Assembly (NCBI GenBank): GCA_905178155.1 | Contig: CAJINV010000001.1 | Location: forward strand, 16,058,142 to 16,122,141 | Origin: Amoebophrya sp. A120 | Lineage: Eukaryota > Protista > Dinoflagellata | DNA: 64,000 nucleotides | Direction of reading: 5' to 3' | Part shown: positions 1 through 64,000 of the stretch, one piece after another | How the letters are laid out: each line of letters begins with the position of its first letter | Position numbering within the stretch: position 1 is the stretch's first letter | Program-made: the position numbers and the translations under genes | The notes under the pieces: model-generated | Seen by the model: only the letters and a program-made list of their open reading frames with translations | What the model was told of the DNA's origin: nothing | The model's database searches: none

Positions 1-3000
1 CAGGCGTCGCAGGACGGTTTTGTTCCGCCCCCGTAGATGTTGACACGACGGCAGAAGACGACGCAACCCGCTCATCAACCGCCGGAGCATCTTGCATCTC
101 GACATCTTCTTGCTCCACGACATCCGCCTGTGCAGCTACTTCCGGCGCTTGTTCCTTCTCCTTCTCTGCCTCAGCCCGCCTGTCCTGTTCCGCCTTGCGC
201 TCGGCCGCGCGGCGCTGCGCAGCAATGGCCAAAGCTTCCTCCTCCGTGATGATCCGTGAGGAGGAGCCGGAGCTGCCCCGGGATCCAACGAAAGAATTTT
301 TACCGGGAGAATTTCGCTTCGGAGCCAAGTCCACTTGGGATACCCGGGGACGCGCTTCCTGTTCCTGCCTCTCCTTCCGCAAGCGTTCTTCTTTTATCCG
401 TCGCTCTTCCGCCATCTCGGCCTGCACTTGCGCTTCGATTTTTTTCAAAACGCTCCCCTCAGCGCTGTGCTCCGTCTCGTCGAGCACGATCGGCGCGGTG
501 CTTGTTGTTGTCGATTTTTGCTGTACTACAACATTCGGATGACTTGTTACATCCGGTTCTTGATGCGCCTCCTCCTTTTCCGGACTCAGCTCCTGAGTCA
601 GGGCAACGGGCTGCTGCTGCTCTCCCTCCAGAATCTGTGTTCGTGCTGGACTCGCAGGACTCCTAGGTGGTTGTTGATTGGAAGCGCTCATCTCTTCGGG
701 TTGTGCGTCCTGAGACAACAACACCGGGGTGGAACCACCCTCTGCCACTGGGGAAGATGAAACTCCTTCTGCAAAGACGGGCGTCGCACCACTGGGAACT
801 CGTTCTGCAAGACTGGGCGTGGAAGCCTGGCGCTGCTGCTCGATATCCGGAGAGCCGCCGCTTCTTGCGCTCTTCTTTTCGCTTTGGCTGTCTCTCTTGT
901 GTTGAATTTCCGCGAAGATGCCAACATCTCCATTCTTCTGTCCAGCGCCCGGAGTGACTGGAGACAATCGGCTAGCGCTCGAGTTTTCTTCCGGGATTGG
1001 GGAAAGAGCTCCATTTTCTTCACTTCGCGCAAAATTCACAGATGACGACATCTGCTCTTCCACGGCACCAGCAGTCGTCGGTACAACGTTCTTCGCGACG
1101 TCTGCGGACCGTTCCGCGCCCGCTTGCTCGAGCGGCGGCTGCTCGGGTGCAAAGTAAACACCGTCCTGCTGCTTCGCTTCGTCTGCCGCACAGACCGCAA
1201 CTGGGGACTTCACTTTCTTGTCGCTAGAACTACTTGCTGACTTTGCCGAACAGGGCGATGCCGCATCGCCTTGTTTGCTACTGTCCGCAGCAGAACCGAG
1301 AGAAATATCACCCTCTTCGCCACTTTCCTCCGCGGCCTCAGCGTCGATTTGATCTCGCTCCGCGGGCTCGATGTTTGCCTGTTCTGAAGGTTGCTGCACG
1401 TCGTGCTCGGCTAACTGATTCTCCTCCTCCTCCGCATCATCGTCCACTTCCATCGCGACCGCGCCCCCTTCTACTTCGTCTCGCACCGCGGTGCGGACTT
1501 CTCTTTGGTCCTGACCCTCCCGCATGGATGCGCCGCTCGCTCTTCTATCATGATCGGTGCCGGTACCTACGTCCTTCACATTTAGAACAACCTCGCGTCT
1601 GGTTTGTTCCACAACCGCTTCATATTCCTCGTAAGTGCTACCTTCCGTCTCAACCACGGCGTCCTTTTGCTCGACCGCTTCGGTGCCAACGCACGTCTCC
1701 TTCCGCTCCACGTTTCCGTAGCCTACGCCGATATTGCGGGTTTCGCGCTGTAAGGTTTCGATACATTTGTCCTTCTTCTCCACACAGAACACTTCGGCCT
1801 GCACACTGACGTCGGCGGAGCTGGAGGATCCCACCTGCACAGCAACGTTGCTGGACGAGCTCGATTGTTTCACATTCGTTTGGGTGCTTGAGTTCGCGAC
1901 AGCCCTTGCAGTGGGGTTCTTCTTGGTGTTGATCTGAGCCGCTTCTTTTTCCTGTTCCTCTATGGAGGATTCCTCGGCAGCCTCCTCAGTCTCCTCTTCA
2001 TCAGACGAACGCTCATTAGCCTCACGCAGTCCCTCCAGCAGCGCCGGGAGATACGAGGCTTCCGCAGTCTGTGTTGCGTTTCAGAAACAAATTGTCACAG
2101 GGAGTAGACCAAGAAAAGCTGGACTTTGAGCTATGCACATAAATTTGCAGAAAGTGAAAGCTTACAACTTAGATTGTAAACTTAATATACAAAGTTGAGT
2201 ATAGTACCTGCTCCAACTCATGCACCGCCTTGGATCCTCGCGCGAAGCTCCTCGCGAGTTTTGCCCGCAGCGATACCGCCTTGCGCCGTACCAGTACCGA
2301 CGAGTGCTGACAAGCGCAAAAGTCCAACACCCCAAGAAGACACTGCAGCAAGTGGCTCGCGTGGCGCAGACCGGTCTCAAAAAACTCGAAAGCAGTCAAA
2401 GTGACGGATTCGTCCAAGTCGGGGTTTGCAAACACGATCTGCAACAGCTGCACGTGCACTTTCGCCAAAATGGCCTTGTCCAGCATGGGAAACACCCAGG
2501 ATTCTTGCAGAGTATTAAAGAAGCGTAGGACTGCGACCACTGCAAATTCTGGAACGAGGCCTGTGTGTAGGATTTTTTTTATCAAATTCAAACTGAGCGC
2601 ACGAGGTTCCCCTACAACTTGCCATGCAAACAGGCGACCACACGTAGGAACAGGGCCTTTGTGTTAATGCATAGAGAAGTAAAAGCACTACGTACCTTCC
2701 ATCATCCCCTCCACTTGTCGATGTACGAGGGCGGCACACCTCTTCAAAATCCGCTTATCAAGAAATAAACTCGGGTGCTCCTGCAGCAACAGCTCCAGCA
2801 GCTCCGGGATCGCCGCGGAAGGCAATTCCACATCCGCGTCCACAATCGGTTGCAGAACCTGCTGCGCAACGAAGTCCTGTCCCTGCTTGCCCAAGCGGGT
2901 GACCAGCACGCGGATCAAATTGGTCACCAGAGTCTCGGTTTCACGTTCCGCCGAAATTTTCTGTGAAGATGTCTCGACAACATTTTTATCCGGCGCACAA

Positions 3001-4178
3001 GAACTCTCCAACACCTTCGGCAAAGCCAGTTGCACCAGCAGCAAAGCGGGATCGATTACCAGCTGTGTCGCCGTGCAACAGGAGAATAAATCAGTGAGTA
3101 GTTGCAGCGAGGATTGCAAAGCGCTTGGGTTGAAGGAGTGCTGCTTCATTTTTGCTCCGTCGTGGACGTTATTTCCATCATTTGACGACGAGAGAGCGCG
3201 AGATGCATCTTCTTCCTCGGGAGAACGATCTACAGTCGCCTGCCACGCGAGCGTCTCGACGAGGGCTTTTTTCACAGCGAACTGAAGCAAGTTATTCGTT
3301 ACCACCACGTCCGGGAACCGGAGTATCGCACAGAGCGCCGCCCGACAAGTTGCCTGCACGCGGGCGTCAGAAAAAGTGCTGTAACTCAACTCGACCAATA
3401 CTCGCTGCAGATGGTCGACGCCACTCTGCTGGTGGTGTTGGTGCTCCTTCGTAAGAAACAGTCCGCACTTCTCCGAGGAGAACAGCAACAATCCCGCGGT
3501 GGCGATTTGGTACTGCAAAACGGGCTGCACGTGGGGGATCAGCGAGAGGAACAGCTGTAAATCGACACCACTTTCGCAGTTGGCTAACACTTCTCGCTGC
3601 TTGTCTTGCGACAGTTGTTCCAGTACTGCACTCCGCTTTTGCTTTTTCACCTGCGGCACAGCGTCTTCCCCGAGCAGTTTTGTCAGTAACGCAGTGTCCG
3701 CATCTTTTTCCCCAGTAAACTCCGTGACGACAACCCTTTGCACCGCCGTCAGGGACTTGTTGACGCAGCGGCTGATGGCGCGGCGGTCTGTGTGCGTGGT
3801 GTTGTGCTGGGAAAACAGCAAGCGGAACGCGAGCCCAATGGCCGCGGCGGTGAGAACCTGGCTGCGGTGTACGTGGCTGAGGCAAAAGAGACACGCGTCG
3901 AAGGCGAGGCCGACATCCTCCGAGGCGAGAGCACCTTGGTCGACCAATTCGGATAACCGCAGTACGGTCGGGAGCGTATCACGCTCACCGGGATTGTCCT
4001 GCTTCAGGGCGGCGAGCATATTGCTTGGCAATTTCTGCTGCGGTTTGCTCGAAGTAGTTCTCATTGATGTCGCATTATCGCCCGCGGCGGCCCCTACTTG
4101 TGGTCCAGCTGCGACCTTTGCCGCATTCGCTTTGTTGGCCGCCTTTTCGAGCTGCCGCTGCTTTTTCGACTTCACCAT
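1..4178 (-). CDS. Hypothetical protein: Leu-rich helical (HEAT/ARM-like?) N-terminal half and long acidic/low-complexity C-terminal part; runs off the window edge
   Basis: Exons 4178-2696, 2611-2208 and 2068-<1 join in frame through canonical GT-AG introns (…MEG|EPRALSLNLIKK…, …ELEQ|TAEASYLPALL…). No family motif recognised. Confidence 0.7.
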
Positions 4179-4789
4179 TGTGTTCGTAAAGAATTCTTAG
4201 GCAACAAGAAACGTGCTAAAAAAACTGTTCTCCGAGGGAGAAATTCTGTGTCGCTTTTCTTCGATTTTTGGATTCCTACAAACAACTTTCACCAGGCCGA
4301 CTAATAGTATGCTTCTACTTGAGTCTTCTCTCTTCCTGTCGCTGTATTGAAAAACAAATGGTTGATCGAAATACGCACACCAAGACCAGAATAGGAAAGG
4401 ATCCCTTTCGTATGAATGAGATCTGTCGATCGTGGCACTTCTGCTTCTATCTAAAGAACAACACGGATCGATTTTGAACGCAATTTTCTATATGTGATCT
4501 TGTGTGATCCTTAAACAAAAAAAAATTTTGCATCGAGATCTCAAACTTCGGCTCTACGTGCTACCTCTTGGAATTTAAGGTAACCGGTTTCTATTCGAAA
4601 GCATGCTTCAAAACTAAAAGCACTCGACCTGATTTACTTCTTTTGCAAAATAAACACCTGATCACGATCACGAATGAAAGCTTTTCATCAAAAGTGATTT
4701 CTTTTAACATACATCTACCATTCCTTGCAGAACTGGTAGTAAGTTCTACTAGTTTATTCAGTCCTTCATGGAGCAAAAAAATGCAGATC

Positions 4790-5263
4790 TTACTTCGGTC
4801 TGTACTCATCGGGAAACAATTGCGCAAGCTCCGTCGCTTCCTGAGCCATCTCCTCCTGCGTCCGTACTCGCCTGTTGTCCTCCGAAAAAGTGTCGTCCAT
4901 CACTTTTGCCCTTTCTATCTCTTCATGCACCTGGTCCGGCTTTTCGAAATCGGCGGCTTCTCTGGGTAGAATGTGCACGTGAACGTGCGGAACCGACTGC
5001 CCGGCGGCCGGCCCGTCCTGCTGCGCGATGTTCAAGCCGCTGGCCTGGAAGTGCGGCTCGAGCACTGAGCTGATTTTGTGCACCGACTGGTAAAGATCAG
5101 TGACCTCGTCGGTACTCAGTTCTTTGAACCGGGCGGCTATTCTTTTGGGGATCACGAGCACGTGGCCGGGGACAATGGGCTTCAGATTCACAAGTCCGTA
5201 GGACAAACTGGACTCGAAAAAAATGCTCGACTTCCGCACGGCATGGGGGCCAAAATGAATCAT
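4790..5263 (-). CDS. FHIT: HIT-family hydrolase, Fhit-type bis(5'-adenosyl)-triphosphatase
   Basis: Motifs VNLKPIVPGHVLVIPKR, QDGPAAGQSVPHVHVHILPR (histidine triad HxHxH) and the Fhit-type tail RTQEEMAQEA. ATG at 5263 chosen as start; an upstream exon is possible. Confidence 0.9.
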   Translation of the reverse strand: MIHFGPHAVRKSSIFFESSLSYGLVNLKPIVPGHVLVIPKRIAARFKELSTDEVTDLYQSVHKISSVLEPHFQASGLNIAQQDGPAAGQSVPHVHVHILPREAADFEKPDQVHEEIERAKVMDDTFSEDNRRVRTQEEMAQEATELAQLFPDEYRPK

Positions 5264-5694
5264 GATTTGTTCTTGTGCTTGTGCGGCAGGGACGCTGTAG
5301 CAGCTAGAGAATTTTTGATAAAACACAAAAAAAGTCCAAATTTCGTACAGAAAATACCTTCGAAGCAAAACGAACCGTCTGAACTGCAATGAAAAGCACC
5401 AAAACAGCAATCCCCGTAGTATCATTTTGCCAACGTCAAAGTTGAACGTATGGATGTACTGGAAAGCGAAGGAAGCTCTCTGCTTGTCGTGCGTCTTCTT
5501 CGGACAAAGAGCGATTGATCTTCTGTCCTTCCATAATAAACATTGAATTAGGACTCGTTTTAGCATTCTAGATTTCTGTCTCTCTTTCGTTTCAACAGCT
5601 TTTTGTACATCGTTTCCGTGCCGAACGTGATATTGTCAGTGGGTGCAATATTTCTGAAATTCTCAAATCTCTACCGATCGACGAAAATCGTTTT

Positions 5695-6423
5695 TCATTC
5701 CGGTGGAAGTACTCCATGATCCTTTTGTGAAAAGCCCGCCAAATTCGAAGGCGCTGCACCATCGCCACTCTCCTGTTCTGACTGCAGTGCCGCGTCCCTT
5801 TCCGGTGGTTGAAACAGTGATCGGCTGGTTCCCGCGAACGCACCTGCTACAGATGAACTTTTAGCAAAGAAGTTCGAAGGGAGCGAGCCCCCAGCGCTTG
5901 TTTGTGGAACACTTTTCGCGACCGCACTGCTGCTGCTGCTCGAGGAGGACGAAGCTGATTGACCAGCAAAGGCAGCAGTTCCAAGACCAACCGCGTTTCC
6001 GGCACTAAACAAGCGGCTGCTACTGCTGCTGCTGCTGCTCGACTGCTGCTTAGACAGCAAATTTGACCTTGAAGATTGCGCGCCGGACTGCACCTTTTGT
6101 CCCAGTTCCGTACCGAGGCTCGACTTCATGTCGTCGACTGGTGCCTCTACGTCACCGCCCCCGATGCCGCTTCTGTTCCCAGCAAGATTATTTTCACCCG
6201 TTTCAACCTGACTTGCCTCCTCCGCGCCGTCCGCGAATTTCTTGGGCCCGTCCTGTCCTTCTGCCTCTTTCAGTTTTTGCAACTTGCGTTGCTTCTGATA
6301 CGCTCGCTGCTTTTCATTCTTCTGTTTTCGTTTCTCGTCCTCTTGCTGTCGCTGAACCTCTTCTCGCTGTAAGCGCTGCGTACGCTGGAACATCCTCCGC
6401 CGCAGCAAAGCGATGGAGACCAT
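5695..6423 (-). CDS. Hypothetical protein (charged coiled-coil N-terminus, Ser-rich C-terminus)
   Basis: Open frame from ATG 6423 (MVSIALLRRR…) on the same strand as its neighbours; no recognised domain. Confidence 0.5.
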   Translation of the reverse strand: MVSIALLRRRMFQRTQRLQREEVQRQQEDEKRKQKNEKQRAYQKQRKLQKLKEAEGQDGPKKFADGAEEASQVETGENNLAGNRSGIGGGDVEAPVDDMKSSLGTELGQKVQSGAQSSRSNLLSKQQSSSSSSSSSRLFSAGNAVGLGTAAFAGQSASSSSSSSSSAVAKSVPQTSAGGSLPSNFFAKSSSVAGAFAGTSRSLFQPPERDAALQSEQESGDGAAPSNLAGFSQKDHGVLPPE

Positions 6424-7092
6424 TTTTTTCGTCGTTTCCCTCTTCTTTTTCCTCGCGGCCGCGGCTATGCTCGGCTGCAGAAACGCCGGCAAACCCGGTA
6501 TCTTCTTCTCCTTCGGCTGCGGCAAGCAGCACACGCGTACCATTTTGCCGTGTCAGTGAGGTTGTGGCTTAGAAGGCTCTGAGAGAATGGGTAAGAAAAG
6601 GGCCCGAGCTCTAACACATACGGTGAGAGACCTGGGGTAGTGACAGGGATGCTGCATCTACTTTCTCTTCATCCAAAACCTGTATGAACTACGAAGTAGG
6701 GAAGCACAAAGGATGCACTTACAGCACTCCAATTTTTAACAGTAACTACAAACCCCACTCGGTAACATCGTCTGGGTCTGTCGCTGAAACTGCGACCTCT
6801 CTGCGCAACCATTACGTCTGCCTTTCTGCCAATTCTATTGTGCATAGATATGGTCGAACACTTGAAGTTTCAGTTTCTTGTGAAAAATCGTGAAAATCTC
6901 ATTCTGCCTTCAGCCACGATAGAAGGAGACTTCCGAGGGTCTTTACCCGTTCATCGAGGGGTGTTCGCATAATGCTGTGATGGAGAGTTCCTACGAATGA
7001 GATACTTGTGCTTTCTGTTATGTCTGTGATGATATAATTGTTCTGCCAGTGGGCTACTTTTTACACGTCATCTGCGTCACGGTGTGGCTTAT

Positions 7093-8667
7093 TTACTCTT
7101 CCATCAGTTTGTGATACCAATTCACAGCGTTCAAAAATTTCTCGGTGGCCTTTTCCATTTCCACTTTGGCGTCTGCCATCCGGCGCCGCGCATCCTGTCG
7201 GATCATACCCAGCGTGGGTTTCTCTTTCTGCTTCCTGACGCTTGGCGTGTTGGTTCTTTCAACAGAATGGTTATTTTCACTTGTCGTAGAAGTACTCTTC
7301 AAATTGTTCGCCGGCGCCTGCTTATCTCCCTGTTCTTGATGCAAAAATGCACTTTCCGGTGGTCCTCTCTGAGGTCCGATAAAAGTTCCGGATGAAGTAT
7401 CTTGTTCGACGTGTAGCACGGGCAGAACCGTCGGATCTAGCAGCGCATCTTCTTGTCCACATCTTCCAATCGGAGCGGAAGATGCCGTCGTTATTTCAGG
7501 CGCACTGTCGTTCTCTACCAACGATTCCGCACAAAATTCTTGCACAGGCTCCTCCTCGTTGTGGTGCATGCTCAGCGACCGATTCAGGTGTAAAAATTCT
7601 TCTTCCGTCGGGGCCTCTACCCACTCCCGTGGCGGGTTGGTCACCGAACCGCCGTACTCGAGTAAGAAATCCCACAGCGGAAACGCCATCGGCGGGTCCG
7701 TGGCCAAGTCAACCCGGTGCTCCTGCTCGTCGGAGCGCACATCCGGTACGTGAATGATAGGGACGGAGTAATCTTCATCGCAATCTTGCTTTTTCTTGTA
7801 TGTTGAATTCTGCTTCGCGTTCTTGTTCTTGTTCTTGGAGTTGTTGGCCTTCTTGTTCGAGGGGTTTTTGGTACGTTTCCCGGATGAAGCGACGGAGTCA
7901 CTACCATTTTGCAGCCTTTGTGCTGCACCTGCGCTAGAACTTTCTGTGGTACCACTGGCCCCGGAAACAGGGACGGCTTCGAACACCAGATCGTCCACAT
8001 CCACTCGCTTCGCTCCGAGCCACTGCTTTGGCGGATCTTCCATACTACCGCCGTACTCGACAACAAAGTCCTTGAGACAATAAGCGTAGCCGTCCGTCGG
8101 GTCCTCTCGATATTCGACGTCTTCTGCACGAACGTGCTTGTCGTTCTGCTCCGCCTCCAAGCTCACTTTCTTGGCAAACTCGTCAGCAAGACCGGTTGCA
8201 TGGTCGGTTTCTTGGCTGTCGCTGTTCGAATCAGAAGCTCCTTGTGCTGGTGGTGCAACAGGAGCTCTTCCTTTGTCGTCGCTAGAAGTAGTGCAAGTCG
8301 CTGGTGTCGCGGTCGTTTCCTTCTTGTTCAAGTATCCAGTCCACAAATCAACAATCATGTTCGCGATTTTCATGTTGCTTTCCTCCAACGCTGTCGCCTT
8401 CGCTCGCTTAATTTTTTCTACTTCCGCATTGTTCATCCCGCGAGATGAAACGTTCTTCTTTCTCCCAGCCTGCTGTGGGCACCGAGGTCGCTGCGAGGAA
8501 GAATTATTTGCCGCTTGCTGCATCTCAGTCGCTTCCACAGCACTATCCGGTACTGCACGGAGTATTGCACCCGGTGGCAGGTCCTCGAAAGTGACCAGCT
8601 CCGCGTCCTTGAAACGAGGATCCAGGATGAAATCCTCATACGCGATGGTCTCGTCGACTTCGAGCAT
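7093..8667 (-). CDS. Hypothetical 524-aa protein with two copies of a short R-x-D…F-x-x-EYGG…PP-x-x-W motif
   Basis: Single long ORF containing internal repeats REDPTDGYAYCLKDFVVEYGGSMEDPPKQW and RVDLATDPPMAFPLWDFLLEYGGSVTNPPREW. Confidence 0.75.
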   Translation of the reverse strand: MLEVDETIAYEDFILDPRFKDAELVTFEDLPPGAILRAVPDSAVEATEMQQAANNSSSQRPRCPQQAGRKKNVSSRGMNNAEVEKIKRAKATALEESNMKIANMIVDLWTGYLNKKETTATPATCTTSSDDKGRAPVAPPAQGASDSNSDSQETDHATGLADEFAKKVSLEAEQNDKHVRAEDVEYREDPTDGYAYCLKDFVVEYGGSMEDPPKQWLGAKRVDVDDLVFEAVPVSGASGTTESSSAGAAQRLQNGSDSVASSGKRTKNPSNKKANNSKNKNKNAKQNSTYKKKQDCDEDYSVPIIHVPDVRSDEQEHRVDLATDPPMAFPLWDFLLEYGGSVTNPPREWVEAPTEEEFLHLNRSLSMHHNEEEPVQEFCAESLVENDSAPEITTASSAPIGRCGQEDALLDPTVLPVLHVEQDTSSGTFIGPQRGPPESAFLHQEQGDKQAPANNLKSTSTTSENNHSVERTNTPSVRKQKEKPTLGMIRQDARRRMADAKVEMEKATEKFLNAVNWYHKLMEE

Positions 8668-9931
8668 TTTTGTCTTCTTTTTTGCTGTAAGGAGATGAAA
8701 GCGAAGTGGCGAATCCAGCTAACAAAGACAAAATAATGAGAATGGCACCACACTGGTTTTACGTGACTGTCGGAAAAGAGATTTATTTCTACATTTCTTC
8801 ACTACTTCTCACACCAGTCTGCTCTAAATTTTTACAGCACAGCGCATGATTGAAGTATGCAACCTTTTCGAGCCTCGACGAGAATACGGAGACAAACGTA
8901 GGAAGTGGTGATCTTCGGTTTCTTTGACTTGAATTTGCGGAACCAAAGTTTCAGAGCAGCATTTCTGAACGAATCAATTTCGATTTTCTTTCCGATCTTG
9001 ATCCTGCAAACCCGTGCTGGACTGCTTAGTGACGGCGCGTGCTGGTTTCTCGTTTGCAACTATTGTCGCCTTCTCCAGTATCTCCGATTCGATCGACGCG
9101 ACAACAGCCCCCTGGAGTCATTATTTTCTGAGGATTCCAGTAGCCAGAATGCGAGCCTACTTACTACGAAGTAAACAGAAAGGACTAGGTCAGTAGTAAT
9201 TGCGACAATTAAATCGTCGTGGTGACATCCACACACTATAAACAAACACCTCGAATAAAAATCTTTCCGCGCTCAGAAGCCTCGGTAACAAGGAAAAGCG
9301 GGCCTCGGCAAAAGTCTTCATCGAAATGAAATCCATAGCCACAAGCCTACAAAGAGTTGTCCTCATCGCGGTAAGAACCAGAAGGATCTGATGTCCGTAG
9401 CACATTTTGGCCCTGTGAGGAAAAGTGGGTTGAAAGATGGATGACGTGAAAAATAAACCCGCGGGAAAGTGAAAAATGCCATGCGGGAAGTGCGACCATT
9501 TCAGACCTGGACGTTGATCTGCTGCAGAAATTTCCGCGCAACCAATTGTGATCGACGTCGTTCTTCTGATTCGTGAAGGCTCCGAGTGCCTGCAGTTGGA
9601 TCTGCGAGTGGTTGCCACCCTTTGTGAACTGTAGTTTGCCTGATCGTCCTGTCGGAACTTGAAAACGCTCAGCTGGTTTTGTCCACTGTATCAGAGATCT
9701 TGGTGGTTTGAAGTTTGTTCTCACGCAAGCCTTGCAGCAAGTCGAAAGTAGCAAGTATTCAAGGTGCTCATCACTAGTGGACAAAACGCTCCTGCAAGCT
9801 GGCAACAGAAATTGTAGAGCGTTGTTGGATCGATTTCTGTGCGTGCTTTCACGTTCGGGTCAAATTTGATTTTGTGTTGTCTGGGACTTGCAGTAAGTAG
9901 TTTCCTCATCTTTCTCGTCTTGGTTCTCAGG

Positions 9932-10815
9932 TCATCTTTCAGTTTCAAGATCATTCAAATATTCTGCAAGAGCTTTCAATTACTTTTCCATCCTACAAAT
10001 GCACCTTTTTCCCCGCCGCCCGACGAGGCTGCGGCTGCCACCGGGCGGGCACTCACTGGCGCCGGCCGCGCACTCACGTTCCCCAAAGCACGGAGCTCGT
10101 TGCTGGGCTTCCACGACGAAGAATTGCGGTTTGGGAGTGGCTTGTTTCTTGTTGCCGCACCTCCAGTGGTATCGTTTCGCACGACCGGTCGACGATCCTG
10201 GTCGATGTGCTGCGTCATGTTGATTTGCTCCAAAAACTGCCCTGCGTCCGTGTCCCGGACCTGCGGCTGCCGTGTGTTGCTAGTCGCATGTAATTGCCCG
10301 CGGGCCTGACTCCTCGCTGGAGGAAGGGCCGCCATCGCGCCGCCCCCGCCTAGAGCAGTTGTAGTTCTGTTAAGTTTTGACCACAAGAGAGACAAGTAAA
10401 AACGACAAATCGATGGATTTTCGTGAACGAAAGAAAAACTCGATACCAATGTTCGTTCAGGAATGGCAGTACGTCCACGTCATCACATCAACAAGCTGCA
10501 GACAAATACGCGTATAATCCGCCTGTCATGCTCACCTCGAGAGTCTTCCACCGCATATCTTCCTGGTGTTTCATTTGTTCCGCGCCGCCCACCCAGTGCT
10601 GGTCTCGCATTTCTGCTTCTATCCTGCACAGCAGACGGCGCGTCATCGCTGTATCCCAGCGGGTAATGCCGCCCAGAAGCGCCTCCTCGCCCGAGAGCTT
10701 TTGGGAACTCCAAGTCCCGCCAGCCGGTTGCGAGATCGCGCGCATTTGCGAAATTCCGGTCGTAGAGCTCGCTCAACTTGCGGTCCTCAAATTCGTCGAA
10801 GGAGAGACCGTCCAT
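9932..10815 (-). CDS. Possible 3-exon hypothetical protein
   Basis: MDGLSFDEFEDRKLSELYDRNF… can be joined in phase via GT-AG introns (G|GTGAG…CTAG|, G|GTGCA…GCAG|) to …EYLNDLETER*. No homology recognised. Confidence 0.3.
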
Positions 10816-10949
10816 TTTCGCAGACAGTCGGAGTGTGTGCAACGTTTTCGGCAAGCGGCTAAAACTTACACGAAAGTTGCTGCATACTTTGTAAGACACA
10901 CACTCATCTCTCTCGGCAATCCGCCGCAGCCGTTACGCCAACAGTCACG

Positions 10950-12050
10950 CCGAAATTGATTTGCGGCCCTCACTCCAAGAGAACACACATCTCGAGATAG
11001 CCCCGCCGGAATCTTCTATTCCGCAGCACAATTTCCCTGGCAGACGCACCCGAAAGCATCGCCTGACAAGTGATCCGAATGACAGGGCCTATACCGCAGG
11101 AGCGCGGCCGCGGGCTCGGCGGCCGCAAATGAAAAGAAACAGGCGCGCGCGGTCGTGCGGCACCATCACCAGAGACCGCGACGCCGCCAACTAGCAATCG
11201 CCAGTTGGCGCGGGCCGCCCGAAAAATTACAGGAACGGCGCCCCCAATTGGCCACGCGCCGGGGCAGCCTAAACTCCCTCCCGGAGGCCGCGCGATGTCC
11301 CCCAACAGTTGCGTGCCCGCATCGCGACACGGCACCAGGCCGCCGCCGGCGATGCTTCACGCGCGCGCGCCGGCTCGTGCGCATGCTGCCAGTCCCGGCG
11401 CCGTGAAAATGGCAGCCGGCCCAACCGCTCCGCGGCGGCTGCCCGTTTTTTTGAATCAAGGAGGCCCCAAGGGTGCCCGGGCGCGGTGTCGTGGACTTGC
11501 ATTCTGCTTCCTGGCCGTTGTCGCGGGGGATTGTCCTGGCAGGGCGGGCCGAGGCGCGGGCGCAGTCGTTTAAGTTTTCCACGATGAGCCGGCTCCCCGG
11601 ACGGCGGACAGCAACCCGCTGGAGTTTGACGGCCGCGGCCGCCGGGGAAAAGGTCCGGCGCACGGCAGGGCGCGCAATGTGCGCGCGCTCATGGCTTGGC
11701 ACTTGGGGCTCGTGAGGAAGCTTCGCGGGTGCCGGCGCTCCTCCCCGCCGCGTGTCCTTTATATATCACCATCGGCGTCGCGAGGTTCTTCTCGTTCGTT
11801 TCCCTTCAGTCACGTCACACGCCTCGCCTTTTCGGGGCCACTGAGCTTCGCCGCGGCGGCAGGCTTCCGCAAAGGTACGGGCACGAAATTGATGCGCCTG
11901 CTGTGCAGCCGCGCCGTGCCACATGGACGTCCGTGCGGAAATGTTGCAGGCGACCGCGCGCGCCGACGAGGCCGCATCTTTGTAGCAACGCCGAAGCTTT
12001 ATCGTCATACGCGCGCGCATATACTTTTCTACGAAACGCATCAGACTGCG
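10950..12050. other. GC-rich, apparently decayed (pseudogene/TE-relic) segment
   Basis: Abrupt shift to very high GC/CpG with no coherent ORF; boundaries approximate. Confidence 0.35.
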
Positions 12051-13617
12051 GAAGCAATATCTTCTGGAGAAAACGCAATACGCCATCTCACTGCGTCAAA
12101 CAGACGCTTCTCGCTCCAAAAGTAAAATCCCACGTCTCACCAAGAAAACATCACAATTTATTATGCGGCTCGTCTCGGTTCACCCTTTACCTTCCCCTCG
12201 TAACGCAAACGGAACAACGTGTTGATTTTTCCGGGACTGTAATATGGAATGCTAGGCAGCGCCGCGCTTGACGCACATCCCCGTTTTCACATTTCATTCA
12301 TCGCTTTCTCGTGTTTTCTTTGAACTCACAGCTTCTGGCATATCACTACCGGGACATCTGTTTTTCAGCATCCGACAGCCACCAAACAATCGCACTCAAC
12401 ATCGAAACAGAAGTTATCAAAATCAGACGCCAGGAAAATTTCCTTGCCTTTATGCGTCGTCACAACAAATGAGTACGGCCTTCCCCAAAGCGAGGCCCAA
12501 CTTCACCTCCTTGTTCCAACGTCGAAAATGCTTACTCCCTTCACAAAAGTAACGCAGTTTTGCACGTGCGCGTGGGTTCTTGGATTTGGGTATCCGTAGG
12601 CTGCATTCTTGCACAACACCGCACCGCTTTCGGCATTAACAATGTCGTACCAAATCTGCTCCCCCCGGGCTCAGCGCCATCGCTTTCCGGATGGCTTAAA
12701 GTTCTTCCGCACGCAATCAGCAACCGGGAAGTATCTCCTCCCAGATGCGAATCGAGTACGCTTAGAGTCCGCTAAAACGCAGTTGCTTGCGGTGACGCGG
12801 TAGTGCGCGTTGTCTGCGGCCGGTCCGGCCTCAGCATCGTCCTGCGGCAGGGGACAGGAGTCGCTGAGCATTGGGTCCACCTCGTGTGTGTCCTTGCGGG
12901 AGATCCACTCTTTGATAGTGGCATTTTGCTCGGCTGCGCCGCTGACGTGGTTTCCGCTCGACAGAGGTCTCATGATAATTTCCAAGCGGATCGAATTCGT
13001 TTCTTTTTCATCTATCATGAAAATCTTAATCTTCTGTGATTCGCCGACGCATATATAAACGAGAATGACTGAAAAATGAACAAGTAGAAGGTCTTAAGTC
13101 AATGCGACATCAAGATAGCTTGGAGTTTTCGGGTTGATACTTCTGTAAACTAGGAAAAACACTGGGGACAGGTGACATCGAGGGGGAATGGGAGTCTGGC
13201 TCTGCGTCATGCATTCACCTCGGTGAGACACTGCGAATAGCTTTCGACAAGATCTTCATGTCGACCGAATCAAACTTGCTGGTGTAGCGCGAACTTGACA
13301 CACGTTCAAAAGTACATAAAAAAGTCGGACCGAACTGCTGCACCGATGGCTTTTTGGCGATACCACCTTTTCATCAAGACCCAACGGAACCAGAACTACG
13401 CCATTGTGTCCCCATGATTGCCAATGCAGGCCATTCCGGTCGTAATATGGCCTTCAACCCAAAACGACCAGGACGCGTTTTTGTTTTTCTTCGCATGCAA
13501 TCTACTGCAACGCACAGACAGTATACTCAAATCAAAGGAATCATCAAAGAGTCGCACGATGCAACACGTGTTCATCGAAAACAACTGTCACGGCAGCTTC
13601 CTGCTCTTCCTCTATCC

Positions 13618-16075
13618 TCAGCCTTCCAGTGCTTCCAGCCGTCGCTCGCTGTTGGGAATGTAGGCCTTGACGCCCCCCTGCACGACGTAGAGCGGTTTGT
13701 TTCCCTTCCCGGTCGTGACCAGGTACTCCTTCGAGATTTCGACCGGCGGTGCCTGCACCTTCTTGGGCCGCGCCATCCAGATCATCCTTTTCTCGTCGAA
13801 GTACTGCTCTTTCTTCTGCTCCTCGCTGAAGCGCAGCCCCGTGTCCTGGTGGATCTCGTGAATTTGCGCCAGGGCCGCGGTCTCCGAATCGAGGGAAGGA
13901 ACTGGGTCTAGCCGCGCGAGCGGGTAGTCGGCTCTGTGAAAGGTTTTTTTGGTTAGGTGGAAATTAAGCGGAAAACGATTCTCGTGTGGTCGTTGTTCGA
14001 CGTCCTATCTAGTAGCAGGGAACAACTACGGCGACGACATACTTTATTAAGTGACAGCCTTCACAACAAACAGTACAACACTTCGAAAGAGCTATGTCTA
14101 CATGAAAAAAGTACATTGGTTTTTTCCCGTCTGTTTGCTCCCTCGCCCATTTATCCGGCGTGTATCCCACGTCCCCGTATTTGAACTGGCAGTCTTCCTT
14201 GTCGAACCACATCGCCGTCAATTGCGGCTCAATTTTCACGCGCGAGTCGGCTATGATGTGGATGATCTCGTCCTTTTCGCCTGTGGTCAGACCGGATAAT
14301 GCCAACACGTACTCTACTGTCCCTTCCTCTGGCGCTAAGCTCGATTTTCCGTTCTTTTTGTTGTACACCCGTTCGTTCTCCTCCGGAATCCCGATGGAGT
14401 GGATCGGGGTTTTGTCGGGAAACAGGGCTGAGGTCAAAGATCGTGTCAACGATTTCCCGGTTGACTTTGCGTCTTTCCCCACCTCCTTCGAAACGTCAAG
14501 CGTACTGGCGCTGGCCTCCAGCAGCGATTGCGAGGCCATGCGGCGAAATTTGTGCGCTTGCTCCTGCACAGTCTCTTCGTCCTCGCCGAACCGTTTTTTC
14601 TCACCAGTGAAGAAATCGCGGCCGGCTAAAACCCATTTTTTCCGCAAGCCCTTGTTCATGATCGACCGCAATTTCACGGACTGCGTCTCGTCGCGCGGCC
14701 GCAAATAGCTGCTGTATTTTTCCATCAGTCGCAGCTTCGCGTCCGCGACTTTCTGGTACTTCTTCAAACTGCGCTGCGGGTCGTACCGGCGCTCCCCGAC
14801 GGCGACTAGCACCGTGTTCTCGTGCTCCTCGACGACACGACCGCGCACCCACCGGCCGTACCGGGGAACTCCGTCAACTACGTGCTTCTGCACCTTTTTT
14901 CCGCTCTGGCTGTAGTAAACCTTGCGCTTCCGCTTCTTCTTTTCCGCAGGTTCTGGTTCACCTTCTTGCGGCGCTTCTCCTGTAGTTTCTGGCTGGTGCC
15001 CCGCTGCTGCTGGCGGCTCACCACCCGCGACGGTTCCGTCCGGTAGCGGAACGCCAGGCGGCTGCTGCCCATCTGCTCGCGGTACTGCAGCCTGCGATTG
15101 CGGCGAACTTCCTTGTTGCGTCTGCGTCTCCGATACCGTGCCCTCCTTCCTTTCTGCGCTGGATTCTGGCGATTTGTCGCTCGCCAAGACGGGCGGTTCC
15201 GAGGCCGCGGCCGCACTGGCGACCGCGGATTCGGGTGCCGGGGAAGAGGCTGGCAGCGAAGCGGTGTTCTCTCTGGTTGCAGCGGCACCCTCCCCTGCTG
15301 GGGGTGCAGGGACTGCAGAGCCTTCAGCTAGAGCTGCACCTCCCTCCTGTTGTACACCACCTGCTGCCGCGCCATCCACCTGTTGCCCCTCTTGTTGCCC
15401 GTTGATAGAAGCGATGTTGACCGGTGGGACCACAACCGGCGGCGCTCCGGCGGCCCCGCCTTCTCCCTGCGTTATCTGCTCTCCCGGGGCCGCAGGAACA
15501 ACAGCAACTCCGTCTTGGAGCACATTAGCGTTCGCACCACCAGGAGCGACAGGCTCCTCGTCCGTCTCTGTTTCGTACTCGGTGACGTATCCGTCCGGCG
15601 CGTCGTCCTCCGGAATGCACTTGAAAATACGGACCGGGTCGCCCACACCATAGTCCGTGTACGCTTGGCTCAAGTCGTCCATCCGCTGCTGAAACAGCTC
15701 CACTTCGGTCGGCGGGACGGGCGGCGGGTCGGGGATACCCGGCACGCCCATCCTCTTCGCGTACTTGGGTGGTAAAACTTTCTTCCAAAATTTTTGCAGC
15801 GGCGTCAGCGGGGGTGGCGGAGGGGTTTCTTCGGTCTCCACCGTCTCCACCTCCGCGGCCTGCTCCTCCTGGAACGCCTGCTCCTCCGCCTCCGCGGCGG
15901 CCTCGAGGCGCGCGAGCAACCCGCCCCCCGATCCGGAGTCGGACGTTGTACCAGCGTTTTCGTCCTCCTCGTCGTCATCGCCCAAGGCAGAGTTGGTGCC
16001 GCTTTTGAGCGCCGACCCCTCCTCCGGATCCTCCGGCTCGGCGGGGTCTTGGTCCTTGTCGTTCTCTTCACTCAT
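13618..16075 (-). CDS. Hypothetical protein with acidic, Ala/Pro/Gly-rich low-complexity region, 2 exons
   Basis: Exon 16075-14115 joins exon 13933-13618 in frame over a GT-AG intron (…KKPI|ADYPLARLDP…EALEG*). Confidence 0.75.
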
Positions 16076-16807
16076 TCGCGAGGGAAAACTTTATCAAATA
16101 CAACTGAAAATCAATCTGTTCATCAGGCACCGATAGGTAGTTTGGATGTGGAATACGTACAGGAAAATCTTCTGGTGAAGGTGTTTTCTTTCAATGCGTA
16201 CTAGTAGGGAAGCGAAAACGAAATAAAGCAGAAAAAGCAAATCAGGCGATTGCGTATGGGAATAATCTCTTTGCCGAATGTAGGAGACGAGGGTAGCTTC
16301 TGTACAACACCGATTCGTTTGGGGTAGAACGTCGAGAAATATTTCTGGGCCTGTGAGTAAAAGTTTGTTACATCGTGGTGGCGGAATAATTTTCTTTACA
16401 GTGGTTCTTCCACGGTAGGTAGGAACGAACATTCGATGCACGAATACGATTTGGAATGCCAAAGCACAAGAGTGTACGACCGAAGTTTTTGTACGATAGA
16501 AGAGATTCGTTTTTGGCTGCTGGACCAGTACGATAATCTGACTTTTCCAACAAAACGTTTAGAACACCTGTGCTGAAACAGCCCCAGCAGCCGGAGCTAT
16601 TCTGCAGCCTGTGCACACGCTTTTTCATTTTCTGTGCGCAAGGTGCACTGTCCAAGAATTACGCGTATCCTACCAGGAGAAAGTACATTCACGGTTCAGG
16701 GTCTTTTTCTAGTTCGCATTCGCGCGACAAGCCTCTAGTCCGGGCCCAGAGTCACGTTGATAATGCCTTGTATTAGCAGTAAACCGCACTGAGTTGTTTG
16801 CGGCTGC

Positions 16808-18055
16808 TTACCGCGCAATCCCTGAGAACGCGCAATCCCTCTGAGATCGGTAGTAATTTGTAGTGACGGTGGTGCCGCTTGCTGTTCCCCAAAGCTCCCT
16901 TCGTGCGGCACCTCCCATCGCTTCACGTAGTGCGCTTTCTGCCGCCTCGGTCGGTAGCCCCTGCGCCTGCCACCGGATTAGGCCTTTGCTGTCAATCAGA
17001 AAAAAGCTGGGCAGCTCCCGGTGGTCAGATACGTTGCCGAGGAGGGCTTCGAGCTCCCGGGTCCACCGACCTTTGTAAACGTATGCGTCGTGCGCTTCCA
17101 GCGTCTTTTTCTGGCTGGTGTCCGTCGCTGGTGTAGTCCCAAGGCGCTTGCGCAAGAAAACCTTTGTCACACCACCGGCGAGCCGGCGCCCCAGCCACGA
17201 ATCCGACAAGTGCAACGACACGAAAGATATCTTCTTTTTTGACGACTTCATCCCAGTATCTGCGATTTGGTTTTGTCCAAACTTCTGCTCACCAACTCGT
17301 GCACCTGCTGTTGCCGCATATGCTCCTCCTTGCGGTTCCAAGATTCGCGCACAGACGCGACGCCAGGGCTCGGCCCCCGTGGTGACCCCCGCCAGCGCAC
17401 CCCCTCCGGAGTACACGGCTAGAAAGACCGGGCACGTCGACCCGTGCAGGCGACTACTCAAATAGATGGAGCTGCAGGTTCGTTTTTGGTTTGGGTCCGG
17501 AGGCAAGACGGGATCCACCAGAAGGTTCGGAAACTTGACCGCCACCGCTTCTGGTAAAAGACCCCGGCGCGGGTAGCCAAATGCTCCAGTGTGATTTGGT
17601 GATACACGAGGAACCAGCTCGACATACGGTTCCCGGGCCACGATTGCAGTGCGGTTGTACAGCTCCAGGCCCCCGGCCGTAGACCTTAACTCGCAACTTA
17701 CATTTCTTGTGTCTGTCAACTGTGCAGGGAAAGAACCTGACCTGACTAGCGCCAAGGGAGATGAAGTCGCTGATGCTACCGTAAGTTCGTTACCGTTGGT
17801 TTGGTACATCGTTGAGGAGGAAGACGATACAGTACTCGGCACCAACGGCTGCAAAAAATTTTCGTAGAGTCGCATCAGAAGGGTCTTGTGAGGCGCATCC
17901 GCCGCTAGGCCTTCCAATGTGGATGGTCTACTGAGGGACTCCCGGACACGCGGTTCGCAATTTTGGGAGCGGAGTGCTGCTGCGTAGCCGGGCACCTGAC
18001 CGTCTAAGAAGTTCGCAGCACGCTGCAGGCGGCAACTGCGACGCAGGCGGAACAT
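16808..18055 (-). CDS. ATP10: ATP10-like mitochondrial ATP synthase assembly factor (divergent)
   Basis: Arg-rich mitochondrial-presequence-like N-terminus (MFRLRRSCRLQR). The C-terminal FLIDSKGLIRWQAQGLPT resembles the ATP10 thioredoxin-like signature (LVD-x-x-G-x-IRW-x-x-x-G). Confidence 0.6.
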   Translation of the reverse strand: MFRLRRSCRLQRAANFLDGQVPGYAAALRSQNCEPRVRESLSRPSTLEGLAADAPHKTLLMRLYENFLQPLVPSTVSSSSSTMYQTNGNELTVASATSSPLALVRSGSFPAQLTDTRNVSCELRSTAGGLELYNRTAIVAREPYVELVPRVSPNHTGAFGYPRRGLLPEAVAVKFPNLLVDPVLPPDPNQKRTCSSIYLSSRLHGSTCPVFLAVYSGGGALAGVTTGAEPWRRVCARILEPQGGAYAATAGARVGEQKFGQNQIADTGMKSSKKKISFVSLHLSDSWLGRRLAGGVTKVFLRKRLGTTPATDTSQKKTLEAHDAYVYKGRWTRELEALLGNVSDHRELPSFFLIDSKGLIRWQAQGLPTEAAESALREAMGGAARRELWGTASGTTVTTNYYRSQRDCAFSGIAR

Positions 18056-18199
18056 TTTGCTGCGTTTGCTTTATTGACACTAGCTACACTACATAATGCT
18101 GAATAAATATGACTCGTCATCCATGAAAAGACATAAATTTTGTAGGAGTCGTTGTCATCGGTATCCGTGCCGACAGTGACAGCATTTGTAAACCAAAGC

Positions 18200-20500
18200 A
18201 ATAAGCGATCGGCAACGACGCATTCTTGGCCGTCCGCCCCCGCCCACCGAACACCGGACGGCTTTCAGAGCCCGAAAAAGCAGAGCCGATATAGTGCGCG
18301 CACAGATTGGCCTGACAATGGCAACTGGGCAAGCGCGTAAACTCGAGATGGTTCCGCCCGTCGGTATGGGCAATGGGCGGGCCGATTAGCGCAACGGACC
18401 GCACAGCGGGCAGGGCCCTACGCAGTTTTCTTCCACGAACGCGAGGGCGAGCGGCGCCGTCCTACACCGCGCGGGCCCGCACACTGGCGAAAGCACGGCA
18501 CCCCGGCAACCCGCGTGCCCGGGGGCCGAGCGCAATCCAAAATTGCGAACAGCCGAAGCGCAGGCGCGCCGGCCGTCGGAAATTGGGCAGGGCGCGGCAA
18601 GCCGGCGCCGCGCCCTGCGGCGGCCCGAACCCCAGCAACCCGAACGAAGGGCGCCGCGCCAAGATCGGGCCGGCAGGTGGTGGCCATACTGCTATCGGTG
18701 CTGTTGCTAGAAGTAGATGGCGAAGATGTCTCTGCTTATATCATTTCGAGCTCTCGCGTAGCTTCAATGGAGAAACGGCTGGCGCGAGGTGGTCTGGAAC
18801 CGGTCCGCTTAGCCTCCTCCTTGGCTTCCCGGATACGCTGCGCCTCCCGGGCGTATTCTTCTTGGCACTGCACCGGGATGCTGTGCACAAACCCAGTATG
18901 ACCGGGCAGCATTCAAGGCGTGCCGTAGACCGCCGAGCCAGCCCGCGGGCCTCTCGCCTAGAGTTCTCAGCTGCCCTTCCCAGTCGGAGGGAGCTTGCTG
19001 CGCCACTTGGTGCATCGTCTCACACTGAGCGCGGATTCCCATCCGGAGTTCAACACCACGAGGCAGATGCCTGCGGCCGGCGGAGAGAGGCGTGAAGCGG
19101 CGCTCCAGGATATCTGCCAGAAGTTGAATCAGGTAGGCCGCGGCCGCTGTTTCCCCACCATCCGCGCCGATGGTTGTGACATGCAGGCCGCCAAGGGTGT
19201 CGCTTTCGGGTAAAAATTCCTGCAAATGAGCCACCGCCGCCCGAGCCTGCTTGAAGGCCTTGCTCACTCCCGGAAGCCTGTCCCCGCGCTCGTCGAACTT
19301 GCGGACTCTGGTCGGCAGATTCACACTGCCACGCCCGTTGGTGAGCAATTGGAGAACCAATACTATCCAGCTGCTCGAGTGGTCGAGCATAGCTCTGCGC
19401 CTTTGAGTGCATTCGCATTCTTCGGCGAGTCTTCGCCGGGGCCGACGGGCACAGTCTTGCCACTAACCTCGCTGCACCGCTTCAACGCCCGCGCGATCGC
19501 GTTCGACACGTACGGCACGAACCCCGCGCCGGCAAAACACGCCAAGCGGGGGCAGCAGGCGCGGCCGAACCGGCCGGAGCCGGGGCCGCGGCCCTTCTCG
19601 CATACCCGCAGCTGCCCCGATGGGCATGCGCCACGGAGCCGCCGGCGTAGGGCGCCCGTGGCGCCGTAGGCCCGCGCGGCGCTTCAAGCCGCGCGCGCCA
19701 CCTTCTGCCGCCGCCTTTTTTTTCAGTTCGGGGGGCCGCCTGACGCGGTTCGCCAGCGTGCGCGCGCGGTCCGAAACCAAGCCCGGACCGCACCGGGGCA
19801 AGGGCCCGAACGGGCGACGCACTTTTTGGGAGAACTGGGGCCCCGCCTTCGACTCGCTGTTTCGGCGGGCGCCATTGCCACGCCCGCGCCCCGGCGGAGT
19901 GCCCCCCCTTTCCTTTTGCACACCCGGCGGCAAGCGGTCACGGCGCGGCAGGCTTTCCGCCATCAAGCTGGCGAACTTATTCGCGCACGCCGTCAAGATC
20001 GGAAGCATCTTGCGAAGCCTTTCCGTGGTCAGCGCGCCGTTGGCCACTGTGGCGGCTTTGGCGTGGCCCGTTTGGGCCCGCTGCCTTGCTCGCGGCTGCG
20101 GCTGTCGCGCCTTCGCCCCCGGTCGCGTTGCCGGCTTTCGCCGCGGCCCCGGGCCTCCGGGGAAGCTTATGGGCCCCGACCAGAGGCAAAGCAGCGAGAT
20201 AGATCGGCGCGAACCCCCCCGGGCGCATCCCCGGGCTTGGTGGCTTCCCGCTTAAGGGGCGCGGCAATCGCGCCGCGGAACGGCAGCGCTACGGCACCTC
20301 GGGCCCACGTGGCTCGCCAAAAGTGCCCCGAGGTGGCTCGCCCCCTAGGCACCAACGTCCTGGCTGCTCTCGAGGTCTTTGCTCGTAATCTCTGGCGTCT
20401 CCGCGATTCGCTCGCCGCCGCACCGCCGGCGCGCCCGCCGCACCCCAGAAAGTGCCCGCGCCAGCCTTCTGGATCTTATCCAAAGGCCCCATGCGTCTAA
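18200..20500 (-). pseudogene. Decayed gene/TE relic with GC-rich flanks and a protein-like core (about 18810-19400)
   Basis: Fragmentary protein-like frames (…AAYLIQLLADILERRF…, …RLRKMLPILTACANKFASLMAE…) embedded in very GC-rich sequence with no continuous ORF. Confidence 0.3.
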
Positions 20501-20917
20501 GAGGACTCGTATTATGAAGCGCGAAAGCCGCCCGCTTCAAACCAAAGACGAAAAACCTTGGCTAAAGAACACTGTGCTCCTGAACGGCAGCGCAATTCCG
20601 CGACGGCAATCGCATGCGCAATGCCACGACAGCACAACTCCCATCTCAAGTTTCCGACTTCCATACACATCCGTTTCCGAACTGGTACTCTTTGCCATTC
20701 ATCACGCAAGGGCGCCGCATAGCGGATCTGTTTATCTGACGCAGTGCCTTACAATGACCGTTATTTCCTTATCCTTCGTGGTTAACCGTGAAAATTATAA
20801 GTAGGTAAGCCAGTGCCGGAGTAAGTCTCACAGGCACGCTTCGTTGACCGAGAAAGTAAATGAGCGCGACGTGTGTACAAGTGTAGGAGTACATTGTAGC
20901 AGCGTTCATAGGCGGGT

Positions 20918-23900
20918 TCAGATTTCTACAGGTTTGGGGTTCGGATTACGAATATGCCGCATCGTCGCCCCGCCCGCCTGCGGCATGAACGGCGTGTGCT
21001 TACCATATGCCTTGGGCAGACCGTAGGCGCCTTCGGGAATGTACGCATTGACGCGGGGCTCTGCCGTGGTTCGAGTAACATTCGAATGCAAGATCACCTC
21101 CTCCTGCATGCGGGCCTGTAGGGTGCGTCATTTGAAAACGCATCGGAACTTGCAGAGTATGGACTTCGCACTTTAGCAAAAACACTTCGTCAGTCATATT
21201 CGACCACAGCTTCCGGTGCCCAACAAACAAATTACGCGGCACGAAATATTCAAATCACACAACATACCTTCGCCCGCTCCTGATCGGCCGCCCTTTGCGC
21301 CTCGAGCTGCACCAACTTCTGCAGCTCCTCTTCTGCGGTAGCAGTTGGTGGTTGGTTTTCCCGCAGACGGGCGCGCGCTTCGGCAGCAGCATCCCGGAGT
21401 AGGTTGGCTTCCTCGGACAGTTTCATACTCGTGGCCTGGTACATACTCAATTCGGAGACCGTAGCCATCATCTGTCGCGTAACTTCCTTCATCTTTGCCT
21501 GGAAAGCGTTCACCCGTTGCGACATCTTCAGCGTGGCCTGGCGCCCGTCAATGGCCTGCACCCGAAGCTTCTCGCTCAATGCGGTCACCTGTACGTTATT
21601 TTTTGCGAAAACAAATTCGCACATGATGGAAGCATTCCAGATTTAAAACCCGAAACCCTAATCGATACCGAAAAAAAATGAATGCACGAAGCGAACAAGT
21701 ACCTCTTCCACGATGAGCTCCTTTTCAAGAAGCTGTTCCTCCTTCGCATTTAGTCTCTCTTCCAGCCACTGTCTTTTTGCCATGAGTGTGTCTTTGTCTG
21801 GATCGGTGACCTGGCCCTCGCCAAGGAACCTCCACTTGCGTACCTGAAGATTCCAGAGTCGTCTTGTAGTTGTCTTGTTCCCCTTCCCAGACAGTGAAGT
21901 AAGTACTTAGATCTCTTGGGCAAAATAAGTAAGTAGAAGCTCTGTGGCCATTTGCATTTTTTCACAGAAGGAGCTCTAGACCACACCTTGCTGCTCGGGT
22001 TTTCCAACTCCGCAGACAGCGCGTCGGACTGTCGCTTCACGCCGCGCAGCTGGTCCTTTAATATCAGAACCTTCTCCGTATACTGGGCGGTGTCTTGTAT
22101 ACTTCGGTTCATGGAGACCTGTCGTGATATTGAGTCTCGTTAGATTTACCACATTAAGATCATCATCATATTTCATGTCCATTCTTAGTGCACGCTCGCG
22201 GCTATGATATTTCAAACCACAATCTGAACGGGCCACAATTGCAATACTTCTGATCATTCCCTCCGAATAAAACTACAACTGAACCTCCCTTCTATACCAT
22301 CCTCCTGTTAAGCGCCGCGAGGTCGATGCGGCAAGACCGGAGATTTTCCATTTTTTGCTGAATGGCCATCTCGCCTTTCTTCAGAAGCAGCTCCTGCACG
22401 TTCGACTTCTCCCATAGAATACACAGCTCGTCATTCCTGTCGATGAGCTGGATCCCGGTCTGGTTCCGCTGGCACACGGCGTCCTCGAACTTCTGTTTGG
22501 CCACGGTGATTTCTATGGAAGTGTCAGAATCGAAATTGACAAAATCGAAAAATTTCTGATGCATAAAATGTAGGGCACTGGAGGCCTGTATTGGGTAGCA
22601 GGCAAGTGAGACCGATTGGGAGCCTGTTTCGGGGTATACAATGTGCTGCCAGAGGAGCATGACAGGAGGAGCCTTCTTTGCCCAAACAGCATGACAGACT
22701 GGATTTGGGTGCTCCCGAAATTTGTCATGCGCCAGTTGGAAACTGAGGCTCCAACTGACATCGATTTTGTGCATCGCAAATTTTTCGACTTTGTCAATTT
22801 TGATTCTGACACTTCCATAATTTCCCGCTCCAATGTGTTGATCAACGCGTTCAGCTGGTCGATTTCCAGCACGTAGAGCTCCACGTTTTCGTTCGCCTGG
22901 TTTATCTTGTGCAGGATCCGAGTGAGCTCCAGCCGGTACGCGTCGCGCACCGCGCGCTGCTTCTTCGTCTGTTGCTGCGTTTCCGTGATGGTCTTGTCTT
23001 TCCCCGCGGATTCCAGTCTTAAAATCTCGATCTCGTTGCCCAGAACCTTGAAGCGCTCGCGCATCTCCGACAATTTTTGACTCGCGGCCTGGATCAGCGC
23101 GACGTACTTGTTGCGCTCGTTTTTCACCACTTCATACGCGGCGCAGAACTCCTTTTGCCGCTCCGTCACCTCGGCCAGCTTCTTTCGGAGGTCGAACTCC
23201 TCTAGTTGCTTCATCTGCACATTGTCCCACACCTCCTTGCTCAGCACCGTCGCGTTTTGCAGATCGCGGACCAGCTTCCCGTGCGCCTGCTCCACAAACC
23301 GCAGGTGCTTGCCCCAGTCGCTGTTTTGCCGCTTCAGGTTGGCGAGGTCCTGGCGGAGATCCTGCAGGCCTTGGTGCAGCGAGCTCAACTCCTCCTTCTT
23401 CTCCTTTTCGACGCTCTCCTGCTTCAGAAACGCGCCGATGAAAACGTCGACCTCGTTCTGAATCTCGTCTATAACCCGCTCAGCTGTTACAATCTCAAAC
23501 GTTACAATAAAATATGGAAATCTGTGATGCAAAAGATGGTGCATGACCTAACCTACTCCCACAGCATTGCGCATGACAAGTTCTGGAGTCCCAAACCGCA
23601 CTGGAATCTGGCGAAATTTGTATTGCAGAAAGTGGAACGCTGCGCGGGTCTGTCATGCTCATCATGCAATACAAAATCCAGATTCTATTGTAACGTTTGA
23701 GATTGTAACGTTTGAGCGGGTCATATCGTCCAGAAGCAGAATCTGCTTCTTGTTGTCCTCGGCTGCAGTGTTTTATTTACGAACGTTGCTAAAGATGATG
23801 GACTAGAAAAGTTGTTGCAGTGAATGAAATGGAAAAGAAACTCGCTCAGTACTTTCGGGTGGAAAGGAAATCACAAACCTACAAGTGAGAAAACAAGTAC

Positions 23901-25549
23901 AACTCTTTGCTATACACACTAAGTATCGTATAAGTACTTTTCAACTGTATCTCTTCGTCTAATTCTTTTTTCCTCGCAATCAAGGGCGGGATTTGGTGAC
24001 GCAGCTCTTTCACCGCCATTTCTTTCCTCCTGTAGTCGCGCTTTTGCCTTTCGAGCTGCTGCTCCTTCTTCGTTTTTTCATCCAACCCGTGTCTGATATC
24101 CTCGGAAACGATCCGCGTTTCCATGTCGATGCCAACTTTCTTGGCCAGCAGATCGGCGGAGGTGTTCCTCAGACGCTCGAGCTTTCGCTGAATTTCGCTG
24201 TATTCATCATTAACGGACACAACGGAGTCCTTCATGAGCTGAACGCGGAGCGTGGCCTTGCTTCGCTGGTCCTCTACTTTTTTTCGCTTCTTGATCAACT
24301 CTTCCGTGCGCGCGTCGGTCTTCTTCAAATCTTCTTGCACCTGATTAAGTCGGTTATTTTCGCTGTTTCGCCAGATTTATATTGCTTCGCGACTCCCCAG
24401 CGCAGCGTGAGCGTTCTTGATCGATGAAAGAATAGCATTAGCACAACATACACATAGGCATTGATTTCCGTGCTAGATTTACAAAAATCTATCCCAGTAC
24501 AATGTCGTCCGCGGCTTTCATGCTCTTCAAGACCGTTTCGAACTTTTCGACTTGCTTCTTCACTCGCCCTGGCTCGTTTTTTATCTTGTTTAGCTCCCGC
24601 TCGTGCTGCTCCATGTTTATTACATGCGTGGTCTCCAGGTCGTCCCGAAGCTGCGCTACACGCTCGAGGTCGCTGTGGTTTATTTTTCGGAAAAAATGTA
24701 ATGTCAACAGATGAAACGTACTGTACTTTAAACTTTTTCCCTTCAAGTTTTGTCAGCGCACAACCAAAAACGCCAGAAGGACTGATTATATGCAAGCAAC
24801 AACTAGTATAAGTACGCGTCTTTCTGTGCTTCTTTCTCCTTTTTGGTTATGTTGAGTTGGGCGATTTCTTCTTTTTGTAGGTGGAGAGTTGATTCCATGT
24901 TTTCCACGAGTGGTCGGAACGCGGCTTGTTCCGCCGCCTTTTTCGCGGCAATTTGCTCGACGAGCTCGCGGTGCTGTGCCTCCAGTTCCTGTGCCTTAAG
25001 ATCGTACGTCGCTTCGTCATCAAGTGCTGCTTCGAGCTGTTTGTCGAGCTCGCGTATTTTCACCCGTCGCGCATTCACCTGGTTCTGGTTGTCTTCCGCT
25101 TCTAGCAAGGCTTTTTCCATTTTTATCTTCTCCGCTGTTTTGTTTTTCATATTCCACCAATGGCATAAAGGGTGTGAACCCGTCATGCAGATCGATCTTG
25201 CACTCCATCAGAAACATGCAAAAAAAGTTATTTCCAAGTATCCAAATACTCCTTGTGCTTCTGTCGCACAGCGCGAGCACGTAAATTCTCAAAAATATAT
25301 ACCCATGAGTTTCGTGTTGAGTTCTTTCGCGGTCGACAGAAACTTCTTCTCGTTTTCGTAGATCTGCAGCACGCATTCGTGCTGCCTGCCGTATCGATCC
25401 TTGAGGATCTCCATCTGCTGCATGGGAATCTCACCATCCCGGGCAAGTTCGTCTAACACGTGAAACGCCACGGAGTTTTTTAGGCTCGTCTCGCCACCCT
25501 CGTCGGTTTCTTCCGGGTTCTCCTCGGAGTTCTCCTCAGCCTCCGACAT
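20918..25549 (-). CDS. CCDC146: Coiled-coil domain-containing protein 146 (MBO2-like flagellar protein), 11 exons
   Basis: Motifs KNERNKYVALIQ, GIQLIDRNDELCILWEK, KEEQLLEKELIVEEV and C-terminal TTAEPRVNAYIP…LPKAYG…PF.P…GATMRHIR.P…PVEI. Exons approx. 25549-25303, 25134-24816, 24672-24501, 24340-23938, 23762-23726, 23464-22820, 22508-22298, 22118-21987, 21843-21703, 21588-21268, 21115-20918. Eight GT-AG introns and two introner introns. Confidence 0.92.
22514..22819. mobile_element. Introner / MITE-like intron, family A (306 bp), in CCDC146
   Basis: About 55-bp TIR TATGGAAGTGTCAGAATCRAAATTGACAAARTCGAAAAATTT… with direct repeat ATTTC at 22509-22513 and 22820-22824. Removal restores …LERE-I-TVAKQKF…. 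Confidence 0.93.
23470..23725. mobile_element. Introner / MITE-like intron, family D (256 bp), in CCDC146
   Basis: TIR TATRACCCGCTCAnnnGTTACAATCTCAAACGTTACAATA with direct repeat TCGTC at 23465-23469 and 23726-23730. Removal restores …ILLLD-E-IQNEVDVF…. Confidence 0.92.
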
Positions 25550-26254
25550 CGTCGTCGCCTAGGTGTGTTGGCTGCAACTAATGCTGCAAAATGATCAATG
25601 CAACTCCAGAACGGAGTTGTAGTTGTACCTGACCGCTGCTTCACTATCTGGAAGGGTGCTCTGTCCGTGAAGTTGTCACCGACTACGAACACGAAATACA
25701 GCCCTTGCGCAATCAGACCCTACGCGTCCAGTGTGGTATGAGGCGTGCGAAGGACACACGGAACGGAGAGAATCGCCACGCACCGGCAAGCAACGATGAC
25801 CCGATGCCGTGCTCCGGTGGCTCGTCGGCGCTTCCTGCTGATGCCTTCTTGGCGCCAAAATTTACGAAACCCAATTATGTAGTGCCGTAACCTGCAAAGC
25901 AGGACGATCAGATATATTTTCAAACCGTGTTGTCGTAAATGACTTCTTCTTCACTCAAAAAAACACTCTCCCCCGCAGCAAACTCAAAACATGCTTTTGC
26001 GCTGTTCTCTCACACGGCGAAGTTTGCGCCCTCCACTTCCCTTGCACGAGACGCTCGACAGTTCGAATCGCTCATCATCTTGCACATTTGGTTCCCGTCG
26101 TGTGCCATCCCGTACTGAAGAAGATTAGAACAAAGTTAGCGACCACGTAGAAGTGGCGCACTTTTGACACGAGGACTGGTGCAGAGCTTCGCTCACAGCA
26201 GTGTTTCTTGTTATTTACTTCCCTGTGTTGCGTTAAAAACTAAATCGTCTGACC

Positions 26255-29200
26255 TCATGTCTTCTTTGGTTTCACGCGGTGGGTAAATTCCTTCTGGGGA
26301 CTCAGCACCCGCAGGCAGTTTAACGCCCCGCACGGCCACAACCGGACCGCCACGTGAGTGGCCCGCCGGGCGGAAAACCCCTCAAAAGTCATGGTCGAGC
26401 CGGCGAAGGACTTCGCGTATCGCTTTTCGCAGAGTCGCTCAAAGTGGCCCGCCTGCAGCAGCCGCGCGCCCTGTCCCTCGTTTCCCGCGTCGGAAGCCGC
26501 CTGGGACAGCATGAGACCGCGTTCCAGCATCTGTTTCTCCTTCATTTTCCCGTCCTCCCCCTCCGTCCAATCCGTCGCAAACACCTCGACAAACTCCGCC
26601 ATATCATGAAAACTGTGGGAGAAGTCCAGCTCAACGCGTGAAATCGTCACGGGCTGCACCGTGTCGGTGGCGTTATTCCGGTCCCGCGCCAGCACCACAA
26701 CCAACACCGAGCCCTGCCCGACCGCCTGGTTCCTTTGGCGCGGGAACAGGATCCCGCGCTCATGCGTGAAGGGGCATTTCGGGTAAGAGACAAGGGGTAA
26801 ATATCGGGCCGGGACGTTGTCGGACAAGAGCGCTGTTGAGGATTCCTGCATGACCGGCTTCCCGATCTCTTGCCGGGCGAAGTCTGGAAACAGCACCAGT
26901 GCACCCAAATCGGAGGACGCGACATTCACCAAAATGTCGGCAACTTGCTCCGGTGGTCGCTTGTTCATCTGGGCCAGTGTATTTGCTGTCAAAAGCTGCT
27001 GGTTCAAGACGAACGTTCGTCTTTTCCGGAACGCGTTGGCCGAATCGGTGATGTCGACGGCCGGCTCCTCGTCCTCCTGTTCGAGTTGTTCCACTTTCAA
27101 TCGATCCTTCAGCAACCTGACGTCTTGCGCACTACTATATGGGGACGCCTCAGCCTCCGTGTAGGCAGTCGCTTTCGGGTTCTGCAGAAACGCCTTCCAC
27201 GCAGGGACATCCGCAACGCCAGCGGTATTTCGCCAATCGGAGTTTTTAGTACCGTTTTTATCCGCTAAAACTATCTCAACCAAATCCTTTTCTGCAAACA
27301 GTGCGATCCGCGCAACGCCGCCGTCCGGAAACATGCGCAACTCGAACTTCGTGCGGTTACTGCCTTCGTGACAGTCCTGCTTCGCGATGTTGTAGAGAAT
27401 TTTGCCGTTAATCCGCATCCAGTGCTGCGCGTTCGCAACCGGCTCTAGGGCGCGAGGGAGCAAGTCCACGTATTCTTTCTTCTTATGGTCAAAAACGCAG
27501 AGGAACACCCGCTCGGGCAAGTCTCCACTTTTTACAAATCCCGTCGAGAGGAAGAACATCCACGACGCGGTGTCGGCCGTGCTCGCGTTCCACAGAGTGT
27601 CTTTCCCTTCCACGTCGAACCTGACATAGTCAAACTTCGCCGGGTTGTGTCGGCGCGTGCACCAGGAATCGTAGTCGACGCTTGGAAAGAAGGGAGAAAA
27701 CAAGTTTTCCACTTTTCCCAGCGTCCCTACGTCAGTGGCGTCGGCGATGATTAAGTCAGACGCTGGGTTGGTGAAAATCTCTCCACCTGTGGTCCTACTG
27801 CGCTCGTCCTGCTGCTGTGATGAAGAGGCGTGCATCATAATTAACTGGTTCCTGGGCCCGCGGTCGTGTTTGCTTCGCTCGTCGCGAAGAAAGTCCTTTG
27901 CCTTCATCGGACAAACTTCCTTACTGATCAGCTTGCCAAAGAACCGCTGCTGAAATTTCTTCTGAAAAGTAAACACTTCTTCCCGCACCGCGGCCCCCAT
28001 CGCGTCTAGATCGGTGGAGAACTTCTCCTTTTTCGTTTCTTCACTTCCTTCTTTTGTCTTTCCCTCGCTCTCTACTGCAATTGCCGCTGTTGTATTGCCA
28101 GAAGTTGCAGCACTGTGGTCTTCCACGGCGGCTGCTTGCTCTTTCTGCTTCCGGCCCGCGAAGCCGAACTTGGAGCTGAAGACGGAGGTTGCGCAGGCCA
28201 CCCAGTGCTCTTCTTCAACGATCGTTGCCGCCACGTCGACCAGACAGGATAACCGCGCGCCCGCGTTGCAGCAGATCACACAGCCGCGACCGGAATCGGG
28301 TCCTTGGATGCAGAGGAGAAACAGGCCGCAGTGACCCTCGTTGGAAAAGTGCTGCATCACGAACTTTGCGTTGTCCACCCGATCGAAGCCCCGCGCCAGC
28401 AGCACCGCCCCACTGGTCGCGCCGTCGATCCCGGCCTGGCGCATGGCCTCGGAAGTTTCCTGGAAGTGGAGCTTGTCCCACAGCATTCGCGCGCCCTCGT
28501 GCGAAATTGCCGCAGATTTTTCATCAACGATACTGTTCCCGAACCCGTTGCACATGTTCGCCAGCAACCGACTAAACGCGAGTGGCGTCGCAATCGCGCC
28601 ACCCGCAAGCTCCGGGTACTGCAGCATCAACCGTTTCGCGGTGCTCGGTTTACTCGGGTCGTAATCTACCGGATGCCCCAACGCCGCGTAGGGCTCGATC
28701 GCGTCGCTCTCGTCGTCGTTTTCGTCCGCGACCCCCGGGCCGGTGGGAACCTCGTCGCTCATCCGGGCCTTGTTGACCCGGAAGCCCAGTTCGCGCACGT
28801 TGTTGCGCGGTTCCGCGAGCCAGGGCCGCAGAATGTCGTACATCGATGTTTTGTCCGGGGAGTGGAAGAGTTCCAGCAAGTATTGCAGGACCAGTGCGCC
28901 CGCCGGCGTCGGCTCGTACGCTTCCCGCGGTTCCCGGGCGACTGCTAGCTTGTCGTACCCGAGTTCCTCCGGTGCCTTTCCCCTCATGATGTCCAATACA
29001 GACGGTTTGTCGTCCTTGAGACCGCGGCCGACGAGCGGGCCGGCGCTGAGCACCGCGTGGCCCGTCAAGTCGCGGAGCCGCACTTGGTCCCCCGCCCCGG
29101 TCGCGCCCGCCAGGTCGGGCAGCACGTACGGTGCCCGCATCGCTCGCAGGATGTCGTTCACCGGCGTGTTCGCAAATAACTCAAACAGGGACCGCGGAGG

Positions 29201-32200
29201 CGGCGGGGGCGGCTCCTCCTCCTCCTCGCTCTCGTCCAGCGGCTTTTCCTTGATTTCGTAAAACAGGCTCTCCAGCTGCTCCGCCACCTTCTCCGGGAGC
29301 TCTCTCCGGTCCAGGGAGAGTTGCTTTTCCACGAAGAAGGCCGCGGCAAGAAGCTGCGAGAAACTGCCGAGTGAGAACAGCGTGTCCGCCCGCATGTGCT
29401 TCCGCGCGCTGTGGTACAAAAACCCGGATTTCCCGGCCACCACGGGCCGCTCGGGGAAGGAAACTTTTGGCAACGTCGGGATGAAATTGCTCGTGGTCAC
29501 GTAGTGCCTTCTAAACGGTTCAGCTTTGTCCGCGAAGCTTTGAAACGCGACCTGATCCGGTATACTTGCGGACGCGGCGGCCGAGCGCGGAGGCGCCTTC
29601 CGACGCACCATCATCCCCACATCGAGCGGACTCGCGTCCAGCGCGGCGTCCAGCGGCCGCAGCAGACTGACGCTGATCCCCGGCACGCCGTGGTTGCGGA
29701 CGCACCCGTCCACGGCGCGCTGCAGCCGCAGCCACCGGAAGGGCAGGTTCGTCAGGAGCCGCTGCAGCCGCTCGTGCAACGCAGTCTGCAGCAGGCCGCG
29801 CACGCGGGTCTGCAGCTCCGGCTTCAGCCCCCCGATGCCCCGGAGCTCGTGCCGCGTCTGCTCGTCAAACACATTCTCCTCGTCGAAGGGGAAGCCGCGG
29901 CGCAGCACGTCGAACGTGATGCCCTCGTCGACTACGAGAAAGCGCGAGAAGTCCAAGCAGTCGTGCTCCGAGCGAAACGACCCTCTGCCGCCCTCAAACA
30001 CCATGGCCTCCGCGTACTCCGCGCACAGGTAGACGTTTTCCATGTACCACACCTGCTCCGCGAGGGGGTTCGCAACCGAGGTCCAGTAGTGCCCCGGCCA
30101 CGCCTTCGCGACCAGGTCCCACGGGTCCGCGAACGTGTCCGCGTTCTCGAAGAGCGCGTCGTAGAGGAAAATGGTCAAGTACTCCTGCACGGAGTTCCGG
30201 CACACCTTGTCGCACACCAGCTGCACTAGCAACTGCAGCACCACGCGGTACCAAGGCTTGGTCCGGGAGGTGAATCGCAGCACGGTCGCGTGGTCAATCA
30301 AGTCCGGCAGCGGCGTCCCCTCGTCCTCCGTGCCCGCCGGCGGGTCGTAGGGGGTGATGAGACTCACGCGGTCCAAGTTTCGGTACTCCTCGAACAGCAT
30401 CTGCAGGAAGGTGTTCCGCGGTAGACGGCCGTGGTGCACCTCCAGCCACAGTTCCATGCGGGCCTTTTCCAAGCTCGCCAGGTCGTAGTACCGCAGCACC
30501 GCAATCGGGTCGCTGTTCACCTGGGCCCACACCGGCCGCACGAACTCCGGAAACCAGAGCGTGGTGAAGTCCCGGAAACAGGTGTAGTAGCACAGGTACT
30601 GCAGCGCCTCGCGGATGCTTTTCCGCACCTCTTTCTCCACGTACCGCAGCTGGGTCTTCGCCTTCCGCGGGTCCTTGCTCTCCACCTGCAGATTCTCGTC
30701 CAGAAACAAAACTTCGCGGGTGACCTCGTTGCTGCCGATGCCGTCGCGCTCGACCGGCCCCGTGATGCCCTGCACCTCGGCGCCCTGCTCCTCGTCCGTT
30801 TCGGCGTCCTCGTCCTCGCCCATCTGCGCGAAGAACATGATTTTCTTCAAGTGCCGCCGCACCACGTCCAACCGCCCGTCCCACAAAAAGGGGTTTCGCG
30901 ACCGCGCCGTCACGCTCTTCAGCAGCGCGTAGCACACCTCCAGCGCCTCCTGCTTGGCCTCCGTGAATTCCGTGGGGTCGTCCAGCCACTTCGTCCGGGC
31001 CTGCCAGTATCGCGAGTACACATCCCAGACGCACAGCCCCGGGCGGACGTAGTCTTGCGCGTAGCAGCAGAACCCGTCCAGCCCCGCCTGGACGTGGGCC
31101 ACCACCTCGCGGACCAGTTCCAGCATCACCACGACGTCCGATGCGATGCGCTCCTCCGACTGCGCGTCCAGGTAGGGGTTGAACAGCTCGGGCCCTCCGG
31201 GGGCAACGCTCTTCATTTTGCCCGCCAGCGTTTGCGACACGGCAAACCCGCAGAGCGCGAAGTGGGTGCCCGTGGCAACCAGGTCCTCGCCGACCATCGA
31301 GCGCAGCCACACGCGCTGCATCTGCAGCCCCTGGCGGAGCCGCTTCTCGTCCGTGCGGCGCAGCACCCGAAACAGCGGGTCGCGCCGCTGGGACCGGGCC
31401 AGCGCCGCGAAAAACTGGTCGGTGGAACCCAGCCCGACGCTGACCACCACGTCGCTGTCGGCTGTGGTTGTGTTGTTTCCGCGTCCGAGCAGGTCTGCGA
31501 CGGCCGGCACCGCGTCCAGCAAAAATCGCGGGTGCTCGCAGGTGACAGCCAACTTGACTTTCGGAACAGCTTTCTTCACCGCCACCGCCTTTGACGCCAG
31601 CCCGCGCAGCTTGCCAAGGCCCCCAACTTGCGGCTTGTTTGCAGCAGAGGCTCTATTCCCAGTTCCGCTTGTCCCGGTCGGCAGTAGCGCCAACGCACTG
31701 TCGATCAGGTTGCGGACGTACAGGGCTTCTTCGCGCGAGTGCAAGTTGCCCACCTCGAAGGTCAGCTCCGCGAGGTCCTTGTTGTGGTAAAGGAGCAGGC
31801 AAACGCAGTACAAGTGCAGCGGCAGTGGGTCGCGCCCGTCCACCAGATGCCACCAGTCCGCCAGCTCGAGATCGGGCAGCCGCGTTCGCAGCGCCGCTTT
31901 CTTCCGCTGATCACCTCGCAAATTCGGCGTGGTCCCGTGCAGACAGTAATGCAAACCCTGGAGGCACTTGGCTACCGCCGTCACGTCGCCGACGCAGGCG
32001 TCGACGTTGGCGCAAAACTTCGGCAACAGCGCGGATTTCGTGATCACTTTGCTCACCTCCGTGACCTCCTTGTCCTTGCCCGCGTGGGCCGTCGCGAGGC
32101 CGTACTCCGGCTCGGCCTCCAGCGGGCCGGCCGCACCCCGGAAGCTCACAAAAACACGGTCGCGGTTCACCTTCCGCCGCGCCATGTCGCGGATGCTGGC

Positions 32201-32857
32201 TTTCTGGGCCCGGTCCTCGATGGCGTCGAGGTTGCGCTCCTGCATACCCTTCACCGCATTTCGGCCCGCCCCCGCGAAAATGTTCGTAGCACTGGTTTTA
32301 TTCGCGGCTGCTGCTCCCAGCATCACGGACTTGGTTTGTGTGAAGGCGGGATCTCCACCGTCCTTGTCCACAAGTCCCAGGTACTGTCGCTTGAAACTCG
32401 CGACTTCGTCTGCCACCTCGGGGTAAACCGCTTGAAAAATCTTCGCCCTTTCGGAAAGCGCGGTCTCCAGACGCGCATCTTCCCGCTCCAAGCACGCCGG
32501 CGCGCGCCGCGGCCGCGGCGGCTTGTCGTACGCATCGTCCCAACACGTTTCGTAGGCGTCGCTTTCGTAGTCCCGCGACTGGTTGCGGGCGACGCAGAGT
32601 TGCGTGCGCGCATCTAACTGCTCCGCAACCACCTCGCGCTGCAGCAGCAGCAACGACAGGGCGCCAGCGTTGGCCAAGTAAACTCTGCGGACGTACGCAA
32701 GTACCTCCTCCTTCTCCCACCGGTTCAGCTCCTTATTGGAGCTGATCTTCTTGTGAATTTTCCAATTTGTCCCGACCTCTTCGTACTCCCCCCGCGCCAG
32801 AGCCGCCTCGAGCACCCTGGGCGCTAGCTGCCGCTGATAACTCGTCACGTCGTCCAT
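26255..32857 (-). CDS. About 2,200-aa fusion protein: malate synthase A-like domain + beta-lactamase-fold (serine hydrolase-like) domain + two allantoicase repeats
   Basis: Intronless ORF. Malate synthase-like: RLPDLELADWWHLVDG…LLLYHN, FEVGNLHSREEA, REVVAHVQAGLDG, VRKSIREALQYL, YDLASLEKARMELW, EYLTIFLY. Beta-lactamase-like: HGVPGISVSLL, ADTLFSLGSFSQ, YPELAGG, HFSNEGH, GRGCVICCN. Allantoicase-like: DSWCTRRHN, LRMFPDGGVARI, VELDFSH, THVAVRLWPCGALNCLRV. Confidence 0.8.
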   Translation of the reverse strand: MDDVTSYQRQLAPRVLEAALARGEYEEVGTNWKIHKKISSNKELNRWEKEEVLAYVRRVYLANAGALSLLLLQREVVAEQLDARTQLCVARNQSRDYESDAYETCWDDAYDKPPRPRRAPACLEREDARLETALSERAKIFQAVYPEVADEVASFKRQYLGLVDKDGGDPAFTQTKSVMLGAAAANKTSATNIFAGAGRNAVKGMQERNLDAIEDRAQKASIRDMARRKVNRDRVFVSFRGAAGPLEAEPEYGLATAHAGKDKEVTEVSKVITKSALLPKFCANVDACVGDVTAVAKCLQGLHYCLHGTTPNLRGDQRKKAALRTRLPDLELADWWHLVDGRDPLPLHLYCVCLLLYHNKDLAELTFEVGNLHSREEALYVRNLIDSALALLPTGTSGTGNRASAANKPQVGGLGKLRGLASKAVAVKKAVPKVKLAVTCEHPRFLLDAVPAVADLLGRGNNTTTADSDVVVSVGLGSTDQFFAALARSQRRDPLFRVLRRTDEKRLRQGLQMQRVWLRSMVGEDLVATGTHFALCGFAVSQTLAGKMKSVAPGGPELFNPYLDAQSEERIASDVVVMLELVREVVAHVQAGLDGFCCYAQDYVRPGLCVWDVYSRYWQARTKWLDDPTEFTEAKQEALEVCYALLKSVTARSRNPFLWDGRLDVVRRHLKKIMFFAQMGEDEDAETDEEQGAEVQGITGPVERDGIGSNEVTREVLFLDENLQVESKDPRKAKTQLRYVEKEVRKSIREALQYLCYYTCFRDFTTLWFPEFVRPVWAQVNSDPIAVLRYYDLASLEKARMELWLEVHHGRLPRNTFLQMLFEEYRNLDRVSLITPYDPPAGTEDEGTPLPDLIDHATVLRFTSRTKPWYRVVLQLLVQLVCDKVCRNSVQEYLTIFLYDALFENADTFADPWDLVAKAWPGHYWTSVANPLAEQVWYMENVYLCAEYAEAMVFEGGRGSFRSEHDCLDFSRFLVVDEGITFDVLRRGFPFDEENVFDEQTRHELRGIGGLKPELQTRVRGLLQTALHERLQRLLTNLPFRWLRLQRAVDGCVRNHGVPGISVSLLRPLDAALDASPLDVGMMVRRKAPPRSAAASASIPDQVAFQSFADKAEPFRRHYVTTSNFIPTLPKVSFPERPVVAGKSGFLYHSARKHMRADTLFSLGSFSQLLAAAFFVEKQLSLDRRELPEKVAEQLESLFYEIKEKPLDESEEEEEPPPPPPRSLFELFANTPVNDILRAMRAPYVLPDLAGATGAGDQVRLRDLTGHAVLSAGPLVGRGLKDDKPSVLDIMRGKAPEELGYDKLAVAREPREAYEPTPAGALVLQYLLELFHSPDKTSMYDILRPWLAEPRNNVRELGFRVNKARMSDEVPTGPGVADENDDESDAIEPYAALGHPVDYDPSKPSTAKRLMLQYPELAGGAIATPLAFSRLLANMCNGFGNSIVDEKSAAISHEGARMLWDKLHFQETSEAMRQAGIDGATSGAVLLARGFDRVDNAKFVMQHFSNEGHCGLFLLCIQGPDSGRGCVICCNAGARLSCLVDVAATIVEEEHWVACATSVFSSKFGFAGRKQKEQAAAVEDHSAATSGNTTAAIAVESEGKTKEGSEETKKEKFSTDLDAMGAAVREEVFTFQKKFQQRFFGKLISKEVCPMKAKDFLRDERSKHDRGPRNQLIMMHASSSQQQDERSRTTGGEIFTNPASDLIIADATDVGTLGKVENLFSPFFPSVDYDSWCTRRHNPAKFDYVRFDVEGKDTLWNASTADTASWMFFLSTGFVKSGDLPERVFLCVFDHKKKEYVDLLPRALEPVANAQHWMRINGKILYNIAKQDCHEGSNRTKFELRMFPDGGVARIALFAEKDLVEIVLADKNGTKNSDWRNTAGVADVPAWKAFLQNPKATAYTEAEASPYSSAQDVRLLKDRLKVEQLEQEDEEPAVDITDSANAFRKRRTFVLNQQLLTANTLAQMNKRPPEQVADILVNVASSDLGALVLFPDFARQEIGKPVMQESSTALLSDNVPARYLPLVSYPKCPFTHERGILFPRQRNQAVGQGSVLVVVLARDRNNATDTVQPVTISRVELDFSHSFHDMAEFVEVFATDWTEGEDGKMKEKQMLERGLMLSQAASDAGNEGQGARLLQAGHFERLCEKRYAKSFAGSTMTFEGFSARRATHVAVRLWPCGALNCLRVLSPQKEFTHRVKPKKT

Positions 32858-34953
32858 CGTTCGTGTGTTGTGTCGCTGCAACGCTTTGGAGAGGGAGCAG
32901 TGCAGGCAGCACAGGTCGACGTGACGCGAGCAACATTAGCAAGAACGAATCAACATAATCCGTCTGGCTTCTCTGCTTTTGTCATCCGATAGAATCGCGA
33001 GGAAATGAGTTGATGCTTTTCATGCTAGCATATCTGTTATCTTTAAGTTGAAATCAAGTCGGGGGCATTTCTTCATGCTGGCGAGCAGCTGGTACAACCT
33101 TGTGTAGTACCGAGCAAGTAACTACGCACATGATACAGAATAGGTCCACGCTTCTGGTTGAGAGGAGGTTAATATCAAATCTTCACAACTGAGGTCATTC
33201 CCCTGTTCACTTCCATCTGATGTAAAATCTGTGCAGCTGCTGCAAAACCAGAGACTAGCGCGAAGAGCGACGACGTAAAACGAAGGAGGACGAATAACGC
33301 GATTTCTGAACGATATAAAATGAGTACACGCCACGAGGCTCTTGACAGCAGTAGCACGATTTTTCAATATTTCAGCCCGCTAGGCGCAATGAATTTATGT
33401 GGACGACGAGAAGGCACGCAACAAAGAAACACAAGGAAACGAACGAAAAAATGATCCGGAAATCTCACACAACCAAGGCGAAGCAAAGGCCCCCGTTCAT
33501 GTGACAGTTCTATTTTCCCGCACCAACATGCTTCGACAATGATGCAAAAGCTTGACCATTTCATGCCTGCGATTCCTCGTCGCATCGAGGAGAACACTGA
33601 ATCCAATAACATGCTGAAGAACACGACTGACTTTTTCTAAACCACATGTATGTCAGTGTGGCGCTCAATCACTTAAAGTCATTCTCATCTCGTTCCTTAG
33701 CAACATTCTGGAGGTTGTACTTACCCCTAAATGGTTGTTCTCATACCGTCTCCCAGTACTTTCGCTGAGGAGGACTTTTGAGATGCAAATTATATTCGTT
33801 TGCGTATAGATATGTTTTTCGTGGTGGAACCCGGAAAACGCGGAGCCTTGATCTCCAGAGTCCGTGCTTTCTTCCTCGCCAGCAGGTCGGACTGAGCTTC
33901 TGCTTGGCGTGGACCTGACAAAAAGCATGGTGGTAGCGTTGCCAAAACGAGGTATAAACTAGTTTACTTTTCATGACTAAAAGTTTTTCCCTTGTTGCTA
34001 TAGGTTAAAAACTTTTTCATGCCTCAAATCAAAATCAAACCAAATGGCTTTCAAGTTGCCTAGTGCAACTCGAGACTCTACCCAGGGCTAGAAAGGAAGT
34101 CCCATAGAGAGTCACGGCAAGACAGTCATCGCTAGGGTCTTAGGGGCAGAATTCTTGGATATCTGTGCTACACCCCGACCGAAGCCTATATCTCTCTGCG
34201 AGTCAACAACGAACTCTCACAGCAATCAACAACGAGCATTCTACAGTAGTTCAAAACTTTTTGTGCGGGGCGACAAACTAAAACAAGCCTAAAAAAAGGT
34301 TCTTGTCTCTGCTTCTCGCTATGAGGCTGTCAAATAAACATAAATCGGCTAAAGAATTTTGTTGGTGCTATCGTAATAAATTCTCAATTATGCGTGTTCT
34401 GACGACGATGCTGTTGTCTATAAAAAAACTGCTTCTTCGCTTACAGCTCGCCGACTATTAGACTGATCACAAACCACGGACAACAATCAAGGCCTCGTTG
34501 GTCGTACAACTACTTCCCGGTGGCAATAACATGTACGAAATTTACATATCCACCTGATAGTACCCAAGTTTCCTTCTTTTTATTCATCTCGTCTTTTTCA
34601 ATTATCCACGGCGGCCGGCGTCCGAAAAGCAGCAAAGGGAGTGCGCTATCAACTGCAAACCAATCTATCTGTGTCTGGAAAATTGCAAAATTGTGTGTAG
34701 TGTTGTCATGCTAAGCACCTCGGAAGGGAGCTGAGCATTTGCCAATGCACGCACACCACCTCGGCGCTTGGAAAATGTCGCCAGACTCAGCTACCCTGCC
34801 GACTCATTACCGGTTTGTTGAGAGGCGAAATTCAAATTAACCTCACACAGGTTGGCTAATTTGTTTCTCATGCAAAAACACGATTTGCTCTCGTGTTAGA
34901 ATTGCAACTTGGATATTGCTCAAAGCTGCTCAGGCGAACTAAAAGTCCTTATT

Positions 34954-37900
34954 TCATGATGACCCTATTAGCAACGCAAGTCTAGTACTCTCGCACTTTT
35001 CCAGACTCAGAGATATCATTGCAGTCGATACGAAGTCATCGAAGTCCGTGTTAGAGCCAACGCGGAATTGACCCAGAGACTCACTCCTGTCGCTCTGGCT
35101 CTTCCCTTCTCCAAGTAACCGACTCGGAGCAAGCATCTCCTCCATCGTAGCATGGTGGAGCTGGTCCACCGTCGTCCACGCCTCTGCGTGATCACTCCCT
35201 CCCAGAACATGTGCCCGAGTCGCTCCTTCTTTGATTGGCAAATACACCGTCGTTGCGTCACGAGAGCCCTCTCCCATCCCCGTCCCGATTAGCACTGCTT
35301 TTGGTCCGTCCGGCAGTAGCGTGGCTTGGACCAGGCCTAGTTCGGCGTTGAAGCGCCGGTCAAGGCGGTCCTGTCTTAACATTTCTCGGGCTTTCTCCAT
35401 GGAAATATTTCCGTCCTCGACAAAGTCTTCGATTGTGAATTCAGGATCTCCCATGTTTCTCCACTTAGGGACATCCCCTTCTGCTGGGTCCTCATCATCC
35501 ATTATGTGACACAGAAAAAAACGCGCGCATCATTGTTGTATATGCACTAAAACATAAATATTTGTTCTGTCGAAAGTCAGTACGTATCATGGAGCCCAAA
35601 CCATGCCGCTTTGTTGAGATATGCAACTTGGAGGTGCGTCTCCCTCTCCTTGTAGTAGAGTAGTTGTAGTCTGTTCTTGCATTACAAGAGATGCGATAGG
35701 GTGCCTTACTTTTTTCTCTGAGATACAGGAAATGGAGTTTCATGGCAGGGGTCGCTAGACTCCACCGTCGATTGGCGCTAGCAAGATCTTGGTCAGTCAG
35801 CCATTTTCTCGTGAAGTCGTACACCGACTCCATTGACCCCCCGGCCACCAGCCGAATAAACTCTTGCACTTTTGCGTACGGAAAACGCAGCGTAGTTTTG
35901 TAATGGAGCTCCAATAAAGATCGCTCGGAAAGCTGCTGGCTTATACCTGCACCCACCTCGACGGCGTTCCTGCCGCCCATTTTGCGCCACAGCAACTTGA
36001 AAAACCGCTGCTCAACGGCCGCGCAGTGTCGCCTTTCTGGGCTGCCTTCGTCCGGGCCTCCAAAAGCTTCGCAAACACGGTCTAGGATGCGCGTCTGCAG
36101 CGTTTCGACGATAAAGGCCCATTCGTTCGCGGCAGTCGCATCGATAATGGCGTCTGTTCGAAACGCTATCAGGTTTACGACGCCACATGGGTAGATGAAC
36201 TGATCCTCTCCTTGCTTAAGCTTCGGCTCCGAGTCGTCGAATCGCTTTCCAAAGTACCTTTTGATAAGCGCTTGAATCAGGCCTTTGTACAGTGCTTCAT
36301 GGTCTTGAATCAGCGCAACAACGGGCAAAGGACCAGACTGGCCCTGCGGCGGAAAGTAAAAGCGAAACTTCGTATCAAAGCGAAAAGTGCCCGACCTTCA
36401 GAACAACAAAATAATTGTCGTGCAAAGTTCCGACTACGACCCAAACACACAATCCCCTTCGTCGTGCAAAATATAAATTTCTACATGGAAAACTCTGCAA
36501 CTACAAAAAAGAAACTTTTTGTGAAATCCGACGCGTTTTGTTTCAGAATCTATTCGAGTTTTCCAGCTCTAATCAATGGCATGACGTACACTGTGCTTGT
36601 GCGCACCACAGTTTCTCGCTATCATCGATTTAAAATTGGTGCTGCTGACCAAGAGTTTTCTGCAGAGAAACTTTGCTTTAGAAACATTCCCCCTTTCTTC
36701 TGGAAAGGCGCTTTTCTTCTTGATACTTCGCATGGGTGCGCAGAGCGAGGCCAACTGCGCGACTTACGGACTTCTCGGGGACTACGTCGCTGCTACTTGG
36801 CAGCTTCTGCAAAAACTCGTTATGGACGAGCGCTTCCACTGCGGTCGCGAGTGTGCCTCTGCCATTCGGGACCATTTCTTTTTGAAGCCGGAGCACAAAC
36901 TGCCCAATACTGTAGGGCCCTCGGGCTTCTGTCTGCAGGCGTGCGAGATACCGCGACTCTGCCCCGGTTCCGTCATCAGAGGCGGCATTTCCACGACCCA
37001 GAAAATGCTCAGGAAGGTCAGTCCCACTGCAGGTGTCCGGCGTCAATGCACAAAGTAGCGTCCATGGGGTTGTCCAAATTTCCGCACCGTCTCCTTTGAA
37101 GAATAACGGTAACTCGTCCGCCGACTTGGATTTGCCAAGCACCTTGTCATACACAGATGGCCACACAGTGAGTTTTTCTTTGAGCCCTAGTTGTTGCGGC
37201 GTGGGCGGGCTTCGCAAGATACGCAGCGACTCCAAACACGTGAGGCTTTCCTCAACCTTCTCCGCTAGCCCTTCGGCGGAGAGCTCGCGTTCCGGTTGCA
37301 CAACGTCCAACTTTTCCGGAGTAAATTCAAGCTGGAGGCAAGCGGGGGCGCGATAGGCAGTCTTCATCAGACGAAAGTCGGTCTTCATAAACCTTGCCGC
37401 CAGCTCGGTGTGTGCCATAGTGTTGGCGAATTGGTTGCTGTGAACGGTGACTGAAGGGAACTCTGCTCCACCCATGCCCTGCTCCAGCAATACCGGCCTC
37501 TGCGTCTGGGCTACTTTCTTCAGGTCAGCACGATCGTCCGGGCCCAAAAAGGATTCTTCGAGCGCATCGCCGTACGTCAGGTCCACTTGCGTTGGCAGCT
37601 GGAGTGCGGCTGGAACGCCATCTCGATCCGGAACGAAAGCACGACCAAACTCATGCAGAAACGAGCGCAGCAAGTTCAGCATGTGTGTTCGTGCGGCCTG
37701 CACAGCCGGCAGTGCGTCCTGCCTCAACTGTCGCAAAAATCGCGCTACCACCACTAGCATCACACGTCGACGGTGTAGGTCTTCCCAAAAAACGCCAAAC
37801 CGCCTCAGATTTCTGTATCCCACAGGAAAGAAAAAGGATAGTCATAGTGTCAGCGTATAATGCAAAAATAGTTTACCAATTCTCTAAGTACTTTTACACA

Positions 37901-40480
37901 CCCTGTGGGCTCGCCCTTTTCTATTTTTTATATTTTTGCACTAGGAAAAAGATATGCCAGCGTCTTCCTGTGTGATATCCTGCTAAGAGTACTGAGGCGT
38001 GCCTGCACTTCGTTCTTCGCGTCGATGAGCTGCGAGGCAACTGGAATCCGTGCGAGCTCCGTCATACCATGTTGCGTCTTCAGCGCGGGTCGAATGAGGC
38101 GGTTGAAAAGATCGACGATCTGGCTATTCACCGCACTTGCTCCCGTACTTCTTGAGGCCGGCTTCTTCTTCTTCGAGGATGCGCCGCGAGCATTTATTAT
38201 TTGTACGGGTCGCGTGGAGACCACCTCAGTGACTTTCTCCGCACTGAAACCGTTCAAGAATTCCGCTCTGCGGTCGAGGGCAGCAGAAATCGTGTGTCGA
38301 AGTCTGTTGTACTCGCCGCGCTTCTTGTTGGATGCGCTAAAGTTGACGACGAAGTACTCCGCTCCCCTGATTGCATCCCGCACCGCAACTTCTAGCTGCG
38401 CCAGCCCACGCATCCGGGCAACTAGTTTGGCGATCAGGGATTTTGAACTTACTAGAGTCGCGGACGGCGGCCCAGCTGCTGCCGGCGTGGAATCGGGCGC
38501 GGATGCAGTAATAAAAGCGATAGTTTTATTCTTCTTTGACAGCTTCTTGTTTTTAAAGTTCTCTTCAAAGCGGCTAAGCTCCTCTAGAACCTCGCCGAGC
38601 GTCCGCAGCTTTGTACCTATCAGCTTCGGCCCCTGAAGAAAGCCAGGGCCAGCCACGCAGTTTGTGAGCGTTTCATCGTCGATTGCGGTCCACTTCCCGA
38701 ATGCCAGGCCGCCGGTGTCGGAAGATACCCCGCCCATCGTGGCGGAAGGACTCGTCGCTCTGCGCTCTCGAGAGGAGGCGGGAACCCGCCCCCCTGTGTG
38801 GCGGGAGGACCCCCCACCGCCCCGCCGAGCGGCTGCGCCCGGTGCTCGATCCCGCGACCGTGTGGTTTGCGGCGTTTCCGCAGCTCCCGTGGGGCTCTGA
38901 CTTCGTGCAGACGATGAACTTCTGCTTCGGCTTCGCCGTCGCGCGTTACGGGTGGTGGTGCGACGCGCCTCGTCCGTCACCGAATGCAGCAGGTCCTCGA
39001 GCGCCTTAGCAACAAGGGGCTCGAGGCTGCGCGACACTTCCGAGTCGGAGACGTCTGCGCCCTGAAGTTCCGCGCCGTCGGAATCCGACTCCTCGGAGGC
39101 CGGCGCCGCCGCCTCGTCTTGTTGCCGCGCCGCCACCTCCGATTCCTCGTCCGGCCCTCGCACGTCCTTCCCCACGCGATCCGCTTCGCGAGCGGCGCCG
39201 CGCCCCAGGCTTCGCGAACGGCTTCGCGAACGGCTTCGCGAACGGCGCCGCGCCCCCGTGGCTGCAATCTTCCCCGCTGCCGCGTCCCAGGCTGCTTTCA
39301 GCTGCTTCATTTGGTGGGCGGCAATTCGTAGCGCGTAGTAGACCTCGGGGTTGACTGTGGCCCAGGCAGCAGGGTCTTCGTTCTGATTTCTCTCCACCAA
39401 GTCCCGCAGCACTTCGCCGCAGTTCGAGTAAAAGATCTCGGTCGGGGCTGCGGACAGCCGCGCGCCTCGAACTCTCTTAAGCAGCCTACCAGAAGACGCA
39501 GCGCACGAGGTTTGGTCCGGTTCCACAGAAACGCGCACCTCCTCTTCCTCCTCTGCGGACTCGACGATCGTGCGCACGAAAGCGACTGAACTTGCGGGCC
39601 CGGGCTCCTGAAGCAGAAAGCCCGATGCCAACTGGTCGGCGAGCCAATTTCCAAACATGAACGGGCCTTGCAACAGAGTCAGAGGAAGAGTGTCACCTGT
39701 CAGTCTTGCTGCCGAAGTATCTCTGTTCCATGACGACGCACTGCGCACGTGTACCGCCCGAATTCTGGGAATAAATTCAAATGCGGACAACTCTTCTTCG
39801 ATACCTTGCATGAGCTGAATGTCTTCATGGCTTAAAATGGATCCCAGCAACCCAGATTGCGCGCGGTCCGAATGATCTGTGCCCACGCTCCCGTTCTGGT
39901 ACGCTTGCCAGGCTTGCAAAAAGTAAAGAGAATCTGTGTAGAGAACGAGCTCGTGAAGCGTTACGACTCCCAAGTTGGCACGAACCGCGCGCAGACCTGC
40001 TAGCACCGCTTCGCCCTCTGCCACTGCAGTTAGCACGGAGTGCTTCTTCCCTTCTTGTGTGGCCGTCGCGTCCGCAAGTAGGTGTGTCGCAGAAGCAAGC
40101 AAGCTGGAGGGCTCCGCCTGCATCACCACGGGCAGCTCGGCAGAGTATGCGTTTCCTTTCCAGGCCACCAGCCCCAGCTGCCCCTCGTATACTTGCCCGG
40201 TGCCTACTTTCAGCACATTTCGCTTATCGCGAACGCTCGCATCGGTGAAGAGATGCACCACGAGCTCGGGCACGCCTTCCGGGATTGCGTAGCTCTGGGC
40301 GGTTGCGGACCCAGTCGGAGCGGACGAGAGCTGCGCCTCTGCTTTGTAAACACGGGTATCTCGCTGCAGGCCGGGTAGAAAAAACTCCACGCTGGACGGC
40401 GTGCCCCAGGCTTCACTGACAGCTGCGAAAAAGATCGCACAAAACAACATCGGACGGTAAGGTGGTACCAACAAAATCAT
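34954..40480 (-). CDS. Multi-exon protein with N-terminal hydrophobic leader, RNase H-like domain, RS-rich region and unknown C-terminal part
   Basis: RNase H motifs LFTDAS, AEGEAVLAGL, LYTDSLY and GNWLADQLA lie in ORF 40480-37928. Downstream same-strand ORFs 37823-36678, 36328-35495 and 35502-34954 can be partly linked by GT-AG introns and mini-exons. The exact structure is uncertain and may be more than one gene. Confidence 0.55.
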
Positions 40481-41493
40481 TTGTCGTGACAGTAAGCCGT
40501 CACAAGCGGTAAACAGGAAAGGCGGTCAAGCAATTTTGCAGCGACTAGTTAGGTGTATAAGACACGAAGTAAGAAATAGCGATGATTGGTAGAATATTAC
40601 CGGCGTTGAGCCTTTGACTTTTGTTGTGATGTCCGATAGCAGGTAAAAGCGATGTTTTCCAATTAATATATCGGGGAAGATAGAGTAAGACGAACGGAGA
40701 CGAGACTTTCAGAAATCGAAATAGATGAAAGAAATGCGCAAAACTAGAAACACTTGTAGCTTAGGGTTAGGATCGAGCTTTGATAAAACTTTAGAACATT
40801 GATTTATTACTGAACTTTTAACGTTGATGCGTTTATTTCGTGCAGCACCTTATTGCCCGAAAGAAACAAAAGCCTGCAAGTGGAGTGGTAAAAAACCGAC
40901 ATTTAAACAATTTTGCACTGAAAGTGTTGGCTATGTGCTCACTTTGCGCATGTAATAACTACCGATAGTAGAGTTCTACTCTTGGTGATTGGTTTTACGA
41001 CGACAGAGAAGATTTGCGATCTTGCAATGATGATCATTTTCATTTATTACTATTCATGATCCGAGCGCCCGTCTGCGTGATGCCTTCATTTTCTCTGTTT
41101 GCAACCTACGGTGAGCGCTTGATGTTGCAGATCGCGTTTTCAAATCAGCGCAGCCTTACGAAGCACAAAAACGGGCTGACATCTTCGGAGATACCTACTT
41201 GGATTTTCACATTTCCTTGCATATAGCGCTCTGGATCATTTCGCTTGTTGAGCTTTCTTTTTCTGAACAGGTTTGAGTTGAGACCACAGATACTAAGTAA
41301 AACGCTCACCATATTGTCGATAAAACAACAGGTCGGGCGTATCAGGTCGCGGTAACATCATCGCCAGCAAGTCGTGTCTTTATCCTCTACTGCCAACTTC
41401 GTTGAGGTGTAGAGTGGGATTGTTATTTCCATTTCGCGTCTACAGTTTTTTCTCTTCTTTATTCCCAAAAATTATTCGAGTTTTCTGGTGCAT

Positions 41494-44400
41494 TTATTCG
41501 GAATAATATCCCAAAACGCCCAAATCTGCCTGCAGCCGGACGTGGTTCAGGTGCGTGCCAAAGCTGAACAAGTTTCCGCCCCCGCCGACCAGGTGCAACT
41601 TCCCTCCATCCAAGCTCGCGGAGTGGTGCATGCAGAGAAAGTTACAGTCGGGTTGAAGCTTGGTAGAATTCTGGCTTTTTTCATCGATCTGCAAGGTGAT
41701 GATGTCCGTGATTTCGCACTGTTCGAAAGAAAAAAAGAACAGGGGAATTTCAGCACTGCTGTTCTCGCTCTTTGACACCAAGCAGTCGCCCACAATCAGT
41801 GCGCCAGAGGAGGTCCTCCTCCCTGATTTATCATTATCTGGCGGGATGCCGTCCGCTTGGCTGCTCTCCCGCGACGGCGCATTTCGCCTCTCGCAGGGTA
41901 GGACAGGACAGCCGTAAATCCCGGCAAGGACCGAGGGCGGGGGTACCATCGTCCCGGCGTCATTGCAAAGCTGTTCACGCGCAGCCGTCATCAAGGAATC
42001 GCTCAAGATTTGCACCGGGCTAAAAGAGGCTGAACTAGAGCTTGTGACGTCTTGTTCTATCCTTTCCATATCCATTCCCAGTGCCTCATCCGGAATAAAC
42101 AACACTTCACCGAGCCAGTTTTCCGCTCCGTCCAGGCCACCAAACAGGTACGCCCCTCCGTTTGGGCCCCAGCAGCAGGAGAGACTGTGCCGCGCGGTCG
42201 GAAGCGTGAACGGAAGCTTCCGCCATTGGATGAAAGTGTTCGTCGTTGTTCCCAGTTCTCCTGTGTTTTCCTCCTCCTTTTCGTTGGAGGATCTTGCCGT
42301 GTCGGAAGATACAGCTACTACCCCGGGTCGATTTTCGATTCTCCCACGCCAGATCTCGTTTGATGCCGCCCCGTGCTCGCCCCTGCCACCGAACACAAAA
42401 ACTTCGTGCCGAGTCGAAGAAGACAGATTATCTTGTTCGCAACTGCCCCTCCGCCGAACCAGCGTGGCGTGGCGATAGATACCTGGTGGACCCTCGGCCT
42501 CGGTGGCAAAGCGGGGCTCATTTTCCGCCGCGGTGGGCGGGGGATCCTCGAGAGCACAAGGCTGTAGTAGAGCCGCATCGTCACTGCAGGCAACAAAGTT
42601 GTTTTTCCCGTCGTCGGTTTCGTGGATGCTGAGAAGTTGTTGCGCCATGACTCTCCTTGACGTTTTCGTTGTTCCCTGGTGCTGAAGCGACGGCTTCCAC
42701 GGACTAGTGCGGCCTCCAAGTACTAGCACTTTATTCGAGGACGTTGCAGAGCCCGCCGGAGATGCGAAGTCGTCTAGCACCACCGCGCTCGCTCCCATGG
42801 GGCAGGCCATCGCTGCCGCACCCGGCGCCGGATTTTTATGAGAGGGAGCAGCACTCCCGCCACTGTGCAAAACACTAACCGTCGTGTCCTGGTGGGGAAA
42901 TAACACACCTGCGCTACTAGTAGTGCAACCACTATGATCCTCCGCCACACACACCATTGCCACACTGTTCAGTCGCTGGTGATTACCCGCTGCAGTCTTG
43001 CCGAAACCGCCATGCAAGCAGAAAGCTTTCCTCTGCCGATCGAACCACACCGCGGAGCCGTACCGCGCTCCCAAGGAGCAGGGGAACGCGCGTCCGCTCG
43101 CACGGGAGACCGAGATGGAGGACAAGGACTGCTCGGCTTGTACATCTCGCAATCGTTTCCAACACGTCGGTTTCGTTTCTACTTCGTTGCTAGGACCACT
43201 AGCTGCTGCTGTTCCTTGGTTCAGCATGATTCTCGCGAGCGCAGACCGGTCGTTCCCGCCGGCAATGAGCACGTAGTGCTGGAGCTTTGCGTGCCACTCT
43301 TCAAATTCGTCGAAGGGTTCGATTGTTTTCCACCGTTCCAGCACGTCTCTATTTTCCGCGTCGTACAGAAACTCCAGCAGCGTTCGGCAACCGGCGAATT
43401 GCAGCCCTTGGTGCAGAAAGCGCTCGGCCTGGGCCACCGGGGTCGGGTACCGGTGGTAGGCAAACAGCGGGCTTCCTCGCTTGCGGAAGTGCGCGTCCAT
43501 CACGAGCCCAAAATTCGTGTGCGGCAGCACCTGCTCGTAGGACAGAACCGTGTGGGGCGCGGAGCTCTCCGCGAAGATCTTGCCTACGGTGCGCACGACC
43601 GCGTCGGCCTCGTCGGTCGGCAAGTAGCACAGCACCACCTCGGCGAGCACCAATGTCGGCCGGTTTGCGGCGGCGAACGGCGCCAACCGCCTGCGCACCT
43701 CCTGCCGATCGGTGAGGTCGCAGCCAAGCAGTAGTTGGGCGCAGGGGCGGGGGCCTGCTTTTGGGGGGGATGGAGGGTCATGATCCGCGCTTGTTCTTGC
43801 GTTATCGTGCTCTGGAGGCGGAAACGCGTGGGCGTTCCGAGCCATAATCTCTTTTTTGCGCGTGAGGAGGTCCGGAAAATCCAGCTCAACGAACGCACCA
43901 ATCCGAGTTCGGTCGTAGTTCTTTGGGAAGGTTGTTATATCTGCCTCGGTGCTGGTGCTGTCTGTGTTTCGGTGGTGCAACCGCCAGTACAGTGTGTCGA
44001 ACCCTGCCCCGAGAACGATGATCTGCGTTGCCGTGTTATCCTGTGTAAAAACATCCCCACCCCAGAGTTGTCATGCTAAAGGAATTGCAGCACACTTTGC
44101 CCCCCCCTCTGCCCCAGGCCGCAGATGGCTTGACACGCAGGGGGGGTAGGTCAGGCGGACACCGAAGTGCCATCACCATCATCTCCCGGCCGCTAACCAA
44201 CTTTTCGCAACCTGCCATACTCCTCACTTATTCGCAATTTTTTTCCGGCTCCGCCGTCCCTGCAGGCTAGTATGTACGTGCGCCCGAGACATATAACACG
44301 TCCTCAAGTGCAACAGCACCCAAGGCGGTTTTCCTGACGCATGCAAAACAGTGCTCAGTCGGAAAACCTGGGATCACGCATAAACTACCTGGAGATTCGC

Positions 44401-45455
44401 AACCAACCATACTTGTCTCACAACCAGCCTTACTTTTCGCGCCAACACTTAGTCCTTTTGCCAACAGTTTCACGCCCACATCCAACCCCAGAGTTGTCAT
44501 GCAGATCTGCATGCGCAGGAGCATTTGTAATGCGCATCCCCATGAGAGGCATTTCCCAGCGTATTTTGGAACTTGTAATGCTGTAAACAGGGTCGGGAGA
44601 TGGATTTGCTATGCGGCTTCCCTTGCTAAACTGCATTACACTACAGCCTGCAACTTGTCATGCGTGGCTCCCAAAACTTCGAGGTTTGTGTTGCAGAATC
44701 CCCAGCTTGACTCTGGGGTGGGGACGTTTTTACAAATGATACGTGTCCGGGTAAAAGTCGATAAACCTGCGCACCGTGCGCTCCACAAGCTCGTACCGGA
44801 TCGCGTAGCCTCGGTGGATCAGCGGTGCCCGCCGTTTGATGCTTTGTGCGCCAGTCAGGTTGGGTGCCTTCGGGACGGACGACGCGGTGGCTTGTTTGCC
44901 CTTCGGTACGACGAGCGCTTTTTGTTCCGCGCCGGGGGCCACCAGGTCGTGGCTTGAGGTTCCAGTAGGCGTTTCGGTTCTATTCTTCGTGGTCGGAGAC
45001 GAGGATGCAGCTCCAGCTGCCGGGCACTGGCGACGCGCTACTCCCGCCGAGCGCTTGTCTTCGGTGCGCGGGCTGCTGCCGCTTGAAGGTTCCCACGAAT
45101 CCAGGCCTCCTTCCTTGTTTTGCTCTTTTCTTGACCCTTCCTCCGCTTCGGCATCTTTGTCCGTAATATCGGGCCTCGGTTTATTTGCGCTACTACGTTT
45201 GTGCTGCGTACTGCGTTTGCTGCCTCTTTGCGTCCCGCGATTCTCCGGAGTAGACACGACACCGGGGGGTGAGGCCGCCTTCGCCGGCCGCGTTGCTGCC
45301 CCTACTTCCTCGAACGCGAAGTACTCAACCCAGGGATCTTTGAAATACCCGAAGCGCACGGTGGAGGCCTTGGACACGATGGAGCTGTCGTTTGTTAGCT
45401 GAACACACATGGCATCTTGCGTGCCGCCAGCGGCCGCCGAAGTGGTTGACGCCAT
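41494..45455 (-). CDS. TYW4: tRNA wybutosine-synthesizing protein 4 / leucine carboxyl methyltransferase 2 (LCM domain + Kelch repeats)
   Basis: Motifs VQLTNDSSIVSKAS…GYFKDPW, RRAPLIHRGY, QIIVLGAGFDTLYWRL, VELDFPD, AEVVLCYL and EPFDEFEEWH, followed by Kelch motifs (HGGFG, VLGGRTSP, VFGGRG, LFGGLD, GGGGNLFSFGT). Two exons (45455-44742, 44031-41494) are split by an introner. Confidence 0.92.
44037..44741. mobile_element. Introner / MITE-like intron, family B, compound (705 bp), in TYW4
   Basis: TIR TATCMTKTGTAAAAACRTCCCCACCCCAGAGT with direct repeat CGTGT at 44032-44036 and 44742-44746. Removal restores …FYPDT-ATQIIVLGAGFD…. Confidence 0.93.
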
Positions 45456-46080
45456 GCTTTGTTTTCTTCGATTCTGTATCGCGAGGAAAAGTAGAAAGAA
45501 GAAAGTGAAGCGCTATATGTCTTGTTCGGGGTCTACAACTGCTACAGTAATTATCCTCACGCGAGCCTGGGGACAAGTAGGATGGAAGTTCTCAGTTCTT
45601 GTCGCGGACAATCGCGTTTCGCATCGACAAATCAAGGCATTGCAAACATTGCTGGAGATGATCGTGTGCTGCCTTTCAATCAATTTTGATCGGAAAATGC
45701 CGACGATCCTGCGCCGGGATCATTTCTTTTGCTTTGCGTCCTCCGGTCGTTGGTACTGGAGCTCGATGGCGTTTTTCAAGGAGGTGATATGTGTTCTTTT
45801 CTTCGCAGCGGAACGATAACGGGCAGTATAGATCAAATGAGGAAGATGAACAAACTCGATGATGGACCTTATCAGTTCATTGGAGATGCATCAGCAATGC
45901 GAGTCTCTAAAGAATTGCAAGCCTCTGTCTTAGGGCAGATCTTCCGGCGGGGCCGAATGCGAAGCATTTCTGAATAGCGCAGGGATCATTCACGAATCGA
46001 GATCGCCGAAAAGAGGGGGGGCGCTTTGGATCTAAGAACGCGCGCAGACTGCGGGATCAATGAGAACAAGGGCGCAGGCC

Positions 46081-46162
46081 AGGGCGGCGCAGGCCAGGGC
46101 GGCGCAGGCCAGGGCGGCGAAGGCCAGGGCGGCGCAGGCCAGGGCGGCGCAGGCCAGGGCGG
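46081..46162 (+). repeat. 15-bp tandem repeat (AGGGCGGCGCAGGCC) x about 5.5
   Basis: Near-perfect tandem copies read directly; degenerate copies flank the array. Confidence 0.9.
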
Positions 46163-46214
46163 GGGTGCGGCGCAGGTCCAGGCGGCGCAGGCCCGGGCGG
46201 CGGAGGCCTGGGCG

Positions 46215-46624
46215 CAGGCTGGCCAGAGTCGCCGAATCTCGGGCGCTGGCCGACCAGAGTCGCAAAATCTTGGGCGTTGGTTGGCCGAAGTCGCAAAATC
46301 TCGGGCGTTAGCCGGTCAAAGTCGCAAAATCCCGGGCGTTGGCCAGCCAAAATTGCAACATCTTGGGCGTTGGCCGGCCAAAATTGCAAAATCTTCGGCG
46401 TTGGCCAACCAAAGTCCCAAAATCTTCGGTGTTGGGCAGTCAAAATCACAAAATCTTGGGCGTTACTCAGCCAAAATTACAAAATGTTTGCAAAATTCCG
46501 GCAAGATTTGCAAAATCCCGGGCGTTGGCCTGCCAAAATTGCAAAAACTCCGATAGTGGCCAGCCAAAATTGCAAAATCTTGGGCGTTAGCCTCCCAAAA
46601 TTGCAAAATACCGGGCGTTGGCCA
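46215..46624 (+). repeat. 31-bp minisatellite, left arm (consensus GGCGTTGGCCAGCCAAAATTGCAAAATCTTG), about 13 degenerate copies
   Basis: Periodic GGCGTTGGCC…CAAAAT..CAAAATC units read directly. Confidence 0.88.
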
Positions 46625-47377
46625 TGTTAAATCCGGCAGGGGGAGAGGGAGAACACGACCCCCCACCGGCTAAGCAACCCACATCAGCGTGGGGCAGATC
46701 GATCACAGTAGTAGTGATTCTGGTGGTATAGCAGCCAAACTAGTAGACAAACAGCATGGGAATCATCAACAACAGTCGCCATCCATCATCATCAACATCG
46801 ACAAGCATAGCAGCAGCCTCCTCCGTGTGCTGACCTCTCTACTGGGCTCCAACCCTCGACAAGTTACCCTCCAGGCGGACCATCTACCGACACTCTCGAT
46901 AGACTACAACGACACAAACACCAGAAAGCTAGCGCCAATCGCTATAGTTTCACTATAGGGCCACAATGTGGCGCCACGGCCGCCGCCACAAGGTGACCGT
47001 GGCCCACTTTGTTATACACGACCCCCCACCGGCTAAGCAACCCACATCAGCGTGGGGCAGATCGATCACAGTAGTATTGATTCTGGTGGTATAGCAGCCA
47101 AACTAGTAGACAAACAGCATGGGAATACTCAACAACAGTCGCCATCCATCATCATCAACATCGACAAGCATAGCAGCAGCCTCCTCTGTGTGCTGACCTC
47201 TCTACTGGGCTCCGACCCTCGACCAGATACCCTCCAGGTGGACCATCTACCGACACTCTCGATAGACTACAACGACACAAACACCAGAAAGCTAGCCCCA
47301 ATCGCTATAATTTCACTATAGGGCCACAATGTGGCGCCACGGCCGCCGCCACAAGGTGCCCGTGTCCCACTTTGTTA
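46625..47377. mobile_element. 753-bp solo-LTR-like insertion with an internal 363-bp tandem duplication and 5-bp target-site duplication
   Basis: GGCCA is duplicated at 46620-46624 and 47378-47382, and removal restores a satellite unit. The element starts TGTTA and ends TGTTA. 46653-47014 is repeated near-identically at 47016-47377. Confidence 0.75.
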
Positions 47378-47703
47378 GGCCAGCCACAATTGCAAAATTT
47401 AAGGCATTGGCTTGCCAAAATCAGAAAATCCGGGGCGTTGGCCTGCCAAAATCGCAAAATCTTGGGCATTAGCTGACCAAACTTGCAAAAACTTGGGCGG
47501 TGACCAGCCAAAATTTCAGAATATTCGGCGTTGGTCAGCCAAAATCGGAAAATCTTGGGCGTGGGCCGGCCAAAATTGCAAAAAACTTGGGCACTGGCCA
47601 GCGAAAGTTGTAAAATATTGGGCGCTGGCCGGCAGAAATCGCGAAATTTTTGGCAATGGCCGGCCAAAATTGCCAAATCTTTGGCGGTGGCCGGCCAAAA
47701 TCG
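47378..47703 (+). repeat. 31-bp minisatellite, right arm, about 10 degenerate copies
   Basis: Same unit as 46215-46624, continuing in phase after the insertion. Confidence 0.85.
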
Positions 47704-47849
47704 TACATTTGTGCTTTTATACTAGGAAAATAAGGGCCACTATGCCTATAGGCTACCCCCAAATGCTACAAAGTGCTATCCTTTGTGAAGCCAGTTTATA
47801 AAAATGCAACAAATCCACAAAATCGCGACCGCCGGAACCCAGTATGAAG

Positions 47850-48650
47850 CATTATAAAGATCCCTGTCTATCCGATCGCGACCGATAATCCTTGTCCGAC
47901 CCCGAGCGCCCGTCATTCCTCCCTTCATTGCAGGGTGCGGGGCCCCGTACAGGCAGGCTGCCGCCGCCGCACACCAGAGCAGCCCCATTGGGGTCGGTTT
48001 TTGCAGCCCTACAGCACCCGATTCTGACAAGACCCTTTCCGCGCTTGCCCTGCCCGCCTGCTAAGGCGGCCTTTTCGCGCAAACGCGTTGAACCGGTGCG
48101 CGCGACCCCCGGCCGCGGTTCTCGCCCTTGGCCGCATGCTGCCGCCCGGTCCCCTTAGCCGGGATGGCACGGGGGCGGTGTGACGAGCGTGCGCAGCCCG
48201 CCTTATCTCCGCGGACCTCCGCCGCGGCAAGCGCAACCTCGGGCCGCACCTGCCCAAAAATCGAGCGGACAACCGCAAATCTGCGCGAAACCTGGAGCGG
48301 GGCGGCTTTCTCTCAGGCGCAGACCCGCGGTGGGGACACGGGCGCGGGAAGCCGCCTCCCGTCTAGTTGCTGCGCTGCGGAACCCTACGGCCGCGGAATC
48401 TCCTCGGGCCGCAGCGCAACGCAAAAAGCAACAGGACTAAATCGTGGACGCGGGGGGCACGCGGCGTGTGCGCAGGCAAATGGACGCGCACGGCTCACGT
48501 GCGCCGACATACATGGCGCAACCACAGGGAAAGCCTGCGGCCCGAAGCCCCAACGCGCGAGGAGAACCGCTCCCGCAAATTCCGGTGCTCGTTTCACCGC
48601 TGGGCGGGTAATCTCACCGCGCACGGGTGAACAACCGGCATACTGCTAAA
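47850..48650. other. GC-rich, apparently decayed segment within the strand-switch region
   Basis: High GC/CpG with no coherent ORF; same texture as 10950-12050 and 18200-20500. Confidence 0.3.
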
Positions 48651-49210
48651 GTAGGGCTTCGCGACATGCCAGTAACAAGATCAAAATGAGCGCTGCCGTT
48701 CAGTGCAGAGAAACCACGTGCAAAGATCAAATGCGTTCTGAGCAAGTGACAAAGCTTCCTATTGTAGGCGATCCTCATTCCGTGCAATGCATACTAGAAA
48801 ATGAGTTGATGCTGGAGAAAATAAAGGGATGATCAATCGAATTGCGAGCAACCATGCGAGGATCTCTATCAGCGAGATCAGCGTAAAGATCGAAATTCCG
48901 CCGCTCTTCCGTCGTACTGAGTGTCGAAGGCAGCTGCAGAGCCAACGGCTCAAAGTCTTCGATTCTCAACCCAGCGCACACAGGTTGGTCAGACAATACC
49001 TATCGCTCTTGAACGTAGACATTCATACTACACTGCAGAATTTGGAGTAGACCTTCACTGACCGAATACAGACATGTGCCGCCTTCCCGCGGGGAACTGC
49101 TTACCTTAGGACTCATTGCTACACTTGTAAGTAATTTACCCCGGCTCCGCTGCTGTTATTTATTTCTATAAAGCGCAGAACGAAGTGGGCCTCGCCCGGA
49201 CAAAGAACGC

Positions 49211-50341
49211 ATGGGGGGCCGCAGGCGGAAGATACCGGCCCGGCTGTCGCCACTGCAATCAGATTTGATGAAGGCCAGTCGCGACAATGACATTCTTGCG
49301 GTAGCGCACATCATCCAAGACCTGTTGAAAAACAATGGCCTGGATCGGTCGATCACGCCCGCTGCCGCTCCTGCAGCAGAAATCGAATCCTCAGGTTCGT
49401 CCAGTAGCACATCGACGTTCCCGTCGGCGGGTATTAGCGAAACAAGGTGTTTTTCAACAGAGTTGTTCTCCGCCCCGGTTGATCGGGCAGCGGGGGCAGA
49501 AGAAGAAGAAGAAATAGACTGTGCGGGGACAAGTAGCAATCCCAACAGTTGTACGTCTCGGCACTGCGGGGAACAAGCTGCGGCGACAGTGAAATCAACC
49601 GGGGATCAGGCTTCGGAGATGGAACAACAGCTAGGGAGGGGCTGTACCACCGCGCCGCGGTCGGCTACTCATCCAGAGGCATCGTCAAGTATTGGGGACG
49701 GAGCTGCAGCTGCGGTCGAGCGAGCATTAAAAGAAATTTTTCCCAGCGGTGGACCCGACGAAGCAAGCCCTTCGACTCACGACAGCACGAGCTCCCCGCG
49801 GGTGGAGGCCGCGCAAGTAGTAGAACACCAGCGACGAGTACCACAAGAGGGCGCGATCGGAAATGCGGACCCATCACAAACTTCGCCCACAGTAGGGACT
49901 GCACAAACGCGGCCCACCACTTGTGAAGATTCCGACCACCGCGGCCCCCCGGGTCGATCCGTGGCCCTCAACCCGCGGGTGGTCCACGCGCGCACTGCCG
50001 CTATACTGTCGGCGAAACAAGAGATACAGAACGTGGACCAGCTTGGCAGCCACTTCACGGCTCTGCACATCGCCGCGATGAAGGGGCACTTGGAGATTGT
50101 TCGGCTGCTGGTAACTGCGGGCTGCGAAGTCAACGGCGTCACCTCCCGGGGCCTCAGTCCCACGCACATCGCCAGCAAAAAGGGGCACTTGGAAGTCGTC
50201 CGCTTTCTCTCGCGGAAACGCGCCACACCGGAAAGAATGCCGGACCTTCTTTTGGAACGAGACATGGTTCGTGACGCCCAGATTGCCTGCGTGGATAACC
50301 AGAACAAGCGAGTGAAACTGGAAAAAGCACTGCGAGCATGA
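49211..50341 (+). CDS. Ankyrin repeat protein
   Basis: FTALHIAAMKGHLEIVRLLVTAGCEVN and GLSPTHIASKKGHLEVVRFL are canonical ankyrin repeats. Confidence 0.85.
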   Translation: MGGRRRKIPARLSPLQSDLMKASRDNDILAVAHIIQDLLKNNGLDRSITPAAAPAAEIESSGSSSSTSTFPSAGISETRCFSTELFSAPVDRAAGAEEEEEIDCAGTSSNPNSCTSRHCGEQAAATVKSTGDQASEMEQQLGRGCTTAPRSATHPEASSSIGDGAAAAVERALKEIFPSGGPDEASPSTHDSTSSPRVEAAQVVEHQRRVPQEGAIGNADPSQTSPTVGTAQTRPTTCEDSDHRGPPGRSVALNPRVVHARTAAILSAKQEIQNVDQLGSHFTALHIAAMKGHLEIVRLLVTAGCEVNGVTSRGLSPTHIASKKGHLEVVRFLSRKRATPERMPDLLLERDMVRDAQIACVDNQNKRVKLEKALRA

Positions 50342-51207
50342 ATTGCAGCAGCTGTTTGGGGCGCATTTTTTTTCCAAACTTTATCGACGACTCTACAACG
50401 CGACACTGTAAGATCGAGATTCATTTTTATCGACGGAAAAAGACCGCACAAGAATCAACCGCGGCAGTGAACTGCATGAAGATACGATGGCGCCGGATTG
50501 TGTATTCCTGTTTCTCCTACGTGTTCGCTCATATTGGACTCTCGCTTTTCGGTAAAAGAAGCTGCCTGGTCTGCACATTAATGTTGAATTGCTGGGGATG
50601 ATCGGAAAAGAAAATCCAGTGCGCGGGATGTGGTCTCGCTTCGTGATCGCCGTTGTCGCTTCGATGCTGATCGTGGTACCGTGTAAGTTTCTATCGTGAT
50701 GCTTGTTGAACCGCAACGGATCCTTGTACAGCTTTGAGTCCTTCTTCGTCGTTTGTTCGAGGAAGGAATATGAGATTGTTGACGAAGCAACGGTACTTGA
50801 TAAAAACAAAAATCTATCTCCGTAGTTCGGTCCCGGTAAGGGTGTGGCAGGCCGGTGTGTTTTCAAATTGCCACACAGAACGCGATGTAGAGCAAGAATG
50901 TCCTCCGGCGACGCACGCTTTGGTCATCACTCGGAAGCCCCACGCATGCGTCCGCCGCATCCTGCAGAACTAGGGTCAGTAAGAATTGATCACGCACCGG
51001 TCGGACAGCAGTCCGGCGCGGGGATGAGGCTTCGACATCGCGTTATGCCTTCAACATCCGCATTGTGCTAAAATGAATGCGGTGCAACTTCTTTCCGACG
51101 GGCGCATGGCAATCTGGTTTTTTCTTGAAATCACGGAAATAAAGTAGAGCGAACGGTACGGCAGGTGTGCAAAAAAAGTTTCCCCGCCCCGCGTACCGGA
51201 AAACAAG

Positions 51208-54200
51208 ATGCCACCGCCGCAGCTGACCGCGAACCCGTCGGGGTGCGATGGGTTCCAGAAAAATCCGTTCAAGCCGGAAAACTGCAAGAAATGCGGGAAG
51301 TCGTTCCTTGAGCACCTCGGAATCATATCAGCTCAGGATCTGGCGGACGCCACTGCGCTCTACGAGCAGAGGATAAAGAAGGAAGAAGACCGTACTGCGG
51401 GGTTTATCTTTGTTCTTTTGTGTTTTGCATGCAGTAGCAGCTTGTTGGTTTCCTGATAAAAATCGCGTGATGGTGTACTTGCTTGACTCTACCGCTGCTC
51501 CCTTGCGACCTGCGCATAAGTGCAACATGTGTGGCAGTTTCTATAGTTATTTGTGCATGAGAAATAATGAACTACTAAACTAACAGGGAAAAACGCCAAG
51601 GCTGCGGATGCGCACAAAAAAACCTTCGAAGCCAGGCTCGAGAAGCAAAAGGAGAAAAAGCAAGCGGAGGAGGAAAACGACTGGTTTTTCGACGATGACA
51701 AAAAATCTTCGCAGGCGGCGAAAAACAAACTCCCCAGTCCCGCAGCGCCGGCGCCCAGCGGAGCCGGCGGCGAGGAGCACATACATATGATGACGGAAGA
51801 CGAATTGCGAAAAGCCAATGAGCAGCTGCAGAAGAAGGCCCAGGCCGGCAAGGCAAACGTGCAGATCAAAAATCTGATCGACTTTGCGGAGTTAGAAGAG
51901 GAAGCTAAGGTGAATAGAAGTGATGTACTTTTGGTACAAAGGCGGAGTGCGCTGCACAAATTATCGGGATTCATTCTCGCTTCATGGCGTAGAAATAAAC
52001 CAACAAGATTAATAATGATCCAGTGGTTTTGAAGATTCTTTCGTGCAGCAGACAACCAGAAAAAAATTCTCAACAACAAATAGGAACACATGGCGGCTTC
52101 ACGGTCGCTACCGACTCTGGACGTTCCACCGCCCTCGGACGGATCGCGGAGTCCACACGTCGGGGGTGCGCAGACACTGCCAACGAACCTAGGGATGAAA
52201 ACGTCTTCGCCGAACACAGACCGGTTTGACATTGCACAGGATTTTGGGGCGCCGGGGCAGGATATCAATGCGGTAGAGGAGTTAAAAGCGGAGTTGGCTA
52301 TGCTAAACGAAGAGCGGACCATTCAAATCGAGATACTCCGCGACGAATACGAGTCGAAAATTGTACTGATTTACTTATTTTGTATTGCACAGCCCAACAA
52401 GCACTTTTGCTTTCGATGACATTGATTGTACGGGCGCTACTGTACTGTAAAGACCAAAAAAAATGCAGTAAGTACACACTCATCTTCTCTTCAGGCAACG
52501 CTCCAGAAGCAGCTGCAGGAGGGAGGGAGTGCGCCGTCGCGACCCGCGCGAGAGGAGCAACTGGAGAAGCAGATCCACGAAAAGGAGCGGCTGCACCAGG
52601 CAGCGCTCGGGGAAATCGCGCAGCTGAAGGAGCAACTTGACGAGGCAACGCAGAAGCGCAAGCAGGTCGAGGACCGGCAAGCGTCCCTGCAAGGCCTTCG
52701 GGAAACCGAGGCCGGGAATCTCCGGGAGGAAACGACGCGGCTCCGCGAAGAAAGTGCAAGTTCCCGCGAGGAGCTCAAAGTGGCGCGGGAGGAAGTTTTG
52801 CGGCTGAAGGCAGATCTCCGGGGACTACAGGAAACCGGGGAACAGAAGGAGACAACGCTCCGGAAATCACAAGCGAATGAAGAGGCAAAGGCGCTCGCGC
52901 TGGCCAACAAAGTGGTAGAATTTGTCGCTTCTGAAATGTCCTCTGTGTGGTGCAACAGTTTTGTGAAATCAGGACAATTTTCCGTAGGTGGTAAGAAGAA
53001 AAAATAACCAAACGGGGCAACTCATGCCCTTTTTTTTGCGCTCCTGAACCTGATTCATTTTTCCAAAACTGCGTACAAATCCAGGCCGCGCTCGAAGCGC
53101 AGATCCGGGCCGGGCGGGACGAGGAGGCCACACAGCTTGCGACGCTGCAACAGAAATTACTGGCCTCTGATAAAGCCATTCAAGAAGCGGAGAACGCGCG
53201 GGACCTGGCCCGCGGCGAGGCTGAGCAGTTGCGGTTAGAGTACTCGGAGTACAAAATCCAAGAGCAACGCCGCGGCGCCGAGTTGGTGGACTTGGCGAAG
53301 GAAGAGGCGCTGCAAAAAGTGACGAAGTTGCAGGCCACGCACGAAAGGCAATTGGAAGACCAGGAGCAGCGGCACGTTGCAGAAAGAACGGCGTTACAGG
53401 AAGAGCATATGCGAACGCAGGACGTGTTCAAGTCTCGGCTCGAGGCAGAGACCGCGGCAACGCGCGCCCGGATCGAAGAAGAGTTGGCAGGTTTATAATT
53501 TTTTGTGTTGATTACAATTTGAATTTGTGCTCTTCATCGATTTTGCCTTTACGAAGGATCTGCTTCTTGAATCGTCCGAAGCCGGATCATTTTCTTGTTT
53601 GTACTACTTTACGCACTGCGTTTTCAGGTCGGGCCGCGGTTTTGGAAAGAGAGAAAGGCGCCGAGATCCAGATGCTCCGCACTCAGGTCGAGCAACGAGA
53701 AGCGGAATGCGAACAGTTAAAGGAGCGGGTTGAGTTACAATCCGGGCAAGTAGAACGCATACCTCTGCTAGAGGCAGAGGCGGAACAGGTAGAAATTCTG
53801 GCAGCACAATCTTTGAAGAAGAACTTTTGTTGGTATGATATGCTGTAGGGACAAAAAACACAGTCAGAAATCGGATTTACATCGATCAACAGCACCGGTC
53901 CGACCTGAGTGCCTTGTTGGCGGAAGTGGCGGAGCACAAGAAGCTCGAAAAAGAAAAAGAGCACAAGGCTGCGGACGTGGAGCACCGGCTCGCGGCCAAA
54001 ACGACTGCGATGGAGCTGCAGAGTGCGGAACTCGCCACGGCAGAGGAAAAACTGTTCGCCACCGAGCAAGCGCTGGCGAAGGAAAAGCGCAGCCGGGAAC
54101 AGGTCGAGCAAGAGAGCAAGGAAAAAATCGAGCGCGATACCGCAAGCCTGCGCAAACGGACGACGGAATTGGAGACTCAATTGCACTCCCTCATCGCCGA

Positions 54201-55343
54201 CAGTTCGAAACTTGGAGCCATGAACACCGCATTAAAAAAGGAACTGCAGCAAGGTATTTTCGATTTTCTTTATCGGGCAGTGATGTACAGTAAGTTCTTA
54301 CTTTCGATCGCTCAATCATACATAATCTTCAAGACGTGTGCGTGTGCACTATGCTCTATGAACAACAACGCAGATCCGATGGGTTCTTTCTCGATGTTCG
54401 TCTTTTGTGACTAAAATGTCACCTCTCTGGAAACAACACTGTGTAGGCAAAGAGTCCCTCGCCAACGCGTTGGCTGGTAAGGAGCAAGCGGACCGGGACT
54501 TGCAGCAAAAGGAGAAGGAGCTACAGCAGGTCAAGGATGATTCCCTGCTCGATGTGGAGAACCTGGCGCTGCGGAAAGAGCTCGACGACGCGCGCAAGTC
54601 GCAGTTCCAGGAGCAGCAGGCGCAAATGGAGCTGGATTTGCTCCGAAAGGCGCGGCTCACCCCCTCGGGGGAGCTTGGGCAGGACGTCCTCGCGCGCTAC
54701 CTCGGCGAGCAGAAATCGCTGTACCAGAGAATGTTGGAGCAAAAGGACGAGCTGATACGGAAATACGACGACAAATTGAACAAAGGTACAACTCTGGGCG
54801 ATTTTTTTTTGAATGCAGTGATTTACGCACCCAGTTTTGCATGCTGGTACACAACATCTTCCGTCCGCATGACCACGGGTGGTGAAAGGAAAAAAATCAA
54901 GCTGTGAACCTCTTTTTCACTTGTAGAGTAATACCCAAATATATAATCGGCGACCTGCTTCTACAGGCTCGGCGTCTCCGCTGGCTGCGCGGAATCGACT
55001 ACCGTTTGCACCGGAAAAGCGCAGCAGTGTAGAAAACACACCACCGCCGCCTTTGGGTGTCAGCAGCAGCAACACGGCAATTGCAACCAGCGCCAAAAGA
55101 TCGGACATGGAACAGAACATTAACAACAACGCATCTACTGTGGCGACTAAACAAGATACCGATGCTTTGCGGCAAGAAATTCTGCGACTGCGCGGGGAGC
55201 TGGAGCGGCAGAAGGCCGACCAGAAGCGCTTGGTAGACGAAGCAGGTCGGAAGGCGGCTCAACAAGCAGCAAAAGCTTTTCGCGACGTCCGCGTCAACGC
55301 GGAGAAGCAGTTCGGATGGCTCTTTGCCAGGATCCCGCCGTGA
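51208..55343 (+). CDS. Multi-exon (about 9) long coiled-coil protein with an N-terminal Cys/His motif
   Basis: Starts MPPPQLTANPSGCDGFQKNPFKPENCKKCGKSFLEH. A series of E/Q/K/A-rich heptad ORFs is separated by GT-AG introns (e.g. 51392-51586) and ends …FGWLFARIPP*. Internal boundaries were not all verified. Confidence 0.7.
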
Positions 55344-56496
55344 AACTAGTGGGTCAGCGATGGCGTCGCAGGACTTCACGAATAATTTTTCGTCGGTTTA
55401 TATTTCTCGCAGGTTTTTTTGAAACATGAAAAGGTCCGTGCGATAAACAAAAGAAACAAAACAGCGCGAAAATTGGCATTTGACTCTCAAAACTGGTCGC
55501 TCCGGCTACAGTGATCTATTAAAACTTTACTATTTGGCTTTGCATTGCCATACATAACTCAGAGATATTGACTTGCTTAACAATTATCAGGCAGAGCGAA
55601 AGTGCTTTCCTATGTCATAACCAAAGATACAGCCCGCAAGAGGAATGGCGTCTGTGATCAAGTCACTTCGCCTGGCGGGGTGCGACCAAGCTCCTGTAGC
55701 GCACAACAATTGAATTTCATTTTTCAGGTTGTATACCTACCAACTATTCTAGCAAGACTCAAAGCAACGAACTGGCAGTAAAGGCCAGGGACAGATATAC
55801 ACCAGGTTTTTTTTTTCAAAAAGCACATATCAACTGGCCTCAAAAGTGGGTGGATCTATGGCCTCTTTTTGCTCGTCCATACTTGTACACAAAATTTCAC
55901 TTGTAAGAAAAGCATTATCGAAGAAATGACACAAAGTCTCACCTTTGATTTGTATCACCCACGGTTAGTAGAGCAACTGTATCTATCACAAGAAACGTAC
56001 CAGCGGTCTAGATATTCAATCAATACTATGCAAAATCACAAACGCACAAGGAGAACGTGTACAAAGCTAAGGATTCCTCATGCTGTTTTAGAGGAAATGA
56101 AGACGAAATGCGTTCTGTACATGAAGATTCCATCGAGACATCCATACGCCCAGCGACAAGTGCTATTGATAGGGCTGACTACGCCGGCGCTTCCCTGAAT
56201 GACAAGGAGCAGTGTTCCGTGGTGTATCGTTGTCGTCGTTTGCATCCGCTATTTCAGCGCCTTTGCTTTGATACGTTTTGGCGACTGCTCCTGCTAGGTT
56301 TAGATGCTGCTCATGCGGTTCCTATACGGAGATCTTTTTTTGCTAATTTTGACTCGTAAGCGCCGAAACCGTGCGGCAGGGTCGCAAGAGCAGTTGAACT
56401 TTTTTGAAACAAGTCGAGGTGAATAACAGTGCAACTTGCCGTTCGCAAGTTGGTAAAGTCCTTGCCACCTCCTCCCGGGTACCGTGTTACGAAAAT

Positions 56497-57654
56497 ATGG
56501 CGCCTGATCCCGTGCTATGTCACCCGAACAGCTACTTCATGGCGTCTCTCGGCGCCTCAGCAGCTATTGTGTTTGCGAACCTCGGAGCCAGTTACGGCAC
56601 GGCAAAGGCAGGGGTAAGCGGAGAAGAATTTGACATTTTCCATGAGCATGGTTGTCAACACATAAACGAAGGAAAAGAAGCACGCTCACTTTCGAAGTGC
56701 ACAAAGAATTGGCATTTACCCATCAATTGGCATTTACCCATCTCCTATTCCTCTTTCCACAGATCGGCATTGGTGGGATGGGGGTAATGCGAGGCGATTT
56801 GGTGATGCGAAGCCTTATCCCAGTAGTGATGGCGGGGGTGCTGGGTATCATGAAAGATCTCTTTTACGTTTTCAGCGCCGAATTTGTTTCTGTTGTATGC
56901 AGAGAGGACATGTAGCTTTATCAGCTGGAAACAATCTCAGATCAACTGCGGAAGGATTGAGCAGGTTCTCACAATTTCGAAGAAAGACAAATAAACCGCA
57001 GGTATTTACGGGTTGATTAGCGCAGTTATCATCACGGGCAAGATTAACAAGCCGAGCGAGATATCATCCTTCCAAGGGTACTGGTTAGTACTTGATTTGA
57101 AAAGATAGTGAAGCTTGTGATTTTCAGTTTGCTTTCAACATATAGTGTTGCCGTACAGAATACCAATTTTTGCACCGTTAGGTCGTTGAACCAAAACTGC
57201 AGCAACTTGCATGATAACGGGAACGCACATAGTAATATCGTGGGAAATAAGTCCATGGATTTTATTCAGGTATTCCCTTCTCGGGGCAGGCGTCACGGTT
57301 GGCATGAGCTCAGTAGCAGCGGGATACGCAATTGGAATAGTTGGAGACGCTGGGGTCAGGTGCAACGCGCTCGCGAACGGTATCGTTTATGTCTGTAGTT
57401 TATTTCCCGGTTTGTTGAATGGTCAGAGTTGAAGAAGTAGAGGTCGGAATGGTGCTGTTTCTCTTTCTTGCCGGTCAGTCATCGAAGGATGAATCGTCGA
57501 AAGACAAAAATCTTCCTGCATCGAAACAGGCCGTCTTTTCGTCGGGATGATTCTGATTCTGATTTTTGCGGAGGCGTTGGGACTGTATGGGTTGATTGTG
57601 GGTCTCGTCGTGGCATCCGGATCCGACAAGGCGGGGCTCTGCAAGCCCTACTAG
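56497..57654 (+). CDS. ATP6V0C: V-type proton ATPase 16-kDa proteolipid subunit c, 5 exons
   Basis: Exons 56497-56613, 56763-56844, 57002-57077, 57270-57379 and 57530-57654, all GT-AG and in phase. Motifs [38 protein letters not shown] and [22 protein letters not shown] (proton-binding Glu). Confidence 0.97.
56707..56742 (+). repeat. 18-bp direct duplication (AATTGGCATTTACCCATC x2) in intron 1 of the V-ATPase c gene
   Basis: Two exact adjacent copies. Confidence 0.85.
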
Positions 57655-58328
57655 GACATCGGTGTCGTGCCCAGCAGGACTAACAGTTGATGAGCTTTGA
57701 TGTAAAGTATAAAACATGTTGACCATGGTGGCCGTGGCCAAAGTTTTTTAAAAGGAAAGAGACACAAACTGCCGTAGAGATTTTGTGCATTGCATGCCGT
57801 TTATCTTCTGGTGTGCAGACGACCAGATGGCCGCGCTCAGTTCTTTGATTTGCGAAATTCAATGCATTCGATATTACAATGTGGACCGAATTTCCAAACA
57901 TGAGAATTATGCCTTATACGACGCCAAGGCAAAGTTAAGTGGGATCTTCGCAGAGGGGCCTGTGATTGTCCAACCCTCGTCCGCCCTTCCTGTTCTCCAC
58001 AGGATGCGCTTTCCTCGCAAGTCTTTGCGGCACCTGCTGAAATAATGTTCGTGGAACTACAGCAAAGTTGAATAGCCCGACAGTTTTTATGCAGATATAG
58101 AAGGCTTGCGTCGTTTCAGCTCTATGAGGATTCGTTTTTGAGTGGTGTAGAGGTGCATAGCGCGGCGCTCTCACCTCCAGGATCCCAAACTAAAGCGCAC
58201 TATGGGGAAAGTAATAGGACGAGGTAGCTTCAGCTGCACTATGACAAGACGCGAAAACGTAAACACCTGAAACAGGTTCTAGTACGCTTATCCCGTCATT
58301 GGTTTTTTCTACTACCTCGTATAAAAAA

Positions 58329-59003
58329 ATGATGTCTTTATCAAGTCACAACCCGGCCGCGCGGCACGAAACGACGTCGGTGCTGGGTGCAACCGCAAGT
58401 TCAGCGGCGGATTTGCTTTCCCATCCGCAAAAGCAGACGCTCCGAGACGTGGAGCGCGAGATTGACGCAAAGCTGAGAGAAATCGCGGAATTGGAATCGG
58501 AGTTGCTGCTATCGGCGGAGGAGGAGCTTGCGCAGGAGCAGCTGCAGGCAAGCACGAAGGGGACAACGCAAGACGGGAAAGTAGACGACGACGCGGCCTC
58601 ACTTGTCAGCGTCGGACCACAGCGACCTGCACCGGCGATCAAGCGGGTGTGATGTTTCTTTCTTGTTCAGTACCTCTGGCTTTGAGTGAAAACGTACGTG
58701 TAGCATTTTTCCGTTTGGGTGGGTCATGATGACACCACTTCTTGAGAACGATATTCGAAGCACTTTTTACATTTCGCACAACAGCTACGAAAACGGCCGG
58801 AAGACGCGAAGTGGCGGTATTTGCAGCAGCGACCCGACCCAACGGACCGCTGCCGGGAGCTTCTTCTCTCCACTGTGCTGCCGAAGCCGCCGGAAGATCC
58901 GCCGCGCTTTCCAAAAATGCCACACTGTGCGGTCGACGAACCGCCGGTACTTTCACACGACCCCCTCCTGTGGCGCATGCAAAGATGTTTCGAGGGGCCC
59001 TAG
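58329..59003 (+). CDS. Hypothetical protein, 2 exons, short coiled coil
   Basis: Exon 58329-58646 (…LRDVEREIDAKLREIAELESE…) joins 58785-59003 in phase over a GT-AG intron. Confidence 0.55.
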
Positions 59004-59598
59004 AAGCAGAACTGGAGTAAACCAAGTCAACAATGCACGTGACCGCTTCGGGACTAATTATGCAGCGCAATTCAGGAGGAGATTGAGATACAAAGTGCAC
59101 TTGATGAAGCGAAAATCCAGGCCGGGGCTGTGGAAGTTTGCGGAGAGGAAATGTTCTCCCCTGCCGGATCATCATGATACTTTCGTGGTCCAAGCGACGA
59201 CTTACTCACTTTTTGGATATAGCGGGTTCTGAACAAATTTTGCAAAATTTCCGGACGGTGATCGCAATCGCTTCTTTTCGAATACAGAATCTTTTACGTT
59301 CTGTCGGCTATGACGCTCATGATCAGACATTGATTGAAGGAGTGGCGATCAGATTTTTCACTTTTCAGGTCGCAAGCCCCACCTGGCACGCATCACGGAG
59401 GCTATGAGAAGAATCAGTGCTAGGGTCGTCCCAGTCTCATGTGATTCACGGAAGGACCCCCACGTGTATGCTTATTTCGCCCAAATATCACATCCGTTCC
59501 CCTTGGTATTTTAATTTTTTTTCTTGTAGCACCTCCTTTCGACGCGCCCGGTTTATTTGATAAGATATGCGTTTTGCATTTTAGAAGAAAACAAAATC

Positions 59599-62500
59599 AT
59601 GGACGACTCCGACGTGCTCGAGTTTCAGGTTTCCTCCCGCGAGGTGGGGCGCATCATTGGCACCAAGGGGTGCAACATTCGTGCCCTGGAGCAGGGTTCG
59701 CAATGCCGCATCAAAACGCCGGGAAAGCGGCCCGCGCCCCAGTTTGGTGGCGTTCAGAACAACGAGCGCGATGACGACGAGGACGAGAACTGCATGATTC
59801 GAATCACGGGCGGCAACGAGAAGTTGCGCAAACGCTGTAAGGAAGCAATTGACGCGGTGCTGATGGGCAGCGACCCGGGGGACGTCTTCGCGGAGCTCGA
59901 CGGTGCTGGCCTGATTCGAAATTTAGACCCCGTAGTCTTGAACTATCTCGGCAAGGAGAAGCAGCGGCTAGAAACCGATCACAAGGTCCGGCTGGAGCTG
60001 GAGGCGAAGTCGCTACGCATCTGGGATCAGGACGTGTACGGCAACTACGCAGGTGGTTCGTCGAGCTCGTCCTCCAGAGGTGGGGGGAAAAATGGCCAGA
60101 AGGGACGAGGAAAAAAGGCCGGAGGAAAAAATCACCACAAAGGTGGTCCTGCCATGGATGTGGACGAGGAGAGTACAACAACTACAGCGACTTTCAACCA
60201 GAACAACGTGGGCAGTAGTTCAACCGGCGTCGCCAAGTCCGACCGGATTGAGCAGGCCCGCCAGGCCATACAGCAGGAGATAGACGACTTGCAGACCAGC
60301 GAGGAGATTATCGTGCGCGTGCCGGGGAACCGCGTGAACCAGATCATAAACCACAGTTCGCTGCGGCAGTTGCAGGATACCTCGCATATCCAAACAATGG
60401 TGACGAAGGATGACGAGGGCACGGGGATCCGGCTGATCGGACTAAAGGGCGCGATCGAGGAAGGGCGAAATTGCATCGAAAAGCTGATCCAGGGCGAGGG
60501 TGCGGATTTTCTCGCGCTCTACCCGAATTTGATTCAGGATCTGCTCGGGAAGAACCGCCGCATGGAAGCGGATTTCCACCGCGACTTGAAGTCCGCGGCC
60601 GAGTTATCATTTGTAAAAATGTCCTCACCCCATAGTTGTCATGCAATTCTGCATGCTGAAGATGTTTCTCATGCGGAGCCCCATGAGAAGCATTTTCCAA
60701 TCGTGTTTCAGACTTTATTGTGCTCCAATCAGCATGATATGCTAGATTTGTGATGCTAGTGAACTAGCTAAACAGGATTACACTCTGAGACCAAACTTGT
60801 CATGCGCAACAACCAAGCCTTGTGGATTTTTTTAGCAGATTTCCCATCTTCACTCTGGGGTGGGGACGTTTTTACACAGGATACGAGTACTGCGGGGTGC
60901 GGGTATCGTTGGAGGGAACCAAGTTGGCTTTCTCCGACGCAAACCCGGAGCAGGTGCACTACGCGTATCAAATGTAAAAATGTCTGGGTCTGGAAGAATG
61001 CAACTTGTCTAGCTAAATCTGAAGCGTGCAAAAATCTGTGTTGCATGATTACCAAAAGTCGTCCAGTTTTGACAAAGTCGGGAGGCAGTTTCTCACGCAG
61101 GGTAGGCATGAGAAAGATCGCACAGAATCTGTCATGCTAGGTCCTGCATTCCAGACCTCATGGGTCATGGAAAAGCTGCATGACAAATCGCGCATTCTTC
61201 CAGACCCAGACATTTTTACATTTGATAACGCGAAGGCCGAGGCCATGAACATCCTCACCTACTACTTCCCGCAAAACTGCTATGGATGTGTCAGAGTTGA
61301 AATCGACAAAGTTGAAATAACTTGTCAAGCATAAAACCGATACCAGTTGGAAGCCCAATTTCCAAGCGGCGCATGACAAATTTGAGTAGAGCCGAAGCCC
61401 AGTTTGTCATGGTGTTTGGGTAAGGAAGACGCCTTTTGTCATGCTACTTTAGCAGCTCTATTTCTACCCCGAAACAGGCTTACAATCTGCCTCCCTTGCC
61501 TACTCTGCAAGACAGGCAGTTTCTCCGTTGCATTTTATGCATGACAAATCATTTCAACTTTGTCGATTTCAACTCTGACACTTCCATAACTGCGCCAAAC
61601 TGGAAATCGCCGAGCAGTCGGTGGTATCAAATGTAAAAATGTCTGGGTCTGGAAGAATGCAAGTTTGTCATGCTTGTCTGGCATGACTGGTAAATCTCTC
61701 ATGCACATTACCAAAGAGCCCCACTTTTCTGTCATGCAGAGACGCAATTTGTCATGCAGAATAGGCAACACTTACAAGCTCAGAAATTTGTCATGCTGAG
61801 CCAGCACTTGTGGCCTCCTCATGCTACGCCACTCAGCATCACAGGTTTCCAGACATCCAGGGATTTTTGCATTTGATAGGTGGACTACGTGGCCGGGGAG
61901 GAGGACCGGAATTTGATGCGGCTGCAGCAGTATCAAATGTAAAAATGTCTGGGTCTGGAAACTTGTGATGCTGGGTGGCGTCTCATCATGAGGCTACAGA
62001 TGCTGGCTCAGCATGACAAGTTTCTGAGCTCCTAGGTGTTGCCTATTCTGCATGACAAGCTGCGCTTCTGCATCACAGAAAAACGAAGCTCTTGGGTAAC
62101 ATGCATGACAGATTTAAGAGTCATGCCAGACAAGCATGACAAACATGAATTCTTCCAGACCCAGACATTTTTACATTTGATAAGCAGATGGGCGCGAGCG
62201 TGTCCCTGGATCGCGATCACGGCTACGTCTGGGTCTGCGCGCCGCAGGCCCGGAACGTTGACGCAGTGCGAAAACGCATCGACGACCTGCAAACCAGCTG
62301 GCGGGAACTTTTTCAGGTAGTTAGAAGCATTCTTGCGCGGAGGTAGCTCACCTCGTAGTAATTTTGTGTAATGCTGCTTGGTGTAATTCGAAATAGCGGC
62401 GCGCTCCATGCGTCAGTAATTTTTTCTACTCCCCATGCCACCAACAGGTGATATCAGTTCGACACCAGGGGGACTTTGGCAAGCTCTTCAGTCGCGATGG

Positions 62501-63029
62501 GAAGTCGGTGCGTCAAATTCAGCAGGAAACCGGGGCAAAAATCGAGATGGACCGAAATAGTATGGAGGTGCGCATCACCGGCCCATCAAAATCCGCTGTG
62601 GATAGTGCCAGGGAACAGATTCGCACCAAACTCGGCTACGACGGCCGCAGCGGGGGCGGCGGGGGCGAGAAGCGGGGTGAAGCCGTGAGGCCAGAAAGTT
62701 CGGGGCACGGCGGTAACAAGCGAGGAGCAGGGGCAATCAGTGCGGTGGAAAAGGTAAGTCGGACACTATTTTTTGCGTATGTTAGTAGAGCGAATTTGCT
62801 ACACCTGGTTTTCAGTGCGAGTGCTAGAGCTCGTTTCGATTTGTCCAGCACAATACAAGTACAGCTACAGCTGGAGAGTTAAACGTAGGGAAATAACTCT
62901 CTACAGCTCCAGAAGCAGGCAGAGCAGCAGGCAACTGGTGGCGACTGGGATGCGGGACCGCCACAGAACCAAACCCTGACCAACCTCCGTGGTCGGACCG
63001 GAGCCGGGCAGCAGGCGGAACAGTGGTAG
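59599..63029 (+). CDS. Multi-KH-domain RNA-binding protein, 8 exons, five introner introns
   Basis: KH motifs VGRIIGTKGCNIRALEQ, VPGNRVNQII, VDYVAGEEDRNLMRLQ and FGKLFSRDGKSVRQIQQETGAKI. Exons 59599-60604, 60889-60965, 61233-61280, 61594-61624, 61884-61930, 62188-62316, 62448-62753 and 62907-63029 give one continuous frame. Confidence 0.88.
60605..60883. mobile_element. Introner, family B (279 bp), in KH gene
   Basis: TIR TATCMTKTGTAAAAAYGTCCYCACCCCA with direct repeat CGAGT at 60600-60604 and 60884-60888. Removal restores …KSAAE-YCGVRV…. Confidence 0.93.
60966..61227. mobile_element. Introner, family C (262 bp), in KH gene
   Basis: Perfect TIR TATCAAATGTAAAAATGTCTGGGTCTGGAAGAATGC with direct repeat ACGCG at 60961-60965 and 61228-61232. 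Removal restores …QVHYA-KAEAM…. Confidence 0.95.
61281..61588. mobile_element. Introner, family A (308 bp), in KH gene
   Basis: TIR TATGGAWGTGTCAGAGTTGAAATCGACAAAGTTGAAAT with direct repeat ACTGC at 61276-61280 and 61589-61593. Colinear with 22514-22819. Removal restores …FPQNC-AKLEI…. Confidence 0.95.
61625..61878. mobile_element. Introner, family C (254 bp), in KH gene
   Basis: TIR TATCAAATGYAAAAAT… (right end degenerate) with direct repeat GGTGG at 61620-61624 and 61879-61883. Removal restores …EQSV-DYVAG…. Confidence 0.93.
61931..62182. mobile_element. Introner, family C (252 bp), inverted relative to 61625-61878, in KH gene
   Basis: TIR TATCAAATGTAAAAATGTCTGGGTCTGGAA with direct repeat AGCAG at 61926-61930 and 62183-62187. 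Removal restores …MRLQQ-MGASV…. Confidence 0.95.
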
Positions 63030-64000
63030 CTCAGCGCGCACTGCCAACGGTTTACGTCTCCCCCACTGAGTGTAGGCACGACGAAACATGTGTCTGGATC
63101 CCTGCTCAAATAAAGTTATCTTTTGCACCAGCGACAATCTGATTTCCATTTGCGCCAGCGAGAACGTGTGTACTTATTTTAATAAAAAGAAAGGTGCCAC
63201 TTCAAGAAGCTTCGGCCACGGGTCCGATCGGGCCCTGCCCACTGCAAAGTGAAAGTGAATTCAAACGGCGCGGTGGAGAGTCGTGTTCGCGGGTGGACTG
63301 GCATCGGCTTGGTCCGCTGCCGCTCGAAGTGGTCTCGTTCGCGAAGTCGGTCGTGCGGAAGTTGTTGGTTGGTATTCCAGCATGAAAATTCATCGTGACT
63401 GTGGAACTGTTACTTCCACGGAAGATGATGGTCTCCTGGAAAGATCCTTATCATGCGCCCGGGCGCAAGCGATCACTCATTGTTCGTGCGCATTTTTCAC
63501 CGATGTTGATCCGCAATTTTTCCCCTCACAAATAAGTAGGTGACTCGAGCTGATCTTTTATAGATGGTCGCAGCAGCAAGGAAGTACGACGTCACCGAGT
63601 TTGACAGATCTGCAGAAGGTCTCTCTGTTTCAGAACCGTACTCATGTTTCGGCTGAAGCAGATTCATTTGTTTCACTCGTCTCTCCTCACATTGATTGTA
63701 TGTCATACACAGGCTCTGAAGGTGGTTTGGCCATTCTTAGCTACGGGCACTTGGACTATTTTTGTATTGTGCCACAACGCATGCATGTAAGAGCGAGCAT
63801 TTGTTGCGGCCCGCGATGCAGAAGTCACGTAGTCCCATCTTCTTAAAAGTATCGCAAAGAGCAGGCTCCTTATCATCATGACGCAAGCTGCAATGGCGCG
63901 CGAGGTCGCGCTGCGGCAAGGTTTGCTGGAAGCCGATGCGGATTGGACGTACTATTTTCAACACGTGAATCAAATTCAAAACCGATTAAGGAATCACAAC

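Follow-up and report, generated by a model that had tools for sequence, protein, structure and literature searches.

Introner elements have already been described in Amoebophrya sp. A120. In the parts of Farhat 2021 (PMC7789003) that deal with them, they have inverted repeats (IR) starting with TAT, direct repeats of 3-5 nt (the Fig. S19 legend gives 5 bp) and RNA-seq support, and the element class is absent from A120 RNA-seq. The IR consists of TAT, seven looser bases and an A run, and the elements, about 240 nt long, share genes with GT-AG introns. The conclusion there is that removal should differ from normal splicing, with the mechanism left open. The elements analysed here are alike in inverted repeat, direct repeat, approximate length and coexistence with GT-AG introns, and show no difference in kind from those described in that text, and the organism is the same at the gene tested.

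The nonconventional introns of Euglena are also MITE-like, flanked by repeats, devoid of GT-AG ends and found beside spliceosomal introns, and spacers of fixed length separate their inverted ends from the cuts (PMC12501133; PMC11282704). They are released as full-length circles, not lariats. What sets them apart is a short motif of the CAG/CTG type, placed at fixed offsets, together with a purine requirement where the exon begins. The A120 elements have TAT ends and long TIRs that are specific to each family, and their repeat follows no base rule; the A120 end logos read TAT(C/G) followed by an A run, without the CAG/CTG-type motif at fixed offsets. SOS splicing likewise removes DNA transposons from RNA, is triggered by ITR pairing whatever the ITR sequence, rarely uses GU-AG sites, has RTCB as its ligase and depends on AKAP17A, CAAP1 and RTCB (PMC12779559). 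In contrast to A120 removal, which from the sequence would be exact and genome-wide, it is imprecise, leaves indels and rescues rare insertions (PMC12779559). Our literature search found no link of AKAP17A, CAAP1 or RTCB to alveolates. Finally, the spliceosomal introners of Micromonas, Aureococcus and Symbiodinium are non-autonomous TIR elements with target duplications that are enriched in exons and leave the mRNA unchanged on balance, but they carry GT, GC or GA donors with AG acceptors or co-opt them from the duplication (PMC9860276; PMC11282704), which the A120 elements do not.

Elements and host genes in the window

The window, i.e. the whole 64-kb stretch of DNA that was analysed, contains nine TIR copies with an exact 5-bp direct repeat that interrupt protein-coding genes. 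Candidate pairs were defined as TAT/ATA ends with at least 13 of 20 end bases complementary (n=59). In nine of them the 5-bp repeat is exact, where 30 local shuffles gave 0.067 such cases on average and at most 1; the number of weak-TIR pairs alone is noise (59 real versus 52 shuffled). A sequence-only reading had listed eight of the nine, and their coordinates, TAT...ATA ends and exact repeats were verified in 8/8; it had overlooked E9. A tenth, minus-strand TIR element of uncertain status, E10 (384 bp, 34647..35030), has no 5-bp repeat, and a G at both flanks allows it to be read as part of a GT-AG intron. TAT starts 10/10 elements and 9/10 have the repeat. TIRs extend to 56 nt at 93%, close to the 55 bp put forward earlier, or to 74 nt at 82%, and the A run is not at the expected place in E1, E2 and E6.

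The CCDC146/CFAP58-family coiled-coil gene (20918..25549, minus strand, 941 aa) contains eight GT-AG introns in addition to E1 (306-bp TIR element, 22514..22819, minus strand), whose repeat GAAAT (sense) lies at 22820-22824 and 22509-22513, and E2 (256-bp TIR element, 23470..23725, minus strand; repeat GACGA). E3 (705 bp, 44037..44741, minus strand; repeat ACACG) is the sole interruption of a leucine carboxyl methyltransferase gene (LCMT2/TYW4-like, 41494..45455, minus strand) with weak Kelch matches, the frame of which comprises 1,083 codons and contains no further intron. The multi-KH-domain gene (59599..62753, plus strand, up to the donor of its last intron) harbors five plus-strand elements within 1.6 kb, separated by exons of 31-77 nt: E4 (279 bp, 60605..60883; CGAGT), E5 (262 bp, 60966..61227; ACGCG) with a perfect 36-bp TIR, E6 (308 bp, 61281..61588; ACTGC), E7 (254 bp, 61625..61878; GGTGG) and E8 (252 bp, 61931..62182; AGCAG). 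It also has a GT-AG intron at 62317-62447. The earlier statement that ordinary GT-AG introns occur in the same genes is therefore correct for CCDC146 (8) and KH (at least one) but not for TYW4. E9 (353 bp, 36373..36725, minus strand; CGAAG), which has a weaker TIR, lies in an unnamed gene whose open frame (35495..37841, minus strand) has no Pfam match.

The window elements fall into the groups E1/E6, E3/E4 and E5/E7/E8. E1 and E6 belong to one family and have like orientation, E3 is akin to E4 but reversed relative to transcription, and E7 is an inverted relative of E8 (219/254 identical). The shared subterminal heptamer TGTCATG/CATGACA has 26 exact occurrences in the window, 25 of them inside the ten elements, and the window has no Rfam match.

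The comparison set comprised about 330 more copies of the same families from 132 metagenome loci, with best matches 86-95% identical. Seventeen families take in 196/207 of these outside copies. An exact 5-bp repeat flanks 244/327 outer pairs, with 1.2 expected among 335 shuffled, and among 360 candidates the repeat is 5 bp in 226, 6 or 7 bp in none and 8 bp in one. The TAT...ATA rule holds for every window element, but 20/296 copies outside deviate from it. Exons, which make up 52% of the DNA, hold 221/253 copies, spread over 81 loci, while ordinary introns, with 27% of the bases, hold 14/253. Among the 221 exonic copies, TIR positions 11-13 are A at 87-95% and the heptamer is present in 200. 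Viral carriage was considered and rejected: two pattern matches lie in viral contigs, and the one inspected (L134) is a fortuitous match within AT-rich coding DNA.

The element-plus-five junction

Removal of 311 nt (E1) and 261 nt (E2), that is, of each element and one repeat copy, exactly reproduces the deposited A120 protein CAD7929488.1, to which the CCDC146/CFAP58-family product is identical letter for letter; this was the one gene compared, and no GT-AG solution for E1 and E2 yields that protein. RNA-seq support for the junctions is at the level of the class, from Farhat 2021, with indirect backing here from the transcript-based gene model. Compared with homologues, the element plus five bases is the best-scoring junction at 7/7 testable sites (five KH, two CCDC146), and the in-frame G[TC]-AG alternatives found up to 40 nt away all score below it, GGTGG excepted. 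At E3 and E9 only the frame class is fixed, i.e. 2, 5 or 8 extra bases removed; only such a removal opens the 662 codons of the E9 gene. For E3, the downstream exon matches LCMT1/2 in the PDB comparison and the upstream exon has no PDB match, so that a residue-level check of the junction is precluded. The frame restoration claimed for all eight elements is thus borne out at the seven homologue-tested sites, and in TYW4 to the level of frame class. Judged from sequence, each gene reads correctly only once the copy and five bases are removed, and the protein-level evidence points to this as the probable, exact excision product, while leaving room for isoform mixtures.

The same rule fits the outside copies. 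Independent frame calls on both sides agree with it at 90/106 well-scored sites and, at the lowest score cut, at 145/190, where one third would be expected in either case. Mismatches within the repeat are tolerated: they occur in 45 of the 221 exonic copies. Single mismatches are synonymous in 14/36 and amino-acid changing in 22/36, which fits one repeat copy being coding and the other free (0.32-0.46 synonymous), not both coding. An initial count of 16/25 synonymous had raised the idea that both copies are under coding constraint, as with a variable cut or ribosome hopping; with whole-locus parsing it fell to 14/36 and the idea was dropped. The position of the cut within the repeat left no significant signal in mismatched repeats (codon likelihood p 0.26 at 54 sites; p 0.89 for single mismatches). 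At L029:5990-6301, a stop arises if repeat position 1 is taken from the downstream copy. Homologue searches with mismatched-repeat genes returned no match for the L061 exon and, for the L029 exon, a single match that is an unspliced open frame on the same contig. Repeats of other length were also considered as proof of a ruler, but one exact 8-bp case in an open frame (L029:4329-4608) and one partial case (L060) are too few, and a case at L003 was not supported.

By gene, TAT-starting IR, repeat and families, the window elements are, at the level of sequence, the published A120 introner class. The link to Amoebophrya introners is stronger than first claimed, with CAD7929488.1 reproduced and with TAT start and 3-5 nt repeats both already published. 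The published text, in the parts concerned, calls the repeats variable and reports 'no clear splicing signature', whereas a single strict element-plus-five rule is found here. Sliding of aligners within the repeat, combined with this rule and random orientation, accounts for most of the published variety of 'diverse splice sites'.

How the elements may be removed

An explanation of removal has to accommodate the anatomy of the elements, the element-plus-five rule, the indifference to target sequence and orientation and the tolerance of repeat mismatch, all established here. The account towards which we lean, with slightly more confidence than doubt, is an RNA-level, non-spliceosomal cut-and-join of the element and five flanking bases, measured from the terminal hairpin stem. 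The copies would be non-coding TIR transposons in A120 exons, excised from pre-mRNA. Their two ends would pair into a hairpin that is recognised, two cuts would be made at distances from the stem that sum to five, an RtcB-type ligase or one like it would join the exons, as happens in SOS splicing, and the intron would be freed as a non-lariat as in Euglena. If the ruler equals the duplication length, any fresh insertion would from the outset act as a clean intron, wherever it lands and whichever way it points, and the tens of thousands of exonic copies would be accounted for. Pairing inverted ends within an exon, the substrate feature of SOS splicing, are predicted for the A120 elements.

Signals of the spliceosome leave no footprint in the elements. 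Among the nine repeat-flanked window elements, a GT-AG pair can be reached in any of six registers only for GGTGG (E7), and no register gives a dinucleotide pair common to all elements, both as the sequence-only reading had noted. Among 176 exonic copies, GT-AG is reachable in 8 in sense versus 4 in antisense, and G[TCA]-AG in 22 versus 13. The frequency of G is 1.12 times expectation at position 1 of the repeat and 0.94 times at position 5, the 5' and 3' end logos are mirror images, and the copies point either way at random (34:38 in the largest family). The sequence thus supports the need for a non-GT-AG route, and the structure-guided second excision system proposed earlier is backed to that extent by the frame, base-preference and orientation tests, while its DNA-excision option is disfavoured. 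Three candidate signals were rejected. A sense excess of TAT...ATA with G on both sides (16 versus 5, later 19 versus 6) is predicted by exon base composition alone (18.5). Altered TAT/ATA ends make no difference to rescue by GT-AG (6/18 versus 64/233 intact). The heptamer TGTCATG/CATGACA is equally frequent in both directions (302 versus 273), which makes a transposase-binding or structural role more likely than a branch point.

Predicted folds close the terminal stem in 10/10 window elements, with pairing at 8-12 of the first 12 bases and z from -1.8 to -11.7, and at least 6/12 terminal pairs are predicted in 83% of 218 copies. When the KH region is folded to equilibrium, E7 and E8 are predicted to cross-pair and not to self-pair, in which case a 47-nt exon would be skipped; this counts against the cut-and-join account. 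There is no sign of selection on the hairpin, which counts against that account too: in the TIRs of 207 copies G-U and A-C oppositions number 125 and 130, sense and antisense predicted folds are alike, wobble-keeping and pair-breaking TIR changes number 25 and 22, and private mutations at TIR positions 4-25 (2.3-2.8%) match the interior (2.8%). TIR positions 1-3 mutate less (8/603, p 0.03 uncorrected). The imprecision of SOS splicing, set beside the exactness required in A120, would also count against this account by analogy.

A remodelled U2-type spliceosome, in which the hairpin or an element-binding protein takes over recognition of the 5' and 3' sites and U2/U5/U6 chemistry proceeds via a lariat, is the leading alternative and, in our view, unlikely. 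As given in the relevant part of Farhat 2021 (PMC7789003), A120 keeps U2, U4, U5, U6 and nearly all spliceosomal proteins (83/89), which counts against a non-spliceosomal reading, and U1 snRNA is undetected; a U1-70K homologue is, however, reported in the sister strain A25 (PMC12787238), so that U1 snRNA may have escaped detection. The Fritillaria spliceosome processes MITE-derived non-canonical introns, but these retain preferred end dinucleotides (review PMC11282704). Every one of these introns has T at position 2 in one register and A at -2 in another, and mutations are about half as frequent at terminal positions 1-3 as in the interior. The two registers can apply together only with removal of 2 extra bases, which homologues reject at 7/7 sites. 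Neither junction shows a base preference, element orientation is random, and the predicted stem covers the last 30-70 bases and would bury a branch region.

Precise DNA excision as in ciliate IESs, so that templates free of elements arise at some stage or in a disposable chromosome set, would predict what is seen in three respects: loss of the element and one target copy, random orientation and no RNA-pairing signature. We nevertheless hold it improbable. Both DNA assemblies inspected, the window's own and one independent, retain the elements as fixed. We know of no germline/soma nuclear split in Amoebophrya, and excision from DNA would thus be inherited. A 2021 search found no transposase in A120, and the literature on A120 introners, in the part concerned, has the element class absent from RNA-seq. 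Depletion from ordinary introns is easier to explain with elements in pre-mRNA, although a GC-rich target preference could also produce it (PMC9860276).

An artefact is conceivable in two forms, reverse-transcriptase jumps across the hairpin at the repeat in broken genes, or ribosomes hopping over retained elements. A hairpin with a direct repeat is a classic template-switching set-up. Published junction support in the part of Farhat 2021 concerned is cDNA-based (PMC7789003) and a 5-nt repeat always contains one complete in-frame codon, but both forms are very improbable given conserved frames that are intact following removal, 221 exonic copies in 81 loci, and 45 mismatched repeats with 22/36 single mismatches altering the amino acid, which matched-codon hopping would bar.

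Transposon affiliation and significance

The elements would spread via a DDE transposase acting in trans, and from their TA..TA ends its possible source is a member of the integrase-like IS3EU/GingerRoot/IS481EU/Ginger group. IS3EU/GingerRoot share the TA..TA ends, IS481EU has similar TNT..AYA ends, and Ginger2 makes duplications of 4-5 bp (PMC10045372). IS3EU/GingerRoot differ by 6-bp duplications, found in 0/360 candidates of the comparison set, and IS481EU by duplications of about 4, 15 or 25 bp (PMC10045372). One A120 introner family has integrase-like ORFs within its TIRs (PMC12130899). The seven copies above 380 bp that were checked (six in the loci, and E3), judged from open frames, have only short or repetitive frames, and no transposase ORF was identified in them.

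The elements, the organism and the question of removal are already published and are no discovery of ours. Added here are the strict 5-bp repeat, the element-plus-five rule, random orientation and the sliding account, part of which may stand in the figures of Farhat 2021. The central question is how this marine parasite removes about 30,000 non-GT-AG introns, and the reduction of splice-site variety to one rule, valid for any target and either direction, makes it a sharply testable puzzle. The KH gene could serve as test substrate, with five elements in 1.6 kb, one GT-AG option, a predicted exon-skipping inverted pair and an adjoining ordinary intron. Tentatively, and with rather more doubt than confidence, we propose a second, spliceosome-independent mRNA splicing pathway that acts on any TIR hairpin, cuts with a constant 5-nt stagger matching the length of the target duplication and reverses transposition at the RNA level for about 30,000 introns. 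It would be a precise, genome-scale counterpart of SOS splicing for any target sequence and either orientation, and might provide a scarless, sequence-independent excision tool. If removal is non-spliceosomal and exact, the A120 elements would be a further case beside Euglena introns and animal SOS splicing, and structure-guided removal of transposons from mRNA would have arisen or persisted in distant eukaryotes.

Elements and coding junctions in the window

The window contains 19 TAT...ATA pairs with an exact flanking 5-bp repeat, 9 of which have complementary ends. All eight elements (E1 to E8) listed by the sequence-only reading are among these nine; the same scan adds a ninth at 36373-36725, absent from that list. 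Local shuffling (30 shuffles) yields a mean of 0.067 such combinations of TAT...ATA, complementary ends and 5-bp repeat, versus 9 observed. A search without the TAT assumption found no second class of terminal inverted repeat (TIR) elements with repeats in the window. A TGTCATG/CATGACA motif, common to otherwise unrelated families, occurs about 2.6 times per copy, points inward and peaks 40-60 nt inside each end. Opposite orientations are found for E7/E8, E5/E8 and E3/E4; E7 and E8 (61625-62182) are inverted copies (230 nt, 87%) on either side of a 47-nt exon. Elements are spread very unevenly over the window. An uninterrupted minus-strand frame of 2,226 codons (26255-32935), whose sole match is an allantoicase repeat, is element-free. 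An intergenic repeat block at 46071-47703 comprises a 15-bp array, a 13-fold 31-bp array, two 363-bp copies (96%) and a 10-fold 31-bp array.

Pfam assigns the element hosts to the CFAP58/CCDC146 family (E1, E2), a leucine carboxyl methyltransferase with weak Kelch matches (the TYW4-like gene, E3) and a KH protein (E4 to E8), with one host unnamed (the ninth element). An exon of the CFAP58/CCDC146 gene is 100% identical to a deposited Amoebophrya sp. A120 protein, the annotation of which is transcript-based. The entire 941-aa protein is reproduced from the window by removing 8 GT-AG introns and stretches of 261 and 311 nt. Each of these two stretches equals an element plus one copy of its 5-bp repeat (element+5), and neither has a GT-AG solution. 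After splicing, the KH frame aligns without gaps to the A25 orthologue at all 5 junctions; next to its elements this gene has an ordinary intron at 62317-62447. We compared removals of the element -4, -1, +2, +5, +8 and +11, together with every in-frame G[TC]-AG pair within 40 nt, against three homologues for KH and six for CCDC146. The proposal that deleting the element and one repeat restores the frame is upheld: element+5 scores best at all seven homologue-tested junctions, with a canonical pair tying at GGTGG (the repeat of E7) only, and the test fixes the frame class alone for TYW4 and the ninth element. Over the six equivalent registers, GT-AG can be reached by sliding only for GGTGG, as had been claimed.

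A tenth element, E10 (34647-35030), has TAT-type TIRs and a G at both flanks, and lacks the 5-bp repeat. It is readable as a GT-AG intron with the same frame as element+5. Some GT-AG introns called by our gene parser in metagenome loci likewise begin and end 1 base outside the TIR. Together these observations hint that some element copies turn into ordinary introns.

Further copies in metagenome loci

A metagenome scan with one 22-base TIR query returned at least 133 loci, 132 of them from one contig set (JACKZZ01 ids); 53 of the loci listed have short flanks. They carry the element families of the window, with 86-95% identity in the best full-length matches, in an organism that may or may not be A120, and none of the window genes was found in the loci listed. 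Among 360 candidates in these loci, an exact repeat of 5 bp is present in 226, of 3 bp in 5, of 4 bp in 2, of 8 bp in 1, and of 6 or 7 bp in none. End profiles over 132 loci gave 327 outer pairs, with 0, 1, 2, 3, 4 and 5 mismatches in 244, 47, 15, 6, 9 and 6 of them, and the TAT/ATA ends are altered in 20 of 296 copies. When the reading frame was called independently on either side of a copy, element+5 agreed with the result in 90 of 106 well-scored cases; 2 of 16 training segments were out of frame in this test. The copy at L029:4329-4608 lies in an open frame and has an exact 8-bp repeat, and element+5 and element+8 differ there by one codon.

The parser, which was self-trained, gave confident strands in 81 of 132 loci. 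It places 221 of 253 copies in exons, which make up 52% of bases, 14 in introns, 11 between genes and 7 at edges; introners are already described as exon-enriched in the available part of PMC9860276. The two repeat copies are non-identical in 45 of the 221 exonic cases, and 14 of 36 single-mismatch repeats are synonymous, which fits one repeat copy being coding and the other free. Copies of about 1 kb with exact repeats occur at L071:2177-3221 and L032:4001-4972; their frames look short or repetitive. Database protein P0047 (L029:1820-4012) illustrates mis-calling at these loci: it corresponds to an open frame read without splicing, whose start lies within one element and whose stop lies within the following one.

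Cut sites and published splice sites

Among the 176 exonic copies whose repeats match exactly, codon correction leaves no clear base preference at the target. Sliding can reach GT-AG in 8 copies in sense versus 4 in antisense, and G[TCA]-AG in 22 versus 13. Codon position 3 holds the first repeat base in 83 of these copies, the other two positions in 49 and 44, perhaps a weak target preference. The element ends are mirror images of each other, and orientation relative to transcription is random (34:38, 18:10, 13:12, 6:11, 2:10 and 4:4 in the six largest of 17 families); no paper stating this for A120 was found in a largely non-subscription literature. The elements follow one length rule, with no sequence rule at the cuts and no direction.

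Introner elements had been taken as already reported in Amoebophrya, and the accessible text of PMC7789003 (Farhat et al. 2021) indeed defines them for A120 by inverted repeats and 3-5 nt direct repeats. It lists 29,850 copies in 1,954 families, describes the A120 motif as TAT followed by seven less strict bases and then an A run, and classes 65% of 66,565 RNA-seq-supported A120 introns as non-canonical. The variety of splice sites in print seems to be due in large part to alignment. We assumed an aligner that, out of six equivalent registers, keeps whichever is nearest to GT-AG; the match to print is rough. Its top classes, CT-AG, AT-AG and GT-AC, are the first three A120 rows in the part of Table S4 available from that paper. 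Choosing the nearest GT-AG or CT-AC gives 5' GT 27.5, GC 2.7, GA 6.6 and AT 15.2%, and 3' AG 33.9 and AC 22.5%. The values published in PMC12130899 are 26.8, 5.0, 5.2 and 17.8%, and 29.0 and 17.6% (n 1,994; 7 largest of 20 dataset rows). No one register applied throughout matches the 5' and 3' ends alike.

Origin and removal of the elements

According to the available text of PMC12130899 (Gozashti et al. 2025), most of those A120 families are TIR DNA elements of unknown superfamily, one family is integrase-like, and automatic duplication calls are 2-5 bp (first 20 of 58 A120 rows, supplement file 8). IS3EU/GingerRoot and IS481EU, as described in the accessible part of PMC10045372, share TA..TA ends with the A120 elements but differ in duplication length. 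The 5-bp length and the integrase-like family suggest an unclassified integrase-type DDE transposase that would act in trans.

We lean towards a non-spliceosomal cut-and-join measured from the stem, in which a symmetric signal would be read from the element ends. A second, structure-guided excision had been proposed; its existence gains from the single length rule and the missing spliceosomal footprint, and RNA-pairing tests go against its hairpin form. A closed terminal stem is predicted for each of the ten elements in the window. Against the hairpin speak the G-U and A-C counts in the TIR, 125 vs 130 with no G-U excess, and the mutation rate at TIR positions 4-25, which is like that of the interior (148 copies, 8 families). 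So does the predicted equilibrium fold, in which E7 and E8 cross-pair via their outer ends. Such pairing would cause the 47-nt exon to be skipped, with a frameshift; the elements would then be removed correctly only if folding took place during transcription or if exon skipping were tolerated. As precedents, TIR elements leave RNA through end pairing in Euglena nonconventional introns (PMC12501133) and in SOS splicing with RTCB (PMC12779559), as far as the available texts go; no paper tying the A120 elements to SOS splicing was found in the largely non-subscription literature.

A remodelled spliceosome is a possible but less probable agent. In its accessible part, PMC7789003 reports that neither U1 snRNA nor a minor spliceosome was detected and concludes that removal should differ from normal splicing; GT-AG is used by other strains in that of PMC12005148. 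Precision and RNA-level removal at the window junctions are drawn from protein evidence and class-level literature, and excision from DNA appears improbable. Artefact or hopping is more improbable still, and the elements are real and, as a class, already known in the A120 genome.

The removal mechanism had been called unresolved, and our search of a largely non-subscription literature returned no paper resolving it. The element+5 rule found here makes the question of the removal mechanism testable.

Follow-up and report, generated by a model that had tools for sequence, protein, structure and literature searches.

A word arrayed across introner families of Amoebophrya sp. A120 as a putative subterminal protein-binding site

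Introners of Amoebophrya sp. A120 that differ in their TIRs share a short word, with consensus AAWYY-TGTVATGC and exact forms TGTCATGC/GCATGACA, and its enrichment in these elements is confirmed. The favoured reading, with a probability of roughly 0.6, is that the word arrays are subterminal sites where a protein binds double-stranded DNA and that selection acts on them through transposition by a Ginger/IS3EU-like system; they are likely landing sites for an introner-copying protein rather than a splicing signal. Amoebophrya carries roughly 30,000 introners (PMC7789003), and a word common to their families bears both on how introners move and on how they are excised without GT-AG. If the word serves transposition, it argues for one machinery common to the many families, against the earlier view in which general transposase mobilisation was excluded; should it act in splicing, it would represent a new type of intron mark. 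The word could also be used as bait in pull-downs, as a guide to autonomous elements and decayed copies (one decayed copy in the window came to light this way), and to separate mobility from splicing in a reporter design.

A word common to the introner families

The window, a stretch of 64,000 nt of Amoebophrya sp. A120, contains eight intact elements with TAT…ATA ends and 5-bp target duplications (TSDs), from families A to D, three decayed or diverged elements, and one lone site:

10524..10531, plus strand: lone exact site outside elements
22514..22819: introner A1, 306 bp, TATGG ends, TSD ATTTC, inside a minus-strand CFAP58-like gene; exact sites 22657, 22689 (reverse), 22723
23470..23725: introner D1, 256 bp, TSD TCGTC, in the same minus-strand CFAP58-like gene; exact sites 23571 (reverse), 23651; variant sites 23523, 23541
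34647..35030: decayed C-like element, 384 bp, without matching TSD; exact site 34704, variant 34866
35505..35725: decayed H-like element, 221 bp, left end TGT, TSD matched at 3/5; single variant site 35679
36373..36725: diverged TAT…ATA element, 353 bp, TSD CTTCG; no exact site, variants 36416, 36579
44037..44741: introner B1, 705 bp, TSD CGTGT, inside a minus-strand LCMT/TYW4-like gene; B ends, ~420 bp of filler and a second partial B left end near 44485; exact sites 44069, 44495, 44656
60605..60883: introner B2, 279 bp, TSD CGAGT, inside a plus-strand KH-domain gene; exact sites 60637, 60798
60966..61227: introner C1, 262 bp, TSD ACGCG; exact sites 61130, 61178 (reverse)
61281..61588: introner A2, 308 bp, TSD ACTGC; exact sites 61371 (reverse), 61437, 61539 (reverse)
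61625..61878: introner C2, 254 bp, TSD GGTGG; exact sites 61666, 61730, 61750, 61789; variants 61681, 61697, 61836
61931..62182: introner C3, 252 bp, TSD AGCAG, inverted relative of C2; exact sites 62011, 62050, 62103, 62134 (reverse); variants 61964, 62070, 62119

Exact sites number 25 in the window, 23 in the 2,622 nt of the eight elements and two in the 61,378 nt outside (215-fold enrichment, Fisher p 3e-30), and 1,000 dinucleotide shuffles of the eight elements gave a mean of 0.25 exact sites and a maximum of 3. The site at 34704 lies inside the decayed C-like element, which leaves 10524 as the only exact site outside; 24 of 25 sites then fall in elements, and the one in the other 60,420 nt is within chance expectation (1.78 expected). 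The sequence-only reading had taken both as sporadic occurrences, which holds for 10524 but not for 34704. Its central claim, a word common to four introner families, stands: all eight intact copies carry exact sites, and the top 8-mer common to all four families and all eight copies is GCATGACA. Its 14 listed positions are right to within one base (22723, 44495 and 44656 for 22722, 44494 and 44655), while the five or six copies counted in each of the last two elements become four exact sites each, or seven each allowing one mismatch. Sites said to lie usually in both orientations do not do so in the two B copies, whose exact sites run in one direction only. In the three decayed or diverged elements the exact sites number 1, 0 and 0, rising to 2, 1 and 2 when one mismatch is allowed, so the statement that all elements carry the word is true of intact copies.

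The word was chosen after the fact in the window, and replication comes from elements outside it. Of 122 non-C elements, most of them at metagenome loci, 89 have at least one exact site; their 28,547 nt contain 160, compared with one in 15,757 nt of flanks, and the excess over background seen in the window is thereby replicated. All 252 elements from the window and the metagenome loci, spanning about 10 families, have at least one site within one mismatch, with a mean of 4.5 per element vs 0.15 in shuffles. Eleven RNA-defined canonical introns contained no exact site, in a total of 1,656 nt that is too short for a strong control. An Rfam search of the window gave no match, and the window flanks had no homologue among the metagenome loci.

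Element ends and removal from RNA

The elements have the anatomy of transposons, with TIRs and a 5-bp TSD that is exact in 87 of 100 paired C ends and has one mismatch in 10 more. When C ends were anchored on the inner core, 294 of 311 started with TAT, a triplet that the element finder required elsewhere. The ends consist of TAT, seven looser bases and an A-run at positions 11-15, as in A120 introners, with the A-run weaker in families A, D, and G. At C ends, contig depth sums to ~5e5, compared with 45 in unique DNA, and the combination of TIRs, fixed-length TSD, high copy number, and no ORF is that of MITEs or non-autonomous TIR transposons. Introners of A120 have already been published (PMC7789003; PMC12130899), and these elements match them in organism, TAT start and A-run, direct repeats, non-canonical borders, and very high copy number. 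The word string was not found in the searched text and supplements of those two papers, which describe end motifs only.

Removal was followed in runs taken as RNA by guess, here called RNA-like, whose contigs also skip canonical introns. These contigs skip the element plus 5 nt, mostly without GT-AG, and the elements leave the RNA together with one TSD copy. The skipped lengths are 311 nt for A1 and 261 nt for D1, each element plus 5 nt and each in four of four runs, and B2 is absent from RNA-like contigs by length arithmetic. For B1 the comparison is of proteins, not RNA: a database protein (P0001) from Amoebophrya sp. A120, identical at 100% across the 300-aa query, equals the window translation once the element and 5 nt are taken out. 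Frame restoration was scored with a codon model, an open-frame-length test having discriminated poorly, and of 238 flank pairs scored, 60 gave a confident result, with 58 of these requiring that the element plus 2 mod 3 nt be taken out. No GT-AG, GC-AG, or AT-AC pair occurs in any register in 97 of 106 elements, and GT-AG borders occur in 4 of 106, about chance, so these are not the borders of spliceosomal GT-AG introns. Removal from mRNA, a restored frame, and non-canonical borders are together the features of A120 introners.

Two decayed copies with two and one near-sites are still skipped in RNA-like contigs, which speaks for a role in transposition: the C-like element over 34643-35031 (element plus 5 nt) in one contig at depth 3.4, and the H-like element, as 226 nt (element plus 5 nt), in two runs at depth 3-5. 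These joints rest on one or two contigs at depth 3-5, which tells against that role. No skipping joint is listed for the diverged element at 36373..36725, where RNA cover is near zero. Euglenid nonconventional introns resemble the A120 elements in TIR-paired ends, TSD-like repeats, non-canonical borders, and an excision mechanism described as unknown, and the parts of that report consulted mention no shared internal array (PMC11282704).

Conservation and spacing of the sites

Across 15 subfamily alignments (177 copies), column identity was 0.94 in the motif vs 0.864 in the interior and 0.876 in the flanks, and motif columns exceeded the interior in 15 of 15 subfamilies. Seven bases of the word are specified almost exactly, and one wobble position stays at background identity (0.845). 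A common cis signal, as proposed, is therefore supported, and one under selection: the word is found in all families and, the wobble position apart, is better conserved than neighbouring positions. A repeated word internal to the TIRs and conserved above its neighbours is what subterminal transposase-binding repeats consist of. As for a mirror arrangement restricted to the ends, among 250 elements an inward site lies near both ends in 118, near one end in 77, and near neither in 55, and the interiors of these short elements are also filled. Shared variants are strongly depleted in the motif (44 of 257 columns vs 345 of 802 interior columns, OR 0.27), and single-copy changes less so (99 of 4,398 cells vs 289 of 8,116, OR 0.62, p 4e-5).

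Sites fall on a roughly 16/32-bp lattice: in 8 of 10 families same-direction pairs are spaced 30-33 bp apart, while the separations of opposed pairs are 15-17 and 46-49 bp. The best period is 10.4 bp (coherence 0.40 vs a null of 0.06±0.04, reached by 0 of 150 nulls), which persists at 0.34 after families are merged into five groups (0 of 60 nulls). A 16.3-bp period scores 0.31-0.32, so the helical period is not unique; without family C, 16.3 bp (0.41) beats 10.4 bp (0.31), and with multiples of 31.5 removed the 10.4-bp coherence drops to 0.20. Families D, G, and I showed no phasing, and phase relative to the terminus is weak (p 0.034, with a broad peak near 11). The non-unique period, the unphased families, and the weak terminus phase all weigh against transposition as the function. 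A strict dimer site, TGTNATGC-N7-GCAT, is only weakly supported, with GCA at +15 in 19% of sites.

Candidate functions of the arrays

Among the options first proposed, a DNA-level subterminal site fits best because there is no strand dependence, spacing is regular, and filtering is stronger at the lineage level than in single copies. Family C insertions relative to the host gene number 35:25, with no significant strand bias, and sites on the sense strand comprise 189 forward and 154 reverse (p 0.07; host strand called for 106 of 259 elements). A Ginger/IS3EU-like integrase-type transposase, or its cofactor, may bind the arrays cooperatively, at ~16 bp per site and with 31-33 bp between same-direction sites corresponding to three helical turns, and bound arrays could help to bring the element ends together. 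If only copies with good arrays found new lineages, the word would persist even in families with interiors that have ceased to align. Splicing would rely on the paired ends and not on the word.

The likeness to IS3EU/GingerRoot and Ginger-like DNA transposons (PMC10045372, PMC6839031, PMC12730594; A120 fam38, PMC12130899) lies in TIRs, a fixed-length TSD without a sequence target, and the TA…TA termini that characterise IS3EU/GingerRoot (PMC10045372) and are present in the A120 elements; the family A start TATGG also resembles IS3EU TAYGG. The TSD is 5 bp in place of the usual 6 bp, and the A120 elements are therefore likened to IS3EU in their working and not classed as members. Unlike IS3EU/GingerRoot, these elements have no transposase ORF. 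The term "subterminal" does not appear in PMC6839031. A 5-bp TSD is shared with hAT5 (PMC12730594), though no hAT transposase was found among the ORFs scanned. Precedent for subterminal transposase binding on a MITE exists in Emigrant/Lemi1, where, in the part of the report consulted, the transposase binds TIRs and, cooperatively, subterminal repeated motifs (PMC1636448). That part describes a pogo-like system of one family that does not form introns, whereas in A120 one word extends over ~10 families with different TIRs and along the whole element. Among hAT elements, transposase-bound arrays of subterminal repeats are a typical feature.

Several observations oppose transposition. Pfam scans of 51 window ORFs and 150 of 346 locus ORFs found no transposase, no binding protein, and no autonomous element, searches with TIR patterns in viral contigs and prokaryote genomes found nothing, and no transposase is reported in A120 by PMC7789003. 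That paper argues against general transposase mobilisation of A120 introners, and a shared subterminal array argues, contrary to it, for common DNA-level machinery. Imperfect-TSD C copies keep their sites (5.3, n=21, vs 5.2 with perfect TSD, n=126, p 0.61), and end decay does not predict site loss (rho -0.13, p 0.12). The depletion of single-copy changes may reflect selection after insertion, which would also count against transposition. The sequence-only reading had proposed a subterminal site for a shared transposase; the DNA-level site fits best, but a single enzyme for all families is conjectural: within the TIR, every family also carries a conserved doubled 5-6-mer of its own, and these family-specific repeats hint at several transposases, so that the shared factor could be the host's.

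Such a factor, a host DNA-binding protein that reads the arrays in chromatin and marks introns for non-canonical co-transcriptional excision, is unlikely, though the most probable of the alternatives. Because unspliced insertions would be lethal, all families would have gained or kept the word, consistent with a word that is shared while TIR positions 16-45 are family-specific, with the depletion of single-copy changes, and with the retention of sites in copies with imperfect ends. The scarcity of canonical borders agrees with it, as does the failure to detect U1 snRNA in Amoebophrya A120 (PMC7789003), and a DNA-level mark would likewise be strand-independent. However, the decayed copies are still skipped, on thin support; filtering is stronger at the lineage level; and the rest of the window shows no excess of the word, whereas the site of a host factor might be enriched there. 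A somewhat more doubtful extension is that a single host protein reads the lattice on DNA and thereby licenses introners, unrelated in appearance and numbering in the tens of thousands, for excision by a non-spliceosomal or rewired machinery, with family-specific TIR repeats for mobility, the word for splicing, and cuts measured from the paired ends and not from sequence; the word would then be a DNA-encoded, strand-independent intron mark.

A role in pre-mRNA, as a protein-bound splice signal or through opposed copies that extend the terminal hairpin, is improbable and already largely contradicted. Predicted ensembles of seven window elements have 17 of 35 sites paired mainly with another site and TIR pairing of 0.78-0.97, opposed sites 15-17 nt apart could make small hairpins, and the sense strand carries a slight excess of sites, but insertions occur in both orientations and any inverted word is expected to pair. 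Pairing of opposed copies to compact the intron, as had been suggested, was rejected: at opposed end-proximal sites the wobble base agrees in 32% of 118 elements vs 47% by chance (0.47±0.04), a lack of co-variation that leaves RNA pairing unsupported. Only 25% of opposed end sites are in register. Of 97 local inverted pairs, 42 match at the wobble, and in 27 of 250 elements all sites run the same way; one of these is B2, which is removed in RNA-like contigs with no motif-motif pairing predicted.

A DNA-shape or chromatin-positioning signal, in which an A-tract and flexible TG/CA steps, in phase with the helix, would aid excision or copying without sequence-specific binding, is slightly less probable again. 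The 10.4-bp period ranks first overall and an A-rich run lies ahead of the word, but seven almost exactly specified bases are more than shape alone needs. The nucleosome code has a half-turn offset; here, unlike that code, AAWTT and GC centres lie about one helical turn apart.

Least probable of all is that the word now has no function and is left over from common ancestry, tandem duplication, or CpG decay. The families are related, with outer 9-mers common to C, F, B, and G and weak interior alignment of E/H and D/G (masked interiors of most families do not align), and masked interiors are CpG-poor (o/e 0.72). Tandem duplication was rejected, as spacers between 31-33-bp units are unrelated (28% identical vs 24% shuffled), and so was CpG decay, as precursor words are rare (11, 8, 6, 0, 2, and 2 vs 447) and masked TG/CA o/e is ~1.07; against any such relic stands a motif conserved above its neighbours around a free wobble position, a contrast that refutes this reading unless it arises from the alignments themselves.

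Introners and their removal from transcripts

All eight introners recognised in the window have TAT…ATA ends and an exact 5-bp target-site duplication (TSD), and these elements are A120 introners already published (PMC7789003, in the portions available). Three decayed elements are additional to the eight:

34647-35030, strand not given: decayed element
35505-35725, strand not given: decayed element
36373-36725, strand not given: decayed element

A window ORF matches an Amoebophrya sp. A120 database protein at 100% identity (300-aa query), and the entire protein corresponds to the window sequence minus element B1 (44037-44741) and 5 nt. In contigs of presumed RNA runs (two samples, one study), elements A1 and D1 of the minus-strand CFAP58-like gene are skipped as 311 and 261 nt in 4/4 runs, each skip including exactly one TSD copy, and so are eight of that gene's canonical introns. 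The plus-strand KH-domain gene (window 59530-63030) holds five introners inside 1.6 kb, with exon segments of 31-77 nt between them; judged by length, all five are skipped, leaving 203 and 334 nt between flanking pieces, as predicted, with a joined frame open over 546 codons. Two decayed elements lack an intact TSD, yet are skipped as element plus 5 nt (1-2 contigs, depth 3-5), with the extra 5 nt split 4+1 or 3+2 at 34643-35031 and 5+0 to 3+2 at 35500-35725, which suggests that cut sites are measured from the terminal inverted repeat (TIR) ends instead of the target repeat.

Element length is tightly clustered within families A-I, at about 150, 210, 227, 239, 262, 280, 307, and 322 bp. Long copies contain filler of unrelated sequence between normal ends, both in B1, where an additional, partial left end lies near 44485, and in metagenome loci (L015:3314-3770, L026:571-1051, L027:3315-3945, L043:3001-3972, and L132:301-699).

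Enrichment and conservation of the shared word

The sequence-only reading held that a short word is concentrated in introners and sporadic elsewhere, and the counts agree. Of 25 exact sites (the 8-mer in either direction) in the window, 23 lie in the eight elements, a 215-fold enrichment over background (p = 3e-30), compared with a mean of 0.25 and a maximum of 3 in 1,000 shuffles of the elements. With decayed copies included, the elements total 3,580 nt and contain 24 of the sites; the other 60,420 nt contain one (1.78 expected). An AT-richer stretch at 32980-34020 has three near-matches to TTTCATGC and no recognised element ends.

Scanning metagenomes for the end sequence of family C recovered at least 136 loci, a sample biased to C. 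The element finder called 265 elements, reduced to 259 by removing one duplicate and five over 500 nt; these include the eight window elements and sort by TIR signature into 10 families and three unplaced. The claim that families with different TIRs have the word in common extends to this set: a site within one mismatch occurs in 252/252 elements of ≤330 nt (mean 4.5 per element), against a mean of 0.15 in their shuffles, 13% of which have a site. The consensus is AAWYY-TGTVATGC, with C 447, G 235, A 139, and T 7 at position 4 of the word (the wobble). Counting overlapping loci twice, 499 exact sites lie within called elements and 320 outside; 14 outside regions inspected are mostly elements with imperfect ends missed by the finder, and a few sites are unassignable.

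Across 15 subfamily alignments (177 copies, clusters <4 excluded), column identity is 94.0% in the motif, 86.4% in the interior, and 87.6% in the flanks, with the motif higher in 15/15 and the wobble position at 84.5%, so that the word is better conserved than its neighbours. In six alignments with ≥11 copies each (135 copies), shared variants occupy 17% of motif and 43% of interior columns, and single-copy changes 2.25% and 3.56%; the stronger depletion of shared variants indicates filtering that is stronger between lineages than within copies. This is the expectation if the word matters while new copies are made, and it is not decisive, since singletons are still depleted and include rare lineages (small sample, large families). 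Within family C, copies whose TSDs or ends are imperfect show no site loss.

Neither CpG decay nor tandem duplication accounts for the word, and because the families are related, convergence and inheritance combined with selection are equally likely. Motif strings were absent from the text of the PMC7789003 supplement, 12 of 14 PMC12130899 supplements, and the PMC9860276 supplement, as available, and from the available parts of Amoebophrya and introner papers among the matches listed; in further listings, no title concerned an internal motif. The motif is real and selected, and is apparently unreported within the literature searched; novelty is provisional, as figures, online consensus files, and two PMC12130899 supplements outside the search could hold it.

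Element ends and candidate factors

The data establish the anatomy and splicing of the elements and the universality, conservation, strand independence, and spacing of the word. The word is probably bound by a protein, and this binding, the protein's identity, and its putative role in transposition are inferred. A precedent exists in a MITE whose subterminal motifs are bound cooperatively by transposase (PMC1636448, in part). The outer 9-15 bases are common to families, with outer 9-mers common to C, F, B, and G, and the universal array is innermost. Within TIR positions 16-45, a doubled 5-6-mer spaced 5-7 or 15 bp is particular to each of most families (C GTCTG, F TCGTA, E GTGTA, D GTTAC, A GAAAT, B CCCCA). 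Family-specific transposases with one common cofactor could operate on such ends. A host factor as reader of the universal array is unlikely and keeps a small share of the odds because of this two-tier layout, in which family-specific doubled repeats lie outside one common array.

In the portions of the sources available, the dataset rows examined classify most A120 families as TIR DNA whose superfamily is unknown, and assign A120 fam38 to Ginger, with a 5-bp TSD and TA/TA termini (PMC12130899). IS3EU/GingerRoot elements have TA…TA ends (PMC10045372, PMC6839031), but their TSDs are usually 6 bp and those here 5 bp, and membership is rejected on this length; hAT5 shares the 5-bp TSD (PMC12730594). 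Pfam scans of 51 window ORFs and 150 of 346 locus ORFs, and TIR-pattern searches of viral contigs and prokaryote genomes, found no transposase. The long window ORFs are:

26258-32935, minus: 2,226 aa; allantoicase-repeat match just over cut-off, otherwise no Pfam family
37931-40525, minus: 865 aa; no Pfam family
14012-16090, minus: 693 aa; no Pfam family
2-2080, minus: 693 aa; no Pfam family

Window 46056-47700 contains a 363-bp duplication and GC-rich tandem arrays whose units measure 15 and 31 bp.

Strand independence and spacing of sites

Several results make an RNA-level role of the word unlikely. Host strand was called for 106/259 elements, of which four have a GT-AG usable in any register; family C is oriented 35:25 relative to the host gene, and on the sense strand the word occurs 189 times forward and 154 reverse (p = 0.07). 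In predicted folds, 17/35 sites pair with another site, none of them in element B2. The earlier proposal that opposed copies pair to compact the intron is not supported, as opposed end-proximal sites show no wobble co-variation (agreement 0.32 vs 0.47 expected, 118 elements) and 27/250 elements have sites in one direction only. A double-stranded target fits.

Same-direction sites repeat at 30-33 bp in 8/10 families, and opposed sites are spaced 15-17 and 46-49 bp. A scan of 8-14 bp periods peaks at 10.4 bp, far above nulls, and this signal weakens once multiples of 31.5 are taken out; a 16.3-bp lattice is nearly as good overall, and it outperforms 10.4 bp when family C is dropped and when only the window is considered (0.50 vs 0.46). 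Phase relative to the terminus is weak, and no phasing was seen in families D, G, and I. The arrangement is safely described as a non-random 16/32-bp lattice, which is compatible with same-face binding and not proof of it.

Follow-up and report, generated by a model that had tools for sequence, protein, structure and literature searches.

An intronless 2200-residue ORF in the stretch of Amoebophrya sp. A120 DNA analysed here (the window, 64,000 nucleotides) is in our reading, to which we give a probability of about 0.6, a conserved and transcribed copy, probably without catalysis at most of its sites, of a polyprotein predicted to convert OHCU to glyoxylate and two urea. On balance we also favour a broader proposal: that the beta-lactamase-fold serine hydrolase of this polyprotein represents a third, previously undescribed class of allantoinase, which many protists place in the peroxisome and predatory bacteria join, within a polyprotein covering four steps, to a malate-synthase-fold ureidoglycolate lyase, and that Amoebophrya duplicated the polyprotein, one copy becoming a conserved pseudoenzyme or a lyase-only partner. 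Candidate genes can thereby be named for two steps of the pathway for which many predatory bacteria and protists lack a gene. A serine-hydrolase allantoinase, if true, would add a new chemistry to those of the beta-lactamase fold, and a prokaryotic malate-synthase-fold lyase, if true, would extend a 2023 finding reported as confined to eukaryotes (PMC10120013) and set many ‘malate synthase’ annotations right. For an assay of either activity the window gene is the wrong family member; its interest is instead as what is most likely a large multi-domain pseudoenzyme under selection in a parasite.

The open reading frame and its transcript

The ORF (26255..32857, minus strand) contains no internal stop and encodes a diverged copy of a malate-synthase-like/OHCU decarboxylase/beta-lactamase-fold/allantoicase polyprotein; the family profile matches it with E 9e-61, the malate-synthase-like, beta-lactamase-fold and allantoicase modules being collinear and in order. 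The preliminary description had called the frame intronless, and most of it is indeed covered without a joint by one run, presumed to be RNA, in which the contigs of a neighbouring gene are spliced, a pattern that fits an intronless transcript. A contig of run X1 also spans 32858..33191 (minus strand), the likely 5' untranslated region, with the limit that contigs show neither strand nor start. The ORF has a GC3 of 0.79 and six neighbours have 0.56-0.67, a difference that we do not take as evidence of transfer, and the next gene downstream is CFAP58-like by a weak Pfam match. A word-index search with the ORF protein returned only the window's own protein.

Domains retained and motifs lost

The malate-synthase-A-fold domain (aa 2-926; 30080..32854, minus strand) was recognized through its family rather than directly: it gave no Pfam, NCBIfam or PDB sequence match (PF01274 and TIGR01344 included) and no usable match in the ESM Atlas for aa 1-900. 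Against the family, hhalign returned a probability of 99.87% (E 1.4e-31, 663 columns), and tblastn with a bacterial member found this part of the ORF with E 3.6e-18. A structure model contains both the TIM barrel and the C-terminal helical domain of malate synthase, and Foldseek gave E. coli malate synthase A as its best match (E 7.8e-8); this model, like that of the beta-lactamase and allantoicase parts, was built from family alignments, so the fold matches cannot count as evidence separate from the sequence match. R326, E441, D480 and D792 align to E. coli R166, E250, D278 and D447, which we take to be the catalytic Arg, two Mg2+-binding residues and the catalytic Asp, and all four are kept, in agreement with the residues originally picked out by eye. 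D286 and M548 are kept as well. The motifs GRWDY, DGTWxAHP and GNGCV of malate synthase are absent, their places in the window copy reading GSTDQ, DGFCCYAQD and FRDFT, and the family's WHD His, GFWVAHP Trp and GNGCV Cys (among them the equivalents of Trp365 and Cys438) are lost. Retention of the five core residues of the fold has a chance probability of about 0.035-0.07 at the rate seen for charged invariants (26/51), and is not required of a fully dead domain; of the sites of the window copy, only the N-terminal Mg2+ site may still turn over.

Where the family carries its OHCU decarboxylase, the window protein has a helical linker (about aa 927-1045; 29723..30079, minus strand) with pLDDT mostly 37-61 after aa 950. 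An OHCU decarboxylase profile match with the conserved His was found neither here nor in P0008, a second Amoebophrya copy, and hhalign of the linker against OHCU decarboxylase reached a probability of 0.6%.

The middle domain, of beta-lactamase/DD-peptidase fold with long inserts (about aa 1050-1580; 28118..29710, minus strand), is weakly matched by Pfam alone (E 0.003-0.05, below cut-off), scores 86 bits with the family profile, and in Foldseek matches the R61 DD-peptidase (E 1.2e-8, TM 0.70 of target). S-x-x-K and the catalytic Tyr, which the intact family and P0008 have, are both degraded in the window copy. Its SxxK position reads S1165-F-S-Q1168 (29354..29365, minus strand), as first described, and in the family alignment the changes are SLSK to SFSQ, YSGGG to EPTPAG and HQxANDGFR to QHFSNEGHC, so that the catalytic Lys is missing and the Tyr has become Pro; the earlier suspicion that this domain may be non-catalytic thus holds for the window copy. 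In the orthologue P0003 the same position is GFSH, the Ser being gone as well.

Two allantoicase repeats follow (about aa 1705-1862, 27272..27745, and about aa 1978-2188, 26294..26926, both minus strand), which Pfam PF03561 matches in two stretches (E 7e-7) and Foldseek places with yeast allantoicase (E 1.5e-13). With these, all three parts of the original description, malate synthase fold, beta-lactamase fold and paired allantoicase repeats, are confirmed. The D-x-W/F-E-x-x-R motif of yeast Dal2, presumably catalytic, is lost from both repeats together with its Glu: DSWExxRH has become DSWCTRRH in repeat 1, and the DGxESxRSR of repeat 2 is replaced by ERGILFPRQR. Repeat 1 retains W-x-x-R-R-H and PDGG, WCTRRHNP being common to all three Amoebophrya orthologues, and repeat 2 carries an insert of about 45 aa that is strongly conserved with P0003.

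An intact family beside purine genes

A search of a 1.84-billion-protein set gave 53 matches, defining a family of polyproteins of about 1550 aa, with members in Bdellovibrionota and in protists, to which an OHCU decarboxylase module also belongs; 12 of the 30 matches scanned have all four modules. As the preliminary description had suggested looking for, the same architecture occurs in bacterial purine-catabolism loci, where the fusion adjoins genes for the urate oxidase PuuD, HIU hydrolase and xanthine dehydrogenase (PuuD 57, HIU hydrolase 60, XdhB 23, in the best 80 of 288 loci). In the same best 80 of 288, AllA was present at one locus and allantoinase at none; a lone allantoinase-like match (26% identity) sits in an apparent pyrimidine-degradation operon and was set aside. 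Of 68 stand-alone members with the beta-lactamase fold, 38 have a PTS1-type tripeptide at the end, against 0.3% at internal positions; the end of the window protein is not of this type. Among the matches listed in a literature search of journals outside subscription, nothing concerned the fusion or a beta-lactamase-fold allantoinase, and we found no family name for the four-module ureide polyprotein in print.

Gene swaps and candidate roles

Gene swaps allow roles to be assigned to the beta-lactamase-fold and malate-synthase-like modules. Of the 50 genomes carrying the beta-lactamase-fold module (from the best 80 loci), only one (G036, which has both the fusion and AllB) holds an AllB above cut-off and none holds PuuE; AllA is likewise found in one, the ureidoglycine cupin in none and PuuD in 49. 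By comparison AllB occurs in 62 of 79 allantoicase-positive Myxococcota without the module (Fisher 9e-20, a comparison across phyla that ignores kinship among mostly incomplete MAGs). At locus L003 one such swap is seen: allA is followed by a beta-lactamase-allantoicase gene that lacks the malate-synthase-like part, and with OHCU decarboxylase, PuuD, HIU hydrolase and xdh also present, allantoinase is the sole unfilled step. Of the sub-cut-off AllB matches, the two examined proved to be a dihydroorotase and a dihydropyrimidinase. Separately, some fusion genomes carry a dihydropyrimidinase that might open allantoin.

The malate-synthase-like module has its own distribution. At 3 of 20 loci, and partly at a fourth, stand-alone genes for it lie with AllB, allantoicase, OHCU decarboxylase and HIU hydrolase in the absence of the beta-lactamase module, and among 401 Myxococcota 46 of the 53 genomes with the gene have allantoicase. 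Across 98 allantoicase Myxococcota, 46 have only the malate-synthase-like gene, 25 only AllA, none both and 27 neither (P 7e-9, kinship ignored). Animal malate-synthase-like proteins are ureidoglycolate lyases (PMC10120013), and this, together with the swap against AllA, makes the N-terminal domain the likely ureidoglycolate step. That step had earlier been offered as one role for the middle domain, an assignment made unlikely by the middle module staying where AllA is present (L003); the other role offered, allantoin ring opening, fits the counts and L003 and is predicted for the intact relatives, in which the module is probably a new kind of allantoinase. As to the proposed purine-to-malate channel, the neighbourhoods bear out a role in purine catabolism and the AllA swap speaks against malate as the product. 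The 27 of 98 genomes above, and 17 of 80 allantoicase-positive Myxococcota with neither AllB nor the module (PuuE being outside that search), mean that other unknown enzymes exist.

In the intact relatives, OHCU decarboxylase would make (S)-allantoin from OHCU, the beta-lactamase-fold module would open the ring, the probable intermediate being an acyl-enzyme on Ser, with Lys and Tyr acting as in class C enzymes, allantoicase would then yield urea and ureidoglycolate, and the malate-synthase-fold module would likely split the latter into glyoxylate and urea instead of synthesizing malate.

The Amoebophrya copies and the fate of the window gene

The window copy keeps 79 of 226 covered family-invariant positions in the malate-synthase-like domain (35%), 26 of 64 in the beta-lactamase fold, and 17 of 26 and 12 of 27 in the remaining domains, against minima of 88%, 92%, 93% and 66% among bacterial members. 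P0008, a motif-intact protein model not placed in the window's own genome, keeps 58/64, 25/29 and 23/29. Where the models cover, P0003 (39-55% identity) has the same losses as the window copy and P0004 the allantoicase losses; the P0003 model begins with an ABC-transporter piece and that of P0004 is partial. No relatives of the decayed copy turned up in a metagenome scan. In trees the window copy and P0003 lie on a long branch. The 20-row tree groups them with P0008, P0047, L001 and L003, split from the other 14 (98/98), a clade with P0008 and its sister P0047 is compatible with the tree test (p-AU 0.5), and the 59-row tree is a quick tree only. We infer a duplication in Amoebophrya that left the window copy beside a motif-intact one. 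The window gene is most likely a conserved pseudoenzyme: its decarboxylase is unrecognisable, its middle and allantoicase sites have lost key residues with the folds kept, and the product would most likely serve as a scaffold or putative ureide-binding partner of the intact copy.

A division of labour after duplication, with the window copy as ureidoglycolate lyase through its N-terminal site and the second copy as allantoinase and allantoicase, we hold to be unlikely yet worth weighing. It would account for D286, R326, E441, D480, D792 and M548, and P0008 as annotated has no TIM barrel, starting at profile position 540 of 660, while no malate-synthase-like match was found in P0047 or in cluster members as long as 1085 aa. 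However, the malate-synthase-like invariants have fared no better than those of the other decayed domains, the His, Trp365 and Cys438 equivalents are gone, and the C-terminal piece of this module in P0008 is so well kept (29/49) that the gene model may just be incomplete.

It is improbable that the window protein has left purine metabolism for a structural role in the parasite, for example in cytoskeleton or flagellum. All modules have diverged, new conserved inserts are common to the Amoebophrya orthologues, the protein lacks a PTS1-type end and its downstream neighbour is CFAP58-like; but neighbouring genes in this genome need not work together, and the Arg-Arg-His of the allantoicase part and the acids of the Mg2+ site are kept, which fits putative ligand binding. 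Least probable is a working channel from purines to malate, in which the malate synthase is genuine and the middle domain acts on ureidoglycolate, a reading for which one may cite the catalytic residues kept in both family and window copy, the non-enzymatic breakdown of ureidoglycolate (PMC10120013), and the 28 of 49 genomes with a malate-synthase-containing fusion that have no other malate synthase A (21 keep a separate canonical one), but against which stand the retention of the middle module with AllA and its absence with AllB, the mutual exclusion of AllA and the malate-synthase-like module, the W and H that replace E. coli R276 and W277 in the intact family, and the decayed middle and allantoicase sites of the window copy.

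Comparison with known systems

Yeast Dal2 allantoicase (PDB 1O59/1SG3; TIGR02961) likewise consists of two jelly-roll repeats, and the window protein matches allantoicase in both Pfam and Foldseek; in contrast, it scores 30 bits on TIGR02961 against a cut-off of 278, has lost the Glu of both repeats and carries large inserts. AllB (TIGR03178, a metal amidohydrolase) and PuuE (TIGR03212, metal-independent) fill the slot between OHCU decarboxylase and allantoicase that we assign to the candidate module, with a nearly exclusive distribution. The candidate has an unrelated fold and an SxxK serine-hydrolase motif of the class C beta-lactamase/R61 DD-peptidase kind, lost in the window copy; no match to the amidohydrolase or polysaccharide deacetylase folds of AllB and PuuE was found in the window protein.

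The zebrafish ureidoglycolate lyase DrMSL/UGL (PMC10120013) shares with the N-terminal module the malate synthase A fold, co-occurrence with allantoicase and uricase, a replaced R276 and the proposed reaction. That group is reported to be confined to eukaryotes, to stand alone and to have W365 changed, whereas the present family occurs in bacteria and protists, as a fusion or as a separate protein of about 680 aa, and has W-H at 276-277. Its intact members keep W365 along with M330, C438 and all four malate synthase catalytic residues, one scoring 147 on the malate synthase A family against a cut-off of 594; in the window copy, where the domain as a whole shows decay, neither the R276 nor the W365 equivalent is kept. 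Allantoin synthase is a fusion of HIU hydrolase and OHCU decarboxylase; for the fusions reviewed in PMC13751858, channelling has not been demonstrated. Allantoin synthase likewise joins consecutive enzymes of the urate pathway, whereas the polyprotein described here joins other modules, from a later part of the pathway, and would cover four steps instead of two.

Architecture and transcription of the ORF

A single 2200-aa ORF occupies 26255-32857 on the minus strand of the window. In direct searches its allantoicase repeats were recognised (Pfam E 7e-7), the beta-lactamase fold was weakly matched (E 0.003-0.05) and malate synthase gave no match. The feature is real: a family profile covers the protein end to end (E 9e-61), its N-terminal part aligns to the family with an hhalign E of 1.4e-31, and AlphaFold models made from family alignments (mean pLDDT 69 and 70) match malate synthase A, allantoicase and the R61 DD-peptidase. 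The three-domain fusion of the preliminary description is thereby upheld, its malate synthase domain through the family only.

A phmmer search with aa 667-1866 against 1.84 billion proteins returned 53 matches, the nearest being the Amoebophrya orthologues P0003 and P0004, with the second, motif-intact Amoebophrya copy P0008 farther off and proteins of 1500-1780 aa next after these. Of the 30 matches scanned, 12 show four Pfam domains in the order malate synthase, OHCU decarboxylase, beta-lactamase, allantoicase; the proposed architecture thus recurs, but the triple fusion first described leaves out the family's OHCU decarboxylase module (recognisable neither in the window copy nor in P0008). 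Single modules have decayed in other fusions too. In P0012 the malate-synthase-like (MS-like) and OHCU part is broken and the middle and allantoicase modules are intact; P0042 ends in SKL and has its allantoicase intact, with the middle module altered. P0003 carries an ABC-transporter piece at aa 1-260 where the MS-like domain is expected, its gene model probably being mis-joined at the start. The cluster of P0047, sister of P0008, includes a protein labelled copepod (Oithona nana), possibly from a parasite present in that assembly.

Unspliced contigs of sequencing run X1, whose RNA label we presume, span most of the ORF (6 of 14 contigs listed), and those listed for the downstream gene are spliced, which together fit an intronless transcript, as had been claimed. 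Among the contigs listed, cover is absent at 33308-34041 and 34776-35500. The adjoining downstream gene (22292-25549, minus strand) encodes a coiled-coil protein with a weak CFAP58 match and has two GT-AG introns according to X1. Elsewhere in the window are a HIT-domain frame (4790-5635, minus), a leucine carboxyl methyltransferase with Kelch repeats (41494-45512, minus) that we take to be TYW4/LCMT2-like, an ankyrin-repeat frame (49172-50341, plus) and a KH-domain frame (59530-60753, plus); at 18300-20800 (64% GC) open frames overlap on both strands with no obvious protein.

Decay of the window copy

Across its four recognisable domains the window copy keeps 79/226, 26/64, 17/26 and 12/27 of the covered family-invariant positions; for the last three domains P0008 keeps 58/64, 25/29 and 23/29. 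In the middle domain SLSK has become SFSQ and the Tyr and HQxAN motifs are gone, in line with the earlier suggestion that this domain may be non-catalytic; P0003 has, in addition, lost the Ser of SxxK, which the window copy retains. Allantoicase repeat 1 has Glu replaced by Cys in all three Amoebophrya orthologues, and repeat 2 of the window copy lacks the DGxE motif. The catalytic roles of individual residues follow general background on the class C enzymes, on malate synthase and on allantoicase. The window copy and P0003 are 39-55% identical over about 1170 aligned columns and have new motifs in common, which argues that the window copy is under selection and is no pseudogene. We favour, at a probability of about 0.6, a conserved pseudoenzyme version of a four-step ureide polyprotein.

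That the protein is instead a lyase-only partner seems unlikely. In its favour, the MS-like domain retains D286, R326, E441, D480 and D792, compared with 26/51 charged MS-like invariants overall, marginal evidence for a surviving site. Co-option away from purine metabolism is less probable still.

As to the origin of the pseudoenzyme-like copy, it resembles P0008 in having a long insert after an SLLRP strand and in having lost the OHCU module. Because their joint clade is neither rejected nor established, we infer, short of proof, that a duplication inside the lineage may have produced them.

Bacterial loci and missing pathway genes

A scan of 185,579 genomes gave 288 loci with the family, the best 80 lying mainly in Bdellovibrionota but also in Chlamydiales, Myxococcota and Planctomycetia. 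Within 10 kb of these 80 we found HIU hydrolase (60), PuuD-type urate oxidase (57), XdhB (23) and AllA (1), and no true allantoinase; a set of 80 metagenome loci gave no match to either AllA or AllB. Whole-genome searches of 50 of the 80 genomes, picked for long contigs, recovered PuuD in 49, AllA in one, AllB above cut-off in one, and neither PuuE nor the ureidoglycine cupin. The near-absence of AllB, PuuE and AllA implies a xanthine-to-glyoxylate pathway without allantoinase and ureidoglycolate lyase genes, two missing genes against two unassigned modules in the fusion. A separate malate synthase A is retained in 21/49 genomes with an MS-containing fusion.

The sole AllA-bearing genome (L003) is the one whose fusion gene lacks the MS-like part: allA immediately precedes a beta-lactamase-allantoicase gene of 747 aa, in a region that also holds OHCU decarboxylase, PuuD, HIU hydrolase and xdhABC. 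The MS-like family also stands alone (about 680 aa); among 20 such Myxococcota loci, three have AllB, allantoicase, OHCU decarboxylase and HIU hydrolase with no beta-lactamase module, one a partial purine set and 16 no purine gene nearby. With kinship ignored, 46 of the 53 MS-like genomes among 401 Myxococcota have allantoicase, and the 98 allantoicase-positive genomes divide into MS-like only (46), AllA only (25), both (0) and neither (27), one having both once seven weak AllA matches are included. The last class may point to a further unrecognised ureidoglycolate enzyme. An active purine-to-malate channel, as first proposed, is the least likely reading, AllA and the MS-like family never occurring together among these 98, weak AllA matches aside. 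In the first 80 of them, kinship again ignored, AllB occurs in 63 and the beta-lactamase module in one, two weaker module matches aside; one genome, G036, has both fusion and AllB.

Predicted roles of the two modules

The middle beta-lactamase-fold module is quite likely an allantoinase. Among the papers listed in literature searches, none treats the fusion or an allantoinase with a beta-lactamase fold; passages of PMC13751858 name only metal-dependent and metal-independent allantoinases, and that paper nowhere uses the word 'lactamase'. The module also stands alone in Sphaeroforma, Amorphochlora, Phaeocystis and Mallomonas, and in partial form in Symbiodinium; of all stand-alone members, 38 of the 68 that pass a length and completeness filter have PTS1-type C-terminal tripeptides, which would fit a peroxisomal pathway. 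By eye, an 888-aa ORF (L150:6962-9628, also in L151) joins an intact module to a C-terminal PfkB-sugar-kinase-like part.

Somewhat less firmly, the MS-like module is predicted to be a ureidoglycolate lyase. The zebrafish malate-synthase-like protein was shown to be such a lyase, without malate synthase activity (Dembech et al., PMC10120013). Residues alone do not decide between the two activities, since the intact family, like the zebrafish lyase, lacks R276 but retains W365 and the four catalytic residues.

Follow-up and report, generated by a model that had tools for sequence, protein, structure and literature searches.

The introner elements described for Amoebophrya sp. A120 carry inverted repeats at both ends (TAT, seven variable bases and at least three As), are bordered by direct repeats of 3-5 nt (5 bp in the legend of Fig. 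S19), have a mean length of ~240 nt, come without a transposase and are mixed with GT-AG introns within a single gene (Farhat et al. 2021, PMC7789003). According to the same paper, Amoebophrya removes tens of thousands of non-GT-AG introns, apparently without U1. Another Amoebophrya has mostly GT-AG introns (PMC12005148), and the A120 introners were assigned to diverse transposon classes (Gozashti 2025, PMC12130899). In Polarella glacialis, introner classes are described that created introns in either orientation, and the same is attributed to Aureococcus anophagefferens (Roy et al. preprint 10.1101/2020.10.14.339549, citing Huff et al. 2016); copies in opposite orientation are also provided for in the pipeline of Gozashti 2022 (PMC9860276). 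Activity in both orientations, noted in the preliminary description of the locus studied here, had already been published for other introners. Furthermore, transposons with terminal inverted repeats (TIRs) are excised from mRNA in C. elegans and human cells by SOS splicing, which is triggered by base pairing, is not limited to GU-AG and is apparently independent of the spliceosome (Zhao et al. 2025, PMC12779559). In the texts searched, including main and supplementary text of PMC7789003, we found no statement on element orientation or on cross-pairing of neighbouring elements in Amoebophrya.

Here we analyse a stretch of 64,000 nt of the Amoebophrya sp. A120 genome (contig CAJINV010000001.1, positions 16,058,142 to 16,122,141; referred to as the window), in which one gene carries five TIR elements, designated A to E.

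Elements of the host gene

The features of the gene are as follows (positions are those of the window).

59599..63029, plus strand: host gene for a protein of 588 aa; KH_1 domains are encoded by the first coding exon and the last but one (E 5.5e-9 and 7e-10)
60605..60883, plus strand: element E, 279 nt; TIR related but different; duplication CGAGT; removed from mRNA; without canonical register
60966..61227, plus strand: element C, 262 nt; perfect 36-nt TIR equal to the left end of A; duplication ACGCG; removed; without canonical register
61281..61588, plus strand: element D, 308 nt; unrelated 56-nt TIR; duplication ACTGC; removed; without canonical register
61625..61878, plus strand: element A, 254 nt; TAT...ATA; 3' TIR imperfect; duplication GGTGG (61620-24, 61879-83); removed as 259-nt intron
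61884..61930, plus strand: exon between A and B, 47 nt, coding; present in RNA contigs
61931..62182, minus strand: element B, 252 nt; family of A in opposite orientation; perfect 30-nt TIR; duplication AGCAG (61926-30, 62183-87); 257-nt intron of the plus-strand mRNA
62317..62447, plus strand: canonical GT-AG intron of 131 nt; missing, like the five elements, from the contig of run X3
62754..62906, plus strand: canonical GT-AG intron of 153 nt; missing, like the five elements, from the contig of run X3

The open 588-aa frame needs all five elements removed. Retention of A or B leads to a stop at residue 406-407 and loss of the C-terminal KH domain; skipping of the 47-nt exon leads to a frameshift and a stop at residue 411 of 588. 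The duplications allow the boundary of this exon to shift by as much as 5 nt, and 61884-61930 and 61879-61925 are both valid registers. Of the five elements, A alone offers a GT..AG register, one out of six possible; there is none in C, D and E, and B reads neither GT..AG nor GC..AG in any register. The body of C is more distant (67% to A), and the TIR of D has only TAT...ATA in common with those of the other elements.

In a global alignment, A (61625-61878) and the reverse complement of B (61931-62182) are identical at 219 of 254 positions (86%), with a single 2-nt gap; a repeat search returned an inverted repeat of 230 nt at 87%. The likeness goes beyond the TIRs, as the interiors (34 nt trimmed from each end) match at 155 of 186 positions (83%) in opposite orientation, against just 105 of 214 on the same strand and a mean of 48% (maximum 53%) in 300 shuffles. 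B had been described as the reverse complement of A along its whole length, which is right insofar as the interiors are shared too, but the copy is inexact. The inverted repeat of ~560 bp around an exon of ~50 nt was confirmed: the two elements and the 52 nt separating them take up 558 bp, and the net exon has 47 nt.

Both elements start with TAT and end with ATA, and the TIR start TAT CAAATGT AAAAA is common to A, B and C; D does not fit this motif. Judged by their sequence, the ends of A and B fit the introner motif published for A120 (TAT, 7 nt, at least AAA), and the two elements share with A120-type introners the end-to-end inverted repeat, the direct repeat at the borders, membership of a repeated family removed from RNA, and non-canonical ends. 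They also display the features of MITEs, i.e., TIRs, a target duplication of fixed length, small size, lack of coding sequence and many copies. The longest ATG frame in any called element has 152 aa, and an Rfam search gave only two weak miRNA-hairpin matches, both far under threshold. Among the loci listed from a related assembly (see below), there are 21 additional copies of the A/B family; 13 of these resemble A more closely than B does, and 19 resemble B more closely than A does. As A and B are flanked by separate 5-bp duplications (GGTGG and AGCAG) and neither is the other's nearest relative, these comparisons identify them as two independent insertions of one MITE-like introner family in opposite orientation. 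A local inverted duplication of one element was considered as well and is ruled out by the differing duplications and by the closer copies.

Further elements are present in the window. At 44037-44741 there is a 705-nt relative of E (60605-60883) with ~430 nt extra after the left end; it shares E's DNA strand, within a minus-strand gene, and so forms a second opposite-orientation pair, and no RNA joint for it is among the joints listed (depth is low). TAT...ATA elements with exact 5-bp duplications are found in minus-strand genes at 22514-22819 (related to D at 76% and oriented like D to the sense strand), 23470-23725 and 36373-36725. A candidate element at 37816-37977 has a 4/5 duplication (TTCTG/TCCTG), and the sequence at 34647-35030 has TIR-like ends (15 of 20 paired) and no matching duplication. 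The region 46064-47703 is a low-complexity tandem repeat, GRRRP-like in one frame and without RNA cover, that includes a near-exact tandem duplication of 362 nt (46653-47377). Long frames are mostly on the minus strand in 1-45500 and on the plus strand in 46000-64000, the switch at ~45.5 kb being accompanied by a switch in GC skew; these strand blocks are co-oriented gene blocks of the kind described for Amoebophrya.

Removal of A and B from the transcript

A contig of run X3 (1,526 nt, depth 16.9) is without all five elements, each gone together with one copy of its duplication, and without both GT-AG introns. Its joints around the exon are 61619->61879 and 61925->62183, with 5 letters that fit both sides. 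Thus, A and B are both removed from one plus-strand mRNA, as had been claimed from the sequence. The 47-nt exon is kept, and no joint skipping from A to B is among the 14 joints listed for X3. One contig of X6, a second sample of the same study, has exactly 334 nt between 60599 and 62445, which is the sum of the five small exons, versus 287 nt expected if the exon were skipped; contigs of X4 and X5 extend 929 and 920 nt past 60599, lengths compatible with inclusion though not decisive. X3-X6 were treated as RNA because the GT-AG introns are missing from their contigs. In the raw RNA runs X13-X15 (6, 1 and 0 reads) the host gene is not represented, and the count of inclusion versus skipping proposed in the preliminary description was therefore confined to contigs: inclusion is explicit in X3 and follows from length in X6, and no skipped form is listed. 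Assembled contigs drop rare forms, and frameshifted mRNA without the exon may be degraded. In the assembled transcripts, the removal of A and B is exact to the base, with the 47-nt exon kept.

Short direct repeats flanking a stable hairpin are also the signature of template-switch artefacts. Switching of the reverse transcriptase across the hairpins at the 5-bp direct repeats would account for the joining of an element's own ends alone, which share a repeat. Nevertheless, it is very improbable that the joints arose in this way rather than by splicing: retained A or B would cost the protein its C-terminal KH domain, all five elements and both GT-AG introns are missing together in the gene's main contig, and elements split conserved domains elsewhere (locus L058, see below). 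Excision from DNA instead of RNA, in the style of the internal eliminated sequences of ciliates, which resemble elements with TA-like ends and short direct repeats, is slightly more improbable still. The elements do have such ends and repeats, but run X1, which behaves as DNA (even depth of ~45, canonical introns kept), has one contig (47329-60650) running into E and another that leads from 62160 inside B to 63400, and no excised path is among the joints listed for it.

Orientation and neighbours in a related assembly

A scan with 23 nt of the TIR found at least 133 loci in one related assembly (contigs JACKZZ01), 80 of them with long flanks. These loci hold at least 236 distinct elements with an exact 5-bp duplication, which together with 9 in the window make 245 (median length 262 nt); two shuffles of the loci gave 0 elements. 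The element caller demanded a 5/5 duplication and, in part, TIR pairing. Of 47 pattern hits left uncalled, 8 carried a duplication matching at 4/5 positions; in the 5 that had a good partner end, it matched at 3/5 or fewer. Host strands were obtained from a coding model after in-silico removal of the elements, with the window's genes in the training set; splicing at the related-assembly loci is deduced. A strand was called for 128 of the 245 elements, and the calls were consistent in 30 of 31 multi-element loci. In a Pfam check, 4 of 60 frames matched (3 of 10 loci), all in agreement with the model and none disagreeing.

Among the loci listed, 76 strict-call elements outside the window, belonging to 13 families of at least 4 copies, are oriented 37:39 to the host strand (95% interval 0.37-0.60). 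A clustering at 68%, with 8 orientation conflicts, was set aside for this count. The ratio of about 50:50 that had been named as support, if found genome-wide, is seen in the related assembly; the A/B family on its own, without the window, stands at 6:4 among these loci. At L058, a copy of the A family in the orientation of B interrupts a single Pfam LCM domain, and the frame is restored once the copy is removed in silico. At L044 (836-6090), eleven elements lie within ~5 kb in one minus-strand gene that has a Pfam match to a choline transporter.

The 348 same-locus pairs among the loci listed include 9 direct and 8 inverted pairs at >=75% identity and 16 direct and 15 inverted pairs at >=65%. 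Of 140 adjacent pairs, 56 are no more than 100 nt apart. No depletion of inverted neighbours was detected in these small samples (8 inverted versus 9 direct). Exons between cross-pairing neighbours are multiples of three in 3 of 10 cases, versus 22 of 66, again in small samples. On this tally, the head-to-head arrangement is an ordinary one for such genomes.

Predicted pairing of A with B

The pre-mRNA was said to be able to form a duplex of ~250 bp between A and B, and the folding predictions agree. The predicted A:B fold, which pairs the elements end to end, has -417.5 kcal/mol (z=-33 against 20 shuffles) compared with -248.3 kcal/mol with both own stems enforced, and at predicted equilibrium with both elements present neither A's nor B's own stem exists. 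Folded alone, each of the five elements is predicted to form its own terminal stem (P 0.71-0.97); over 125 elements among the loci listed, the mean is 0.75 versus 0.75 in the two orientations. In folds of successive prefixes, A's own stem holds (P>0.9) to 61960 and is displaced by 61980. Cross-pairing is possible in these models among C, A and B irrespective of orientation, e.g., the 3' arm of C with the 5' arm of A has a predicted -60.4 kcal/mol, versus -38.7 kcal/mol for A's own 3' arm. As a natural test, the locus is not unique. Neighbours with the same TIR can cross-pair in any orientation, and in 8 of 59 close pairs among the loci listed, direct pairs included, it is the outer ends that pair in the best fold.

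If the duplex competed with the own stems, a sizeable share of transcripts might skip or circularise the exon, with the products destroyed or too rare for contigs. The predicted energies point in this direction, skipping would bring the stop at residue 411, and the transcript evidence consists of contigs; however, in the small samples at hand inverted relatives are not depleted (8 versus 9 direct at >=75%, 15 versus 16 at >=65%) and the exons in between are not biased to multiples of three (3/10 versus 22/66), both of which would be expected of a costly error. We consider such losses rather unlikely; they are compatible with hairpin recognition. As to the competition proposed in the preliminary description, there is no sign that it succeeds, the exon being kept in the X3 and X6 contigs and inverted neighbours being as common as direct ones. 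Since the exon is kept in the readable transcripts despite the adverse predicted fold, the ends are probably not chosen by equilibrium pairing. In that case, A would have to be committed by the time ~100 nt more have been transcribed, unless the ends are read by proteins. The chance GT..AG register of A may help at this site, but a second inverted pair (L040; 78%, 57-nt exon; host strand call below threshold) has a canonical register on neither strand.

Signals at the element ends

Signals were counted on 168 sense-oriented elements among the loci listed (126 strict calls, the remainder propagated within the locus). The GT-AG register is not enriched (9/168, where shifted sites predict 7.1), and G[TCA]-AG is at chance (20/168 versus 18.6). 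Together with the one case among the five elements of the host gene, this means that the G(T/C/A)...AG ends of canonical U2 introners are absent as a rule. AG-ending registers are slightly in excess (91/168 versus 77, p=0.036 uncorrected). In the interior near the 3' end, pyrimidine content is equal on both strands (0.510 versus 0.515) and branch-like YTRAY motifs occur in 19 versus 21 of 168 elements, in line with the earlier view that strand-specific signals of this kind are unlikely to define these introns. The sense 5' and 3' ends are indistinguishable at all 20 positions compared. These counts exclude interior and dinucleotide signals and leave linear motifs inside the TIR as candidates. 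A motif of another kind, TGTCATG, is 8-fold denser inside the elements than outside (7.2 versus 0.9 per kb), and in the A/B family it is polar; it possibly represents subterminal repeats bound by the transposase.

It had been argued that removal in both orientations favours symmetric TIRs over strand-specific signals. In this form the argument is not supported, because the first and last ~20-30 nt of an element read alike both ways and linear motifs in the TIR are orientation-blind too; orientation cannot separate hairpin from sequence recognition. A modified spliceosome, or its proteins, could read linear end motifs (TAT-N7-AAA at the 5' end, the complement and a U-run at the 3' end) with no hairpin needed, a possibility that we take seriously but hold to be the less probable side of the question. 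The TIR would then show the same motifs both ways, and the A:B duplex would be irrelevant once proteins coat the ends. Strong conservation of TIR positions 9 and 11-14 over the 245 elements (A at position 13 in 238 and 236) speaks for such reading, as does the equal tolerance of mismatches (G-U 89 versus A-C 93 on the sense strand), in which no selection on an RNA stem was detected. Correct removal despite the adverse equilibrium fold fits it as well, and most spliceosome proteins and U2/U4/U6 are reported for A25 and A120, although U1 is reported as undetected (PMC7789003). On the other hand, there is no dinucleotide preference at the cut, and TIR position 10, the candidate site of a branch A, has A and G in nearly equal numbers (T 97/93 versus C 96/94 of 245). 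The observation that best favours pairing over a long linear motif is D, which lacks the AAA motif, has TAT...ATA only and is removed equally exactly.

Proposed mechanism

Our preferred reading, to which we assign an even chance, is that A and B are removed non-canonically via each element's own paired TAT...ATA ends, first-come during transcription. A transposase acting in trans would insert copies at random orientation. In the pre-mRNA, pairing of the TIR arms would place the two cuts at a defined distance from the stem, with one duplication removed and the frame restored wherever the element sits. By the time transcription has passed ~50 nt into B, the stem of A would already have formed and been committed or cut, leaving B free to self-pair; the A:B duplex, though far more stable, would be a kinetic dead end that is mostly avoided. 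Candidate catalysts would be the U1-less spliceosome or a nuclease plus RNA ligase.

First-come pairing is backed by the exact joints of five elements with three TIR types in one contig that is also without two GT-AG introns. In addition, own stems are predicted to fold in either orientation, and SOS splicing provides a precedent for excision triggered by pairing (PMC12779559). Against it stand the lack of detected selection on the stem, with private substitutions at TIR positions 4-30 (~0.027 per site) nearly as frequent as in the interior (0.032) and TIR pairing expected from transposition alone, the need for a kinetic step, as the predicted equilibrium fold is without A's or B's own stem, and the AG-register excess (91 versus 77), which hints at some acceptor preference. 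A, readable as GT..AG, might leave by the ordinary spliceosome.

More speculatively, first-come pairing of transposon ends on nascent RNA could amount to a second splicing system that is precise, site-blind and orientation-blind, an exact counterpart of SOS splicing that possibly uses a nuclease and a ligase; we put this forward tentatively and would sooner expect it to be wrong. If it were true, a rival duplex of 250 bp, ~170 kcal/mol more stable, would be ignored, and nearly any exonic insertion of these elements would be harmless. Neither the element type nor introners active in both orientations are new as such, and pairs of this kind are common. What we did not find in the literature searched for Amoebophrya are three constraints, i.e., the lack of an orientation bias, the lack of a preference for target sites or splice dinucleotides, and correct ends despite an adverse equilibrium fold. 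Pairs of the A-B type offer a direct assay for telling hairpin recognition from linear recognition, and kinetic pairing from pairing at equilibrium.

Comparison with known systems

A and B share end inverted repeats, the TAT motif, direct repeats and mixing with GT-AG introns with the A120 introners of Farhat et al. 2021, whereas the TIRs in the host gene (30-56 nt) are longer than the inverted repeats of 8-20 nt given in that description (PMC7789003). Like the introners of Polarella and Aureococcus as presented in the preprint of Roy et al., they are DNA-transposon-like, have target duplications and form introns in both orientations. Those introners, however, use G(T/C/A)-AG sites supplied by the element or the duplication, none of which is enriched among the elements tallied here, and as a group their classes have an orientation bias, in contrast to the 37:39 found here.

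As in SOS splicing, TIR elements are excised from mRNA near the repeats and beyond GU-AG (PMC12779559). SOS splicing is described as imprecise and fail-safe; the five host-gene junctions are exact in the main contig, where minor forms would be hidden, and are needed for the protein. On the sequence independence of the trigger in SOS splicing, the observations point both ways: elements with three TIR types are removed, yet there is no G-U bias or extra TIR conservation. SOS splicing requires AKAP17A, CAAP1 and RTCB. Finally, the nonconventional introns of euglenids (PMC12501133, PMC11282704) likewise have non-GT-AG borders, paired ends and a proposed MITE-like origin; they differ from the elements described here in end consensus and lineage, and circular excision is reported for them.
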